NCBI GenBank assembly: GCA_021324035.1
Contig: JAJPJU010000188.1
Span: 1-41,852 of the forward strand
Length of the DNA: 41,852 nucleotides
Direction: 5' to 3'
Source of the DNA: Spartobacteria bacterium
GTDB taxonomy: Bacteria; Verrucomicrobiota; Verrucomicrobiia; Chthoniobacterales; UBA10450
The notes under the pieces are model-generated. The model had not been told where the DNA came from, did not search any database, and saw only the letters and a list, made by a program, of their open reading frames with translations. Made by a program: the position numbers and the translations under genes. This document shows, in pieces, positions 1 through 41,852 of the stretch. Numbering within the stretch: the stretch's first letter is position 1; each line of letters opens with the position of its first letter.

Positions 1-2
1 AC

Positions 3-563
3 CGTTTCACGCTGCCTAAAGGCCTGTCGGTCGAAAACCTGGCGCCTCTGGGGAAGGGGAACCTTCCCGAAGCGAGCGGATCCGGCTTGGCCGCCTACGT
101 TCGAGACAACTTCAAATCCGATATGAGCTTTGACGATCTCGATTGGTTGTGCGGCTCCACGCGTCTGCCCGTCGTGGTTAAAGGCGTCTGTCGCGGAGAG
201 GACGCCGGGCGCATCGCGGACCACGGCGCAAAGGGGATCGTAGTTTCAAACCATGGCGGCCGGCAGCTTGATACAGCCCCTGCGACTTGCGACGTCTTGC
301 CACATGTAGCCAGTGCCGCCGGCGATCGTTGCGAAATTTATGTCGACGGCGGAATTCGGCGCGGAAGCGATGTGCTCAAGGCGATCGCGCTCGGCGCGCG
401 AGCGGTGTTGATCGGACGGCCGATTCTCAGCGGGCTGTCCGTTGCCGGCGAACAAGGCGTAGTCCAGGTGTTGGAAATTTTGCGACGGGAATTGGATGAA
501 GCGATGTTGCTTTGCGGCTGCACAAAGTTAAGCGACATTGGCCGGTGGCTGTTTCAGCCCTGA
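3..563 (+). CDS. FMN-dependent alpha-hydroxy-acid dehydrogenase/oxidase (L-lactate dehydrogenase / glycolate oxidase family), C-terminal part; 5-prime end outside window
   Basis: The frame is open from base 3; the track ORF 87..563 starts at an internal TTG. Family hallmarks are present: PVVVKGV, GIVVSNHGGRQLD, YVDGGIRRGSDVLKAIALGA, GRP. Stop TGA at 561-563. Confidence 0.85.
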   Translation, partial: RFTLPKGLSVENLAPLGKGNLPEASGSGLAAYVRDNFKSDMSFDDLDWLCGSTRLPVVVKGVCRGEDAGRIADHGAKGIVVSNHGGRQLDTAPATCDVLPHVASAAGDRCEIYVDGGIRRGSDVLKAIALGARAVLIGRPILSGLSVAGEQGVVQVLEILRRELDEAMLLCGCTKLSDIGRWLFQP

Positions 564-574
564 TTGAACGCACA

Positions 575-1000
575 ATGAAAACGACTACGTTCCTGCTTTT
601 TCTATGCGGATTCTTTATTTGCCCAAATCTGGTTCACGGGCGTGTCGGCGAAACTGAGGCACAGGTCGATCATCGTTTTGGCAAACCCGTCGGAAAATGG
701 GACGACTATATCGGTTACAGGAAGCTGTATCACTGGCATGGCTTCGATGTAATGGTCACTTTCGTTGATGGTGTGAGCCAGCGAGAGATGTTCAATAAGA
801 GCCAGGGCTATGTCGATGCTCACGATTACAAAGTCCTCAAGAAAGTCGGCGGCGCCGATCAGAACGGAATTGTTTTTGATAAGGCCGGCGTGTTTACGAC
901 TAAAGAGTTCGGCGAAAAGTATGACGCCGCCAAACAGGCCGCGTGGTCGAAATCGAATCAGAAACAACAACAACAACAGCAGCAGCAGCAGCAGCAATAG
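575..1000 (+). CDS. small secreted protein with C-terminal poly-glutamine tail
   Basis: ATG at 575 gives MKTTTFLLFLCGFFICPNLVHG, a signal-peptide-like N-terminus. The track ORF 512..1000 overlaps the upstream gene. The protein ends QKQQQQQQQQQQQ. No family recognised. Confidence 0.6.
   Translation: MKTTTFLLFLCGFFICPNLVHGRVGETEAQVDHRFGKPVGKWDDYIGYRKLYHWHGFDVMVTFVDGVSQREMFNKSQGYVDAHDYKVLKKVGGADQNGIVFDKAGVFTTKEFGEKYDAAKQAAWSKSNQKQQQQQQQQQQQ
965..997 (+). repeat. (CAA)4(CAG)6CAA trinucleotide tract encoding 11 consecutive Gln
   Basis: Read directly: caacaacaacaacagcagcagcagcagcagcaa, followed by TAG at 998-1000. Confidence 0.95.
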
Positions 1001-1027
1001 AGACGGCTCCGCACCGGCGATTGAGAT

Positions 1028-2113
1028 CTAGCTCGGCCGTTTCCGTTTCGCGTGCCAAAAATGACGCCGATATTGTCCAGGCGGAATTTTGAGAGCGCGC
1101 TGAAAAACATTGCGCATCGCGTTCACGTTGGCGAACCCGCATTCGGTGGCGATCGTCTCCATGCTGTTTTGGCTTTCTTCCAGGCGGCGACGCGCGGCTT
1201 CGACCCGCAGACGTTCGATAAACTTCGCCGGCGTCGTCTTCATTTCGCTGTTAAACACCCTGGCAAAATTGCGGGGACTCATCGCGACCCGTTGGGCGAG
1301 AACCGGAACGGTCAGCGCCTTATCCAGATTGTCGAGCACCCACGATTCGAGTTCGCGCAACGGTTTGCGATCCGTTGCCTGCAATGACAGCGCAGCGCTG
1401 AATTGAGATTGGTTACCGGGCCGGCGCAAATACAGCACCAAATTACGAGCCACCTGGAGCGCCAGGCGCGATCCATGATCTTCCTCGACTAAGGCGAGCG
1501 CTAGATCCATTCCAGCGGTAACGCCGGCCGAAGTGTAAACGTTTTCGTCGCGAACAAAGATCGGATCCGGATCGACATCGGCGCGGGGCGCGCGTTTGAT
1601 CAAAGTCTGGCACCAGTTCCAATGGGTGGTGGCGCGTCGGCCGTCGAGCAATCCTGCGCGGGCCAGCAGCATTGCTCCGGTGCAGACCGAACCGACGCGA
1701 CGGCATTTGGCGGCAGTTTGCTTCAACCAGCGCACGGCGTCGGATTTGAGTTCGTTACGCTCAATTGCGTCGCCGCCAGCCACCAGCAGGGTGTCGATCT
1801 TTCCGCGCACCTGCCGAAACGTTTTGTCCGTGCTGAAGCGCAGCCCGCAATTCGCAGTAATTGATCGGCTGCCGGAAACGCTGACAACCTCAACGCTGTA
1901 GATTGGTCGCGAGCCAGGATGTTCGCGACAATGCATGTCGGACGCGCGAGCGAACACCTGCAAAGGGCCGACAAGATCGAGGATCTCCGTTTCCGCGCCA
2001 GCGACAAAAACGATGCGGCGTGATGGGCGCGCCGCGCTGCCATTGATTCTTGTCTTCAAATTTTTAGAGTCCAATGCGGCCGCTGCCGTTTTCTCATGCT
2101 CGCCACATGTCAC
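1028..2113 (-). CDS. GlxA-family transcriptional regulator (N-terminal DJ-1/PfpI-like domain + C-terminal AraC-type HTH)
   Basis: 361-aa ORF with a GTG start. The DJ-1-like nucleophile-elbow region is SVCTGAMLLARAGLLDGRRATTHW. The C-terminal AraC HTH reads LAQRVAMSPRNFARVFNSEMKTTPAKFIERLRVEAARRRL...IATECGFANVNAMRNVFQRALKIPPGQYRRHF. Confidence 0.85.
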   Translation of the reverse strand: MTCGEHEKTAAAALDSKNLKTRINGSAARPSRRIVFVAGAETEILDLVGPLQVFARASDMHCREHPGSRPIYSVEVVSVSGSRSITANCGLRFSTDKTFRQVRGKIDTLLVAGGDAIERNELKSDAVRWLKQTAAKCRRVGSVCTGAMLLARAGLLDGRRATTHWNWCQTLIKRAPRADVDPDPIFVRDENVYTSAGVTAGMDLALALVEEDHGSRLALQVARNLVLYLRRPGNQSQFSAALSLQATDRKPLRELESWVLDNLDKALTVPVLAQRVAMSPRNFARVFNSEMKTTPAKFIERLRVEAARRRLEESQNSMETIATECGFANVNAMRNVFQRALKIPPGQYRRHFWHAKRKRPS

Positions 2114-2120
2114 TCGTCAC

Positions 2121-3071
2121 TTACTTCGCCGTCACTTTACTATCCGCCGACACGAACTTCCCGGGGTCGGTGTCGAAGGTTTTCTTGTCGTCCTCCGAGC
2201 AGAAATAATAAGTCTGGTTCTTAAAGTTAGACTTCGGCGCGATCTTGGGATCGACATCCATTCCGCACACCGCACAAAGCGGATGTTCGGCAGTCGAAAC
2301 CAACGCAGTGGCGTAAAGCTGATTGGAGTCGGCATTCATCCAGCCCTGACCCTGATATTCCATGTTGTAAGCGGTTTTCTCCGCAACTTCGCGGCCGTAG
2401 TAACGCTCGACCACACGCAGGGCGAGATCGATGCCCGACGAAAGTCCACCGGCGGTTGCGAGATTTCCGTTCTCGACAAATCGAGCTCCGCGTTTGAGCG
2501 CGATGTTCGGAAACGTCATGGCAAACCTGCCGAACGCGCCGTGAAACGTGGTCGCAGATTTGCCGTCGAGCAGTCCGGTTTTCGCGAGCACAAACGCACC
2601 GGTGCAAACCGACATTGTGACGTCGGTGGTTTTCGAAGATTTGCGGATCCAATCGAGCACGGCTGGACTTGGTTCGCTTTGAGCCGGGATCACGATGACG
2701 CGCGGAACAGGAGCGTTGGCGATCGTATAATCGGGGACGATTTGCATTCCACCGCTGGTGCGAATCGGTTTGGTCGTTTCAGCGACGGTGTAAAGCCGGA
2801 ATGGCGCGTCCTGCCTGCTGGGAACGTTCGTATCCTGAAAAACTTCCCACGGACCGCAGAAATCGATCACCACCGCGCGGTCTGAAATCAGGAACGCGAC
2901 CGGAATCGGATCTTTGTCTGGCGGCTTGAGGGAATCTGTTTGCGCACTGGATTTCTTTGGCTCGGGCTGTTTGGGGGAATCAACCGGGGCCGCGGCGATG
3001 AAAATCGCCACCGGGATGAGAAGTGCCAGCAGGGTCAGGATCGCTTGCTTGGAGTTCGAGGATGTTTTCAT
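2121..3071 (-). CDS. membrane-anchored/secreted DJ-1/PfpI-family protein with C-terminal YHS (TRASH-like) metal-binding domain
   Basis: ATG at 3071 gives MKTSSNSKQAILTLLALLIPVAIFIAAAP, a signal or anchor. DJ-1/PfpI core: VCTGAFVLAKTGLLDGKSATTFH. C-terminal YHS-type motif: CAVCGMDVDPKIAPKSNFKNQTYYFCSEDDKKTF. The gene ends 7 nt upstream of the GlxA-type gene. Confidence 0.8.
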   Translation of the reverse strand: MKTSSNSKQAILTLLALLIPVAIFIAAAPVDSPKQPEPKKSSAQTDSLKPPDKDPIPVAFLISDRAVVIDFCGPWEVFQDTNVPSRQDAPFRLYTVAETTKPIRTSGGMQIVPDYTIANAPVPRVIVIPAQSEPSPAVLDWIRKSSKTTDVTMSVCTGAFVLAKTGLLDGKSATTFHGAFGRFAMTFPNIALKRGARFVENGNLATAGGLSSGIDLALRVVERYYGREVAEKTAYNMEYQGQGWMNADSNQLYATALVSTAEHPLCAVCGMDVDPKIAPKSNFKNQTYYFCSEDDKKTFDTDPGKFVSADSKVTAK

Positions 3072-3173
3072 GATCCTGATATTGGGAGGATAGCGCAATG
3101 GCAGCAATGACAACAATCATCATATTTCTGCCAACGCGCTTCAATCCCAACTACTATGAAAACGCGCCGAGGG

Positions 3174-5237
3174 TCAGGTTTTTGGGGCGAGTGACGCTAC
3201 GATTTTTTCGAAGCGCGGATCGCCGCGGAGCGAGTCCCAGTAAGGGAGCAGTTTAAGCTGACCGTAACTGATCGTGCCGGGGAGTTGAACCGCTTTGGCG
3301 AGCTTTTCGCAGGCCAAATCTTTGTCACCGACCCAGGCCGCGATCAGCGCATAATACTCAATCATATGCACACCGTTGATTGAATCTTTCGCAACTGGAA
3401 GAAGATCGATCGCGCGGCGGCCTTCCTGCAAGGCTTCCTGTTTTCGGCCAAGGCCGGCATCGATCAAACCCAAGACACAAATCGCCGGGGCCCAATCCGG
3501 TTGTTGCTGAAGAAGCTTTTGCTGTTTAGCGCGGGCAGCGCCGAAAGCCGCCTGCGCTTTGGTTTCGTCTTTGGTCATTCTAGCAATCAGACCCATCGCA
3601 ACGTCGTGATTGAGATAAACGGCGTCGTTACCAATATCGTTATCACCTAACGCAGACAAAGCGTGCTCGGCGGCGGCCGAATCGCGTTCCGACATCGCAC
3701 ATTGGAACCAGGTGTCGGCCACATTTTTCATCGCGTCGGAACTCAGGGACTGAAGCATTTGATGCAACGGCCGTGGATCCGCCTTCCACTCTAGGTCCAC
3801 TTGTGCGCGGGCCGCGCCGATTTCGACATCTCCCGGTTTAATGGACAATCCGCGGTCCAACGCTGCCGCCATTTCGGGATAGCGACGCAGATTTTGATAA
3901 CTGAGGGAGATTTGCTCGAGGATGAAAAAGTTTCGAGGATCGAGTTCGAGAGCCCGCTGAAGATTTTTGATGGCTTCGTCGTACTTGCCCTGGCGACGAA
4001 CTATGTAACCAATGAGTTCCGACACGCGCGAATCATTCGGCAGAGTTTTCCGCGCGATCTCTAACTCAGCGAGAGCTCCGTCGTAATCGAGGTAGCCACG
4101 GTAAAGATTTTCCGCGCGAGCGAGGCGCGCTTCGCCCGCATCTGGCCGCAATCGAAACGCAGATTGGATCGCGGCCTCAGCCAAAGCCAGCCGAGCTGGA
4201 GTATGATCGTTTCCGAGGAAGTAGAGATTGTCATTGGCATAAGCCAGCTGGCAGTAAGCTTCAAAAAAGGACGGGTCACGCGCAACCGCCTGGTTGAGAA
4301 GGTCGACCGCCTGAACATAGAGAGACTGGACATTTGCGTTCAGGGTAGTCGTTAAAAGAATATTTTTGGCGCGGGTAAAGAGATCAAACGCGGTCACATC
4401 GGAAGTCGGCTTCTGCTCGATTGCGCTCTTTTCGCTCGGCGAAAGTTTTGCCTGAAGTTGATCGGCAATCGCCTTTGCGATTTCACTTTGAATCGCAAAC
4501 ACATCCGCGATATCGCGATCAAAATTTTCCGCCCACTGGTGTGCATCAGTCCGGGCATCGATTAACTGGGCGTTCACCCGCACTTTGCCGCCAGCGCGTT
4601 GGACGCTGCCTTCGAGTAGATGCGCCACGCCAAGTTGCTGGCCAATCTCACGCAGATTGCGTTGTGCGCCGCTCTTGTATTGCATCACGCTGGTGCGGCT
4701 GATCACTTTCAGATCGGCAACTCTCGCCAAATCGGTCAGGATTTCATCCTGCACGCCATCGGTAAAAAAGGCGTTGTCTGGGTCGCGGCTGAGATTTTCG
4801 AATGGCAAAACCGCGATTGATTTCTCCGGTATCGACGACGCAGCAGTCATCGGAGTGGTCGAAGCGTCAGCTGTGCTGGAAGCTTTTGGACGCAACAACT
4901 GAAACGCCAGCAAGCCACTGGCTGTGATGCCGAGCACGACCGTAGTCCACATCAGTTTTCGTCCGGTACGATGGGTGATCGATTGGTTAAGGTCGACATC
5001 TTCGGCCCGCTTGATTCCTTCCGGCGTAATCTCGAAGGCCCAGGCCAGAAACAGCGCGATTGGAAAACCGAGAATCAAGAGCAGCACGACCAGACGGACC
5101 GCCCAGTTCGGAATCTCAAAAAACGGGAAGACCTGAGTCGCGACCTGAATCAGGAGCCAGGCCACGATCGCGTAGGCAACCGCGACCTTGTAGACATTGC
5201 GCCGTTTCAGCTCGGCGAAGAAATTACCCGTATTCAT
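3174..5237 (-). CDS. array member G8, subtype L: membrane-anchored TolB-N-like/TPR protein (687 aa)
   Basis: Contains MNTGNFFAELKRRNVYKVAVAYAIVAWLLIQ, AWAFEITPEGIKRAEDV, a third TM segment, SIAVLPFENLSRDPDNAFFTDGVQDEILTDLARVADLKVISRTS, a long TPR-like region and the tail YWDSLRGDPRFEKIV. Confidence 0.85.
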   Translation of the reverse strand: MNTGNFFAELKRRNVYKVAVAYAIVAWLLIQVATQVFPFFEIPNWAVRLVVLLLILGFPIALFLAWAFEITPEGIKRAEDVDLNQSITHRTGRKLMWTTVVLGITASGLLAFQLLRPKASSTADASTTPMTAASSIPEKSIAVLPFENLSRDPDNAFFTDGVQDEILTDLARVADLKVISRTSVMQYKSGAQRNLREIGQQLGVAHLLEGSVQRAGGKVRVNAQLIDARTDAHQWAENFDRDIADVFAIQSEIAKAIADQLQAKLSPSEKSAIEQKPTSDVTAFDLFTRAKNILLTTTLNANVQSLYVQAVDLLNQAVARDPSFFEAYCQLAYANDNLYFLGNDHTPARLALAEAAIQSAFRLRPDAGEARLARAENLYRGYLDYDGALAELEIARKTLPNDSRVSELIGYIVRRQGKYDEAIKNLQRALELDPRNFFILEQISLSYQNLRRYPEMAAALDRGLSIKPGDVEIGAARAQVDLEWKADPRPLHQMLQSLSSDAMKNVADTWFQCAMSERDSAAAEHALSALGDNDIGNDAVYLNHDVAMGLIARMTKDETKAQAAFGAARAKQQKLLQQQPDWAPAICVLGLIDAGLGRKQEALQEGRRAIDLLPVAKDSINGVHMIEYYALIAAWVGDKDLACEKLAKAVQLPGTISYGQLKLLPYWDSLRGDPRFEKIVASLAPKT

Positions 5238-5340
5238 TAGGACATATGGCCAACGGACTTTGCTTATAAATCCGTAAACCGCAAATAAAGTTCACGAACC
5301 CGGCGCTCCCAGTCGCGAGTTAATTGTTAGCCGTCAGCCG

Positions 5341-5409
5341 TTATTGATGGCGCAAACCTGATAAACCTTCCGCCGCTTCAGTCCGGCGAAGAAAGAACGC
5401 TTTTCTCAT
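5341..5409 (-). pseudogene. decayed 5-prime stump of a ninth array paralog
   Basis: ATG 5409-5407 overlaps the G7 stop (TGATG). The ATG frame reads MRKAFFLRRTEAAEGLSGLRHQ*. The +1 frame reads FFAGLKRRKVYQVCAI, compared with the family consensus FFAELKRRNVYKVAVAY. The rest of the gene is absent. Confidence 0.55.
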
Positions 5410-7139
5410 CACGGCGCCGGCATTCCGAGTTTGTCCCGCAACTTTTGATAACGTGGATCGCCACGAAAATTGTGGAGCAGGGGATCGACCAAGAGACTTA
5501 AGGTGCCGCCATCGCGCTGATCGAAAGAGGTTTGCAACCACTCGAAGACCTTGTCGGCTTCGCCCCGCACTGCATAAACCTCGGCGATCTGATATGCCAG
5601 TCGATCGTGGGCATGAGCGATCAAATCGGCCAGAGCCGCGTCCGCTTCTTTCCGGTTGCCCTGTACAAAATGCCCAAGCGCCAGCCCAAACCGTTTGAAA
5701 TTCTCGTCCGGCTCAAGATTCGCTTCGCGCAAAACGCCTTCGCCGTCATGTCGCTCCACCGCGACCAGGACTTGAAAGCGATGACTCGACGAAGCTGTCG
5801 GCTGCAACTCAGGCACTTTGCGCGCAGCCGCTTCTGCCTGATCGAGTTTCCCCGCGTTGAAAAGGACGCGAGAAAGATTGAAATACGCCGAAACCGACAA
5901 TGGATCTATCTCCACCGCATACCGTGCCTGGCGCTCGGCATCTTCGAATCGGCCTACGTAAACAATGACTCGCGCGAGCAAATCGTTTGCAGTCGGATTC
6001 GCCGGGGAAAGTTCTTTCGCGCGCTCAAGTTCCTTTAGACCTTCAGCAAACTTCCATTCGACGAAAAATCGGACCCAGCCGAGTGCGGCGTGCGCTTCGG
6101 CCAGCGCCGGCGCAATTGCGACAGCTTTCTCCGCATCACTGCGCGCTTTCGGATATGCAGTTGGCCGTTCGCCTGCGAGATCACCGACCAATGTCCACGC
6201 TTCCGCGCGTTCCGCGTAAGCCAATGCGTAATTGGGGTCGAGCCGCGTTGCCTCGTCGTAATAGGTGATGGCTTTGCGGTAGTCGTCAACGTTTCGCCGA
6301 AGCAATCGGAAATGCGCCTGGAGATAGGCGTTGTGCGCTTCCGCATTCGAAGGCGCGGCCACCTGCATCGAAGTCGCACTCGCGCCGAGCAACGTTACCT
6401 TCAAAGAACTCGCCACTGCGCTCGCGATTTCCTGTTGCAACGCGAAGATGTCCTTGAGCTCGCGGTCGAACGTTCGGGTCCAGAGCGTGATCCCGTCCGC
6501 CGAGTTCACCAATGCCGCCACGATCCGAACTCGATCGCCCTGTTTTCGGACTGTACCCTCGAGCAAAGTGTTCACTCCCAGCTTCTCGCCAATCACTTTC
6601 GGTTCTTCTTTTCGATCTTTGAAACGGAAGGACGAACTGCGACCAATTACTTTAAGCCCGCCAATTTGTCCAAGAGCCGCGATCAATTCCTCCGACAGGC
6701 CGTCAGAGAAATATTCGTCCTGCGGGTCGCCGCTTTCGTTGACCAATGGCAGGACCGCGATCGATTTTTTCGATACCATCCTTTGTCGAGGCGTGGCGCT
6801 GTATCGGCCGAGAAAAAACAAAGAGAGCGAGAGCGCGGCGCCGATGATGACGATGTAAATCCACGGTCCGTGGACCGAATGCGGCGTGGTCGGATCGACA
6901 TCTTCCGTTCGCTTCAATCCTTCAGGTGTGATTTCAAGGAACCAGGCACAGGCGAGAGCCACTGGAAACCCAACGATGATGACGAGAACTATGGATCTGA
7001 TCGCCCAGTTCGGAACATCGAAGACTGGGAAAACCTGGGCGATTCCCTGGGCAAGCGCCCAGCCGCCGACGAGGTAGGCGATAGCGACCTTATAAACGTT
7101 GCGCCGCTTCAGTTCAGAAAAGAAATTGCGATTACTCAT
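5409..7139 (-). CDS. array member G7, subtype M: membrane-anchored TolB-N-like/TPR protein (576 aa)
   Basis: ATG at 7139 gives MSNRNFFSELKRRNVYKVAIAY and overlaps the G6 stop (ATGA, 7136-7139). Contains SIAVLPLVNESGDPQDEYFSDGLSEELIAAL..LKVIGRSSS, TPR-like repeats and the tail DPLLHNFRGDPRYQKL. Very similar to G2. Confidence 0.85.
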   Translation of the reverse strand: MSNRNFFSELKRRNVYKVAIAYLVGGWALAQGIAQVFPVFDVPNWAIRSIVLVIIVGFPVALACAWFLEITPEGLKRTEDVDPTTPHSVHGPWIYIVIIGAALSLSLFFLGRYSATPRQRMVSKKSIAVLPLVNESGDPQDEYFSDGLSEELIAALGQIGGLKVIGRSSSFRFKDRKEEPKVIGEKLGVNTLLEGTVRKQGDRVRIVAALVNSADGITLWTRTFDRELKDIFALQQEIASAVASSLKVTLLGASATSMQVAAPSNAEAHNAYLQAHFRLLRRNVDDYRKAITYYDEATRLDPNYALAYAERAEAWTLVGDLAGERPTAYPKARSDAEKAVAIAPALAEAHAALGWVRFFVEWKFAEGLKELERAKELSPANPTANDLLARVIVYVGRFEDAERQARYAVEIDPLSVSAYFNLSRVLFNAGKLDQAEAAARKVPELQPTASSSHRFQVLVAVERHDGEGVLREANLEPDENFKRFGLALGHFVQGNRKEADAALADLIAHAHDRLAYQIAEVYAVRGEADKVFEWLQTSFDQRDGGTLSLLVDPLLHNFRGDPRYQKLRDKLGMPAP

Positions 7140-9164
7140 TTCAAGTTCTCTTCGCAGAGCCTTTGGAACCGCCGGTCGTTGCGGATCGGGTCCCACGCAG
7201 GATCGAGCTTCAGGTAAGCCGTGGTCAGAACCGTCACGCCGGGAGTTCGCAACACATTTTTGAGTATTGGAATCGCGCGATCAAAATCCCCGAGCGCGAC
7301 GTAGGCGCTAGCAACTTCCTCTTCAGTATTTGGAAACTGCCAGGCGTCGCTTCGGGTAGTTTCCAAAACCGAATCAGCCAGCGCCTGGGTTTCGTTTCGA
7401 TGCCCGAGATGGGCCTCCACCGCAAGCAGAGCCGAACGAAACAAAGGACTATTTTCTCCGGCGGCGCGCAGCTTGTTCAGTTTAGTTTCTGCTTGCAAAA
7501 AAAGCGCCCGGGCTCCGGCGCGATCACCTTTGGCCAGTCGAAGCTGACCCAGAAAAGAAGGAGCAATGGCCGAGAAAACTGGCGGGAGATTCTTCGCGCT
7601 CTTAACGTTTGAAACCATTCGTTCCGCGTCGTCGAAACGACGCTGAAAAACGAGGATTTCCACTTTCGTCGCGAATCCACGTTCCGTTGGATTAAATTGA
7701 ATGGGCTCCACAATCCTCCACGCCGTGTCCAAATCACCTTGCGCGACATACGTTTCCGCGAGGGCGGCTACGAGTTCGGAATCATCCGGCGCGATCGCAT
7801 GCGCGCGCTCGAACATGGTCCGGGCTTCTTCGAGACGGCGCAGACCGCGAAAGGCGCGACCAATATTTGCCCAGGTGTCTTCATTCAACGGATCGAGGCG
7901 GGCCGCTTCCTGTTGGAGGGAAATTGATTCTTCGATGTGCCCCTGTCGGCGTTTTACCAAACCCATTGCCGTCAAGATATGGGCATCATTCGGTGCACGC
8001 TCACGAGAGATTTGAAACTGAGTTAGCGCGGCATCGTAATCGCGGACGCAATAGTAATTAAATGCGCCCAGAGCGGCCGGCGCACCCGCGCTGTCCGGCG
8101 CCAGGCGTAATGCGTTGTCCGCCGCAGCCCGTGCCCGGGCGAGTTGGGCGTCGTTATGCTCCGGAAAAAAATATTTCTGCGATTCTCCGACCGTGAGCAA
8201 ACACCACGCGTCGGCGTAATTTGGATCAAGCTCCACTGCGCGCCTGGCAAACTTGATTAGTTCTTCCAAGTCGTCAGTGCCTTGCCGGTTCGACAAGGCC
8301 AGCGCGTGCAGAAAAGCATCGTAGGCTTCCACGTTGGCCGTTCCGCGAGCGGAAATTTGTTTCTTTTCCTGTCCGGTCAGCCTGGCCTCAAGTGATGCCG
8401 CGATTTTTTGGGCGAGATCGGTCTCAATCTGAAAGACATCGCTCAATTTGCGGTCGTAAGTTTCCGCCCACATGTGCGAATCGTTGAGCGCGTTGATCAA
8501 CTGCACGCTGATCCGGACCTGATCGCGCGCTTTTTGGACGCTGCCTTCGAGAATGTTGGCGACACCAAGCTGTTTCGCGATTTCTTTCAGATAAGCTGGC
8601 GCTCTTGAAGCGCTGAGTCGAGGTTCGCGAAATCACTTTCAATTCCGCGATCTTCGACAAGCGAGTCAGAATTTCCTCCTGAACTCCGTCGGCGAAATAA
8701 GCATTCGACTTGTCGTCGCTTAGGTTCTCGAATGGCAGAACGGCTATCGATTTCTGCGGAATTGCCGCCCCATACTCCTTGTCACGCCTCAGCTCATCGG
8801 ACGCGGACCGGGCCGTTCGCGCGCTATAACGCCCAAGCAAAAACAAGCCGATCGAAGCCGTGGCGCCAATCACCGCGACGTAAATCCAGACGTGTCCGCG
8901 CGAGCGTCGCTTTAGAGCATCCGCGACCATCGTGCGATCAATGCCGTGCGAGCTGGATTCAAACGCCCAGGCGATAACCAGCGCAATCACGAAGCCCACT
9001 AAAACCAGAACGACAACGGCACTGGTCAGGCCATCAGGAAGATGAAGCGCCGGAACAATCGTGGCCGTCACTTGAATGACTAACCACCCGACGACTGCGT
9101 AGGCGACGGCGACTTTATAGACGTTGCGCCGCTTCAGCTCGGCGAAAAAGTCCTGATAGTTCAC
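7136..9164 (-). pseudogene. array member G6, subtype L, split by a single-base frameshift near 8598-8602 (or an assembly error)
   Basis: ORF 8424..9164 reads correctly up to ...LKVISRTSTQRFKSA, then goes out of frame. The other frame continues PAYLKEIAKQLGVANILEGSVQKARDQVRISVQLINALNDSHMWAETYDRKL into ORF 7136..8506. One extra base in the gcgcc run would give FKSAPAYLKEI and a product of about 677 aa. Confidence 0.7.
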
Positions 9165-9188
9165 GACAATGGCCCCACCTGGCGGAAC

Positions 9189-10118
9189 TTACTCAACATT
9201 TCTGATCTTGACGATGCTACCCTTGGCTTGCTGGTCGTTAGGATCCTTTACCACGGTGACGTACAATTCCTTTTCGCCGGGGCCGAAGGCGACATTCGTT
9301 GTCCCGTTGCCTGCGGCAATTTCGAAAATGTGAAGAAGTGTTCCTTCAGGCGACAATTTCAAGACCTTACCGCCAAACCATTGGGCCACGTAAATGTTGC
9401 CTTTGTGATCAATCTTCATGCTGTCCGGTCCGAGCCAGGGAGAATCGTTCTTGTTTTTAATCAGAACATTGAGCAGAGCAAAATTGGATCGATGACTTAA
9501 GGATCCATTGGCCTCGATCGCAAATTTCAGCATGCAATTGCTGACCGTCTGGCTGACATAAAGGGTCTTTCCGTCCGGCGAAACGCCGACGCCGTTGGCG
9601 TAATTGAGATCCTTCGCCACCTCGACCCATTTTTCAGCGCCGGGTGCGAGATAAAGAATTTTCCCGATCACCGACGTCGGCACTGGTGGATCGCCATACG
9701 GGCCGAACACTGTTGCGTAAGCGCCACCGTTCGGAGCAACGACGATATCATTGATTCCTCCGACAAATTTGTTGCCGTTGTTGTCGGTGTCCCAGCGGCG
9801 CAGTTGTTTACCGTTGAGGTCCAGTTCAAGAATCGCGCCAGGATCGTTGGTGCAGGCGAGCAGGAAAGTTTTCTGTTTAGTGAGCGCCAAGCCGTTGTGG
9901 CCGCAGCCGTCGGTGTGGTTCAACACCATGGTGGTTTTGCCGTCGCACTTCGACAACGTGTTTGAAACCCACCCAACGTAATAAAGGTTACCGTCAATGA
10001 ACAACGGGCCTTCCGGTCCAAGGACATTGCTGACGACAATACTTTCGTCCGCGCCCGCCGCCGTGGCACTCCACAAGATTGCCCCAACAGCGATGGAGAT
10101 AATGTTACTCATCCTCAT
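9189..10118 (-). CDS. secreted SMP-30/gluconolactonase/LRE-like six-bladed beta-propeller protein
   Basis: Signal-like N-terminus MRMSNIISIAVGAILWSATAAG. Blade motifs: PEGPLFIDGNLYYV, NGLALT, INDIVVAPNGGAY, ANGVGVSPDGKTLYVSQT, PDSMKIDHKGNIYVAQWFGGKVLKLSPEG, TNVAFGPGEKELYVT. The stop lies 24 nt upstream of the G6 start. Confidence 0.8.
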   Translation of the reverse strand: MRMSNIISIAVGAILWSATAAGADESIVVSNVLGPEGPLFIDGNLYYVGWVSNTLSKCDGKTTMVLNHTDGCGHNGLALTKQKTFLLACTNDPGAILELDLNGKQLRRWDTDNNGNKFVGGINDIVVAPNGGAYATVFGPYGDPPVPTSVIGKILYLAPGAEKWVEVAKDLNYANGVGVSPDGKTLYVSQTVSNCMLKFAIEANGSLSHRSNFALLNVLIKNKNDSPWLGPDSMKIDHKGNIYVAQWFGGKVLKLSPEGTLLHIFEIAAGNGTTNVAFGPGEKELYVTVVKDPNDQQAKGSIVKIRNVE

Positions 10119-10254
10119 TTTGATTCCTTTCCTCGTGACCAGCGTTGACTCAACAAATCTAGATCGCGGCGTCGTCCTTGGATACGAGAAACCCGTCTCC
10201 CTGGCGCAGCCGAATCGTATTGACGCCTAGCCGTATTTCTGCCGGAATTCCTCG

Positions 10255-10722
10255 ATGATAAAAACTCGAATTACAGCAGTAACTCTTGCCCTCTCGATGA
10301 TGGGCGCGGTCAGTTGTTTTGCGGCTAACGCGCACATTGGGACTTGGAAAACCAATGAGGCGAAATCGAAGCAAGCGCCGGGCATGGGCAAGACGAACAC
10401 CGTCACCTATGCCGAGAAGAAAGATCAGTTGCAAGTGACGGTGGACGGCGCGGATAAGGACGGCAAACCGACTCACGGAGTTTGGATGGGTACGACCGAC
10501 GGCAAAGCCTATAAAGTAAAGGGCAACCTTTCCTGGGACGCGATGGCCTACAAAATGGTGGACGACCACACCTATGACATTACTGCGATGAAGAATGGAA
10601 AAGTGGCTTGGACCGGCCGAACCACCGTCTCGAAGGATGGCAAAACACGCACGCTCAATATGAGCGGTACTGGCGCGGACGGAAAGAAATTCAAAGCCAA
10701 GAACGTTTACGACAGAGCGTAG
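10255..10722 (+). CDS. small secreted beta-rich protein, possibly lipocalin-like
   Basis: Signal peptide MIKTRITAVTLALSMMGAVSCFA. A GTWKTNEAKSK start and alternating K/T/G-rich strands resemble lipocalin-like domain proteins, but that assignment is tentative. It is the only plus-strand gene inside the array region. Confidence 0.55.
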   Translation: MIKTRITAVTLALSMMGAVSCFAANAHIGTWKTNEAKSKQAPGMGKTNTVTYAEKKDQLQVTVDGADKDGKPTHGVWMGTTDGKAYKVKGNLSWDAMAYKMVDDHTYDITAMKNGKVAWTGRTTVSKDGKTRTLNMSGTGADGKKFKAKNVYDRA

Positions 10723-10756
10723 AATAGAACTCGGCCGTTAAATAGTGCCGATCAAT

Positions 10757-10793
10757 GTAAAGATCGACAATCCAAGCGATTGTCGATCTTTAC
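10757..10793. terminator. bidirectional stem-loop between convergent genes
   Basis: The sequence gtaaagatcgacaatc-caagc-gattgtcgatctttac forms a perfect 16-bp stem with a 5-nt loop, followed by tattttc on the plus strand. The right arm overlaps the TAG of G5 (10793-10795). Confidence 0.6.
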
Positions 10794-12439
10794 TATTTTC
10801 TACCCACGATCTTCTGGACGAGCGCCTCAAAGCGCGCCTGACCGCGCAAGTCATCGAGGAAAGGATCGACCTTGATAAGGTACATGTAGCTTGCTGATGC
10901 TTCTCGGTATCCCCGTTCAAGCTCATCGAGGGCATGTTCTTTATCGCCCAACGCTAGATGAATGAGTGCCAGACCATAGGGCGGGACATCTCGCGATTTG
11001 GCCTCTTCGTTCAGACGGGCGAGAACGTTTCGCGCTTCGTCCATTTGGCCGCTGCGCGCATACGCCTGGCCGAGGACGGCGATCGTATAAGGGTCGTCGT
11101 TTGTCTCGATCGCCTTTTGATATTGAGGAATTGCCTCGGCAATGTGCCCTTTCAACTGAAGCGCTGCGCCAAGACGGTAATGCGCGCGAAAAAAGCGAGA
11201 ATCCATTTCTAAAGTTTTTCGGGCTTGCGCCTCCGCGTCGTCGTAGCGACGCGCGTTAAGATAGACCCAGCTCAGATCGGTATTAATAATTAAGGAAAGG
11301 GGATCGAGCTCAATCGCACGTTTCTGTTCGGCAATTGCTCGATCAAACCGTGCCAGTATCATAAGCGTGAACGCCAGCCAATGATGGGCGGTTGCATAAT
11401 TCGGCTTTAGTTGAATCGCTCGCTCTAACTCTGTAATCCCGCGCTCTGGATCATATTCGTAGGTGGCAAGCAACCCGGCGGAAGCATGTGCTTCGGCCAA
11501 TGAATCCTCCAGTTCGAGAGCTTCCTTCGCCGCCGCTAGCGCCGGAGGAATCGATTCTGCAGACGAACTACCTCCATAGGTTGGAAGAAGCAGATACGAA
11601 TCGGCCAATCCGGCATAAGCCAGGGCGTAGTTGGAATCTTTCGCGATGGCTTGATTGTAATAATCGATCGATTTGCGCAGGTCTTCACCGGTCCGCTTAT
11701 TCCAAAAAAATCTCCCTTTCAGGTAGAGTTCGTACGCCTCTGGATTCACGGTCGGCACTTTTGCGATCGAGCTTTTCTCCGAACCCGTAAGCTTCGCTTG
11801 CAGCGTTTCGGCGATAGTTTTTGCGATTTCGCTTTCGACCGCAAAGATATCGGTCAGTCTTCGATCGTACGTGTCGCCCCAAAGATGTTCGTCAGTCCGC
11901 GCGTTGATCAACTGCACATTGACCCGCACCTGATCATTTGCCCTCTGCACGCTGCCTTCGACAATGTGCGCGACGCCTAGTTGCTTTGCGATTTGTGGCA
12001 AATTGTCCGGCGTGCTTTTGAAATGCTGGGTGGACGTGCGCGAGATGACTTTTAGATCGGCGACCTTGGCCAGTCGGGTGAGAATTTCATCCTGTACACC
12101 TCCCAAAAGAAATAATCCGATCGACGCAACGGCGCCGACGATGACAACAAAAATCCAGGTGCGCTTCTTTGGTTGTCGTTCGGTCGCCACAAGATCGACA
12201 TCTTCCGTGCGCTTGATTCCCTGGGGGGTGATCTCAAAACTCCACGCGAGAACAAGCGCGATCGGTAGCCCTATTATTATGAGCAGGACGATTAAACGGA
12301 TGATCCAGTTCGGAACGTCGAAGACTGGCAACACTTGCGCGATTCCCTGCGAAAGGGCCCAGCCGCCCACGATGTAAGCGGCCGCAACGTTGTAGACGCC
12401 GCGCCGCTTCAATTCGGCAAAGAAATTGCGATTGCTCAT
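10793..12439 (-). CDS. array member G5, subtype S with an in-frame deletion of the SIAVLPF core motif (548 aa)
   Basis: Starts MSNRNFFAELKRRGVYNVAAAY. After the third TM the protein reads ...SIGLFLLG|GVQDEILTRLAKVADLKVISRTS. This skips about 40 residues (linker plus SIAVLPFxNLSxDxxNAFFAE) that are present in G3 and G4. The TPR half is closest to G3. Confidence 0.8.
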   Translation of the reverse strand: MSNRNFFAELKRRGVYNVAAAYIVGGWALSQGIAQVLPVFDVPNWIIRLIVLLIIIGLPIALVLAWSFEITPQGIKRTEDVDLVATERQPKKRTWIFVVIVGAVASIGLFLLGGVQDEILTRLAKVADLKVISRTSTQHFKSTPDNLPQIAKQLGVAHIVEGSVQRANDQVRVNVQLINARTDEHLWGDTYDRRLTDIFAVESEIAKTIAETLQAKLTGSEKSSIAKVPTVNPEAYELYLKGRFFWNKRTGEDLRKSIDYYNQAIAKDSNYALAYAGLADSYLLLPTYGGSSSAESIPPALAAAKEALELEDSLAEAHASAGLLATYEYDPERGITELERAIQLKPNYATAHHWLAFTLMILARFDRAIAEQKRAIELDPLSLIINTDLSWVYLNARRYDDAEAQARKTLEMDSRFFRAHYRLGAALQLKGHIAEAIPQYQKAIETNDDPYTIAVLGQAYARSGQMDEARNVLARLNEEAKSRDVPPYGLALIHLALGDKEHALDELERGYREASASYMYLIKVDPFLDDLRGQARFEALVQKIVGRK

Positions 12440-12448
12440 TGAATTCGG

Positions 12449-13021
12449 TTAGGAGCTGAGCGTGTAGAAGACAAAAAACCAAAGGTTCTGAACAAACATA
12501 CCGCCGACACCAACCCATTGTAGCCAGCGCGGCCGTCCCCACCCGGCCAGTACCGCAAAAATGGCGAGCGATAATCCCACCAGCTCTGCCCCGACCCAGT
12601 CGTTAGGCTTTTGCCATCCGATGGCGTCGCGATCGGCATAGATTGCAAGGTTTCCCATCACGGAAAGGGCAATAGTGGCGGAGAAAATAATCCGGCGCTG
12701 GCGGTCAAAGAAAGCCGGCATATCGACCAGCCCGCTCTCGCTGATTGGCATGGCGACGAGTGAGCAGCTAAAATAATTGGGAATCACCCAGCCGAGTTGA
12801 AGCAAGACCTCGCCCAGCGTCCAGTGCTTGATGTTCTGGAGTTCCCAAAGACCTAACCAGTTGATAATCACTCCGAGCGCAGCGTTGAGCATCGACACCG
12901 AAAGCAGCCAGGACAAGCGCACGCGATCGCGAGCCAGTAGCAATTGCGACGCGCTCGAGAAGACATGGGTCAGCGCAATGGCGAAAATAAACGAGACCAG
13001 AACGGTTACGTGCTGAAACAT
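12449..13021 (-). CDS. hypothetical multi-pass membrane protein embedded in the array
   Basis: 190-aa ORF with an ATG start and about 5-6 hydrophobic segments (e.g. VTVLVSFIFAIALTHVF, LLSVSMLNAALGVIINWLGLW, LVGLSLAIFAVLAGW). It lies 56 nt after G4 and 9 nt before G5. No family recognised. Confidence 0.65.
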   Translation of the reverse strand: MFQHVTVLVSFIFAIALTHVFSSASQLLLARDRVRLSWLLSVSMLNAALGVIINWLGLWELQNIKHWTLGEVLLQLGWVIPNYFSCSLVAMPISESGLVDMPAFFDRQRRIIFSATIALSVMGNLAIYADRDAIGWQKPNDWVGAELVGLSLAIFAVLAGWGRPRWLQWVGVGGMFVQNLWFFVFYTLSS

Positions 13022-13077
13022 AATTTCCGGTCACCGCCCTGACTCAATTCCCGCTGCCGAAAGGTTGCCGATCTTCA

Positions 13078-14844
13078 CTATTGTGTTTTGGGCGCGATTA
13101 CCTTCTGCACCAATGCTTCAAAGCGCGGGTCGCCGCGGAGCGGATCGAGCAGGGGATCGACTTTGATCGTCCCGATATCGTCGCCGTCTGCCTCGGCATA
13201 ACTTTGTTCCAGCGCGGAAAGCGCCTGATCTTTCTGGCCGAGGCTTATATATAGAAGTGCGCGGTAATACGCTTCGACGTACTGATGTTTCGCGAGTTCT
13301 TCGAGTGCAGCGAGAGCCTGAACCGCTTCCTCACGCCGACCCATTATTGCCCCGAGCTGAGCTCGCAGCGCAATCGCTTGCGCATCATTTTCGCGAGCGC
13401 GCGCGACTGAGTACTCAGCCCGCGCTCCTTCGAGGTCACCGCTGACTTGGAGCAAGATGCCGTTGATCCAGTGCGCATAAGCGAAGGCTGGGTCAACCTC
13501 GAGTGCTCTTTTCATTACCGCACCAGCTTCTTTGAAACGACGCGCGTACATGTAGGTATCGGCGAGGTCCACCAAGTTTACGACGGAGAGCGGATCAAGT
13601 TCGGTCGAGCGCTCACCATCGGCGATGGCTTCGTTGAAACGGTCGAGACCGGAGAGCGGCCCGTTGCTTACCCAGTGATACGCACTGGCCAGGTTTGGGC
13701 TCAGCTCGATCGCACGCTGATGCTCGCGAACTGCCCGTTGCAGGTCGACGTCAACGGTGTACGCAATCTTTCCCATCGCATTGTGCGCCTCCGCCAGGTT
13801 CGGGTTCAACTCCAGCGCCTTAACAGTCGCGGCCCTAGCTTTCGAACGGGCATCCTTCGGATCGGCGCCGAGATAATAGGGAAGCAAAATATAGGTTTCA
13901 CCCAAGCCCGCGTAGGCGAGCGCATAGTTCGGGTCGCGGGCAATCGCCTGATTGTAGAACTCGATCGCCCGCGGCAAACTGTCGCCACGCAATCCCCAGA
14001 AGTGGCGCCCTTTCAAATACAGCTCGTGTGCGACAACATCCTCCGTCGGCGCACTGGTCATTGCATTCTTTTCCGAACCGGTCAGCTTCGCCTGCAATGT
14101 GTCGGCAATTGTTTTAGCGATGTCGCTCTCGACAGCGAAAATGTCCGTGAGCTTCCGATCATAAATCTCCGCCCACAGATGCGAGTTCGTCATCGCATTG
14201 ATCAACTGCACATTGACCCGAACCTGATCGTTTACCTTTTGGACGCTGCCTTCGAGAATGTTCATCGCACCGAGCTGCTTGGCGATGTCGGGTAAATTTT
14301 CCGGCGCGCTTTTGAATTTCTGCGTCGAAGTGCGCGCGATCACTTTCAGATCAGCAACCTTGGCCAGGCGCGTCAGGATTTCATCTTGGACTCCTTCGGC
14401 GAAAAATGCGTTATCGGGATCGCGGCTGAGATTATCGAATGGTAAAACCGCGATCGACTTCGCCGGCAATTGGCTGGAAACCTCGCCCGAAGTACTTCGC
14501 CCCATGTTTTTCCCTATGAAAAATAAGGCAACCGAAGTGGCGGCGCCAATCGCGGCGACATAGATCCATGTCTTTCCGTGGCCGTGCTTGTGTGTCGCAT
14601 CGGCAACTTCTGTCCGCTTAATTCCTTCTGGAGTGGCTTCAAACGCCCACGCGATCACGAGCGCAATCGGAAATCCGATCGCAATCAAAACGATGACCAG
14701 CCGCACTACCCAGTTAGGGATTTCCAGGAACGGAAAAATCTGAGTCGCGACTTGGGCGATGACCCACCCAACGACGGCATACGCGACCGCAACTTTGTAA
14801 ACATTGCGTCGCTTCAGCTCGGCGAAGAAGTTATCGATCTTCAC
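13078..14844 (-). CDS. array member G4, subtype S (588 aa)
   Basis: The GTG start overlaps the G3 stop (TAGTG, 14842-14846). Contains MKIDNFFAELKRRNVYKVAVAY, AWAFEATPEGIKRTE, SIAVLPFDNLSRDPDNAFFAEGVQDEILTRLAKVADLKVIARTS, a TPR region and the tail DPLLDPLRGDPRFEALVQKV. Confidence 0.85.
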   Translation of the reverse strand: MKIDNFFAELKRRNVYKVAVAYAVVGWVIAQVATQIFPFLEIPNWVVRLVIVLIAIGFPIALVIAWAFEATPEGIKRTEVADATHKHGHGKTWIYVAAIGAATSVALFFIGKNMGRSTSGEVSSQLPAKSIAVLPFDNLSRDPDNAFFAEGVQDEILTRLAKVADLKVIARTSTQKFKSAPENLPDIAKQLGAMNILEGSVQKVNDQVRVNVQLINAMTNSHLWAEIYDRKLTDIFAVESDIAKTIADTLQAKLTGSEKNAMTSAPTEDVVAHELYLKGRHFWGLRGDSLPRAIEFYNQAIARDPNYALAYAGLGETYILLPYYLGADPKDARSKARAATVKALELNPNLAEAHNAMGKIAYTVDVDLQRAVREHQRAIELSPNLASAYHWVSNGPLSGLDRFNEAIADGERSTELDPLSVVNLVDLADTYMYARRFKEAGAVMKRALEVDPAFAYAHWINGILLQVSGDLEGARAEYSVARARENDAQAIALRAQLGAIMGRREEAVQALAALEELAKHQYVEAYYRALLYISLGQKDQALSALEQSYAEADGDDIGTIKVDPLLDPLRGDPRFEALVQKVIAPKTQ

Positions 14845-16607
14845 TATTGTGTTTTCGGCGCAACGATTTTTTGCGCGAGCGCTTCGAACCGCGGATCTCC
14901 GCGGAGATCATCGAGCCGCGGATCGTATTTGATGAGAAAGAGCTCGGAAGCGTGTTGGAAGAAGCCTTCCTCCAAATCGTCCATCGCATGTTTCTTTTCT
15001 CCTAGCCCTAGATGAACGATTGCCACCAAGTAGTCCGAAACATACTGCGAACGCGTTTTCTCGAGGAGACGCGAAAGGATTTGCTGAGCTTCTTCGCGCT
15101 GTCCACCGCGGCCGAGGGCCTGACCCAGTTGCGCGAGGATAGTTAAGTCATCGCCCGACCCAGCAGCTTTACGATATTCGGTGATTGCTTCCGGCAATCG
15201 ACCTTTGAACTCCAAAGCTTCAGCTAAAGAAGCACGAGCGACAGGAAAGCCGGGCTCGATCTCCAGAGTCTTTCGGCTCTGAGCCATCGCCTCATCGAAA
15301 CGGTGGGCATCTAGATAAGTAGACGCAAGGTTGTAATTAATGATCAATGAAAGAGGATCCAGCTCTATGGCCCGTTTTGCCTCGGCAATTGCGCGGTCAA
15401 ACTCGCCGATCATTTGCAAAGGCCTGTTTAGCCACTGGTGCGCGGTTGCGTAATTTGGGTTCAACTGAATTGCCCGCTCCAATTCCGCAACCGATTTGGC
15501 GGCATCGAAATCGTAACTAGCATAGGCCAATCCAAGAGCGGCGTGCGGTTCGGCCAGCGCGTTATCTAAACTCAACGCTTTCGTCGCCGCCGCCTTCACT
15601 TGCGGCACCGAGTTCTCTGGTGAAGATACGCCGTAATCCGCAAAAAGGACATAGGTCTCCGCCAACCCAGCATAGGCCAGAGCGTAGTTTGGATCTTTTG
15701 CGATCGCCTGATTGTAATAATCGGCGGCCTTCAACATGTCAGCCGGGGTCCGCTTGTTCCAAAAGAATCTACCCTTGAGATAAAGCTCGTACGCTTCTGG
15801 ATTCGTGGTCGGTTTTTTCGATATCGCAGTTTTTTCCGAGCCACTCAATTTTGCCTGCAAAGTGTCGGCGATCGTTTTCGCGATGTCGCTCTCGACCGCA
15901 AAAATGTCGGTCAGCTTGCGATCATAAATTTCGGCCCAAAGATGCGAATTCGTCATCGCATTTATCAACTGCACATTGACTCGGACTTGATCATTCGCTT
16001 TTTGGACGCTGCCTTCGAGAATGTTCATCGCACCGAGCTGCTTGGCGATATCGGGTAAATTTTCCGGCGCGCTTTTGAATTTCTGCGTCGAAGTGCGAGC
16101 GATGACTTTTAAGTCAGCAACCTTGGCCAGCCGCGTCAGAATTTCGTCCTGAACTCCTTCGGCGAAGAATGCGTTATCGGGATCGCGACTGAGATTATCG
16201 AACGGCAATACTGCAATTGATTTCGCCGGCAATTCGGTACGAGGCGCACTGGCATTATTCCCGGCCGTGTAACGGCCGAAAAAGAATAAGGCCACCGAGA
16301 TCGCTGCGCCGATGACAGCGACATAGATCCAGGTCTTCCCACGTGAGTGCTCCTGCTTGGCATCGGCAACTTCCGTTCGTTTGATCCCTTCGGGCGTCGC
16401 TTCGAAAGCCCATGCGATCACGAGGGCGATTAGAAATCCAATTGCGATCAATATGATCACCAAGCGCACAACCCAGTTCGGAATTTCCAGGAATGGAAAT
16501 ATTTGTGTCGCGATTTGAGCGATTAACCAGCCGACAACTGCATACGCGACCGCAACTTTGTAGACGTTGCGCCGCTTCAGCTCGGCGAAGAAATTGCGCT
16601 CGCTCAT
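14844..16607 (-). CDS. array member G3, subtype S (587 aa)
   Basis: ATG at 16607 overlaps the G2 stop (ATGA, 16604-16607). Starts MSERNFFAELKRRNVYKVAVAY. Residues 126-259 match G4 at 132 of 134 positions. The TPR half resembles G5. Tail: DPRLDDLRGDPRFEALAQKI. Confidence 0.85.
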   Translation of the reverse strand: MSERNFFAELKRRNVYKVAVAYAVVGWLIAQIATQIFPFLEIPNWVVRLVIILIAIGFLIALVIAWAFEATPEGIKRTEVADAKQEHSRGKTWIYVAVIGAAISVALFFFGRYTAGNNASAPRTELPAKSIAVLPFDNLSRDPDNAFFAEGVQDEILTRLAKVADLKVIARTSTQKFKSAPENLPDIAKQLGAMNILEGSVQKANDQVRVNVQLINAMTNSHLWAEIYDRKLTDIFAVESDIAKTIADTLQAKLSGSEKTAISKKPTTNPEAYELYLKGRFFWNKRTPADMLKAADYYNQAIAKDPNYALAYAGLAETYVLFADYGVSSPENSVPQVKAAATKALSLDNALAEPHAALGLAYASYDFDAAKSVAELERAIQLNPNYATAHQWLNRPLQMIGEFDRAIAEAKRAIELDPLSLIINYNLASTYLDAHRFDEAMAQSRKTLEIEPGFPVARASLAEALEFKGRLPEAITEYRKAAGSGDDLTILAQLGQALGRGGQREEAQQILSRLLEKTRSQYVSDYLVAIVHLGLGEKKHAMDDLEEGFFQHASELFLIKYDPRLDDLRGDPRFEALAQKIVAPKTQ

Positions 16608-18352
16608 TGCGGCGGAAAATTCATTCTTATGATGAACGCTTTGTAGCGGGGATCGTCCCGCAAGTTTTTCAACAACGGATCAACCAGCAGCCCCAGCATT
16701 CCACTGTCGTGATGATCATGTGCGATTTGCAACCACTCGAACGCTTTGTCTTTCTCGCTGCGGACCGCGTAAACTTCGACGATTTGATAGTCCAGTCCGC
16801 GATTGTTGGCGATGAGGTCGGCCAACGCCGCATCTGCCGCCTTTCGAACTCCGCGCGCATAGTGCGCAAGCGCGAGTTCGAAGCGGCGATAGCTCTCGTC
16901 GGGCTCCAACTGCGCCTCGCGCAACGCGGTCTCGCCGTCGCCGCGCTGAACGGCGACAAGGACCTGAAATCGACGACTCGAAGCACCACTCGGTTGCAAC
17001 TCTGCCGCTTTGCGCGCCACCGACTCCGTTTCATCAAGCTTTCCCAGATACAAAAGAACGCGGGCGAGATTGAGCTGTGCGGAAAAGGAAAGGGGATCGA
17101 GATTCACTGCCTGCCGAGCCTGCTTCTCGGCCTCATCGGGTCTGCCAACGTAAACAATGCACCGACCGAGCAGATCGTTCGCGGTCGGATTTGTTGGAGA
17201 CAATTCCTTGGCGCGTTTTAGCTCGGTCAGCCCCTCGGCAAATTTCCATTCCGTAAAAAAACGCGCCCAACCAAGAGCCGCGTGTGCCTCGGCCAGCCCA
17301 GGGGCAATTGCGACCGCTTTCTCCGCATCGCTCTGCGCTTTCGGCCAAGCGCTCTTGCCTTCGCCCGTGAGGTCTCCGATCAGGGTCCACGCTTCGGAAC
17401 GCTCCGCATAAGCAACCGCATAGTCTGGATCAAGACGGACCGCTTCATCGTAGTGGCCAACCGCCGTGCGATAATCTTCGAGATTTCGTCGAAGAAAATG
17501 GTAGTGGCCGAGGAGATAGGCGTCGTGCGCTTCGGTGTTTTTTGTGGCCACGCTCGTAGCTGAGCGTTCATCCGCTCCAAGCAATCTCACTTTTAGCGCC
17601 GACGCGACCGCTGTGGCGATTTCCTGCTGCACGGCGAAGATGTCCTTTAGCTCGCGATCGAATGTCCGGGTCCAAAGCTCGATTCCGTCCGCGGCGTTAA
17701 TCAGCTCCGCGACAATTCGAACCCGGTCGCCCTGTTTGCGCACCGTGCCCTCGAGTAAAGTCGCGACGCCGAGTTTCTCGCCGATCGCCTTGGGCTCCTC
17801 CTTTCTTTCCTTAAAACGAAATGAAGAACTGCGGCCGATGACTTTCAGTTCTCTGATCTGGGCCAGAGCAGCGATCAATTCCTCAGAAAGCCCATCGGAG
17901 AAATATTCGTCCTTGGGATCACCGCTTTCATTCAAGAGCGGCAACACCGCGATAGACTTGTTGCTCGCGCTGGACGTGGCGGTCGATCCTGGCGCGCGAG
18001 AGAATTGGTAGGCGAATAAGGCGGCGGCTGTGATCGCGATACCGATGATGAAGGCGGCGAATTTCTTTCTGCTCCAATATGGCAAGGCGTGGGCTTCGTC
18101 GGCCGAGACGTCCGCCGTTCGTTTCATTCCTTCAGGAGTCATCTCGAATGCCCACGAGATGCACACAGCCAGGACAAATCCGAGGGCCAGCAAGACGACC
18201 AGCGTTTTCATGACCCAGCCCGGCGCATCGAAAGTGGGCAGGAGAATCGAAGCTGCCTGAATCAACAGCCACGACACCACCAGATATGCGACTGCAACCT
18301 TGTAAACGTTGCGCCGTTTCAGTTCGGAAAAGAACGAAGGTTTCTCGCTCAT
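16604..18352 (-). CDS. array member G2, subtype M (582 aa from ATG 18352; the track starts one codon earlier at GTG 18355)
   Basis: Starts MSEKPSFFSELKRRNVYKVAVAY. The ATG overlaps the G1 stop (TGATG, 18350-18354). Contains SIAVLPLLNESGDPKDEYFSDGLSEELIAAL..LKVIGRSSS and the tail DPLLKNLRDDPRYKAF. Very similar to G7. Confidence 0.85.
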   Translation of the reverse strand: MSEKPSFFSELKRRNVYKVAVAYLVVSWLLIQAASILLPTFDAPGWVMKTLVVLLALGFVLAVCISWAFEMTPEGMKRTADVSADEAHALPYWSRKKFAAFIIGIAITAAALFAYQFSRAPGSTATSSASNKSIAVLPLLNESGDPKDEYFSDGLSEELIAALAQIRELKVIGRSSSFRFKERKEEPKAIGEKLGVATLLEGTVRKQGDRVRIVAELINAADGIELWTRTFDRELKDIFAVQQEIATAVASALKVRLLGADERSATSVATKNTEAHDAYLLGHYHFLRRNLEDYRTAVGHYDEAVRLDPDYAVAYAERSEAWTLIGDLTGEGKSAWPKAQSDAEKAVAIAPGLAEAHAALGWARFFTEWKFAEGLTELKRAKELSPTNPTANDLLGRCIVYVGRPDEAEKQARQAVNLDPLSFSAQLNLARVLLYLGKLDETESVARKAAELQPSGASSRRFQVLVAVQRGDGETALREAQLEPDESYRRFELALAHYARGVRKAADAALADLIANNRGLDYQIVEVYAVRSEKDKAFEWLQIAHDHHDSGMLGLLVDPLLKNLRDDPRYKAFIIRMNFPPQ

Positions 18353-20403
18353 CACTTCGCCATACCGTTTTCAGTAATGAGTTTTTGAAAACGCGGGTCT
18401 TTGCGCAGCGGGTCCCAGAGCGGATTGAATTTCAAATCGGCGACAGTCACTCCCGCAGGGACTTCGAGAAGATGGGGCAGGGCAGCAATCGCGGCATCGC
18501 GTTCGCCGAAATGCGCCTGGATCTGAGCGAGCGCGATCTCGGCCTGCGGTTTGGAGACCGCGTCGGTTTCGTACGCTTTGACGGTACTCTGCGCCTGTTG
18601 CAGCGCCTTCTCCTTTTCGCCTAGTCCGGCATAGGCAAACGCCAGAGTAGCAGCCGTGCCATTCGCATCGAGGACCACAGTCGATTGCGGCGTTGGCAAG
18701 ATTTCGTGGATCGCCCGCTCAAAAGTACGGCGCGCCTCATCCTTTTGGCCTGACCACTCCTGAAATTGCCCGAGCTCAACCAGAAACGATTTCTGGAACG
18801 AATCGAGCGCTTGACCGGGAGGAATCGAGCTGAGTTTTCGTTGGGCGACTTTGATTCCTTCATCAAAGTTACGTTCATAAGTTGCCTGAACCAGGCGCGC
18901 GCCGATGATCCAGTCATCAGTCAGGTCGGGCGGAACGTGCGCCAACTCATGATTGGCTTCCTCGAGGCGTCCCGCAGCCTGCAGCAGGCCCGCCTTGCCA
19001 GCATGGCCGACCTCGTCATCGGGCGCAAGTTGCAAAGACCGGTCGATGATGGCGAGAGCCTCGTCGAATCGTCTCAAGTAGGCATAGAACTCGCCCGCCA
19101 TTGAGTTCAGCAATTGAATGTCGCGTGGATCCAGTTCGAGTGCTCTTTTGTAATTTGCTTCCGCTTCGTTCCATTGGCCGAGGCGCCGTTGCACAAACGC
19201 GAGATATTGGTGGACCAATGCGCTGTTCGGCAGCCGTTTTTGCGCTTCCTGATATGCCGCCACTGCACCTTGGAAATCGCGCAATACCCGATAGCGATAA
19301 GACCCCTGCGCGATCCACGATTCGCCCGCTTCGGGTGCGAGGGTCATTGCATGATCGGCCGCTTCCTTCACCGCAGCGGCGCTGTTTGTGGTGAGATCGA
19401 TCGAGTTGAAATAAAGAAAGCTGCGGATGATCGACAAACGCGCCCAGGCCAGCGCGAAATTCGGATCGAGCTGGACCGCGTAGGCGTAAACGCGCTCCGC
19501 CTGACCGTAGGCCTCGTAGTTGTAGCTGTTGTGTTCAATTGCCAGCGCGCGGAGATAGGCATCGTAGGCCGCGGCATTCTGGGTCGGTTTACTGGCCACC
19601 GCTTTTTGTTCGGCGCCGGTAAGCTTGGCGTTGAGTTGATCGGCGATGGAGCTGGCGACTTCGCCTTCGACCCCGAAAACATCATCCAGTTTTCGATTGT
19701 AACTTTCGGCCCAGACATGTTCGTCGGTCGCCGCTTTGATTAGCTGAACGTTAACGTGAACGGCGTTGGCGATTTTTTGCACGCTGCCTTCGAGAACGTG
19801 GGCGACACCAAGTTGCTTACCGATATCGCGCAAATTGTCCGGCGCGCTTTTGTACTTCTGGGTCGAGGTCCGCGAAATGACCTTGAGCGCGGCGATCTTT
19901 GACAGGCGGGTCAGGATCTCGTCCTGGATGCCTTCAGCGAAATACGCATTCGATTTATCGTCACTCAGATTATCAAAAGGAAGAACAGCAATACTCTTTT
20001 CCGGAATCGGTCCGGAATTTTCGCTGGCGGTGCTTTGCGGTGCGGTCGGAGATCTTTTCGGTCCCAAAAATTGATACGCCAACAGCCCAGCCGAAATCAC
20101 CGCCAGGACGATGGTCAAAGCGATAATTTTTCGTCCGGTGCGGGGGGTAATCGACTTGTCAGACTCGATCTCGGATTCGCGTTTGATTCCTTGCGGAGTG
20201 ATCTCGAACGCCCAGGACAAAACCAGCGCGATCGGAAAACCGATGATCAGAATGACTACGACCAGACGAACCGCCCAGTTTGGAATTTCAAAAAACGGAA
20301 AAACCTGCGTTGCTATTTGAATGAGCAACCATGAAGCGACGGCGTAAGCGACCGCAACTTTGTAGACATTGCGACGCTTCAGTTCGGCAAAAAATCTGCT
20401 CAT
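18352..20403 (-). CDS. array member G1, subtype L (683 aa from ATG 20403)
   Basis: ATG at 20403 gives MSRFFAELKRRNVYKVAVAY, matching the other paralog starts. The track ORF extends to a TTG at 20469. Contains SIAVLPFDNLSDDKSNAYFAEGIQDEILTRLSKIAALKVISRTS, a long TPR region and the tail NPLWDPLRKDPRFQKL. Confidence 0.8.
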   Translation of the reverse strand: MSRFFAELKRRNVYKVAVAYAVASWLLIQIATQVFPFFEIPNWAVRLVVVILIIGFPIALVLSWAFEITPQGIKRESEIESDKSITPRTGRKIIALTIVLAVISAGLLAYQFLGPKRSPTAPQSTASENSGPIPEKSIAVLPFDNLSDDKSNAYFAEGIQDEILTRLSKIAALKVISRTSTQKYKSAPDNLRDIGKQLGVAHVLEGSVQKIANAVHVNVQLIKAATDEHVWAESYNRKLDDVFGVEGEVASSIADQLNAKLTGAEQKAVASKPTQNAAAYDAYLRALAIEHNSYNYEAYGQAERVYAYAVQLDPNFALAWARLSIIRSFLYFNSIDLTTNSAAAVKEAADHAMTLAPEAGESWIAQGSYRYRVLRDFQGAVAAYQEAQKRLPNSALVHQYLAFVQRRLGQWNEAEANYKRALELDPRDIQLLNSMAGEFYAYLRRFDEALAIIDRSLQLAPDDEVGHAGKAGLLQAAGRLEEANHELAHVPPDLTDDWIIGARLVQATYERNFDEGIKVAQRKLSSIPPGQALDSFQKSFLVELGQFQEWSGQKDEARRTFERAIHEILPTPQSTVVLDANGTAATLAFAYAGLGEKEKALQQAQSTVKAYETDAVSKPQAEIALAQIQAHFGERDAAIAALPHLLEVPAGVTVADLKFNPLWDPLRKDPRFQKLITENGMAK

Positions 20404-20514
20404 CTCGACCCTAGGGATTACGACGCCGATTTTCCCATAAACTGGGCAGTTGTCGATCTTTGCGCACAAATCGGTGCAAATCCTGCTGTCAAAACGGCGC
20501 TTCTCCGCATCCAG

Positions 20515-20556
20515 AGGTCAGATATCAAAGGTCAGACGTCAGCAAAGCAAAGACGA
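20515..20556 (+). repeat. tandem heptamer tract upstream of the array
   Basis: Read in 7-nt register: aggtcag atatcaa aggtcag acgtcag caaagca aagacga. It lies in the 370-nt non-coding region upstream of G1. Confidence 0.5.
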
Positions 20557-20774
20557 TCCATCGAACGAGGGCGAAAAATCAGTAATCTCACGATCTCGTT
20601 TGTATTGAGCTGCGTTGTGACCGCCGCCGCGCAACCGGAGCGGACCAACCAAAACGGACGAATTCTCGATCCGGCGCCGGTTTTGAGCTCATCCACTTTG
20701 TTCAACAAACTGCAAGCCGACGCGACCTTGGTATCAATCAACGGCGCGGACGATCGTCGACAGCCCGTAAAGAA

Positions 20775-21989
20775 CTACGCTTTCGGCGACTGAATATGTT
20801 CTGGCCGCGGGCCGAGGCCGATCATCCGCGCCGGTAACGTGCGCAGAAACGGAAACCAGAGAAACAGCCGCGTAAAGAACGGCAGCTTGTCGTCCGTTCC
20901 CGACGAGCGTCCCGTCACAACGTTGTGGTGAATAAACACCTGCAATCTTTGAATTACCCGCGTCGGCCACTCACGTCGCGCCTGCACTTCCGCGAGCTCA
21001 GCAACTGAAACAGATCGGGTGCTCAATTTTGCCGCGAGCAGGTTTGCGGTCGCGACTGCATCCTGAATCGCAAGATTGATCCCCACTCCGCCGGCCGGGG
21101 ACATCGCATGCGCATTATCGCCGATGCAAAGCAATCCCTCGCGACACCATTTTTTGAGGCGATTGATCTGAACCGTCAGCAATTTGATCTTATCCCAATT
21201 ATCAAGCTCGCCGATCCGATCGCTCAAAAATTTGCCCATGCCCACAATGTCACTGTGCAACGCCGGCAGACCGCGCTGTTTGATTTCGTCGAAGCCGCCC
21301 TTGGGAATCACGAAACCGACTTGGAAATAATCGCCGCGATCAAGAAGGACGAGGAGTTTGCCGTGTTGAAAAAACCCGAGCGTTTGCGGTGGATCATCGG
21401 CGTGTTTTGAAAGACGCATCCAAAGCACGTCGATCGGTGCGCCGAATTCCATAAGCTCGAGATTTGCCTTCTCGTGTGTGATCGCGTGCCGGCCGTCGGC
21501 TCCGATTACCAGATCGGACCGAAAATCGCGCTCGCCGTCCGGCATTTTGGCACGCACACCCGCCACGCGATCGTTGTCGAAGAGCAGATCGACCACTTCG
21601 TGTTGCATATGCAACGTGAAAGCCGGAAAGCGTTTTGCTTCGCCGGCGAGAAAATTCAGAAAATCCCACTGTGGCATGAACGCAATGAACTTGCAGTGTG
21701 TCGGCAAGTGCGAGAAATCCGCCATCGGGACGGGATGACCATTGAAGATGCCGCGAATCTCGCGCAGTTCCTGGTGCGGAAGCTTCAGGAACTTGTCCAA
21801 CAATCCCAGCTCATACATCAGCTCGAGGGTCGACGGATGGATGGTGTCGCCGCGAAAATCGCGAAAGAAATCGGCGTGCTTCTCCAACACCGCCACCTCT
21901 ACGCCGGCGCGCGCGAGCAAAAAGCCGACCATCATTCCCGCCGGCCCGCCGCCGACGACCACACACCTGGTTCGCGACCCGTCGCTCAC
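20775..21989 (-). CDS. FAD-dependent monooxygenase/oxidoreductase (PHBH-fold flavoprotein)
   Basis: Rossmann motif CVVVGGGPAGMMVGFLLARAGVEVAVLEK and the flavoprotein monooxygenase motif LLCIGDNAHAMSPAGGVGINLAIQDA. I prefer the GTG at 21989 (VSDGSRTRCVVVGGGPAG). The longer track ORF to 22049 translates the heptamer repeat as TSNIKPHTSNI. Confidence 0.8.
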   Translation of the reverse strand: MSDGSRTRCVVVGGGPAGMMVGFLLARAGVEVAVLEKHADFFRDFRGDTIHPSTLELMYELGLLDKFLKLPHQELREIRGIFNGHPVPMADFSHLPTHCKFIAFMPQWDFLNFLAGEAKRFPAFTLHMQHEVVDLLFDNDRVAGVRAKMPDGERDFRSDLVIGADGRHAITHEKANLELMEFGAPIDVLWMRLSKHADDPPQTLGFFQHGKLLVLLDRGDYFQVGFVIPKGGFDEIKQRGLPALHSDIVGMGKFLSDRIGELDNWDKIKLLTVQINRLKKWCREGLLCIGDNAHAMSPAGGVGINLAIQDAVATANLLAAKLSTRSVSVAELAEVQARREWPTRVIQRLQVFIHHNVVTGRSSGTDDKLPFFTRLFLWFPFLRTLPARMIGLGPRPEHIQSPKA

Positions 21990-21991
21990 AA

Positions 21992-22024
21992 TGTTTGATG
22001 TATGAGGTTTGATGTTTGATGTGA
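21992..22024 (+). repeat. heptamer repeat R1 (tgtttga-type)
   Basis: tgtttga tgtatga ggtttga tgtttga tgtga. It matches R2 at 30 of 33 positions in the same orientation. Confidence 0.9.
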
Positions 22025-22069
22025 AGGCAATACGGTGGCGAAGAGACATAGCGAATCACGAGTAAGAGC

Positions 22070-23647
22070 ATGAGCAAGATCAAGAGTCGCTACGACGTCG
22101 TTATCCTGGGCGCGGGACATAATGCACTGGTGGCGGCTAGTTATCTCGGACGTGCCGGATTGAGCGTGCTTGTGCTCGAGAAAAACGACTACATCGGCGG
22201 CGCGACCACGTCGCAAAAGGTTTTTCCCGATTACGATGCGCGGCTCTCTCGATATGCCTATCTCGTCAGCTTGTTCCCGGAGAAGATCATTCACGACCTT
22301 GGTTTGAGGCTGCGGCTGAAGCAAAGATCCACCGGCTCATTTACCCCTTATATTAAGAGCGGTCGTCAGGGCGGGCTGCTGGTCAGCAATGTCGATGAGG
22401 GTTTAAGCCGGCAATCGTTCGTACATCTGACTGGAACCGAAGCCGAATTCGAGCAGATGAAAGCCTTCTACAACCTTGCCCGCATCTTTGCCGAACAGAC
22501 CTGGGATTCGATGCTCAAACCGCTGTTGTCGAAAAAGGACATGGAACGACGCTTCGATGCTGATGCTACTTCTCGCGAAGCGTGGCGAAGTTTGGCCGAA
22601 GAACCGCTTGGCCGCGCCGTCGAACGTTACCTGCAAAACGATCTCGTCCGTGGCCTCGTGTTCACCGATGCCAAGATTGGCGTGTTCACGAATCCCCATG
22701 ATCCATCGCTGCTTCAAAACCGCTGTTTCCTTTATCACCTGATCGGCAACAAGACCGGAGAATGGAAAGTTCCGGTGGGAGGAATGGGCGCGGTTGCACG
22801 CGAGTTGGAGCAAACCGCGCGAAAATCAGGCGCGGAATTTTTCACGAATGTGAAGCTGACTGGAGTCGATCTTTCAAACCGCACCGTCAAATTTGAAAGC
22901 GATAGGAAACAGCAAACGGTGGATGCAAAATTTTTGCTGGTGAACTTCGGCCGTAACGTCCTGGCGAAATACACCGGCGAAAAATATCAGCCGCAACCGG
23001 TAGACGAGGGGAGCGTTTTCAAAATCAACATGCTGTTGCGCCGGCTACCCAAACTCAGGGCGGCGAAATACAAACCGAAACAGGCTTGGTCGGGAACATT
23101 TCACAGCGATGAAGGCTACGAACAGATGAATGCAAGCTACCAGCAGGCGGCGAAGGGAACGTTGCCCGCCAAAACTCCGTGCGAAGTTTATTGTCATACT
23201 CTCACCGACGACAGCATTCTGTCGCCGGAGCTCCGCTCCAGGGGTTTCCACACCATCACATTGTTCGGCCTCGATGCGCCTTATTCGCTGTTTTCGAAAA
23301 ACAATCAGGCCGCGCGAGAAGCCGCAGAGGAAAAATTTCTCGCCAGCATGAATCAATGGCTGGACGAACCGCTCCGGGATTGTCTGGCGGTGGCTCGGGA
23401 TGGAAGCCTTTGTATCGAAAGCAAAAGCCCGGTCGATATCGAACAGTCGTTAGGCATGTACCACGGTAATATTTTTCAAGATGCGCTGACCTGGCCGTTC
23501 GCGATCAAAAAGGAACAAGTTGGGACCTGGGGAGTCGAGACCGAGTGGGAAAATGTTTACTTCTGCGGATCGAGCGCGCTCCGCGGCGGCGCGGTCAGTG
23601 GAATTCCCGGACACAACGCGGCGCGAGCTGTGCTCGCGCGTGTTTGA
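22070..23647 (+). CDS. phytoene-desaturase-family (CrtI-like) NAD(P)/FAD-dependent oxidoreductase
   Basis: 525 aa. N-terminal dinucleotide-binding motif YDVVILGAGHNALVAASYLGRAGLSVLVLEKNDYIGGA. Length and C-terminal GSSALRGGAVSGIPGHNAA are typical of CrtI-like amine-oxidase-fold enzymes. Confidence 0.8.
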   Translation: MSKIKSRYDVVILGAGHNALVAASYLGRAGLSVLVLEKNDYIGGATTSQKVFPDYDARLSRYAYLVSLFPEKIIHDLGLRLRLKQRSTGSFTPYIKSGRQGGLLVSNVDEGLSRQSFVHLTGTEAEFEQMKAFYNLARIFAEQTWDSMLKPLLSKKDMERRFDADATSREAWRSLAEEPLGRAVERYLQNDLVRGLVFTDAKIGVFTNPHDPSLLQNRCFLYHLIGNKTGEWKVPVGGMGAVARELEQTARKSGAEFFTNVKLTGVDLSNRTVKFESDRKQQTVDAKFLLVNFGRNVLAKYTGEKYQPQPVDEGSVFKINMLLRRLPKLRAAKYKPKQAWSGTFHSDEGYEQMNASYQQAAKGTLPAKTPCEVYCHTLTDDSILSPELRSRGFHTITLFGLDAPYSLFSKNNQAAREAAEEKFLASMNQWLDEPLRDCLAVARDGSLCIESKSPVDIEQSLGMYHGNIFQDALTWPFAIKKEQVGTWGVETEWENVYFCGSSALRGGAVSGIPGHNAARAVLARV

Positions 23648-23673
23648 TGTTTGAGCTTTGATGTTCGATGTGA
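23641..23673 (+). repeat. heptamer repeat R2 (tgtttga-type)
   Basis: tgtttga tgtttga gctttga tgttcga tgtga. It overlaps the TGA stop (23645-23647) of the CrtI-like gene. Confidence 0.9.
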
Positions 23674-23678
23674 TGCAC

Positions 23679-24140
23679 ATGAAGACAAATTCGCACGACG
23701 TCGAATCGATCGACGCAATTATCGCAGCATCTTATGACGTCATTTCTGGCCCGCGCGGTAAAAAGCGCGATTGGGACCGCGAGCGATCGCTGTTTTATCC
23801 CGGCGCGCGATTAATTCCAACTGCCACGGTTCCTGGACAAACGAACGTCGGTCTGGCGCCTTTGGTGTTGGACGTCGAAGGCTACATCGCTCGCGTCGAA
23901 CCGATTTTTGACAAAGAGGGCTTTTACGAAACAGAAGTCGCGCGTCGCACCGAAGAGTTCGGACGGATCGCGCAGGTTTGGAGCACCTACGAGTCGCGTC
24001 ACGATCCGAGCGAAGTGGAGCCATTTATGCGGGGCATAAACAGCTTCCAGCTTTTCGACGACGGAAAGCGTTGGTGGATCCTCTCGGTTTACTGGCAGCA
24101 CGAAAGTTTGCGGCACCCGTTGCCCGAAAAGTACCTTTGA
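23679..24140 (+). CDS. hypothetical protein, probably NTF2-like/SnoaL-like fold
   Basis: ATG at 23679 gives MKTNSHDVESIDAIIAASYDVISG. The C-terminal INSFQLFDDGKRWWILSVYWQHE pattern is typical of NTF2-like cone proteins. The fold call is tentative. Confidence 0.55.
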   Translation: MKTNSHDVESIDAIIAASYDVISGPRGKKRDWDRERSLFYPGARLIPTATVPGQTNVGLAPLVLDVEGYIARVEPIFDKEGFYETEVARRTEEFGRIAQVWSTYESRHDPSEVEPFMRGINSFQLFDDGKRWWILSVYWQHESLRHPLPEKYL

Positions 24141-24149
24141 TCTGCAGCA

Positions 24150-24662
24150 ATGCGGCTTTGGACGATTCATCCGCAATATCTCGACACCAAAGGCTTGCTC
24201 GCGGCCTGGCGCGAAGGATTGCTCGCCCAAAAGGTTCTGCTCGGTCGAACGCGAGGTTACACTCGCCATCCCCAGCTTCGCCGATTTCAGGCAACGGCTT
24301 CTCCAACGGAAGCCATCTCCATTTACCTCGCGGAAATTGCGAACGAAGCCGATCGTCGCGGCTACAAATTCAACCGGACAAAAATCTTAATCGGCCAATG
24401 CGAAGGGAAACTCCCGGAGACACGCGGGCAATTGCTCTTCGAATGGTCGCATTTGAAACGAAAATTGCGGCGCCGGGCTCCGCGATCTTATCGGGCGTGC
24501 TGCAAAATTGAGGTCCCGCGAGCACATCCACTGTTTCGAATCGTAGCCGGCCCAGTTCAAGACTGGGAAAAGACGAATTCGGGAAAACAAACGGTTAGTC
24601 GGACGGCGGCGAAGCATCGGGCCGCACCGGGTGGGAAGCGGCATGCTTCTTCTCGACCTTGA
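24150..24662 (+). CDS. pyrimidine dimer DNA glycosylase / endonuclease V (DenV-like) family protein
   Basis: MRLWTIHPQYLDTKGLLAAWREGLLAQKVLLGRTRGYTRHPQLRRF matches the characteristic N-terminus of this family. The conserved part ends near HPLFRIVAGPVQDWEK. The basic tail of about 25 aa may be read-through. Confidence 0.75.
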   Translation: MRLWTIHPQYLDTKGLLAAWREGLLAQKVLLGRTRGYTRHPQLRRFQATASPTEAISIYLAEIANEADRRGYKFNRTKILIGQCEGKLPETRGQLLFEWSHLKRKLRRRAPRSYRACCKIEVPRAHPLFRIVAGPVQDWEKTNSGKQTVSRTAAKHRAAPGGKRHASSRP

Positions 24663-24852
24663 GCGGCGGTTTCGGCCGGCCTTCGCGATAATGTTTCGTT
24701 CCAACGCCTAACAAAAGAGCGGCGATCACGAAAGTAACCACGCGTTTTTCTTCCGATGTGAGAACCAGGCGGTGTCTCAGTTCTTCCCACCTCCAAGTGC
24801 TCGGAATCTTCAAGGTTTCGCGCCCGGACGTGGCCGTATCCGGATCGAGCAA
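24595..24852 (-). CDS. possible small single-TM protein (uncertain)
   Basis: 85-aa ORF with a TTG start. LTSEEKRVVTFVIAALLLGVGTKHYREG resembles the N-terminal anchors of ComEA-like proteins. It overlaps both neighbours (24595-24662 and 24810-24852). Weak support. Confidence 0.3.
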   Translation of the reverse strand: MLDPDTATSGRETLKIPSTWRWEELRHRLVLTSEEKRVVTFVIAALLLGVGTKHYREGRPKPPLKVEKKHAASHPVRPDASPPSD

Positions 24853-25160
24853 TAGTTGCCTTTGATGTTTAGGTCGTAGTAACGCGCCTTCGAATTTGCG
24901 GTCATCAATTCACGATAAACCGACGGCGTGATCTCGAGGTAGCGATAGACTGCGCCATTCAGAAATTCGATTTCCAGGATGTGACGGCGTCTGCTGTAGC
25001 CGATTGACGCAATCGCGGTTGATTCAACCAGATGATGCGGGATGTGAGAAATCACTACTTTGCACGCATCGCTTTGAATGTTTCCGTGAACCGAATTGGC
25101 ACCGACGGCCAAATCGAAAGCGCAGACTAACGAACACAACGACAGAAGTTTCGCGTTCAT
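24810..25160 (-). CDS. secreted KTSC-domain protein
   Basis: Signal-like MNAKLLSLCSLVCAFDLAVG. KTSC pattern: IASIGYSRRRHILEIEFLNGAVYRYLEITPSVYRELMTANSKARYYDLNIKGNY. Confidence 0.75.
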   Translation of the reverse strand: MNAKLLSLCSLVCAFDLAVGANSVHGNIQSDACKVVISHIPHHLVESTAIASIGYSRRRHILEIEFLNGAVYRYLEITPSVYRELMTANSKARYYDLNIKGNYCSIRIRPRPGAKP

Positions 25161-25293
25161 GGGGGAACGATTCCTCTTCGATTACCACGCTCCGAATATT
25201 CAGGTCGAGCGAAATGTCAGTTGTCGCGCACTTTGAAATTTCTACACGGCTGACACGGCCATTTCCCGCTGAGGCTCGATTCAGATTAATGTC

Positions 25294-26541
25294 ATGAAGA
25301 CGACACTGATAACTTTTATCTGGATGGCACTCGCAGTTTCTGCGTTTGCCGGGAAACGCCCGAAACCGACGCCGACTCCGGTGCCAACGCCAGTCACCGT
25401 GGGGGTTGACGGCAATGAACCGATTGTAGCGGCCGCGCCGGATGGAACGCTCTACATCAGCGCGCTGCAGCACATTTACAGTTCGACCGATTCCGGAGCG
25501 ACTTGGACAGAATTACTCGGCCCGATTTACGCTTCGAGCATCAATCTGAATTCGGACAGTTCAATCTCGGTCGATCCCGGCAACCGTCTTTATTTCACGT
25601 TCGATTATCCCTATGCCGGAACCACCGCCGTCTGCACCAGCGACGATCGCGGAGTCACCTGGAATTGTAATCCAGCGGTAGTGCCCGGTGGGACCGACCG
25701 TATGTGGACGCTCGCACCAACTTTGACCGACGACTACGAAGTCACGAACGAAGGTTTGTACGAAACATCATTTCTTCACAGCAGCGACCGCGGCACGACG
25801 TGGACGCCCACCTCCGTCGGAAGCGGATTACTCGAACCGCAATCGGGACCATTGCTGCAACGGCCCGGCATGACCGACGTTTTACAAATCATTAAGATTA
25901 ACGGGACACTGCCGCAGGAGACTCCCGAATTAAAAGTTTACGTTTACCATCCTGAAGCAACCGGATCGATCATCTCCGATATTCGCTCGACCGGGATGCC
26001 GCTCCCGCTTGCGTTACCGAGCGCCGCTTACGGACGCGATGGTCAACTTTGGGTCGCATCAGAGGAGTTAAATGCTGCCGGCGGAAAACAAGTGGTGCTT
26101 GCACGATCGACCAACGATGGAGTGACTTGGAGCAAACTTGCGCCGATTCCCGGAACCACCAGCGGCACGGCGATCTTCAGCTGGGTCGCGGCCGGCGGAG
26201 CTGGTCATGTCGGCGTCATCTATTATTATACTCCGGACAACGGAGACCCGGGCTCGCTCACGAATTCGACCTGGTCGACAATGTGGGCCGAGTCATTCAA
26301 CGCCGACAGCCCGACCCCGACGTGGACCGTCACAAATGTCGAATCTGCCATTCACACCGGTGCGATCTGCGTCGCCGCCGGTTGCAGTGGCGATAATCGA
26401 TTTGCCGGCGATTTCATCAATTCCCTCATCGACGCGAACGATGTCGCGCACTTGACCTGGGTGAAGGAAGACATGGCGACGACCAACACGACAATCCGTT
26501 ACGAGCAAATCAAATCATCGGCGCCGGCGACCAAACGTTAA
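25294..26541 (+). CDS. secreted BNR/Asp-box repeat (sialidase-like beta-propeller) protein
   Basis: Signal peptide MKTTLITFIWMALAVSAFA followed by a P/T-rich linker. Four SxDxGxTW Asp-boxes: SSTDSGATWT, TSDDRGVTWN, SSDRGTTWT, STNDGVTWS. Confidence 0.75.
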   Translation: MKTTLITFIWMALAVSAFAGKRPKPTPTPVPTPVTVGVDGNEPIVAAAPDGTLYISALQHIYSSTDSGATWTELLGPIYASSINLNSDSSISVDPGNRLYFTFDYPYAGTTAVCTSDDRGVTWNCNPAVVPGGTDRMWTLAPTLTDDYEVTNEGLYETSFLHSSDRGTTWTPTSVGSGLLEPQSGPLLQRPGMTDVLQIIKINGTLPQETPELKVYVYHPEATGSIISDIRSTGMPLPLALPSAAYGRDGQLWVASEELNAAGGKQVVLARSTNDGVTWSKLAPIPGTTSGTAIFSWVAAGGAGHVGVIYYYTPDNGDPGSLTNSTWSTMWAESFNADSPTPTWTVTNVESAIHTGAICVAAGCSGDNRFAGDFINSLIDANDVAHLTWVKEDMATTNTTIRYEQIKSSAPATKR

Positions 26542-27197
26542 CGGCCGAGTGGCGTAGCCACTTCCGTCCCGGCGGGCGGTGTGAACTCGAATGTCGACTC
26601 CGGAATCGCCGCATGCGTCTGGTTGGAATACACCGTGACAATTTGATCTCCGCCGGGCTGAATCATGTCGGTCTTTTCAGCGGCGAAATCACTGTTCAAC
26701 CGCAAATCGAACTGCTGGAACATTCGTTTTGTCGAAGGCGAACGGGGCAAAAGCCGCAGGTCGTAACCATTCCCGGTTTTGGCGCCCGTAATGTGGAATG
26801 TATTTTCGACATTCTCCAGATTTAGCGCGGTGTTGATTGCGGCAATGACCGCGTCGACCGGAGAATGTTTGCCTAAGGTGTAGTGCTCAGCCGATTTGAA
26901 ATTCGGGTAGTAGATCCAGAGATCGCGGCCATTGCTCACTGTCATGCTCGGGGAATTGCCGGTGACTTCGCGCCGAAATTTATTGGGCGCGTGAAACCAA
27001 ATTTTGCCGGAACTCACCAGCGGCTTATTCATCAGATGAATCGTTTTTTGTTCCTGGAAACTGGCGTGAACGTCAGGAGTCGAGGCCCGATGTTCCCGAA
27101 TTCGAGCCAGCAAACTCTTTATGTCGGCCGGACTAAGCGATTGCGCGTGGGCGAGCGAGGCCGTGAGCATCAAGCCAAATAGGAAAGGGTATCGCAT
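26538..27197 (-). CDS. LolA-like outer-membrane lipoprotein carrier family protein
   Basis: 219 aa. Signal MRYPFLFGLMLTASLAHA. The F.Q......L..P..S.G...F..P.KFR......P.......G..LW.Y.P pattern (ASFQEQKTIHLMNKPLVSSGKIWFHAPNKFRREV...GRDLWIYYP) is typical of LolA-like proteins. Confidence 0.7.
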   Translation of the reverse strand: MRYPFLFGLMLTASLAHAQSLSPADIKSLLARIREHRASTPDVHASFQEQKTIHLMNKPLVSSGKIWFHAPNKFRREVTGNSPSMTVSNGRDLWIYYPNFKSAEHYTLGKHSPVDAVIAAINTALNLENVENTFHITGAKTGNGYDLRLLPRSPSTKRMFQQFDLRLNSDFAAEKTDMIQPGGDQIVTVYSNQTHAAIPESTFEFTPPAGTEVATPLGR

Positions 27198-27212
27198 GTG
27201 AGGATATCGTTC

Positions 27213-29750
27213 TTATATCGACTCCGGCGGACCGCTTTCGTTCCATTTTTTTGGTTTCGCCGCCGCCATCGCGGGCAAAGTAAAGAATATTGTCGCAACC
27301 AGACTCCAGAAAATTCCAATGGCGCAGGCGACTCCGAGTCCGCTGAGGGAAGGATTGTGGGCCCAGCCTAACGAGCCAAATCCGCAGACCGCGGTCAGAC
27401 CTGCGAGAATGACGGGCTTGATTACACCAGCCACATCGTGTTCGAGCTCGCGCGTCTTCTGCCAGACCAGAACAACATAAATCCCGTAATCTACTCCGAT
27501 GGCCAGCACCAGCCGGAACGAGAGCACATTGAGCAAATTCAGATGGATGTTCAGAAGTTTCATCGTTGCCATCATCGCGCCGAGTCCGAACCCGAGCGTA
27601 ATCACCTGAAGCAGCCACAATCGAAAATCTCGATAGAGAACCGCGAGCAGCGAAACATCGAAAATCGCCATCAGCGCGCTGATAATCAAAAGCTGCCGGT
27701 GCGACCACGGCTGAAGGTCGGCCAAAGTATAACTCCAGCCGGAGAGGATCATTGGAACATCGGGGACCGCTAATTCGCGCCCGAGCTGCTCCGATTGGAC
27801 ATGCATCGTCACCGGCTCCGGGGTGGTCGCGAATCCCGTGGTCAGCAGCGGGTCTTTGGCAAAGTAACGGTCGACCAGGAACCACCAGCCGGCTCCCTTG
27901 GGCAGCTGTTTTCGCCAGTCCGGCAGGGGAGCCGTGGGGTTGGCGACCGACTGCAACTCGTCGAGCAGCTTGAACGCGGGTGAAAAGGAATCGCGACTGA
28001 ACCCTTCGGTAGCGAGCGTTTGTTCCAAGCTCGTACGTATTGTTTGAAAATCTACTTTACCAAGGCTTTGCCGATTTTTTTCCATCCAAACCGGAGAAAG
28101 GCAAAGCGCTGCCGGCGTCGTAAAACCTTTGAGTTTTCCTGCCTTTTGAAGCTCCGACCAGTGCGCCGAGACCTTCTGCCAGTCATCATGCAGCTCCTGG
28201 GCATTTCGGGCCCGGACGATTGCCAGCACCGGTTCCCACCGGGTTGGCATTTTCGCCATGATCGCTTGCAAAGCCTGGCTGGCCCGACTGTTCCGTGGCT
28301 CAAGCGACCGGACACTGGCTTCAAACCGCAACGGCGGAACCGGCGAGAATCCAATGGCACTCAAGGCAAGAAACAGGATCGCGGAAAAAACCAGCATTGG
28401 TCCGGGCCGATTGACCGTCCATCGGACGTACTTTTTCACGATCTCGAATACCCAATCGTGCTGCTGCGGAGGTTGGTCCGGTTTGATGAACAGAAAAAGA
28501 ATCGTGCACATGAACAGGCCGGCGAAAAAAATCCCGATCGCGATCAGAACGCCCAGTTGCGAGAATCCCATCGATCCGCTCAGGACAAGAGCGAGGAAGC
28601 CGACCGCGGTCGTTAGCGCGCCGAAAAAGACCGCGCGTCCGAGTTTGGCAACCGCCGTGGCGATGGCTTGCTGATAATCCTCGCCATCAATTCGCGCCTG
28701 TTGATAGCGTCCGAAAATCAGGATCGCGAAATCAACGCCGAGTCCAACCAGGATCGCGCAAAAACCAACCGCCAACATGCTGAGCCTGCCGAAGACAAGG
28801 AGGCCAACCGCCAGGGCGACCAGGCACGAAAGCAGCAACGCGAAGCCCATTCCGAGCAATGGGATCCAGCGGCGAAAACCGATAAAGAAGACGAGACCAA
28901 CCAGCAGAACGGAACTCCCAAGCGTCGCCACGATATCGTAGCGCATGCTCAGGGATATTTCGGAGACATACGCAGAGCGGCCGGTGACAAGAACCTCCAA
29001 CGGTCCACCGTCCCATCCTGCGTTCGCCTGCGCGCGAAAAGCGTTCACCTGACGCATCAACCGCTGACATTCGAATGCGCTGAGTGACGATTGATTCGTC
29101 ACCACCAGAAAAATTCGCAGCGTTCGATCCGGGGAGGTGAGCGGTTGCTCCTGCTCGATTGCATTTGCTTCCGCGAACGGCTTCAGCGCGGGGCCAATCA
29201 CACCCAACGGATCGAGACCGAGTTCGAATTGCGGTCGGGGCGAACCGGCCTCGATCTCCAGTCGCATGCGATGCAGCCGTTCACGAATCTTTTCCGGCTG
29301 CAATGTCGCCATCGTCTGGTCGAACGCCGCCGGCTCCAAGTTCAGCAGCAGCGGGACAGCGATTGTTTGAAGATCGCGAACACCTTCCGGCGTTTCCATC
29401 GGTGAACCGGCCAGCACCCGTTCGCACCACGGTTGCTTACGCAGATTTTCAGCAAACTGCGGCGCGAATTCTTCGAGTTTGTCGACGTCCTGCGGCTGGC
29501 AGTGCAACGCGAAGGTCAGCTCGCGCGTCTGTTCGAAGTCGCGGTCATAAATTTTCAACCCGTCGATCGATCGGAATCCGCTCGGCAGCATGTTGATTAC
29601 GTCGGAGTCGACTTCGATTCGGGCGATCAGAATCGCGATACAAACGAACGCCAGCGCCGCCACGCCGAGCCAGATCAGCGCGCGACGTTGCGCCATAAAC
29701 CGCGCAATCAGATCGCTTGTCCGCATAATGAAGTCGTTAGTGTTCTGCAA
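27213..29750 (-). CDS. MMPL/RND-superfamily membrane transporter
   Basis: 845 aa with two repeated halves, each a TM bundle plus a large loop. MMPL-type motifs LVGLGVDFAILIFGRY and VLAIGVDYGIYVV are present. The start could also be the ATG at 29726. Confidence 0.85.
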   Translation of the reverse strand: MQNTNDFIMRTSDLIARFMAQRRALIWLGVAALAFVCIAILIARIEVDSDVINMLPSGFRSIDGLKIYDRDFEQTRELTFALHCQPQDVDKLEEFAPQFAENLRKQPWCERVLAGSPMETPEGVRDLQTIAVPLLLNLEPAAFDQTMATLQPEKIRERLHRMRLEIEAGSPRPQFELGLDPLGVIGPALKPFAEANAIEQEQPLTSPDRTLRIFLVVTNQSSLSAFECQRLMRQVNAFRAQANAGWDGGPLEVLVTGRSAYVSEISLSMRYDIVATLGSSVLLVGLVFFIGFRRWIPLLGMGFALLLSCLVALAVGLLVFGRLSMLAVGFCAILVGLGVDFAILIFGRYQQARIDGEDYQQAIATAVAKLGRAVFFGALTTAVGFLALVLSGSMGFSQLGVLIAIGIFFAGLFMCTILFLFIKPDQPPQQHDWVFEIVKKYVRWTVNRPGPMLVFSAILFLALSAIGFSPVPPLRFEASVRSLEPRNSRASQALQAIMAKMPTRWEPVLAIVRARNAQELHDDWQKVSAHWSELQKAGKLKGFTTPAALCLSPVWMEKNRQSLGKVDFQTIRTSLEQTLATEGFSRDSFSPAFKLLDELQSVANPTAPLPDWRKQLPKGAGWWFLVDRYFAKDPLLTTGFATTPEPVTMHVQSEQLGRELAVPDVPMILSGWSYTLADLQPWSHRQLLIISALMAIFDVSLLAVLYRDFRLWLLQVITLGFGLGAMMATMKLLNIHLNLLNVLSFRLVLAIGVDYGIYVVLVWQKTRELEHDVAGVIKPVILAGLTAVCGFGSLGWAHNPSLSGLGVACAIGIFWSLVATIFFTLPAMAAAKPKKWNESGPPESI

Positions 29751-29847
29751 CTAATCGCCGTTTACAACGGCTGAAGCTGTCATTAACACCGCGCCGGTGA
29801 AACGCGCTCTCCCCAGCGCGTTCAATCGAGGGCGAAGGTCGATCCAC

Positions 29848-30300
29848 CTAAAATCGGAAAACGAAAGTTTCCGATCCCCAAACATGTCGCACTTGATGTC
29901 GATTTTGTGAATGGATGATCGCGTCCCGCAATCCAAGCCAGCCTCGCAGTTGTTGGGGCGCGTGGTCGATCGATCCAGACCAGCCCCGGCCGGCGAGGGC
30001 ACCGCGTCCTTCAGCGAACTGCGCGTCTTGTCGGAGGGTTAATAGCGCCACCGGTCCCTTCGAGAACCTCAGTTCGAAATCTCCCGTGTTTGAAAACCGG
30101 ACAAAGGCCTCGCCGATGACTGTTGTTTTCGGGGTGCGATAGAGAAGCTGACCACTGCGCGTCTGCCAAGTTGCTGCCGGTTGGGCGAATTGATGCGTCG
30201 ATACCGTCGCACAGCTGCCTAAAAAAAGCGCAGCCAAGAACAGGTAGCGGCGACTGACCCCAGTCGCCATCGCGATTCGATGAATCGCCGCTATCCTCAT
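29848..30300 (-). CDS. small lipoprotein-like protein of the export module
   Basis: Lipobox-like RRYLFLAALFLGSC. The start ATGA overlaps the stop of the upstream flavoprotein gene (30297-30300). An alternative start is the ATG at 30270. No family recognised with confidence. Confidence 0.6.
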   Translation of the reverse strand: MRIAAIHRIAMATGVSRRYLFLAALFLGSCATVSTHQFAQPAATWQTRSGQLLYRTPKTTVIGEAFVRFSNTGDFELRFSKGPVALLTLRQDAQFAEGRGALAGRGWSGSIDHAPQQLRGWLGLRDAIIHSQNRHQVRHVWGSETFVFRF

Positions 30301-31587
30301 GATGCCATATCGGCTGTTTTAGGGACCAGGCTCAGTCGCGGTGAAAGCGCGACGAATCTTTGGGCGAACACAAAAAAGTAAAACAGCCACATCCGCCATT
30401 TGATCGCGAGACTTCTGCCTTCGTTTCCCGCGAGAACCGCATTCACCGCCGCCGCGATTTGCATCGTTTCCGTGGGATTGAGAAAAACTTCCAGGAATTC
30501 GCGGCTGCGCTCATACCACGCATTCACAAATGTCAGATAGGTATCCATGACCCGGTTCACCGCGCGGGAATATTTGTTGAACAAATGCTGGCGCTTCCGT
30601 TCGTCCTGCAAAACTTCGTTCAAGATATCCGCGGCCCTTTCGGCGGACATGAGCGCCAGAAAAACGCCGCTGCTGAAAACCGGATCGATAAAACCGGCGG
30701 CGTCTCCGACCATCAGCCAGCGGTCTCCGGTGAGTTGCAAATTGCGATAGGAATAATCCGTCGCCGAATAAACCGGCGACACGCGGACGGCGTCTTTCAT
30801 TCTTTCGGCCATCAACGGTTGATCCGCGATAAATTTTTCGAGCGCGACTTCGGGTGAAAGTTTCGCCCCTCGAAACGCTTTCGTATCCATTACCACGCCG
30901 ATGCTGGTTCGCGTTTCGGTCAACGGAATCATCCAGAACCAGCGATCGAGTCCGCGCACCATCCGAATCAAGGTCGCGTCTTTGCCGGGGAGGCGATCGA
31001 TATTCTCGTAATGCGCGAATACCGAAAATTTTTGGAGATGGTCGTAGGTTTTTTTCACCTTCAACCGGCTTCCGAGCAGCGTTTGGCGTCCGCTGCAATC
31101 GAGCAAGTAACGCGCTTCGATCTTGGACTGTTCACTGTTGGCGCATTCAATTTCGATTTTCACCCGGTCGTCGGCGAAATCGATCTTCGTTACTTCCGTT
31201 TCCTCAAACTTCCGCGCCGCTCTCGCGGGAATGATCCAACAGTAACTTATCAAAGTCGGATCGCGTGACTTGATAGGCCTGATCGCGCTGCGAGCGGAAA
31301 CCGTCTTTGAAATAAAACTTTACCCCGCGCGTTCCGCAGGCCGCCATGATTTCGCCCCCGAACTTCGGGAGAAAAGCGCGATCAAGTTTCTCACGTACGC
31401 CGAGGCGATCGAATGTCTTCATGCTGAACGGCAGCAATGATTCGCCAATATGAAAACGGGGAAACTTTTCGCGTTCGAGCACAATCACGCGACGGCCGGC
31501 TTTGGCCAGCAGGGTTGCGGCCGTTCTTCCCGCCGGCCCGCCCCCGACGATGGCGACATCGTAGATCTCTGCCTTATTCACTGTCAC
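30297..31587 (-). pseudogene. FAD-dependent oxidoreductase (geranylgeranyl-reductase / halogenase-like family) interrupted by a 1-nt frameshift at about 31206-31209 (or an assembly error)
   Basis: The N-terminal ORF 31204..31587 (YDVAIVGGGPAGRTAATLLAKAGRRVIVLEREKFPR...LLDHSRESGAEV*) continues in the +1 frame as EETEVTKIDF... in ORF 30297..31253 (LMVGDAAGFIDPVFSSGVFLA). Removing one T from the gttt run restores GAEVEETEV. Confidence 0.7.
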
Positions 31588-31617
31588 ACCTTAGCAAAAT
31601 GTTCGTTTTTTGACAGG

Positions 31618-31662
31618 GGCCGTTGCCTTCAACGGCCCGCGGGCGATTAAGGGCAATCGCCC
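31618..31662. promoter_or_regulatory. twin perfect hairpins in a divergent intergenic region
   Basis: ggccgttg-cctt-caacggcc (31618-31637) and gggcgatt-aagggc-aatcgccc (31641-31662), between the flavoprotein gene (-) and lptF/G (+). Function unknown. Confidence 0.4.
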
Positions 31663-31687
31663 CTACCTGTGCTAACGTTTGCTGCCG

Positions 31688-32794
31688 ATGAAGCTGATCG
31701 ACAAATTCGTCAGTCGCGAGCTGCTCGTGAACATCCTGTTCGCAATCGCGGTCCTCAGCCTGGTTCTCGTGATCGGCAATATTTTCAGGAAACTATTGCC
31801 GCTGCTGGTGAATCACGACGTTCCCGTCGAATATTTGATTGCGTTCATTGCCTACGTTTTTCCGTTTTCGCTCATCTTCACCATTCCGTGGGGTTTATTA
31901 ACTGCGATCCTGCTCGTTTTCGGCCGCTTGTCGGCTGACAACGAACTCATTGCTCTCCGGGCCAACGGGGTGAGCGTTCCGCGCGTCGCCATTTCACTCG
32001 GGGTCATTTCGGCCGTTTGCTGCGCGATCTGTTTGTGGCTCACCGTTTACGTTTCGCCGGCCACGCAGCAAAAAATGCGCAGCACGATATTCGATCTTGC
32101 GACGCGCGATCCGATGGCCCTGTTCGGCAGCGATCAGGTGATCGATCAATTTCCAGGGCGAAAAATTTACGTTGGCAAAAAGGAAGGCAACAAGCTCGAG
32201 AACATCACCGTGTTTGAGGTCGACAATAAATCGATGCCAATGCGGGTGACTTTTGCCCGCACCGGGATGCTCGAGGCCGATCTCGATAACAAGCGGATTC
32301 TGATGCATCTCTACAACGCGCGTTATCAGCAGCGCGACGAAAAAGACCCGACCGATCTGCGTAAAATCAAAGACGGCATCAGCATGCAGGAGGGGACATT
32401 GCCAATCAGTCTCGACGAACTTTACGAGAAAGAGAAAAAACGCCCCAGCCGATCGGCGATGTCGATCGAGCAGTTGATCGATCAATTGAACAGCGAAAGC
32501 ACGCGCGAACGCAGTGAAAGCCGGACCGAGATTAACAAACGTTTTTCATTTCCCTTCGCCTGCGTGGCGTTCGCGATTATTGGAGTTCCGCTCGGCGTAA
32601 CCGCCCACCGCCGCGAAACCTCGGTTGGTTTCGCCATGGCCCTGATTGTTGCGGTCGCTTATTTTCTTTTCGTCATCATCGCCGACACGCTGCGGGGAAA
32701 TCCCAAAGTTCACCCGGAAATTCTGATCTGGGTGCCAAACGTTCTGTTCATCGTTCTCGGCATTCTTCTGTTCCGAAGATTGGCGAAGCAGTAG
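31688..32794 (+). CDS. LptF/LptG-family (YjgP/YjgQ) LPS export permease
   Basis: ATG at 31688 gives MKLIDKFVSRELLVNILFAIAVLSLVLVIGNIF. FPFSLIFTIPWGLLTAILLVFGRLSADNELIALRANGVS is the family signature. A periplasmic loop is followed by 3 C-terminal TM segments. Confidence 0.85.
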   Translation: MKLIDKFVSRELLVNILFAIAVLSLVLVIGNIFRKLLPLLVNHDVPVEYLIAFIAYVFPFSLIFTIPWGLLTAILLVFGRLSADNELIALRANGVSVPRVAISLGVISAVCCAICLWLTVYVSPATQQKMRSTIFDLATRDPMALFGSDQVIDQFPGRKIYVGKKEGNKLENITVFEVDNKSMPMRVTFARTGMLEADLDNKRILMHLYNARYQQRDEKDPTDLRKIKDGISMQEGTLPISLDELYEKEKKRPSRSAMSIEQLIDQLNSESTRERSESRTEINKRFSFPFACVAFAIIGVPLGVTAHRRETSVGFAMALIVAVAYFLFVIIADTLRGNPKVHPEILIWVPNVLFIVLGILLFRRLAKQ

Positions 32795-32842
32795 TCGTTT
32801 TGTCATTCCGACCGAAGTGGAGGAATCTCTCGCTCAGGTAGC

Positions 32843-32883
32843 GGCGGCTCACCGAGCCGCCATGGCGATTGAGGTCAATCGCC
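32843..32883. terminator. hairpins between convergent genes
   Basis: ggcggctc-acc-gagccgcc (32843-32861) and ggcgatt-gaggtc-aatcgcc (32864-32883), the latter abutting the TAG of the minus-strand gene (32885-32887). No clear U-tract. Confidence 0.4.
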
Positions 32884-32884
32884 G

Positions 32885-33685
32885 CTACCGGCTCCCAAAA
32901 TCCATCGTGATCTCCACCGTGTCGGCGACCGCAACGTGGACATCGCGAAGCTGGATTTCTCCAAGTGGAATTGATTTCAGGGGGAACGATTTTTCCAGGA
33001 CGCGATCAAACACCGGTTGAAGCGTGCTGCACGCGAACGATCCCAGTTTCCCGTCGCCTTTGCACTTGAGCTGCGAAATTTGCACGACGAACTCGTTGCT
33101 GATGTCCAATTGAGCATAAATATCGATCTTCGCCCGCGCGAAAAACTTTTTCGCGCGCACCTGAATGTCGGCGGCGAGAGATCGCCGGCCCCGCGCACGC
33201 ATCGCCAGCCGCACCTGTTCGAGGTCGATTCCGTACAAACGCGCTTTGGCCCCGACGATCCGGCCGAAAGCCTCCTCGAGCTGAAGCTGCGACGCCGAAA
33301 CAACCAGCTGACCTTCGCGCGTTCGCCGAAGAACCAGAACGGCCTCGCCGTTCGCATCCGAACCCTTATCAAATGCGACGTCGTGCATTTCCATTCGGAG
33401 ATCGACCGGCACACCCCCGGCAGAAATTTTGCGGCCGCTGATGGTGACGAGGGTGGTCTCGAACGCGAGCGAGGTTTCGCCTTCCGCAGCAGCCAACGGC
33501 GGCGCGGAAAAGTCGATGATCGCGCCGTCCAAATTGACCCGGATCTCATCAACCAGCGGGAAAACGCGCGAGCGAAGCTCAACGATCTGGCCGGGCTTTT
33601 CGACAAACCGGTGCAACGCATCGTCCAGGGCGTCAGCCAGATCGCCGCGAGGCGAGGGGAAATCTTTGCGTCCGAGCGAAATCAT
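32885..33685 (-). CDS. hypothetical protein (266 aa)
   Basis: Long ORF with coding-like composition and an ATG start. No family recognised. Confidence 0.6.
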   Translation of the reverse strand: MISLGRKDFPSPRGDLADALDDALHRFVEKPGQIVELRSRVFPLVDEIRVNLDGAIIDFSAPPLAAAEGETSLAFETTLVTISGRKISAGGVPVDLRMEMHDVAFDKGSDANGEAVLVLRRTREGQLVVSASQLQLEEAFGRIVGAKARLYGIDLEQVRLAMRARGRRSLAADIQVRAKKFFARAKIDIYAQLDISNEFVVQISQLKCKGDGKLGSFACSTLQPVFDRVLEKSFPLKSIPLGEIQLRDVHVAVADTVEITMDFGSR

Positions 33686-33698
33686 GGGGAAATGGTGA

Positions 33699-33722
33699 TG
33701 TTTGACGCTTGAGGTTTGATGT
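33699..33722 (+). repeat. heptamer repeat R3 (tgtttga-type, diverged)
   Basis: tgtttga cgcttga ggtttga tgt. It matches R1 at 21 of 24 positions. Confidence 0.75.
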
Positions 33723-33744
33723 CAAACGAAGATCGGAAGACTCC

Positions 33745-33867
33745 GAACGCCGAACGCCGAACGTCCAACATCGAATGCTCCAATTCAGAGGCGTATCAAA
33801 TTGATTTCCAACCAGTTACAAGGCATGCCGGTTTGACTTCAATGTTGGACGTTCGGCGTTGGACGTT
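33745..33867. repeat. heptamer-arm inverted repeat (cgaacgc-type) in the rpsN leader
   Basis: Left arm 33745-33775: gaacgccgaacgccgaacgtccaacatcgaa. Right arm 33838-33867: ttcaatgttggacgttcggcgttggacgtt. The arms are complementary at 27 of 30 positions, with a 62-nt spacer. Confidence 0.9.
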
Positions 33868-33934
33868 AGTTGGATGTCCTTCAATTATTCATCGGTTGCA
33901 ATCCGCGCGTTCTTCATTAGATTGCGCGCTTCTT

Positions 33935-34204
33935 ATGGCAAAGATGGCCTGGATTAATCGCAATGAGCGGAAGCGCAATACGGTAAAGAAATATGCCGCG
34001 CTGCGCGCCGAGCTCAAAGCGAAGAAAGATTACGCCGGTTTGGCTCAGCTTCCGCGCGACGCCAGCCCGACACGTGTGGTGAACCGTTGCCTGGTGACGG
34101 GCCGCCGCCGCGCCTTCATTCGGCGATTCAAGATCTCGCGGCTCACCTTTCGCGAGCTCGCGTCCCAGGGTCTGATCCCTGGTGTAACGAAATCCAGCTG
34201 GTAG
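33935..34204 (+). CDS. rpsN: 30S ribosomal protein S14 (long, non-zinc C-minus form, 89 aa)
   Basis: MAKMAWINRNERKRNTVKKYAALRAELKAKKDY...LPRDASPTRVVNRCLVTGRRRAFIRRFKISRLTFRELASQGLIPGVTKSSW. There is a single Cys and no CxxC pairs. The track ORF from 33716 is an artefactual upstream extension through the repeats. Confidence 0.9.
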   Translation: MAKMAWINRNERKRNTVKKYAALRAELKAKKDYAGLAQLPRDASPTRVVNRCLVTGRRRAFIRRFKISRLTFRELASQGLIPGVTKSSW

Positions 34205-34278
34205 AATTGCTGTAGCGGCAGCCGTGTCGGCTGCAATCGTCCGCCAAACCGCGGGCGACACGCCCGCCACTACAGAAA

Positions 34279-35658
34279 ATGATTTTGCAATTCATACTTC
34301 CGCTTGCAGACATAGTGGTCACGCAATGGGACTCACCTGCCGTCATTTTCGGCAAGCTTGCGACGATCGCCGCGCTGGTTGCGCTCAATGGATTCTTCGT
34401 CGCTTGCGAATTTTCGATCATTAAAGTTCGCGCAAGCCAGCTCGACACTTTGGTGGAGGAAGGGGACGTCCGCGCGCGACTTGCGAAACATGTCCGGTCC
34501 CATCTCGACGCTTATCTTTCCGCCACCCAGCTCGGAGTAACCCTGGCGAGCCTGGCGCTCGGCTGGCTCGGCGAGGAATTTCTCGCGCACTTGATTGAAC
34601 CGTTTTTTGCCCTGGCGAATATTCATTCTCACGCGGTGGTCACTTCAGTGTCGGTCACGCTGGCGTTCATTGGAATCACCTTCATGCACATTGTGTTTGG
34701 TGAACTGGCGCCCAAATACACCGCGATCGCCAGCCCGTTGACCGTCTCGCTCCGGCTGGTTCGTCCATTGGGCGTATTTTATTTTTTGTTCAAACCGGCG
34801 ATCTGGATCCTGCAAAAATCGTCGAATTTACTTTTGCGCGGCATGCTTCGAATGAAGCCGGTTGCGGGAACCGAGTTGGCGCACAGCGAAGAAGAATTGC
34901 GGCTGATTCTCGAGCAAAGCGAGAAATCAAAGGAAGTCTCGGCGCTTGGGCGCAAACTGGTTCTGAATGTTCTCGATCTGCGCGAACGCGTGGTGCGCGA
35001 CATCATGACCCCGCGAAACGAAGTCGTTTATCTCGATATCGACGAGGATTTTGAAACGAACGTCCAAAAAGCGATCGCCTCCAAACACACGCGTTTCCCG
35101 CTTTGTCGCGAAAATCTCGATAACACGGTCGGACTGGTCCACATCAAGGAATTCATGCCGATGTTGAGCGACCCGCAGCCGGACTTCATGAAGATCAAAC
35201 GCGAACTCATCCCGATTCCGGAAATGATGCCGCTGGAAAAGTTGCTGAGTCTTTTCCTCAGCAAACACGCTCACGTTGCCATTGTGGTCGACGAATTCGG
35301 TGGAAGCGTCGGCATGGTGACACTCGAAGATGTGCTCGAAGAATTGGTCGGCGATATCCAGGACGAGTTCGATACCGACAAAGCCGAGTTTCAAAAGATC
35401 AATGCCAACGAATTCACGGTGGACGGAACCCTCGGTCTCTACGAACTGAACGATCTCGCGAAATTAGAATTGGAAAGCGCAGACGTCAGCACGATCGGCG
35501 GCTACGTGACGCATTTGCTTGGCCATCTCCCCAAACAAGGCGAGCAGGTGAAGATCGACGGTTATCTCGTAACCGTTTCGCAAACTGACGCCCGACGAGT
35601 GAAGGAATTACATTTCCGGAAAGTCGAAGAGGCGAAAATAGTGACGAGTGACCGGTGA
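34279..35658 (+). CDS. CNNM/CorC/TlyC-family transporter (DUF21 membrane domain + CBS pair + CorC_HlyC domain)
   Basis: 459 aa. N-terminal TM domain ([16 protein letters not shown]), a CBS region ([15 protein letters not shown]...VGLVHIKE), [28 protein letters not shown], and a C-terminal transporter-associated domain ([20 protein letters not shown]). Confidence 0.85.
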
Positions 35659-35722
35659 CGAGTGAAAAATCCTGGCGCGTAAATCTTCGAGCTCTTTGCT
35701 TGTCACTTGTCACTCATCACTG
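35640..35722. repeat. heptamer-arm inverted repeat (agtgacg-type)
   Basis: Left arm: agtgacg agtgacc ggtgacg agtga (35640-35665). It covers the last codons and the TGA of the CNNM gene. Right arm: cttgtca cttgtca ctcatca ctg (35699-35722). The spacer is about 33 nt. About 19 of 23 positions can pair, counting G-U. Confidence 0.85.
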
Positions 35723-35772
35723 TGATATTTGCTTCTGCTTGATCAGGCCCTTAAGAAACGCGGCATTCCAAG

Positions 35773-35958
35773 ATGCAATTCCTTATTGAAGCAAACATCA
35801 CCTGTCCTCATTGCGGTGAAGTTTTCCCGCTCCAGATCGACACCTCGCAGGCCGAACAATCGTTGATCGAGGACTGCACGGTTTGTTGCCGGCCCATTAA
35901 CCTAACGATTCGCTGCGAACCCGGCGAGGTGGTGGATGTTGCTTACGGCGAAGGTTGA
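35773..35958 (+). CDS. CPXCG-motif cysteine-rich small protein (61 aa)
   Basis: ITCPHCGEVFPLQIDTSQ...IEDCTVCCRPI: a CPxCG motif plus a second Cys cluster, typical of this small zinc-ribbon-like family. Confidence 0.75.
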   Translation: MQFLIEANITCPHCGEVFPLQIDTSQAEQSLIEDCTVCCRPINLTIRCEPGEVVDVAYGEG

Positions 35959-35970
35959 CCCCATGACAAA

Positions 35971-35986
35971 ACCGCGTCGACGCGGT
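35971..35986. promoter_or_regulatory. perfect 16-bp palindrome immediately upstream of mntH
   Basis: accgcgtcgacgcggt is its own reverse complement. It lies 13 nt before the mntH ATG (35999) and 13 nt after the CPXCG stop. It could be an operator or a hairpin. Confidence 0.35.
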
Positions 35987-35998
35987 AACTTGGTCTGA

Positions 35999-37357
35999 AT
36001 GCACGAACAGCTTTCGACCGACAACGGATGGCGCGCCGAACGCACGTCGCCCACATTGCCGGAAGCTTATCGCAGTGTGCTGATAAAACCGAACGCCGGT
36101 TTTTGGCGAAAGCTGCTCGCGTTTTCGGGGCCGGGCTATCTGGTGGCGGTCGGTTATATGGATCCGGGCAATTGGGCAACCGATCTGGCCGGCGGCTCGG
36201 CATTCGGTTACACCCTTCTCAGCGTCGTCCTGCTCTCGAGTTTGATGGCCATTTTGCTGCAAGCACTTTGCGCGCGCCTCGGGATCGTCACCGGACGCGA
36301 TCTCGCCCAGGCCTGCCGGGATCATTATTCGCGGCCGGTCTCTTTTACGCTGTGGGTTCTTTGCGAGCTGGCAATCTCCGCCTGCGATTTGGCCGAAGTG
36401 ATCGGTTCGGCAATCGCGCTCAATCTCTTGTTCAAAATCCCCATCGTCGCCGGTGTTTGCATCACGGCATTCGACGTTTTGCTAATTCTTTACATCCAGC
36501 ACAAAGGTTTCCGCTTTCTCGAAGCGCTCGTGATCGTTCTCATCCTCACGATCGGTGGATGCTTTCTGTGCGAGATAATTTTTTCACGGCCTGACATTGC
36601 TGAGGTGACGCGCGGATTTGTTCCCACATCACAAATCGTTCGCGATCCGGCCATGCTCTACATCGCGATCGGCATTCTCGGGGCGACCGTGATGCCGCAT
36701 AATTTGTATCTGCATTCGTCGATCGTCCAGACCCGGAAGTATGAACAAAGCAAGCAAGGCAAAGCCGAGGCAATCAAATTCTCTACGATTGATTCAACCA
36801 TCGCGCTCGGTACCTCGCTCTTCATTAACGCGGCCATCCTGATCGTCGCCGCCGCAACATTTCACACTCGGGGTCATTATGGGGTGGCGGAGATTCAGGA
36901 TGCTTACAAACTGCTTTCGCCAACATTGGGTGTTCCGCTGGCGAGTGGAATCTTTGCCATCGCGCTGCTTTGCTCCGGCCAAAATTCAACCATCACCGGA
37001 ACGATGGCCGGACAAATCGTGATGGAGGGTTTCCTGAACATTCGACTTCGTCCGTGGCTCCGTAGATTAATCACTCGCTGCATCGCAATTGTTCCGGCCG
37101 TGATTGTCGCCGCGCTTTATGGCGCGAGCGGCACGGCGAAGTTACTGTTGCTGAGCCAGGTAATTCTCAGCCTGCAACTTTCGTTCGCAGTTATTCCGCT
37201 GGTTCTGTTTACGAGTGAACGCCGCAAAATGGGCGAGTTCACTTCGCCGATGTGGCTGAAAACCCTGGCCTGGGGGACTGCGGCGTTGATCATTTGTCTC
37301 AACGCCAAGTATCTCTCCGACTGGATCGGCGTCACCGATTGGATCACAGGGAAATGA
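35999..37357 (+). CDS. mntH: Nramp-family divalent metal (Mn2+/Fe2+) transporter
   Basis: Nramp signatures [15 protein letters not shown] and [16 protein letters not shown]; 452 aa with about 11 TM segments. Confidence 0.9.
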
Positions 37358-37494
37358 CGAAATCCGAAATCCGAAACAAATTCGAAATTCGAATCTCAAA
37401 AAACAATGGCTACCTCCGGGTCGTTTCGGATTTTCTTATTCTTGCTGCTTCGGATTTGTTTCGATATTCGAAATTCGAGTTTCGGATTTTTTTC
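37358..37494. repeat. dense cluster of cgaaatc-type heptamers in both orientations
   Basis: Forward: acgaaat ccgaaat ccgaaac aaattcg aaattcg aatctc. Centre: gtcgtttcggatttt. Reverse: ttcggat ttgtttc gatattc gaaattc gagtttc ggattttt. It fills almost the whole mntH-usp spacer. Confidence 0.9.
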
Positions 37495-37509
37495 TGAGTC
37501 ATTTTTGTC

Positions 37510-37935
37510 ATGTATAAAAAGATTCTAGTCGCCCTGGAGAACAGCAACGCAGATCAGACGCTGCTTCCGCACGTCACTGAGCTGGCGAAATTGCATCGCT
37601 CCGATTTGTTGCTGGTTCACGTAGCGGACGGATTCGTCGCCAGAAATTACAATCAACTCAACCTGATCGAGTCCGACGAGATGAAAGAGGACCGTGTTTA
37701 TCTCGAGAACGCGGCCTCGAAATTGCGAAGCGCTGGATTGAGCGTCGACACCTATCTCGCCCTGGGCGATCCGGCGGAAGGAATTTTGAAAGCTGCCGAT
37801 GAACGCCATTGCGATTTGATTGCGATGACAGCGCACGGCCACCGGTTGTTAGGCGATCTGCTCTTCGGCAGCACGATCAACGAAGTCCGGCACAGGGCCC
37901 AAGTGCCGGTCTTGCTCGTGCGGGTGGGGAAATAA
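37510..37935 (+). CDS. universal stress protein (UspA family)
   Basis: 141 aa. MYKKILVALENS...LLLVHV...CDLIAMTAHGHRLLGDLLFGSTINEVRHRAQVPVLLV, a USP ATP-binding-type G-x2-G-x9-G(S/T) region. Confidence 0.85.
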   Translation: MYKKILVALENSNADQTLLPHVTELAKLHRSDLLLVHVADGFVARNYNQLNLIESDEMKEDRVYLENAASKLRSAGLSVDTYLALGDPAEGILKAADERHCDLIAMTAHGHRLLGDLLFGSTINEVRHRAQVPVLLVRVGK

Positions 37936-38053
37936 AATGCGAAATGCTAAACGCGAAATGCGAATTGAAACAAATCCGAAATGATCGAAACCCAATACAC
38001 CTGCCTTGCTTCGCCCTCAACATTTCGCATTTAGCATTTAGCGTTTCGCATTT
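37935..38053. repeat. heptamer-arm inverted repeat (aaatgcg-type)
   Basis: Left arm 37935-37965: aaatgcg aaatgct aaacgcg aaatgcg aat. Right arm 38022-38053: atttcgc atttagc atttagc gtttcgc attt. The arms are complementary at 27 of 30 positions, with a 56-nt spacer. The element starts at the last base of the usp TAA and ends 6 nt before the next ATG. Confidence 0.9.
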
Positions 38054-38059
38054 CCCGGT

Positions 38060-39256
38060 ATGAAGGTCTGCTTCCTAACCAACGAATATCCGCCCCGCAT
38101 TTACGGCGGGGCAGGGGTTCATGTGGATTATCTTTCTCGCGAACTTGCCAAAACGATTGATGTCGACGTTCGGTGTTTTGGCGATCAGGACTCTCGGAAA
38201 GGCCGATTGACGGTGAAGGGCTATGAGCTTGATACCAGCTCGTTCAGTTGTCCCGAGCCTTTGAAGTCAGTATTCGGCGCGGTGCAGCGTTGCCTGGATT
38301 TTAACACCACCAACATCGACGCCGATCTGGTTCATTGTCACACCTGGTATAGCCATTTCGGAGGGATTCTCGCGAAAAAGAACTACGGAATTCCGCTCGT
38401 GGTCACGACCCATTCGCTGGAACCGTTGCGGCCGTGGAAACGCGAGCAACTCGCCGGGGGTTACGATTTCTCAGTTTGGGTCGAAAAGACCGCGCTCGAA
38501 ATGGCGGATGCGGTGATTGCGGTTTCCAACGAAACCAAGGGCGATATCGAACGATTGTTCGAGGTCGATCCAAAACGCGTTCATGTAATCCATAACGGCA
38601 TCGATCTGGACGAATACAGGAAAGTCGACGCGACTGGCGCGCTCGCGCGTCACGGAGTTGATCTCAAGCAGCCAATCCTGCTGTTTGTCGGCCGAATCAC
38701 GCGGCAAAAAGGAATCATTCATCTCGTCCGCGCGATTCAATTCATGGATCCGGATTTTCAAATCGTGCTTTGCGCCGGCGCGCCGGACACACCGGAGATC
38801 GGTGAAGAAATGAAGGAGACTGTTGAGGCTGCGCAGAAAACGCGCAAAGGTATTTTCTGGATCGCAGAGATGCTCGATCGACCGGCAGCGGTGGAACTTT
38901 ACTCGCATGCGTCGGTGTTTTGTTGTCCCTCGATCTACGAACCATTTGGGATCATCAATCTCGAGGCCATGGCCTGCGAGACGGCGGTAGTCGCCAGCGC
39001 AGTCGGCGGAATCAAGGAAGTCGTGGTCGACGGCGAAACAGGTTTTCTGGTCCCGGTCGATTTTGTGACGGGATCCTTCAAGCTGGCGAATCCCGAAAAA
39101 TTTTCGCGCGATCTCGCTACGAAGATCAATCAGCTGATGAAGGACCGATCGCTGCGCGACCGATTCGGCAGGGCAGGGCGCAAACGCGCCGAAGAGCATT
39201 TCAGCTGGAGCAGGATTGCAGAGAAAACGAAAGAGCTTTATCGGACGCTGATGTAG
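38060..39256 (+). CDS. GT4 glycosyltransferase of the actinobacterial-type glycogen synthase (GlgM/GlgA-like) family
   Basis: MKVCFLTNEYPPRIYGGAGVHVDYLSRELAK..DVDVRCFG matches the typical N-terminus of this family. The C-terminal GT-B motif is FGIINLEAMACETAVVASAVGGIKEVVVDGETGFLV. Confidence 0.75.
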   Translation: MKVCFLTNEYPPRIYGGAGVHVDYLSRELAKTIDVDVRCFGDQDSRKGRLTVKGYELDTSSFSCPEPLKSVFGAVQRCLDFNTTNIDADLVHCHTWYSHFGGILAKKNYGIPLVVTTHSLEPLRPWKREQLAGGYDFSVWVEKTALEMADAVIAVSNETKGDIERLFEVDPKRVHVIHNGIDLDEYRKVDATGALARHGVDLKQPILLFVGRITRQKGIIHLVRAIQFMDPDFQIVLCAGAPDTPEIGEEMKETVEAAQKTRKGIFWIAEMLDRPAAVELYSHASVFCCPSIYEPFGIINLEAMACETAVVASAVGGIKEVVVDGETGFLVPVDFVTGSFKLANPEKFSRDLATKINQLMKDRSLRDRFGRAGRKRAEEHFSWSRIAEKTKELYRTLM

Positions 39257-39322
39257 TTGTAGCCGGGATCGTCGATCCCGGCATCAAGCCTGAATTCCGG
39301 CACCATCGGTGCCGGCTACAAC
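39256..39322. terminator. nested/alternative hairpins between convergent genes
   Basis: Outer stem gttgtagccgg (39256-39266) pairs with ccggctacaac (39312-39322). Inner hairpins are ccgggatc-gtc-gatcccgg (39263-39281) and ccggcacc-atc-ggtgccgg (39297-39315). The stems share CCGG blocks, so the structures are mutually exclusive alternatives. Confidence 0.5.
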
Positions 39323-39325
39323 TGC

Positions 39326-40372
39326 TCACCAGGAATAGGTCGCTTTTCCGTTTTCTATCGAAACCTTTGTTCCAACGGCAATGCTGGCCGCTGCGGCGCT
39401 TTTTTGTTCCGTGAAAACGTGGACCCGGACGTAAACCGTGAATGGCCCGTCGCGTCCAACTTTCTCCAAACCTTCTTTGGTGAAAACAATCTGGCCATAA
39501 GGCGTCGCGCTGTTGGAGGTGTCTTTGGCAATGAACCGCAGCGTGCCGTTGCCCAGGAGATCGCTCGGTTCACCCAGAAGCGTGGAGATCTCGATCTTCA
39601 CAACCTTGTCCTTCAGTTTCGTCTTCTGTTTTTCGATCTCCTGAAACGTGTAGATCTTCTCGCTCACCGGCGCCGGCGCGTTTTCAGATTGGGTATTTGA
39701 ATTTTCCGGTGCGCCCGTCGCATCTGCGACATTCATTTTCACGGCAACGAGATAGCCGTAGCGAGCATCGAACTGAACTGGTTTGCCGTTTCCGGAATAA
39801 ATCGGGCCCGAGAATTTGTAGAGCACAGCATCGTCCGGCTGCGCATTTTTGTAGCGCAAGAATGTATAGGTTGGATAATTGGCGTTGCTCTGGTGTTCGC
39901 GCCCCACTTCAAAAACGAGCTCTTCGTCACCTTCCTCGGTAGGATGTTGATCCTTTAGTCTGACGACCGTTCCACCCTGACTTTTGTCGCGGCTCTCGCC
40001 TTTGTCCTTCAACGGAATGTCGACGTAGGATGCGAACACGTTCAGCATGTTGACGGTGTCGCGTTTGGCTGGCTTTCCGGTTTCGCCCCAGTCTTCCGAT
40101 TCGACCCACTTTCCGCCTTGCTTGCGGGCGAACGTGCCTCCTTTGGCTAATTTGATTCTCTCCACTTTCCCGGAATAGCGGTCGTAATGACATTCCGCCG
40201 GTGGAATGGAGTCGTCGAAAGTTGATAAGCGAAGATCAACCACCATGTGATTGTTTTTGAAAGCCTGTCTCGATTGCTCCATCAGTTTTTCAAAACGCGC
40301 ATCGCTTTGTTCCTGTGAAAATGCGAATGGGGCGCCGAACAGCAGCACCGAAACTGCGATGGGGAATTTCAT
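39326..40372 (-). CDS. secreted hypothetical protein (348 aa)
   Basis: ATG at 40372 gives MKFPIAVSVLLFGAPFAFSQ, a signal peptide. The track ORF extends to 40408. No family recognised. Confidence 0.65.
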   Translation of the reverse strand: MKFPIAVSVLLFGAPFAFSQEQSDARFEKLMEQSRQAFKNNHMVVDLRLSTFDDSIPPAECHYDRYSGKVERIKLAKGGTFARKQGGKWVESEDWGETGKPAKRDTVNMLNVFASYVDIPLKDKGESRDKSQGGTVVRLKDQHPTEEGDEELVFEVGREHQSNANYPTYTFLRYKNAQPDDAVLYKFSGPIYSGNGKPVQFDARYGYLVAVKMNVADATGAPENSNTQSENAPAPVSEKIYTFQEIEKQKTKLKDKVVKIEISTLLGEPSDLLGNGTLRFIAKDTSNSATPYGQIVFTKEGLEKVGRDGPFTVYVRVHVFTEQKSAAAASIAVGTKVSIENGKATYSW

Positions 40373-40486
40373 GCGCGCGATTACAACCTTCGCGCTGTCG
40401 ATAGTCAACGATTTCGCAGGGCCGGAATCGATGTTGCTTTCCGACCTGACTATCGAGCATAACCTTCGGCAACAGGTAACATCACG

Positions 40487-41266
40487 GTGCGCCTACCAGA
40501 ACCTTTGAAGAGACCGCTTCGCCCTCTGTGGGAGCTGGGATTGAAAATGATTTATGGGCGCAAAGGAATGCCCGTCGTGGTTAACGAATTCACTTTCAAC
40601 GTCGATCCATCGGTGCGCTTTTTATTTACGCGTTCCTACGATCCAGAAATCGCCTCAATTCTGGATCGCAGTCTCAAACCGGGAATGTGCTGTTGGAATG
40701 TTGGCGCGAACGTCGGCATCCATACGTTGCAATTGGCGGAAAAAGTCGGCCCGACCGGGACGGTTGTCGCGTTCGAGCCTAACCCCCACGCGGCCGCATT
40801 GCTCCGTCGTAACGTGGAGTTCAACAACTACGCCGGCCGCGTAACGATAGTTCAGGCAGCAGTCGGTGAGGTTGAAGGCACAACTGATTTTTTCGTCGCG
40901 GGGTTCGACGGTATGGGACGAGCTCAACGTCCTAATCCGCTGCTTGGCGAGAAAACGAGCCGCGTGTCGGTCCCAGTCGTGACGCTGGACACTTTTGTGA
41001 AATCACAGCGACGGAGACCAGATTGTATCGTCATGGATATTGAAGGGTGGGAAATCGCGGCCCTTCGCGGCGCGCGAACGCTCCTCGCTTCACAACCGTC
41101 ACCGCTTTGGGTGATCGAGCTTCATCCAGACGCGTGGCAGTGGTCCGGGCATTCCCGAGAAGACTTGGAAACGCTTTTGCGTGAATGCGGCGTATCGGCA
41201 AAACCGGTGTCCGGCCAGGGAGACCCGTTGTCGCAATACGGGCACGTCTTACTTTATCCGCAGTAA
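40487..41266 (+). CDS. FkbM-family SAM-dependent methyltransferase
   Basis: CWNVGANVGIHTLQLAEKVGPTGTVVAFEPNP...TLDTFV...PDCIVMDIEGWEIAALRGA is the typical FkbM pattern. GTG start; the exact start is uncertain. Confidence 0.8.
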   Translation: MRLPEPLKRPLRPLWELGLKMIYGRKGMPVVVNEFTFNVDPSVRFLFTRSYDPEIASILDRSLKPGMCCWNVGANVGIHTLQLAEKVGPTGTVVAFEPNPHAAALLRRNVEFNNYAGRVTIVQAAVGEVEGTTDFFVAGFDGMGRAQRPNPLLGEKTSRVSVPVVTLDTFVKSQRRRPDCIVMDIEGWEIAALRGARTLLASQPSPLWVIELHPDAWQWSGHSREDLETLLRECGVSAKPVSGQGDPLSQYGHVLLYPQ

Positions 41267-41270
41267 TCGA

Positions 41271-41852
41271 TCACCGATTCGCCGCGACGCGTTCGCTCGG
41301 AATTTTGAACTGCTCGATCTGATCTTTGATGTCGCGAACGAACGAGGCCGCGCCGGCGCCGTTCACCACACGATGATCGAACGTGAGCGAAAGTGTAATG
41401 ACTTCGGTGGTTTCGTTTTTCTTTCCGTTCGGAATGATTTCCCGGTGCGCAGTACCAACAAACAGGGTTCCGACCGACGGCGGAACGACGATTGGCGCGC
41501 CCACTTTAACGCCGAACGCGCCAAGACTGGTTATCACAACCGGCGCATTCATGGCATCGACCCGGCCTTTGCGCGTCTCATTCACCGTGTCGTCATAAAT
41601 TTTTACGAACTCGGGCCAGCTCTTCGTGTTCGCCTCGGCAATCACCGCGGTTGCAAGGCGATCGCCTTCCAGCGCGACCGCCATCCCGAGATCGAAGTTC
41701 TCGTTCTCGACGATACTTTCGTCTTCCAGAATCAATCGCCGAAATGGCGCGTGTTTTTCCATCGCCCGGACAACCGCCCACGCGATCATCACTGAAGGGG
41801 AGGGGGCGCTTCTGCCATTTGTTTTCTTGGCCGCATCGCGCGCTTTCGAAAT
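41271..41852 (-). CDS. 2-oxoacid dehydrogenase E2 (dihydrolipoamide acyltransferase) catalytic domain, C-terminal part; 5-prime end outside window
   Basis: The frame stays open to the window end (I checked 41793-41852 codon by codon and found no stops). Catalytic motif: LSLTFDHRVVNGAGAASFVRDIKDQIE. Confidence 0.85.
   Translation of the reverse strand: MSKARDAAKKTNGRSAPSPSVMIAWAVVRAMEKHAPFRRLILEDESIVENENFDLGMAVALEGDRLATAVIAEANTKSWPEFVKIYDDTVNETRKGRVDAMNAPVVITSLGAFGVKVGAPIVVPPSVGTLFVGTAHREIIPNGKKNETTEVITLSLTFDHRVVNGAGAASFVRDIKDQIEQFKIPSERVAANR

Follow-up and report, generated by a model that had tools for sequence, protein, structure and literature searches.

Tandem arrays of TolB-N-like/TPR membrane proteins in a soil Verrucomicrobium: candidate separate periplasmic receptors

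Tandem arrays of TolB-N-like/TPR membrane proteins that carry no output domain seem to be undescribed so far, and they raise the question of whether neighboring products build one complex or act separately. We analyzed a 41,852-nt stretch of DNA (here referred to as the window) from the Ca. Udaeobacter/Chthoniobacterales lineage of soil Verrucomicrobia, in which eight related minus-strand paralogs (G1 to G8) lie in tandem at positions 3174 to 20403. The span represents a single chromosomal locus of a multigene family that is very large in this lineage. A first-pass annotation had sorted the paralogs into subtypes L, M, and S and proposed that these form a hetero-oligomeric assembly. We favor, with a probability of roughly 60%, a family of individual periplasmic receptors that evolves by birth and death rather than an obligate L+M+S complex, the function being read from fold homology and domain context.

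Array layout and damaged copies

The eight paralogs are all present on the minus strand where they had been placed, and their summed length agrees with the 14.8 kb of gene first claimed. The array as described was nevertheless only partly confirmed, as it does not consist of eight whole genes: six are intact (G1, G2, G3, G4, G7, and G8), two are decaying (G5, with a deletion, and G6, which is split), and two remnants accompany them. The features, in window coordinates and in order of transcription, are as follows.

18352..20403, minus: G1, intact L-type, 683 aa, with N-module, TolB-N-like alpha/beta unit, long TPR region, and TPR end cap
16604..18352, minus: G2, intact M-type, 582 aa; its ATG has one base in common with the G1 stop
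14844..16607, minus: G3, intact S-type, 587 aa, overlapping G2
13078..14844, minus: G4, intact S-type, 588 aa; GTG start, one base in common with the G3 stop
13045..13080, minus: what remains of a further G3/G4-type stop/start junction, immediately following the G4 stop
12449..13021, minus: non-family gene for a multi-pass membrane protein of 190 aa, 9 nt upstream of G5
10793..12439, minus: G5, damaged S-type, 548 aa
10757..10793, no strand: hairpin of 16 perfectly paired bp next to the G5 stop, where G5 and 10255-10722 converge
10255-10722, plus: non-family gene that breaks the array
9189-10118: non-family gene that interrupts the array
7136..9164, minus: G6, L-type, frameshifted
5409..7139, minus: G7, intact M-type, 576 aa, overlapping G6
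5341..5412, minus: remnant, itself frameshifted, of the start of an N-module gene, containing EKRSFFAGLKRRKVYQV and overlapping the G7 stop
3174..5237, minus: G8, intact L-type, 687 aa, with 171 nt between G7 and G8

Three non-family genes break the array, and the hairpin is likely a bidirectional terminator closing the G1-G5 block. A 79-nt DNA repeat covering the N-terminal motif occurs in exactly eight copies in the window. Stop and start codons overlap at all four direct paralog junctions, and each junction in the first-pass annotation proved exact: ATGA at 7136-7139 (G6/G7) and 16604-16607 (G2/G3), TGATG at 18350-18354 (G1/G2), and TAGTG at 14842-14846 (G3/G4). Overlap is conserved as a family trait, with 4-nt overlaps at 112 of 183 family junctions in related loci (61%), far more than the 1 in 10 among non-family same-strand gene pairs in the window. 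A frequency of 61% could mean that stoichiometric co-production matters, which counts against a reading as separate receptors.

A frameshift at about 8595 to 8603 divides G6 into open reading frames 8424-9164 and 7136-8506; once repaired, the product aligns end to end with the family. The window is part of a metagenome contig, so this frameshift could be a sequencing error. In G5, an in-frame deletion removes the first half (SIAVLPF...FAE) of the alpha/beta module, amounting to 48 alignment columns against the window paralogs and 38 to 40 residues against the closest relatives. Those relatives, in loci L026 (68%) and L019 (65%), are both intact and keep the segment, so the deletion is specific to the window. 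G5 is also substituted at the otherwise invariant N-module residues N14 and K17. The shared architecture ascribed to all eight proteins stands for the N-terminal motif, TM hairpin, third TM segment, TPR region, and C-terminal motif, and fails for a complete alpha/beta module in G5 and for G6 as a single reading frame.

By local alignment, the remnant after G4 matches the G3/G4 junction, and a direct repeat (D14) pairs 13064-13167 with 14830-14933. The remnant after G7 had been taken for the stump of a ninth copy at 5341-5409. The remnant itself exists; a ninth TPR paralog is disfavored as its source. G7 orthologs in relatives are followed by an N-module-amidohydrolase gene, of which the remnant is probably a vestige.

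Paralogs in the window are 29 to 65% identical to one another. Among the proposed subtypes, M (G2/G7, 65% identical) and S (G3/G4/G5, 55 to 64%) hold, and L (G1/G6/G8) does so in part, its members being only 35 to 44% identical and united mainly by a common insertion of ~100 aa. DNA identity between G3 and G4 is 74 to 94% over the first ~750 nt and 36 to 55% in the TPR half; G4 is a mosaic relative to G3.

Membrane module, ectodomain, and exchangeable heads

Family proteins begin with a module of three predicted hydrophobic helices bearing two nearly invariant motifs, FFxELKRRNVYKV at the N terminus and WAFExTPEGxKR after helix 2 (the hairpin ends WAFExTPEGIKR in the window proteins). The motif, the hairpin, and the third hydrophobic segment had all been recognized correctly. 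By predicted topology, the two motifs are shown to be the only cytoplasmic parts of the intact products. This N-module is among the best conserved parts of the protein, forms a family of 12,476 clusters at E ≤ 1e-10, and is also fused in relatives to a periplasmic amidohydrolase, a fusion that could suit a mere anchor as well as a transducer. The N-module may itself be the transducing element, overlooked by the label "no output domain."

After helix 3 follow the TolB-N-like alpha/beta unit, paralog-specific TPRs, and a TPR end-of-group cap. Pfam searches of the eight proteins returned only TPR families, in agreement with the proposed variable TPR region, and weak TolB_N/FlgO matches; neither Pfam nor NCBIfam detected a catalytic or DNA-binding domain in any of them, as first claimed. 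The C-terminal DPxxDxLRxDPRF motif is real and already modeled as NF047558 (TPR end-of-group), a structural cap that is uninformative on function. It occurs at all eight C termini, above the 32-bit cutoff in six and just below it in G2 and G6 (TPR_END_plus scores of 39.1 bits for G1 and 53.9 bits for G8). The TolB-N likeness is supported by the JGI label "TolB-like protein" on homologs and by weak hits, among them TolB_N at 19.7 bits and the TolB N-terminal region (TIGR02800) at E 3e-7 in G8; NCBIfam profiles also register weak CadC, HilA, TolB, and TIGR04510 similarity across the alpha/beta-plus-TPR region. Only this small unit is common to the window proteins and the N-terminal domain of the Tol-Pal protein TolB (PF04052/COG5616); the former have no beta-propeller or Tol-Pal gene context, and their TolB_N scores lie under the Pfam gathering threshold.

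An AF2 model of G3 (pLDDT 86, pTM 0.75) had as its best compact fold match the CadC periplasmic domain (3LY7/3LY8/3LY9; TM-score of 0.67 to 0.68 on the target, rmsd of 4.5 to 4.7, ~307 columns). CadC was found by fold alone and was not recovered by a sequence-profile search of the PDB. The model shows the alpha/beta unit packing on TPR helices as in the CadC periplasmic sensor domain fold. CadC, an inner-membrane-tethered, ToxR-like one-component regulator of E. coli, likewise sets an alpha/beta subdomain on a helical TPR-like subdomain, and its periplasmic domain works as an input domain. CadC has one TM segment and a cytoplasmic winged-helix DNA-binding domain, whereas the window proteins carry the 3-TM module and lack a DNA-binding domain. 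Moreover, the TPR part of the window proteins is much longer and ends in the cap, and their CadC profile scores are far under the model cutoff (35 versus 400 bits).

The first-pass annotation had tied the alpha/beta-TPR unit elsewhere to kinase, cyclase, and winged-helix heads, and all three occur. We compared uncharacterized Chthoniobacterales paralogs, rhizobial TPR cyclases, and TIGR04510-like cyclases. In Chthoniobacterales relatives, a single TM helix joins the same ectodomain to a class III cyclase or Ser/Thr kinase head; in other phyla, the ectodomain is found on winged-helix regulators. The ectodomains of the receptor cyclases and kinases are homologous over their full length, end cap included, but these proteins have a catalytic head and a single TM segment instead of the 3-TM N-module. 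Family ectodomains are 33 to 39% identical to those of Rhizobium/Sinorhizobium cyclases and a Granulicella winged-helix protein, the range also found between G3 and rhizobial "adenylate/guanylate cyclase domain-containing" TPR proteins. Judged by sequence identity, heads are shown to have been exchanged: the G1 ectodomain is closer to receptor cyclases (58 to 60% identity over 570 to 590 aa with L036:191-2584 and L012:3135-5627) than to its own neighbors (≤44%). A periplasmic ectodomain, as first proposed, is supported by predicted topology, given the three hydrophobic helices here and, in relatives, the single TM segment that separates this module from a cytoplasmic cyclase or kinase domain.

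Recurrence and turnover in relatives

G3 has >8000 homologs, the top ones from Chthoniobacterales and the named ones from Chthoniobacterales and Verrucomicrobiota. The N-terminal motif was found in 565 genome loci, 78 of which were fetched for comparison. Most of 80 related loci contain same-strand arrays of two to eight family genes, and such arrays are typical of the abundant small-genome lineage Ca. Udaeobacter. Pseudogenes are common, and remnants, damaged copies, and many fragments are present in relatives too. Every subtype pair order occurs (SS 24, LS 12, SL 12, LL 11, and others), arrays of one subtype occur (L033 and L036), with both L-only and S-only arrays known, and the syntenic loci L006, L052, and L016 differ in composition.

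Arrays differ in composition from genome to genome, while orthologs of individual paralogs are retained. For every intact copy there are orthologs, 61 to 83% identical: for G1, at 75% in L006, beside the same FAD-monooxygenase flank; for G2, at 82% in L052 (dN 0.11, dS 1.35); for G4, at 81% in L044 (dN 0.11, dS 1.14); and for G7, at 66 to 71% in L053, L068, L071, L043, L044, L020, and L076. For G2 and G4, dN of ~0.1 against dS of >1 extends to the TPR part, and the alpha/beta unit is most conserved. Substitution patterns of this kind show the intact copies to be under purifying selection.

Separate receptors and the alternatives

We suggest that every paralog acts on its own in the periplasm, as a receptor or binder of distinct specificity, the ectodomain serving as sensory or ligand-binding input. 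The N-module would anchor the protein and probably pass on binding, either inside the membrane or to a partner in the cytoplasm or membrane. Unequal crossing-over between conserved 5' halves could enlarge and shrink the array, duplicating the stop/start junction together with the gene, and gene conversion would keep 5' halves alike, as in G3/G4. The overlaps would provide co-transcription and coupled translation of neighbors without defining a fixed complex.

Alternatively, though we consider it unlikely, the N-module proteins may have no output of their own and be co-receptors or decoys that pair through ectodomains or membrane helices with same-subtype receptor cyclases or kinases and so tune cAMP or phosphorylation signaling, or they may be phosphorylated by those kinases on the Thr-Pro after helix 2 (T71-P72, invariant or nearly so in 57 sequences). 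Related arrays interleave N-, cyclase-, and kinase-type genes, often with ATGA overlaps; the G1 ectodomain is 58 to 60% identical to that of cyclase receptors; and class III cyclases act as dimers, so a dimerizing ectodomain is plausible. However, no cyclase or kinase gene belongs to the array in the window, N-type genes far outnumber the other types in related loci, and a decoy would not need an N-module so strongly conserved throughout.

The ectodomains might instead be tethered binders that trap peptides or unfolded proteins so that these can be processed or taken up with the help of N-module-anchored hydrolases, an improbable reading overall. Peptide segments are the typical ligands of TPRs. 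At least four complete examples (L026, L053, L065, and L068) show a family gene, G7-like in L053 and L068, followed by an ATGA-coupled gene for an N-module joined to an Xaa-Pro-dipeptidase-like amidohydrolase; five truncated cases fit the same order, and a probable relic of such a gene start lies after G7 in the window. Such a role would serve an amino-acid-auxotrophic oligotroph and fits Ca. Udaeobacter copiosus, for which a small genome of 2.81 Mbp, auxotrophy for many amino acids, and an enrichment of peptide transport and protease functions have been described (bioRxiv 10.1101/053942). Against it, the window has lost the amidohydrolase gene yet keeps G7 intact, no transporter genes were found linked to the arrays, and the cyclase, kinase, and winged-helix heads that also carry this ectodomain point to signaling rather than support of catalysis.

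We give little credence to the hetero-oligomer first proposed, in which coupled translation makes L, M, and S neighbors in fixed ratios for one scaffold or capture machine in the periplasm. Scaffolding is a common role of TPR proteins, and the overlaps here and in relatives would suit such a machine. The inference is not supported, because L-M-S order is not conserved: all pair orders, single-subtype arrays, and variable syntenic content occur. The array also tolerates a frameshifted and a deleted copy, the block is split by unrelated genes and a terminator-like hairpin, and duplication of the unit can carry an overlap along passively, as the remnant junctions after G4 and G7 suggest. The first interpretation thus survives for TolB-N likeness, head links, lack of an output domain, periplasmic side, and overlaps, and not for the hetero-oligomer.

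A decaying selfish repeat or an assembly artifact is highly improbable and already largely refuted: two of eight copies are damaged, remnants and fragments abound, and a metagenome contig may contain errors, but the paralogs are far too divergent for assembly duplication, the intact copies have orthologs with dN much below dS, and such arrays are found again in long-read MAG contigs reaching 2.5 Mb.

The gene at 12449-13021 is a recurrent passenger of these arrays. Its product has four hydrophobic segments and no match in Pfam, NCBIfam, or PADLOC; in L001, L002, and L069, copies 75 to 89% identical to it precede a paralog by 9 nt, and weaker copies occur in L011, L026, L044, and L071.

Array anatomy and damaged copies

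The eight minus-strand paralogs, G1 to G8 (numbered from position 20403 down to 3174), are homologous, and listing and translating the ORFs returned each of them where a first-pass annotation, made from sequence alone, had placed it. Multiple alignment also recovered the proposed shared protein plan: the motif FFxELKRRNVYKVAVAY at the N-terminus, a pair of hydrophobic helices that closes with WAFExTPEGIKR, then another such helix (the third), an alpha/beta (AB) unit (SIAVLPF...LKVIxRTS), a variable TPR part, and a C-terminal DPxxDxLRxDPRF motif. The conserved part with three transmembrane helices is here called the N-module, and the AB unit, TPR part, and C-terminal cap together make up the ectodomain. 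At the DNA level, a 79-nt repeat over the N-terminal motif has exactly eight copies in the window. The genes do not form a single unbroken array, being interrupted by non-family genes and a hairpin.

Features of the array, in order (window positions, strand)
18352-20403, minus: G1 (L subtype), first of four genes fused head to tail
16604-18352, minus: G2 (M subtype)
14844-16607, minus: G3 (S subtype)
13078-14844, minus: G4 (S subtype), last of the four fused genes
12449-13021, minus: gene for a 190-aa membrane protein, 9 nt upstream of G5
10793-12439, minus: G5 (S subtype)
10757-10793: perfect 16-bp hairpin with a 5-nt loop, abutting the G5 stop
10255-10722, plus: small secreted-protein gene, convergent with G5
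9189-10118, minus: gene for an SMP-30/gluconolactonase-like (SGL-like) beta-propeller protein
7136-9164, minus: G6 (L subtype)
5409-7139, minus: G7 (M subtype)
5341-5412: stump after G7
3174-5237, minus: G8 (L subtype), after 171 nt

Stop/start junctions, read on the minus strand
G1/G2: TGATG, stop and start codons sharing one nucleotide
G2/G3: ATGA, 4-nt overlap
G3/G4: TAGTG, stop codon and GTG start codon of G4 sharing one nucleotide
G6/G7: ATGA, 4-nt overlap

Every junction was checked on the minus strand, and all of the overlaps reported earlier are present. Stop/start overlap of the kind expected in a translationally coupled operon thus occurs at four junctions, and co-transcription and coupled translation are predicted for the overlapping neighbors. 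The three proposed subtypes are of unequal quality: M and S are tight groups and L is loose, because protein identity is 65% for G2/G7 (M) and 55 to 64% for G3/G4, G3/G5, and G4/G5 (S), versus 29 to 44% for the remaining pairs, and G1, G6, and G8 (L) are united mostly by an insertion of ~100 residues in common.

Six of the eight genes are intact. G6 is split by a frameshift at ~8595-8603 into ORFs 8424-9164 and 7136-8506, which, once merged into one frame, yield a complete family protein. G5 has lost, in frame, the first half of the AB unit, a deletion of 48 alignment columns relative to the window paralogs and of 38 to 40 residues relative to its closest relatives; since the segment is retained in those relatives, which lie in the related genome loci L026 (68% identity) and L019 (65%), the lesion is peculiar to this genome. 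G5 is also altered at N14 and K17, which are invariant in all others. ORFs of ~551 aa recur in relatives, and the short form of G5 was considered as a conserved variant and rejected, the nearest relatives being intact across the segment. The stump after G7 (…EKRSFFAGLKRRKVYQV…) is out of frame with its own ATG, and a second remnant, ~30 nt of G3/G4-type junction, follows the G4 stop. One arm of the hairpin, which sits between the convergent G5 and 10255-10722, resembles the G3/G4 junction sequence (TGAAGATCGATAAC). A scan for sigma-70 promoters and terminators gave counts at or below shuffled expectation and, the G5 hairpin apart, is uninformative for a Verrucomicrobium. Rfam returned no RNA family anywhere in the window, and in particular neither a riboswitch nor a leader ahead of G1.

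Domain content and a CadC-like fold

All eight proteins match several TPR families above Pfam gathering thresholds (TPR_1, TPR_2, TPR_11, TPR_17, TPR_19, and others) and are TPR proteins in the sense of carrying several 34-residue helix-turn-helix repeats; Pfam finds only these families, to which G8 alone adds sub-threshold TolB_N and FlgO. By profile score, the C-terminal motif is the already known NCBIfam cap NF047558 ("TPR end-of-group", ~56 residues, cut-off 32 bits), which is above cut-off in G1 (39.1 bits), G3 (44.8), G4 (46.8), G5 (39.2), G7 (35.8), and G8 (53.9) and just under it in G2 (31.8) and G6 (29.0). Homology of the AB unit to TolB_N (PF04052), as proposed in the first-pass annotation, is plausible from the profile match, yet no window protein reaches the 22.4-bit gathering score that TolB_N/COG5616 membership demands; G8 alone is matched (19.7 bits, E 9e-4), and relatives score up to 27.9 bits (the L019 cyclase). 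TolB proper is excluded because G1 to G8 have no propeller and the window has no tol or pal genes; the TolB model TIGR02800 aligned only over ~23-156 of its 418 positions, at 26 to 30 bits against a cut-off of 343.

That none of the eight carries a catalytic or DNA-binding output was confirmed in Pfam and NCBIfam. Neither database places a winged-helix family in any of G1 to G8, Guanylate_cyc (PF00211, the class III cyclase catalytic domain) has no match, and the Pkinase catalytic domain of Hanks-type receptor Ser/Thr kinases is absent (Pfam). The AB-plus-TPR region has weak NCBIfam matches, all far below threshold, to CadC, HilA, N-terminal TolB, and the cyclase family TIGR04510: the best CadC profile score is 35.5 bits (cut-off 400), with only its TM-plus-periplasmic part aligned, and TIGR04510 aligns by its TolB-like/TPR part only (43 to 50 bits, cut-off 400). 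Residues 1 to 120 lie outside every Pfam or NCBIfam match.

An AlphaFold2 model of G3 (57 aligned sequences; pLDDT 86, pTM 0.75) predicts a short N-terminal helix, two long helices, a disordered linker, and a third long helix, followed by a beta-alpha unit with a three-stranded meander and an unbroken helical solenoid over residues ~270-582. Searched with Foldseek against the PDB, this model matched mostly generic TPR solenoids with poor TM-scores; the sole compact match was the CadC periplasmic sensor domain (3LY7/3LY8/3LY9; probability 1.00, target TM-score 0.67 to 0.68, rmsd 4.5 to 4.7 Å over ~307 columns), whose combination of alpha/beta and helical subdomains the model reproduces by fold only. 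Sequence-profile searches of the PDB with full-length and AB-plus-first-TPR alignments returned generic or designed TPR proteins and did not retrieve CadC, so the link is one of fold plus weak profile similarity.

Among known systems, CadC is therefore nearest in fold, through its periplasmic sensor domain, but the paralogs fall outside the CadC/ToxR family because they lack its defining N-terminal cytoplasmic winged-helix (OmpR/PhoB-type) domain. Nearest in sequence are uncharacterized receptor cyclases and kinases with a TolB-like-plus-TPR ectodomain, from which G1 to G8 differ in having no catalytic domains. An anti-phage or conflict-system reading was dropped, as PADLOC-DB gave no defense-system match (G8 hit only a generic TPR model, E 7e-4; G1, G2, G3, and the three interspersed genes gave nothing). 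Full-text literature searches found no description of the family, of COG5616-type proteins, or of Udaeobacter TPR/cyclase expansions, and the two main Udaeobacter genome papers (bioRxiv 10.1101/053942; PMC7343977) do not mention the family. What appears to be new here is an unmodeled three-TM head on a CadC-like/TolB-like-TPR periplasmic sensor family arranged in coupled tandem arrays.

Heads, arrays, and selection in related loci

HMMs of the N-module, AB unit, and C-terminal cap, built from the window paralogs, were run on all ORFs of 80 related loci. The same AB-TPR-cap ectodomain occurs in these relatives under a class III cyclase head (proteins of ~700 to 840 aa) and under a Ser/Thr kinase head (L059:3553-6387, 944 aa), with exactly one hydrophobic helix between head and ectodomain. 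Cyclase and kinase domains function in the cytoplasm, and the single intervening helix thus puts the ectodomain of these relatives in the periplasm; since the N-module has three helices, domain logic places the window ectodomains on the periplasmic side too. For the G1 ectodomain, identity is 60% (593 columns) to that of the L036 cyclase receptor and 58% (569 columns) to that of the L012 cyclase receptor, closer than to any paralog in its own array (at most 44%). Because the heads are interchangeable, a cyclase-headed homolog of the G1 ectodomain could report ligands via cAMP. Outside the phylum, the ectodomain recurs at 33 to 39% identity in Rhizobium and Sinorhizobium cyclases, a Granulicella winged-helix protein, Ralstonia, and Gemmatirosa. 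These common ectodomains, together with arrays in which the types are interleaved, would fit a role for the N-module proteins as co-receptors or decoys for the cyclase and kinase receptors, which we nevertheless consider unlikely given that the window array contains neither a cyclase nor a kinase gene.

The N-module, for its part, is fused in relatives to an Xaa-Pro-dipeptidase-like amidohydrolase (~770 aa; L026:11770-14082, L053:15822-18134, L065:4957-7263, L068:11761-14082, and L035:2525-4879), and for this reason we regard it as a portable head or anchor for differing periplasmic domains. Except in L035, the amidohydrolase gene is ATGA-coupled behind a family gene (a G7-like one in L053 and L068), and incomplete copies in L020, L043, L044, L071, and L076 are consistent with the same order. 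The stump after G7, real but earlier taken for a ninth TPR paralog, aligns best to the family gene/amidohydrolase junction in L068, with scores modestly above those for G2 or G3. Positions 5341-5412 are probably the relic of a lost N-module-amidohydrolase gene, the simplest account in light of the relatives' gene order and the L068 alignment, both of which disfavor another TPR paralog. Peptide capture tied to an N-module-anchored amidohydrolase would also suit the auxotrophy and peptide-use enrichment reported for the lineage (bioRxiv 10.1101/053942), but signaling heads occur on the same ectodomain, and we judge this explanation improbable.

In most of the 80 loci, two to eight genes with N-module, AB unit, and cap form an array on one strand, and many loci include fragments and split genes (e.g., L018, L026, L027, L061, and L074). 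With start codons refined, 4-nt overlaps were found at 112 of 183 paralog junctions (61%; 73 ATGA and 38 GTGA) and in 1 of the 10 non-family same-strand pairs of the window. This high frequency of overlaps is what an obligate L+M+S hetero-oligomer, the model of the first-pass annotation, has in its favor. That model is unsupported in other respects and very improbable: the L-M-S order is not conserved, every pair order occurring (SS 24, LS 12, SL 12, LL 11, SM 6, MS 6, LM 5, MM 4, and ML 2), single-subtype arrays exist (five consecutive L-like copies in L033, five S-like in L036), and the array tolerates damaged members. Array content also differs between loci that have the window's flanks. 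In L006, a FAD monooxygenase is followed in order by a 75% G1 ortholog, an M-like, a cyclase-type, and an S-like gene; in L052, the monooxygenase is followed directly by an 82% G2 ortholog; and in L008, L010, and L016, an SMP-30-like gene lies between differing paralogs.

Homologs of the SGL-like gene (9189-10118) lie inside or beside arrays in L008, L010, L016, and L033, as do, in L012, L035, L040, L041, L060, L067, L069, and L071, homologs of 10255-10722 (plus strand), whose 155-aa product has a signal-peptide-like start and no family. The 190-aa product of 12449-13021 is a multi-pass membrane protein with no Pfam, NCBIfam, or PADLOC family; in L001, L002, and L069, copies with 75 to 89% identity likewise precede a paralog by 9 nt, and others at ~35% identity occur in L011, L026, L044, and L071. 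This protein may act as a partner of the family in the membrane. Natural head-to-tail fusions of two members in one ORF (N-AB-N-AB-C; L038:4196-7909 and P0127, 1283 aa) most likely arose by stop-codon loss at an overlapping junction.

Orthologs of the intact paralogs are 61 to 83% identical and under purifying selection. In comparisons with unsaturated synonymous sites, dN was 0.11 and dS 1.35 for G2 versus L052, 0.11 and 1.14 for G4 versus L044, and 0.09 and 0.83 for the TPR part of G4 alone; in every case the AB unit showed the strongest conservation. The G3/G4 pair (13078-16607) is mosaic, with 74 to 94% DNA identity over the first ~750 nt and 36 to 55% in the TPR half. Gene conversion or recombination has probably acted on the 5' half, which is conserved, next to a ligand-side half that has diverged. 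Long-standing paralogs under selection coexist with remnants, with one frameshifted copy and one bearing a deletion, and with array content that varies, as in a birth-and-death multigene family. Damaged copies and remnants might point to junk or an assembly artifact, but divergence among the copies, dN much below dS, and recurrence in long-read MAGs leave that scarcely credible.

Proposed working, lineage, and surroundings

Our preferred reading, with a probability of about 0.6 as a whole, is a birth-and-death family of separate periplasmic receptors; we are highly confident of its structural and evolutionary part and roughly evenly divided on its functional part. Each protein would act on its own in the periplasm as a receptor or binder, with specificity set by the TPR surface, and the N-module would anchor the protein and probably relay binding, in the membrane or via two short cytoplasmic motifs. 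A relay role is proposed because the conservation of the N-module (positions including F6, E9-Y16, W27, Q31, P38, P43, W45, G57, W66, E69, T71, and G74) far exceeds what a plain anchor needs. Arrays may grow and shrink through unequal crossing-over between the conserved 5' halves, with the stop/start junction copied along with the gene, and the overlaps would yield co-expression of adjoining genes. A bolder possibility, which we put forward only tentatively, is that the N-module is an unrecognized signaling head defining a large bacterial receptor class, and that several coupled arrays with interchangeable heads form one combinatorial network for sensing or capture. If so, its heads would be the N-module, cyclase, kinase, and N-module-anchored hydrolase, and its ligands soil derived, for example peptides.

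"Candidatus Udaeobacter" is described as ubiquitous and dominant in soils, with an unusually small genome (~2.8 Mb) and many auxotrophies (bioRxiv 10.1101/053942; PMC7343977). The 17-kb array at this one locus would occupy ~0.6% of 2.8 Mb, with further arrays at other loci, a surprising and lineage-wide feature given how streamlined the genome is and how abundant this soil bacterium is worldwide; because such a genome keeps the arrays under purifying selection, the proteins must bring something important. The known sensor fold of the ectodomain makes the family tractable by experiment. G3 has >8000 homologs at E<=1e-10, the top ones from soil metagenomes (JGI label "TolB-like protein/Tfp pilus assembly protein PilF"), and the named ones among the matches listed are Chthoniobacterales or Verrucomicrobiota. 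Scanning one genome per species for the N-terminal motif gave at least 565 confirmed loci, the best 78 of which are almost all from Ca. Udaeobacter, Chthoniobacterales, or "Spartobacteria" MAGs. Among 1.84 billion proteins, an N-module profile matched 12,476 cluster representatives at E<=1e-10, and 18,773 when the threshold was relaxed to E<=1e-3; with >12,000 clusters and no Pfam or NCBIfam model, this very large membrane domain family merits a profile and a name. No new domain partners appeared among the top 150 representatives, mostly short fragments. Against plasmids of cultured bacteria, the N-module (residues 1-125) had no match and the full-length protein matched via its ectodomain only.

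In L011, L028, L029, and L034, on contigs binned as Nitrospirota, Rhizobacter, Acidobacteriaceae, and Alphaproteobacteria, respectively, N-modules are 74 to 89% identical to those of the window, reflecting either mis-binning or recent transfer; L011, L029, and L034 carry two to five family genes in runs like those of Udaeobacter, and L028 fragments only. Outside the array, the window has the content of an ordinary chromosome (LptF/G, Nramp, CNNM, glycosyltransferase, MMPL, LolA-like, and flavin monooxygenase genes), and its GC content of ~55% matches the 54% of Ca. U. copiosus (bioRxiv 10.1101/053942). Two adjoining DJ-1/PfpI-domain genes occupy 1028-3116 (minus strand), one fused to an AraC-type HTH, the other starting with a signal-like segment and carrying a metal-binding YHS domain at its C-terminus. 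At 26538-31253 (minus strand), co-directional genes encode a LolA-like protein, an MMPL/RND-type transporter, a 150-aa ORF, and a tryptophan-halogenase-like flavoprotein, the last pair overlapping by 4 nt.

Follow-up and report, generated by a model that had tools for sequence, protein, structure and literature searches.

Intergenic hairpins built of heptamers in a soil Chthoniobacterales genome appear to belong to a dispersed family of CGAA-core repeats

The window analysed here, a 41,852-nt stretch from a soil Chthoniobacterales MAG (Verrucomicrobiota), carries four intergenic hairpins whose arms are tandem heptamers. Judged by sequence comparison, these hairpins appear to be members of a dispersed family with a CGAA core, present in several bacterial phyla, rather than locus-specific inventions, and the family is probably mobile. 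A sequence-only reading had proposed that only the architecture is conserved, with no mobile consensus. This is not supported, given a shared CGARNNN core, full-length homology between non-orthologous copies, a fixed order of heptads and empty sites in relatives. Paired heptamer arrays as such are already known from Xanthomonas and Geobacter.

Tandem Repeats Finder (TRF) assigned 12 of its 18 rows for the window to period 7, corresponding to 11 distinct arrays in which units are 76-100% alike. Period 7 was the sole enriched period among 4-15 (4 versus 0.04 in 50 dinucleotide shuffles). Intergenic DNA (2,366 nt) holds nine period-7 tracts, compared with a mean of 0.10 and a maximum of 2 in 100 shuffles, and none of period 5, 6 or 8-11; coding DNA (39,389 nt) holds no period-7 tracts. 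Four array pairs form inverted arms of 23-33 nt that are 79-90% complementary. What was first noticed in the sequence, a 7-nt periodicity with its arm length and inverted arrangement, is real and strongly non-random, and the window also bears out an excess over shuffled intergenic sequence and over coding DNA. The spacers are not strictly consecutive, as had been stated: two intervening ones, rpsN-to-CNNM (34205-34278) and Zn-ribbon-to-Nramp (35959-35998), have no heptamer element.

Period-7 array starts (TRF): 20512, 21991, 23641, 33743, 33844, 35640, 35699, 37358, 37460, 37935 and 38021
Element 1: 33742..33874, no strand assigned, heptad hairpin of the CCGAACG (= CGAACGC) subfamily; arms 33746-33775 and 33838-33867, 30 nt, 90% complementary, gap 62 nt
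Element 2: 35640..35722, no strand assigned, heptad hairpin of the AGTGACG (= CGAGTGA) subfamily; arms 35640-35662 and 35699-35721, 23 nt, 83% complementary, gap 36 nt
Element 3: 37352..37504, no strand assigned, heptad hairpin of the CGAAATC/CGAAACAAAT family; arms 37358-37386 and 37449-37477, 29 nt, 79% complementary, gap 62 nt; outer pair 37352-37377 and 37479-37504
Element 4: 37935..38054, no strand assigned, heptad hairpin of the AAATGCG (= GCGAAAT) subfamily; arms 37935-37967 and 38021-38053, 33 nt, 88% complementary, gap 53 nt

The hairpins are not an assembly artefact, because elements 3 and 4 are identical in a second, independent assembly of the same population (GCA_035307685.1), where two contigs break exactly within element 3, at 37358-37376. 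The inverted layout is also general beyond the window: 53 of 152 metagenome CGAA arrays have a reverse-complementary partner of at least 75% within 200 nt, compared with 3 in a reverse-only control.

The four units, described earlier as differing per locus, do differ in their dominant heptamers, but each is a phase variant of a single heptad, CGARNNN, which has the same phase and arm in all four: the 5' arm is (CGARNNN)n and the 3' arm (NNNYTCG)n. The CGAR core occurs in 18 of 28 tract consensus units from this clade and 11 of 126 from other phyla; it is found in 18.5% of random window 7-mers. An arm-compatibility matrix revealed 4-5 subfamilies, which recur at non-orthologous sites in other genomes and phyla, and one chimera (the USP locus of the relative L083). 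The sequence-only reading had named, as evidence against its own view, derivation of all copies from a single known REP/MITE consensus. The sequences agree with that in spirit but not to the letter: several subfamilies have consensuses of their own, united by the core, and no described family corresponds to any of them.

Homology extends to copies that are not orthologous. The Nramp-to-USP element of L084 and the USP-to-GT element of L086 share 76% identity over 123 columns (alignment score 96; shuffles at most 18), and element 3 is 80% identical to the CNNM element of L083 over loop and right arm. Both values exceed the identity at synonymous third positions between these genomes, only 50-68%. 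Such copies align over their full length, non-periodic interior included. The element 3 family, with outer ends AAATGAC...GTCATTT, has a fixed order of unlike heptads on its 5' side (AAATN-CGAAATT-CGAATAT-CGAAATC-CGAAACAAAT) and on its 3' side (ATTTGTTTCG-GATTTCG-ATATTCG-AATTTCG-GATTT), and its interior sequence is partly conserved. The exact 15-mer CGAAACAAATTCGAA is present in 6 of 209 loci. Full copies were found at eight metagenome or relative loci (L083, L111, L149, L170, L180, L188, L191 and L199) and on seven viral-collection contigs. The family occupies at least 13 unrelated gene neighbourhoods, and no neighbouring genes are shared between its loci save in one orthologous pair. One neighbourhood is on a Planctomycetota contig, L199, assigned by an ArgH 84-85% identical to those of named MAGs; there the element aligns with element 3 at 71% over 141 columns.

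These alignments bear directly on local genesis, whereby slippage would expand a local heptamer, palindrome formation or template switching would copy it to the other arm, and the likeness between loci would be convergence. A heptanucleotide excess, documented in many bacteria, has been put down to slippage (PMC4692102 and PMC4679880, both citing Mrazek 2007). Gemmatimonadota, Acidobacteriota and cyanobacterial loci have inverted arrays of period 7 or 8 whose units are quite different, and homogeneous pairs exist, such as (CGAAATC)4...(GATTTCG)4 in L099. Units within an array are also more alike than neutral sites between relatives, which argues that the arrays are renewed or constrained rather than relics. 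Convergence, however, fits poorly with full-length homology between non-orthologous copies, with one order of unlike heptads kept across phyla, with a CGAR core that all units share in the same arm and with tight empty sites in sister lineages, and we consider this origin decidedly unlikely. Slippage, part of the generating mechanism suggested earlier, probably acts on the elements but leaves their origin unexplained. Elsewhere some arrays are pure simple-sequence repeats, (CGAAATC)4 in L099 among them, for which slippage alone suffices.

The relatives also record presence and absence. The Nramp-to-USP spacer is an empty site of 2-4 nt in L086, L087 and L089; in the window and in L083, L084 and L085 a hairpin fills it and its length is 97-152 nt. 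The filled clade is derived in the Nramp tree. In L089 the USP and GT genes overlap. Since the corresponding genes of sister lineages lie 2-4 nt apart or overlap, this comparison shows the elements to be insertions into very short operon junctions. At filled Nramp-to-USP sites ..AAATGA leads into the heptad array (CGAA.. in the window and in L084), the native C-terminal codons are replaced and the element donates the stop codon; in the window, the stop TGA (37355-37357) comes from the first heptad of element 3. As anticipated, the unit turns over while the architecture persists: among relatives whose Nramp proteins are 89-93% identical to that of the window the hairpin is always present at this spacer, with CGAAATC in the window, GCGAAAC/GCGAAGT in L083, GACGAAT in L084 and GCGAAAC in L085. 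Between close relatives one spacer can switch subfamily or turn chimeric. At the element 2 spacer the AGTGACG subfamily is also present in L084 and L085, with a CGAAATC-type element in L083. The right arm of element 4 is kept in L083 and L085, and in the L083 counterpart the left arm is swapped for a CGAAATC-type arm. In L083 and L085 the orthologous spacer lacks element 1.

The position of the elements relative to genes raises the alternative of selected cis-acting RNA hairpins, which would terminate transcription, block exonucleases, offer an RNase III site or occlude starts, and so set the expression of adjacent genes. The elements contain a stop codon or start 0-17 nt from one, much as had been described, and for several the next start follows after 5-25 nt. 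The left arm of element 2 contains the stop codon of the CNNM/CorC gene (35656-35658); element 4 runs from the final base of the USP stop codon to 5 nt short of the glycosyltransferase start (38060). The exception in the window is element 1, which, like the L191 copy, lies between divergent starts, here those of a 266-aa gene (33685, -) and rpsN (33937, +). A run of seven or eight T follows the right arm in element 3 (T7 at 37487-37493) and in the Nramp-to-USP element of L085, and a small terminator-like hairpin lies within the element 3 loop (37415-37430). The same junctions are occupied in four species; such shared occupancy could instead reflect selection for function.

The folds predicted for the elements are highly stable (z about -5 to -6). 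Element 1 reaches -54.6 kcal/mol on the + strand and -58.2 on the - strand (z about -6), element 2 -40.4 kcal/mol (z -6.0), and element 4 -37.8 kcal/mol on + and -48.3 on -. Sense and antisense folds are equally stable. Summed over 13 elements, fold energy is -550 kcal/mol sense and -540 antisense, with 45 versus 37 G-U pairs, and no strand asymmetry was found. Compensatory change is almost nil (2 of 25 consensus pairs; covariation term +0.69), and the CGAA:TTCG cores are invariant. What is conserved is the sequence and not the structure. A terminator scan returned no more sites than shuffles, Rfam gave no family match for the elements, the arms of the chimera in L083 pair poorly, and sister lineages manage with the genes coupled and no element. 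A selected RNA role is, on balance, unlikely.

We favour, at about even confidence, REPIN/MITE-like dispersed palindromic DNA repeats with heptad-built arms, reshaped by slippage. These would be repeats of about 85-155 bp, each arm comprising 3-5 CGARNNN heptads (NNNYTCG in the other arm). They may spread by copy-and-paste or by recombination, through a process that recognises the iterated CGAA cores; its agent would be a putative transposase-like or heptad-binding protein, and it would leave no target duplication, as in REP/RAYT or IS200/IS605-type single-strand hairpin transposition. None of 15 family copies shows a target-site duplication, the window encodes no transposase or RAYT and none recurs beside copies, and no longer autonomous element with the same ends was found. 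After spread, replication slippage and templating between arms may expand and homogenise single heptads, so that each copy would acquire its own dominant unit. Over the ~42 kb covered, nothing points to recent bursts in this genome, as the four copies in the window fall short of near-identity. In polycistronic mRNA the elements are predicted to form long stem-loops of -38 to -55 kcal/mol that would uncouple formerly translationally coupled genes and could be 3'-end barriers or partial terminators; such effects would be by-products, not the reason the elements exist.

Several known systems resemble these repeats. Like REP/REPIN sequences with RAYT (Bertels & Rainey 2011; PMC3733652), they have inverted arms of ~25-30 nt, tens of nt apart, forming a long hairpin, and are extragenic, dispersed and long persistent, with several families per genome and no target duplication. 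A REP arm, however, is a short palindrome tagged GTAG or CGTC, whereas the arms here are direct heptad arrays that lack such a tag and do not fold by themselves, and heptad elements have no known RAYT association. Ordinary GTAG-type palindromes occur separately in the window, for example at 34207-34278 and 39257-39325. Bacterial MITEs share small size, non-coding content, terminal inverted repeats, multiple copies and presence/absence polymorphism, but the elements here differ in lacking target-site duplications and a detected autonomous relative, and in having internally periodic terminal repeats.

Xanthomonas GGGAATC arrays are likewise intergenic tandem heptamers in convergent pairs: 70-75 close opposite-strand pairs per genome can form stem-loops, and the same genes flank them in related species while length and sequence vary extensively (Rehm et al. 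2015, PMC4692102). Those genomes use one G-rich unit, studied as a G-quadruplex former, whereas here there are several CGARNNN subfamilies without G-tracts, a conserved non-periodic interior and insertion evidence at operon junctions. In Geobacter metallireducens, 4-5 heptanucleotides in tandem (GGACCGG; MTYCTGA) make up families of multicopy sites, some arranged as pairs looping back on the opposite strand, and these were annotated as putative global regulatory sites (PMC2700814). The units and phylum differ, and the sites were treated as regulator binding sites, without insertion or turnover analysis. Heptanucleotide simple repeats and cyanobacterial STRR (Mazel 1990; Mrazek 2007, as cited in PMC4692102 and PMC4679880) are also tandem 7-nt, strongly intergenic and lineage-favoured, with other units (CCCCAGT, TTGGTCA, CAACAGT); repeats of this type are present at a Microcoleus locus (L029). 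Nostoc GGGGAYT arrays are mostly unpaired (PMC4692102), and the accounts of these arrays do not describe discrete elements with conserved ends and interiors.

Heptad arrays can also serve as protein-binding DNA. The omega repressor of inc18 plasmids reads direct and inverted 7-bp heptad arrays, one heptad per subunit. In a related proposal, cold-shock proteins each bind one heptamer (PMC4679880). Non-mobile operator or nucleoid sites of this kind, with CGAA cores spaced by 7 bp, would accommodate the invariant four-base core, fixed phase and three variable positions, the conservation of sequence rather than pairing and the lack of strand bias. We nevertheless regard this as very improbable: no candidate for the binding protein emerged, the genes on either side are unrelated in function, and presence/absence with subfamily swaps at one junction fits a fixed regulon poorly.

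A further point in favour of binding arrays comes from the TGTTTGA motif among the unpaired tracts. The earlier description of these tracts stands for TGTTTGA, one conserved sequence at three sites, and is doubtful for AGGTCAG, which is weak.

TGTTTGA copy 1: 33699..33722, no strand assigned, 14 nt upstream of the 266-aa gene (-)
TGTTTGA copy 2: 21992..22024, no strand assigned, TRF array and consensus match
TGTTTGA copy 3: 23641..23673, no strand assigned, overlapping the stop of an amine-oxidase-like gene (22070-23647)
CAGAGGT/AGGTCAG tract: 20512..20542, no strand assigned, borderline (TRF score 34, 70% matches), no inverted partner visible in the sequence

The three TGTTTGA tracts in the window are copies of one conserved 24-nt sequence, TGTTTGAYGYWTGAGSTTTGATGT, each with at most two mismatches to the consensus, and this heptad motif is separate from the hairpin family. 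L083 and L088 retain copy 1 at the orthologous position, and all three sites are promoter-proximal. Copy 2 precedes a FAD_binding_3 gene (-) and stops 2 nt short of its likely GTG start (21989); with that start the Pfam domain begins at residue 7, so the array lies upstream of the gene and is non-coding. Copy 3 is just upstream of the next start (23679). The tracts recall the TAACTGA direct repeats of Beggiatoaceae, cyanobacteria and Bacteroidetes (PMC4679880), which recur at many loci and likewise end a few nt upstream of starts; the unit here is different, with three copies only, one of them opposite in orientation to its downstream gene.

Tandem Repeats Finder returned 18 repeat rows across the 41.8 kb of the window, 12 of them with a period of 7. 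These 12 rows represent 11 distinct arrays, all at positions where the sequence-only reading had placed heptamer tracts, and eight of the 11 pair up as the four inverted repeats that it had described, here recovered by a repeat finder:

Element 1, arms 33746-33775 and 33838-33867: intergenic, arms of 30 nt, 90% complementary, gap 62 nt
Element 2, arms 35640-35662 and 35699-35721: intergenic, arms of 23 nt, 83% complementary, gap 36 nt
Element 3, arms 37358-37386 and 37449-37477: intergenic, arms of 29 nt, 79% complementary, gap 62 nt
Element 4, arms 37935-37967 and 38021-38053: intergenic, arms of 33 nt, 88% complementary, gap 53 nt

Period 7 is the sole enriched period among 4-15 (4 regions versus 0.04 in 50 dinucleotide-preserving shuffles). 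When the threshold was relaxed and genes were mapped, 9 period-7 tracts were counted in the 2,366 nt of intergenic DNA (shuffle mean 0.10, maximum 2), where periods 5-11 other than 7 gave none, and no period-7 tract was found in the 39,389 nt of coding DNA. The elements occupy four of six consecutive spacers rather than four consecutive ones, and the AGGTCAG tract is present yet marginal. Assembly error does not account for the elements. An independently made assembly of the same population (GCA_035307685.1) is 99.93% identical to the window over 4,495 nt, without any difference in elements 3 and 4. Two of its contigs end or begin within the heptads of element 3 (37358-37376, overlap 19 nt); heptad repeats of this kind break short-read assemblies.

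The surrounding genes are a 266-aa gene on the minus strand followed, on the plus strand, by rpsN, CNNM/CorC, Zn-ribbon, Nramp, USP, and GT4 glycosyltransferase genes, an order maintained across every relative fetched. The Nramp protein (35999-37357) has 77% identity to the nearest protein from a species-representative genome, a Verrucomicrobiota MAG, and 84-87% identity to proteins named Chthoniobacterales.

The heptamer units had been described as differing from locus to locus. Placed in a common phase, however, the left arms read CGAACGC, CGAGTGA, CGAAATC, and CGAAATG, so that all four are CGARNNN, and the right arms are NNNYTCG. The CGAR/YTCG core is present in 18/28 tract consensus units from the window and its four closest relatives (tracts that are partly orthologous, so not independent), in 11/126 units from 80 Nramp loci of other taxa, and in 18.5% of random 7-mers of the window. 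Within these 42 kb of one genome, the four copies fall into four subfamilies.

Comparison with close relatives (L083, L084, and L085) and sister lineages (L086, L087, and L089) indicates that the elements are insertions. The Nramp tree has the form ((((window, L083), L084), L085), (P0026, L087), L086) plus outgroups. Only 2-4 nt separate the Nramp stop from the USP start in L086, L087, and L089, and in L089 the USP gene overlaps GT; the corresponding junctions of the window clade measure 97-152 nt, nearly all hairpin. Insertion is polymorphic, and the unit type differs between relatives at a given spacer:

Heptad unit types in orthologous spacers of the window and its close relatives
Upstream of rpsN: window, element present; L083, absent; L085, absent; L084, contig starts within CNNM
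CNNM to Zn-ribbon: window, AGTGACG; L083, CGAAATC-type; L084, AGTGACG; L085, AGTGACG
Nramp to USP: window, CGAAATC; L083, GCGAAAC / GCGAAGT; L084, GACGAAT; L085, GCGAAAC
USP to GT: window, GCGAAAT; L083, chimera; L084, GTAG-type palindromic sequence; L085, GCGAAGC

The outgroup L086 carries a GACGAAT-type element between USP and GT. Filled Nramp sites have other codons in place of the native C-terminal ones, and the Nramp stop is the TGA of the first heptad of the element (..AAATGA, with CGAA.. directly after in the window and L084). The CNNM frame enters the left arm of element 2 and terminates there. The proposed placement at stop codons fails for element 1, which lies between divergent gene starts, as does a copy at another compared locus (L191). 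The 3' end of Nramp in L086 (~11340-11368) reads GTCATTTGTCATTGG / GTCATTTGTCATTGGTAA and resembles a GACGAAT-type right arm; it may be an element remnant taken into the coding sequence after a deletion.

Units inside one array are 76-100% alike, compared with only 50-68% identity at synonymous third positions among these genomes, which indicates that the architecture persists while its sequence is renewed. That heptamer identity turns over between relatives and the hairpin stays was thus correctly anticipated from the window. One rival explanation is that the arrays arise purely locally, by slippage. In many bacteria no other class of long simple-sequence repeat is as abundant as the heptanucleotides, for which slippage has been put forward (Mrazek 2007, cited in both PMC4692102 and PMC4679880). 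Bearing on this explanation, the top-ranked pair in an all-vs-all comparison of 14 elements is non-orthologous: the L084 Nramp-to-USP and L086 USP-to-GT elements align with a score of 96 (shuffles ≤18) and 76% identity over 123 columns that include the interior. Similarly, element 3 is closer to the CNNM element of L083 (56) than to the orthologous Nramp element of that genome (40), and the match spans the loop and right arm. The earlier view that only architecture is conserved, with no mobile consensus, is not supported, given this full-length homology of non-orthologous copies, interiors included. A compatibility matrix of left halves versus reverse complements of right halves resolves 4-5 groups of elements. 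It also exposes a chimera in the USP-to-GT spacer of L083: CGAAATC-type right arms are the partners of its left arm (scores 24-27) and GCGAAAT-type left arms those of its right arm, while its own two arms match each other poorly (score 10). Renewal at these spacers thus appears, from the alignments, to draw on shared families rather than on locus-private sequence.

Related elements are widely dispersed. Scanning metagenomes for four CGAA cores in phase yielded at least 120 loci. Among the matches listed, 53/152 CGAA arrays have a partner of ≥75% complementarity within 200 nt (3 in the reverse-not-complement control). Also among the matches listed, 54% of arrays lie inside a stop-to-stop ORF of ≥120 aa versus 81% of random positions, which points to intergenic enrichment insofar as six-frame ORFs, a crude proxy, can indicate it. 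For the family of element 3, with the conserved arm sequence AAATCCGAAATTCGAATATCGAAATCCGAAACAAAT, the exact 15-mer CGAAACAAATTCGAA was found in 6/209 loci. In at least eight loci the heptads of the left arm follow one order, AAATN-CGAAATT-CGAATAT (or CGAAGCA)-CGAAATC-CGAAACAAAT, and these loci also share the right arm that matches it and interior motifs such as AATGACCAAA. Homology extends across phyla. Element 3 is 71% identical over 141 columns to a copy at locus L199, which is assigned to Planctomycetota (Sedimentisphaerales-like) by an ArgH sequence 84-85% identical to those of named MAGs. The unit types of elements 2 and 4 recur at one locus of Acidobacteriota (L077) and one of Gemmatimonadales (L006), where the arms alone align. 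In the IMG/VR viral collection a 16-base family motif gave 91 matches, near a rough chance expectation, with only 7 full elements; full copies occur in contigs L216, L235/L280, L243, L257, L272, and L292 (classified viral; 55-60% G+C). A BLAST search of 72,556 plasmids with element 3, under a low-complexity filter that may hide repeats, gave no match.

One orthologous pair aside, no neighbouring genes are common to the element 3 family loci. Among the matches listed, the metagenome contigs L105 and L187 carry an identical CGAATAG-CGAATGG-CGAATGG array in the same context. The neighbouring NADH dehydrogenase genes nuoC/nuoD are common to at least six metagenome contigs (L105, L187, L143, L163, L177, and L184), and nuoH to three of these. 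Orthologous conservation of a heptad array is thereby suggested. Inverted pairs of tandem 8-nt units with the same layout (L012 12815-12906, L020 11236-11348, and L077 9775-9949) indicate that the phenomenon is not strictly one of period 7; such units, for example GTCGGACN and GAGTCGAG, occur in Gemmatimonadota and Acidobacteriota loci.

A second rival explanation is that the hairpins are selected as RNA. All four elements are predicted to fold stably on both strands (-38 to -58 kcal/mol), and elements 1, 2, and 4 have fold z-scores near -5 to -6. Across 13 elements of known sense strand, the sense and antisense energies sum to -550 and -540 kcal/mol, G-U pairs number 45 and 37, and the better fold is sense in 7 and antisense in 6; for these 13, strand asymmetry gave no sign of selection at the RNA level. 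RNAalifold paired the invariant CGAA and TTCG cores of nine family members, in which only 2/25 pairs have compensatory changes and the covariation term is unfavourable. Conservation lies in the sequence rather than in the structure. A gathering-score search of Rfam with the window and 10 related loci gave no match, and the sole match with E<1 in an E-value search of the region was a chance plant miRNA hairpin (25.6 bits versus a gathering score of 135). Strand symmetry, scant covariation, the lack of an Rfam match, and placement between divergent genes argue against a conventional structured RNA or dedicated terminator; incidental effects on mRNA may occur, and are compatible with the fold, covariation, and Rfam results. 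A T7-T8 run follows element 3 and the Nramp-to-USP element of L085. Intrinsic terminators were considered and rejected: a consensus scan flags none of the four whole hairpins, the loops are 36-62 nt (3-8 nt expected), and element 3 alone of the window's four precedes T7. Promoter and terminator consensus counts in the window are as in shuffles (terminators 6 vs 6.5).

Several known element classes share features with these hairpins. Like REPINs, they comprise two inverted arms (23-33 nt, 36-62 nt apart, 79-90% complementary). A REP unit, however, is a short imperfect palindrome with a GTAG/CGTC end tag, whereas single arms here fold at 0 to -4.8 kcal/mol (DNA parameters), have no GTAG at their ends, and contain GACG solely inside each AGTGACG heptad, never as a terminal tag. 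Classical REPs are thus ruled out by non-palindromic arms that are direct heptad arrays without a tag. No RAYT (Y1 transposase) was detected by Pfam among the window proteins scanned. Like MITEs, the elements are non-coding and short (~85-155 bp, under 300 bp), with terminal inverted repeats AAATN-CGAA...TTCG-NATTT, but no direct repeat (target-site duplication) surrounds any of 15 family copies or filled sites. An integron attC origin was rejected: the inverse core RYYYAAC and core GTTRRRY occur in element 1 only, the genes on either side are core genes with conserved synteny in all relatives, and Pfam found no integrase in the window. Ordinary REP-type palindromes headed by GTAG/CTAC, for example TGTAGCCGG...CCGGCTACA, fill other spacers of the window (31610-31678, 32830-32884, 34207-34278, and 39257-39325) and occur in L084 (3285-3536). 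L083 and L085 retain the palindrome that follows rpsN, and in L084 a GTAG-type sequence substitutes for the USP-to-GT heptad hairpin. REPs with a GTAG tag have been described from the PVC superphylum (PMC3733652).

Tandem 7-nt units and intergenic enrichment are also features of heptanucleotide SSRs and STRRs, but the STRR units CCCCAGT, TTGGTCA, and CAACAGT belong to heterocystous cyanobacteria, as opposed to CGARNNN in Chthoniobacterales. Xanthomonas genomes each contain ~185 GGGAATC arrays, 70-75 as convergent pairs, and these differ between species at conserved positions (PMC4692102). In Geobacter metallireducens, sites of five tandem heptanucleotides occur as pairs and in multiple copies (PMC2700814), and TAACTGA repeats lie immediately upstream of start codons in Beggiatoaceae and cyanobacteria (PMC4679880). 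We found no description in the open-access literature of a CGAA-heptad hairpin family, of a fixed order of its heptads, or of its insertion at operon junctions.

The evidence best supports a family of DNA palindromes, REPIN/MITE-like, dispersed, and probably mobile, whose arms are CGARNNN heptad arrays. Short intergenic junctions would be the insertion sites, and the elements would later be remodelled as heptads slip and copies exchange sequence. The sequence-only reading is therefore confirmed as an observation and supported in part as an interpretation. We infer how the elements spread and that some protein recognises the heptads. No transposase was found by Pfam in the window proteins scanned or recurring beside family copies, and ~2.2 Mb of fetched loci contained no autonomous parent (a transposase enclosed by left and right ends that lie 0.5-5 kb from each other). 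Neither the 120 metagenome loci listed nor 16 family loci contained a recurrent neighbour gene as a candidate for a cognate protein; the comparison yielded only housekeeping coincidences (the nuo operon and NtrC-like regulators) and one orthologous pair. A third rival is that of non-mobile arrays bound by a protein. A bolder possibility, which we rate as rather doubtful, is a second REPIN-like system: a palindrome superfamily whose upkeep across PVC phyla, and perhaps in further soil phyla, depends on a putative dedicated protein that reads 7-bp heptads rather than a GTAG-tagged palindrome, with subfamilies that replace each other at operon junctions and give host genes stop codons and mRNA structure.

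To our knowledge, the excess of heptanucleotides in bacterial intergenic DNA, known since 2007, has no accepted explanation. It is mostly regarded as slippage-generated simple sequence. At least one large heptanucleotide class differs, in that it comprises discrete elements with conserved ends and interiors, subfamilies, insertion polymorphism, and cross-phylum spread. This behaviour raises a testable question: what is the protein that recognises CGAA heptads and mobilises or maintains the hairpins? In practice, the elements fragment metagenome assemblies, create spurious ORFs of 7-residue periodicity, displace true stop and start codons, and separate operon genes that were once coupled.

Other features of the window were also noted. 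Directly next to the mntH/Nramp start codon is a sequence, AATGACAAAA...GCGGTAACTTGNTCTGA (35959-35998), that is conserved in all relatives; it lies just upstream of that start in L083, L084, L086, and L089 as well. It had no match among Rfam riboswitches and may be a manganese-responsive operator or leader. Eight TPR-repeat proteins (~450-700 aa) are encoded on the minus strand at 3174-20469, a stretch without heptad elements; four of the genes (13078-20469) abut directly or overlap by 1-4 nt, and a weak tract (20512-20542) lies just past the upstream end of the array. A FAD/tryptophan-halogenase-like gene (30297-31587, minus strand) is broken into overlapping ORFs of 318 aa and 127 aa, with the same break in the GCA_035307685.1 assembly, and is a single gene of 428-445 aa in L083, L086, and L089; the break probably marks a frameshift or a pseudogene.

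One 24-nt sequence, TGTTTGAYGYWTGAGSTTTGATGT, accounts for all three unpaired TGTTTGA tracts (21992-22015, 23641-23664, and 33699-33722) and is also found in L083 (5800-5823) and at another compared locus, L088 (2-25). The copy that precedes the 266-aa gene is conserved in two further species, and the sequence may serve as an operator or 5'-UTR motif common to that gene, a FAD monooxygenase, and the gene at 23679.
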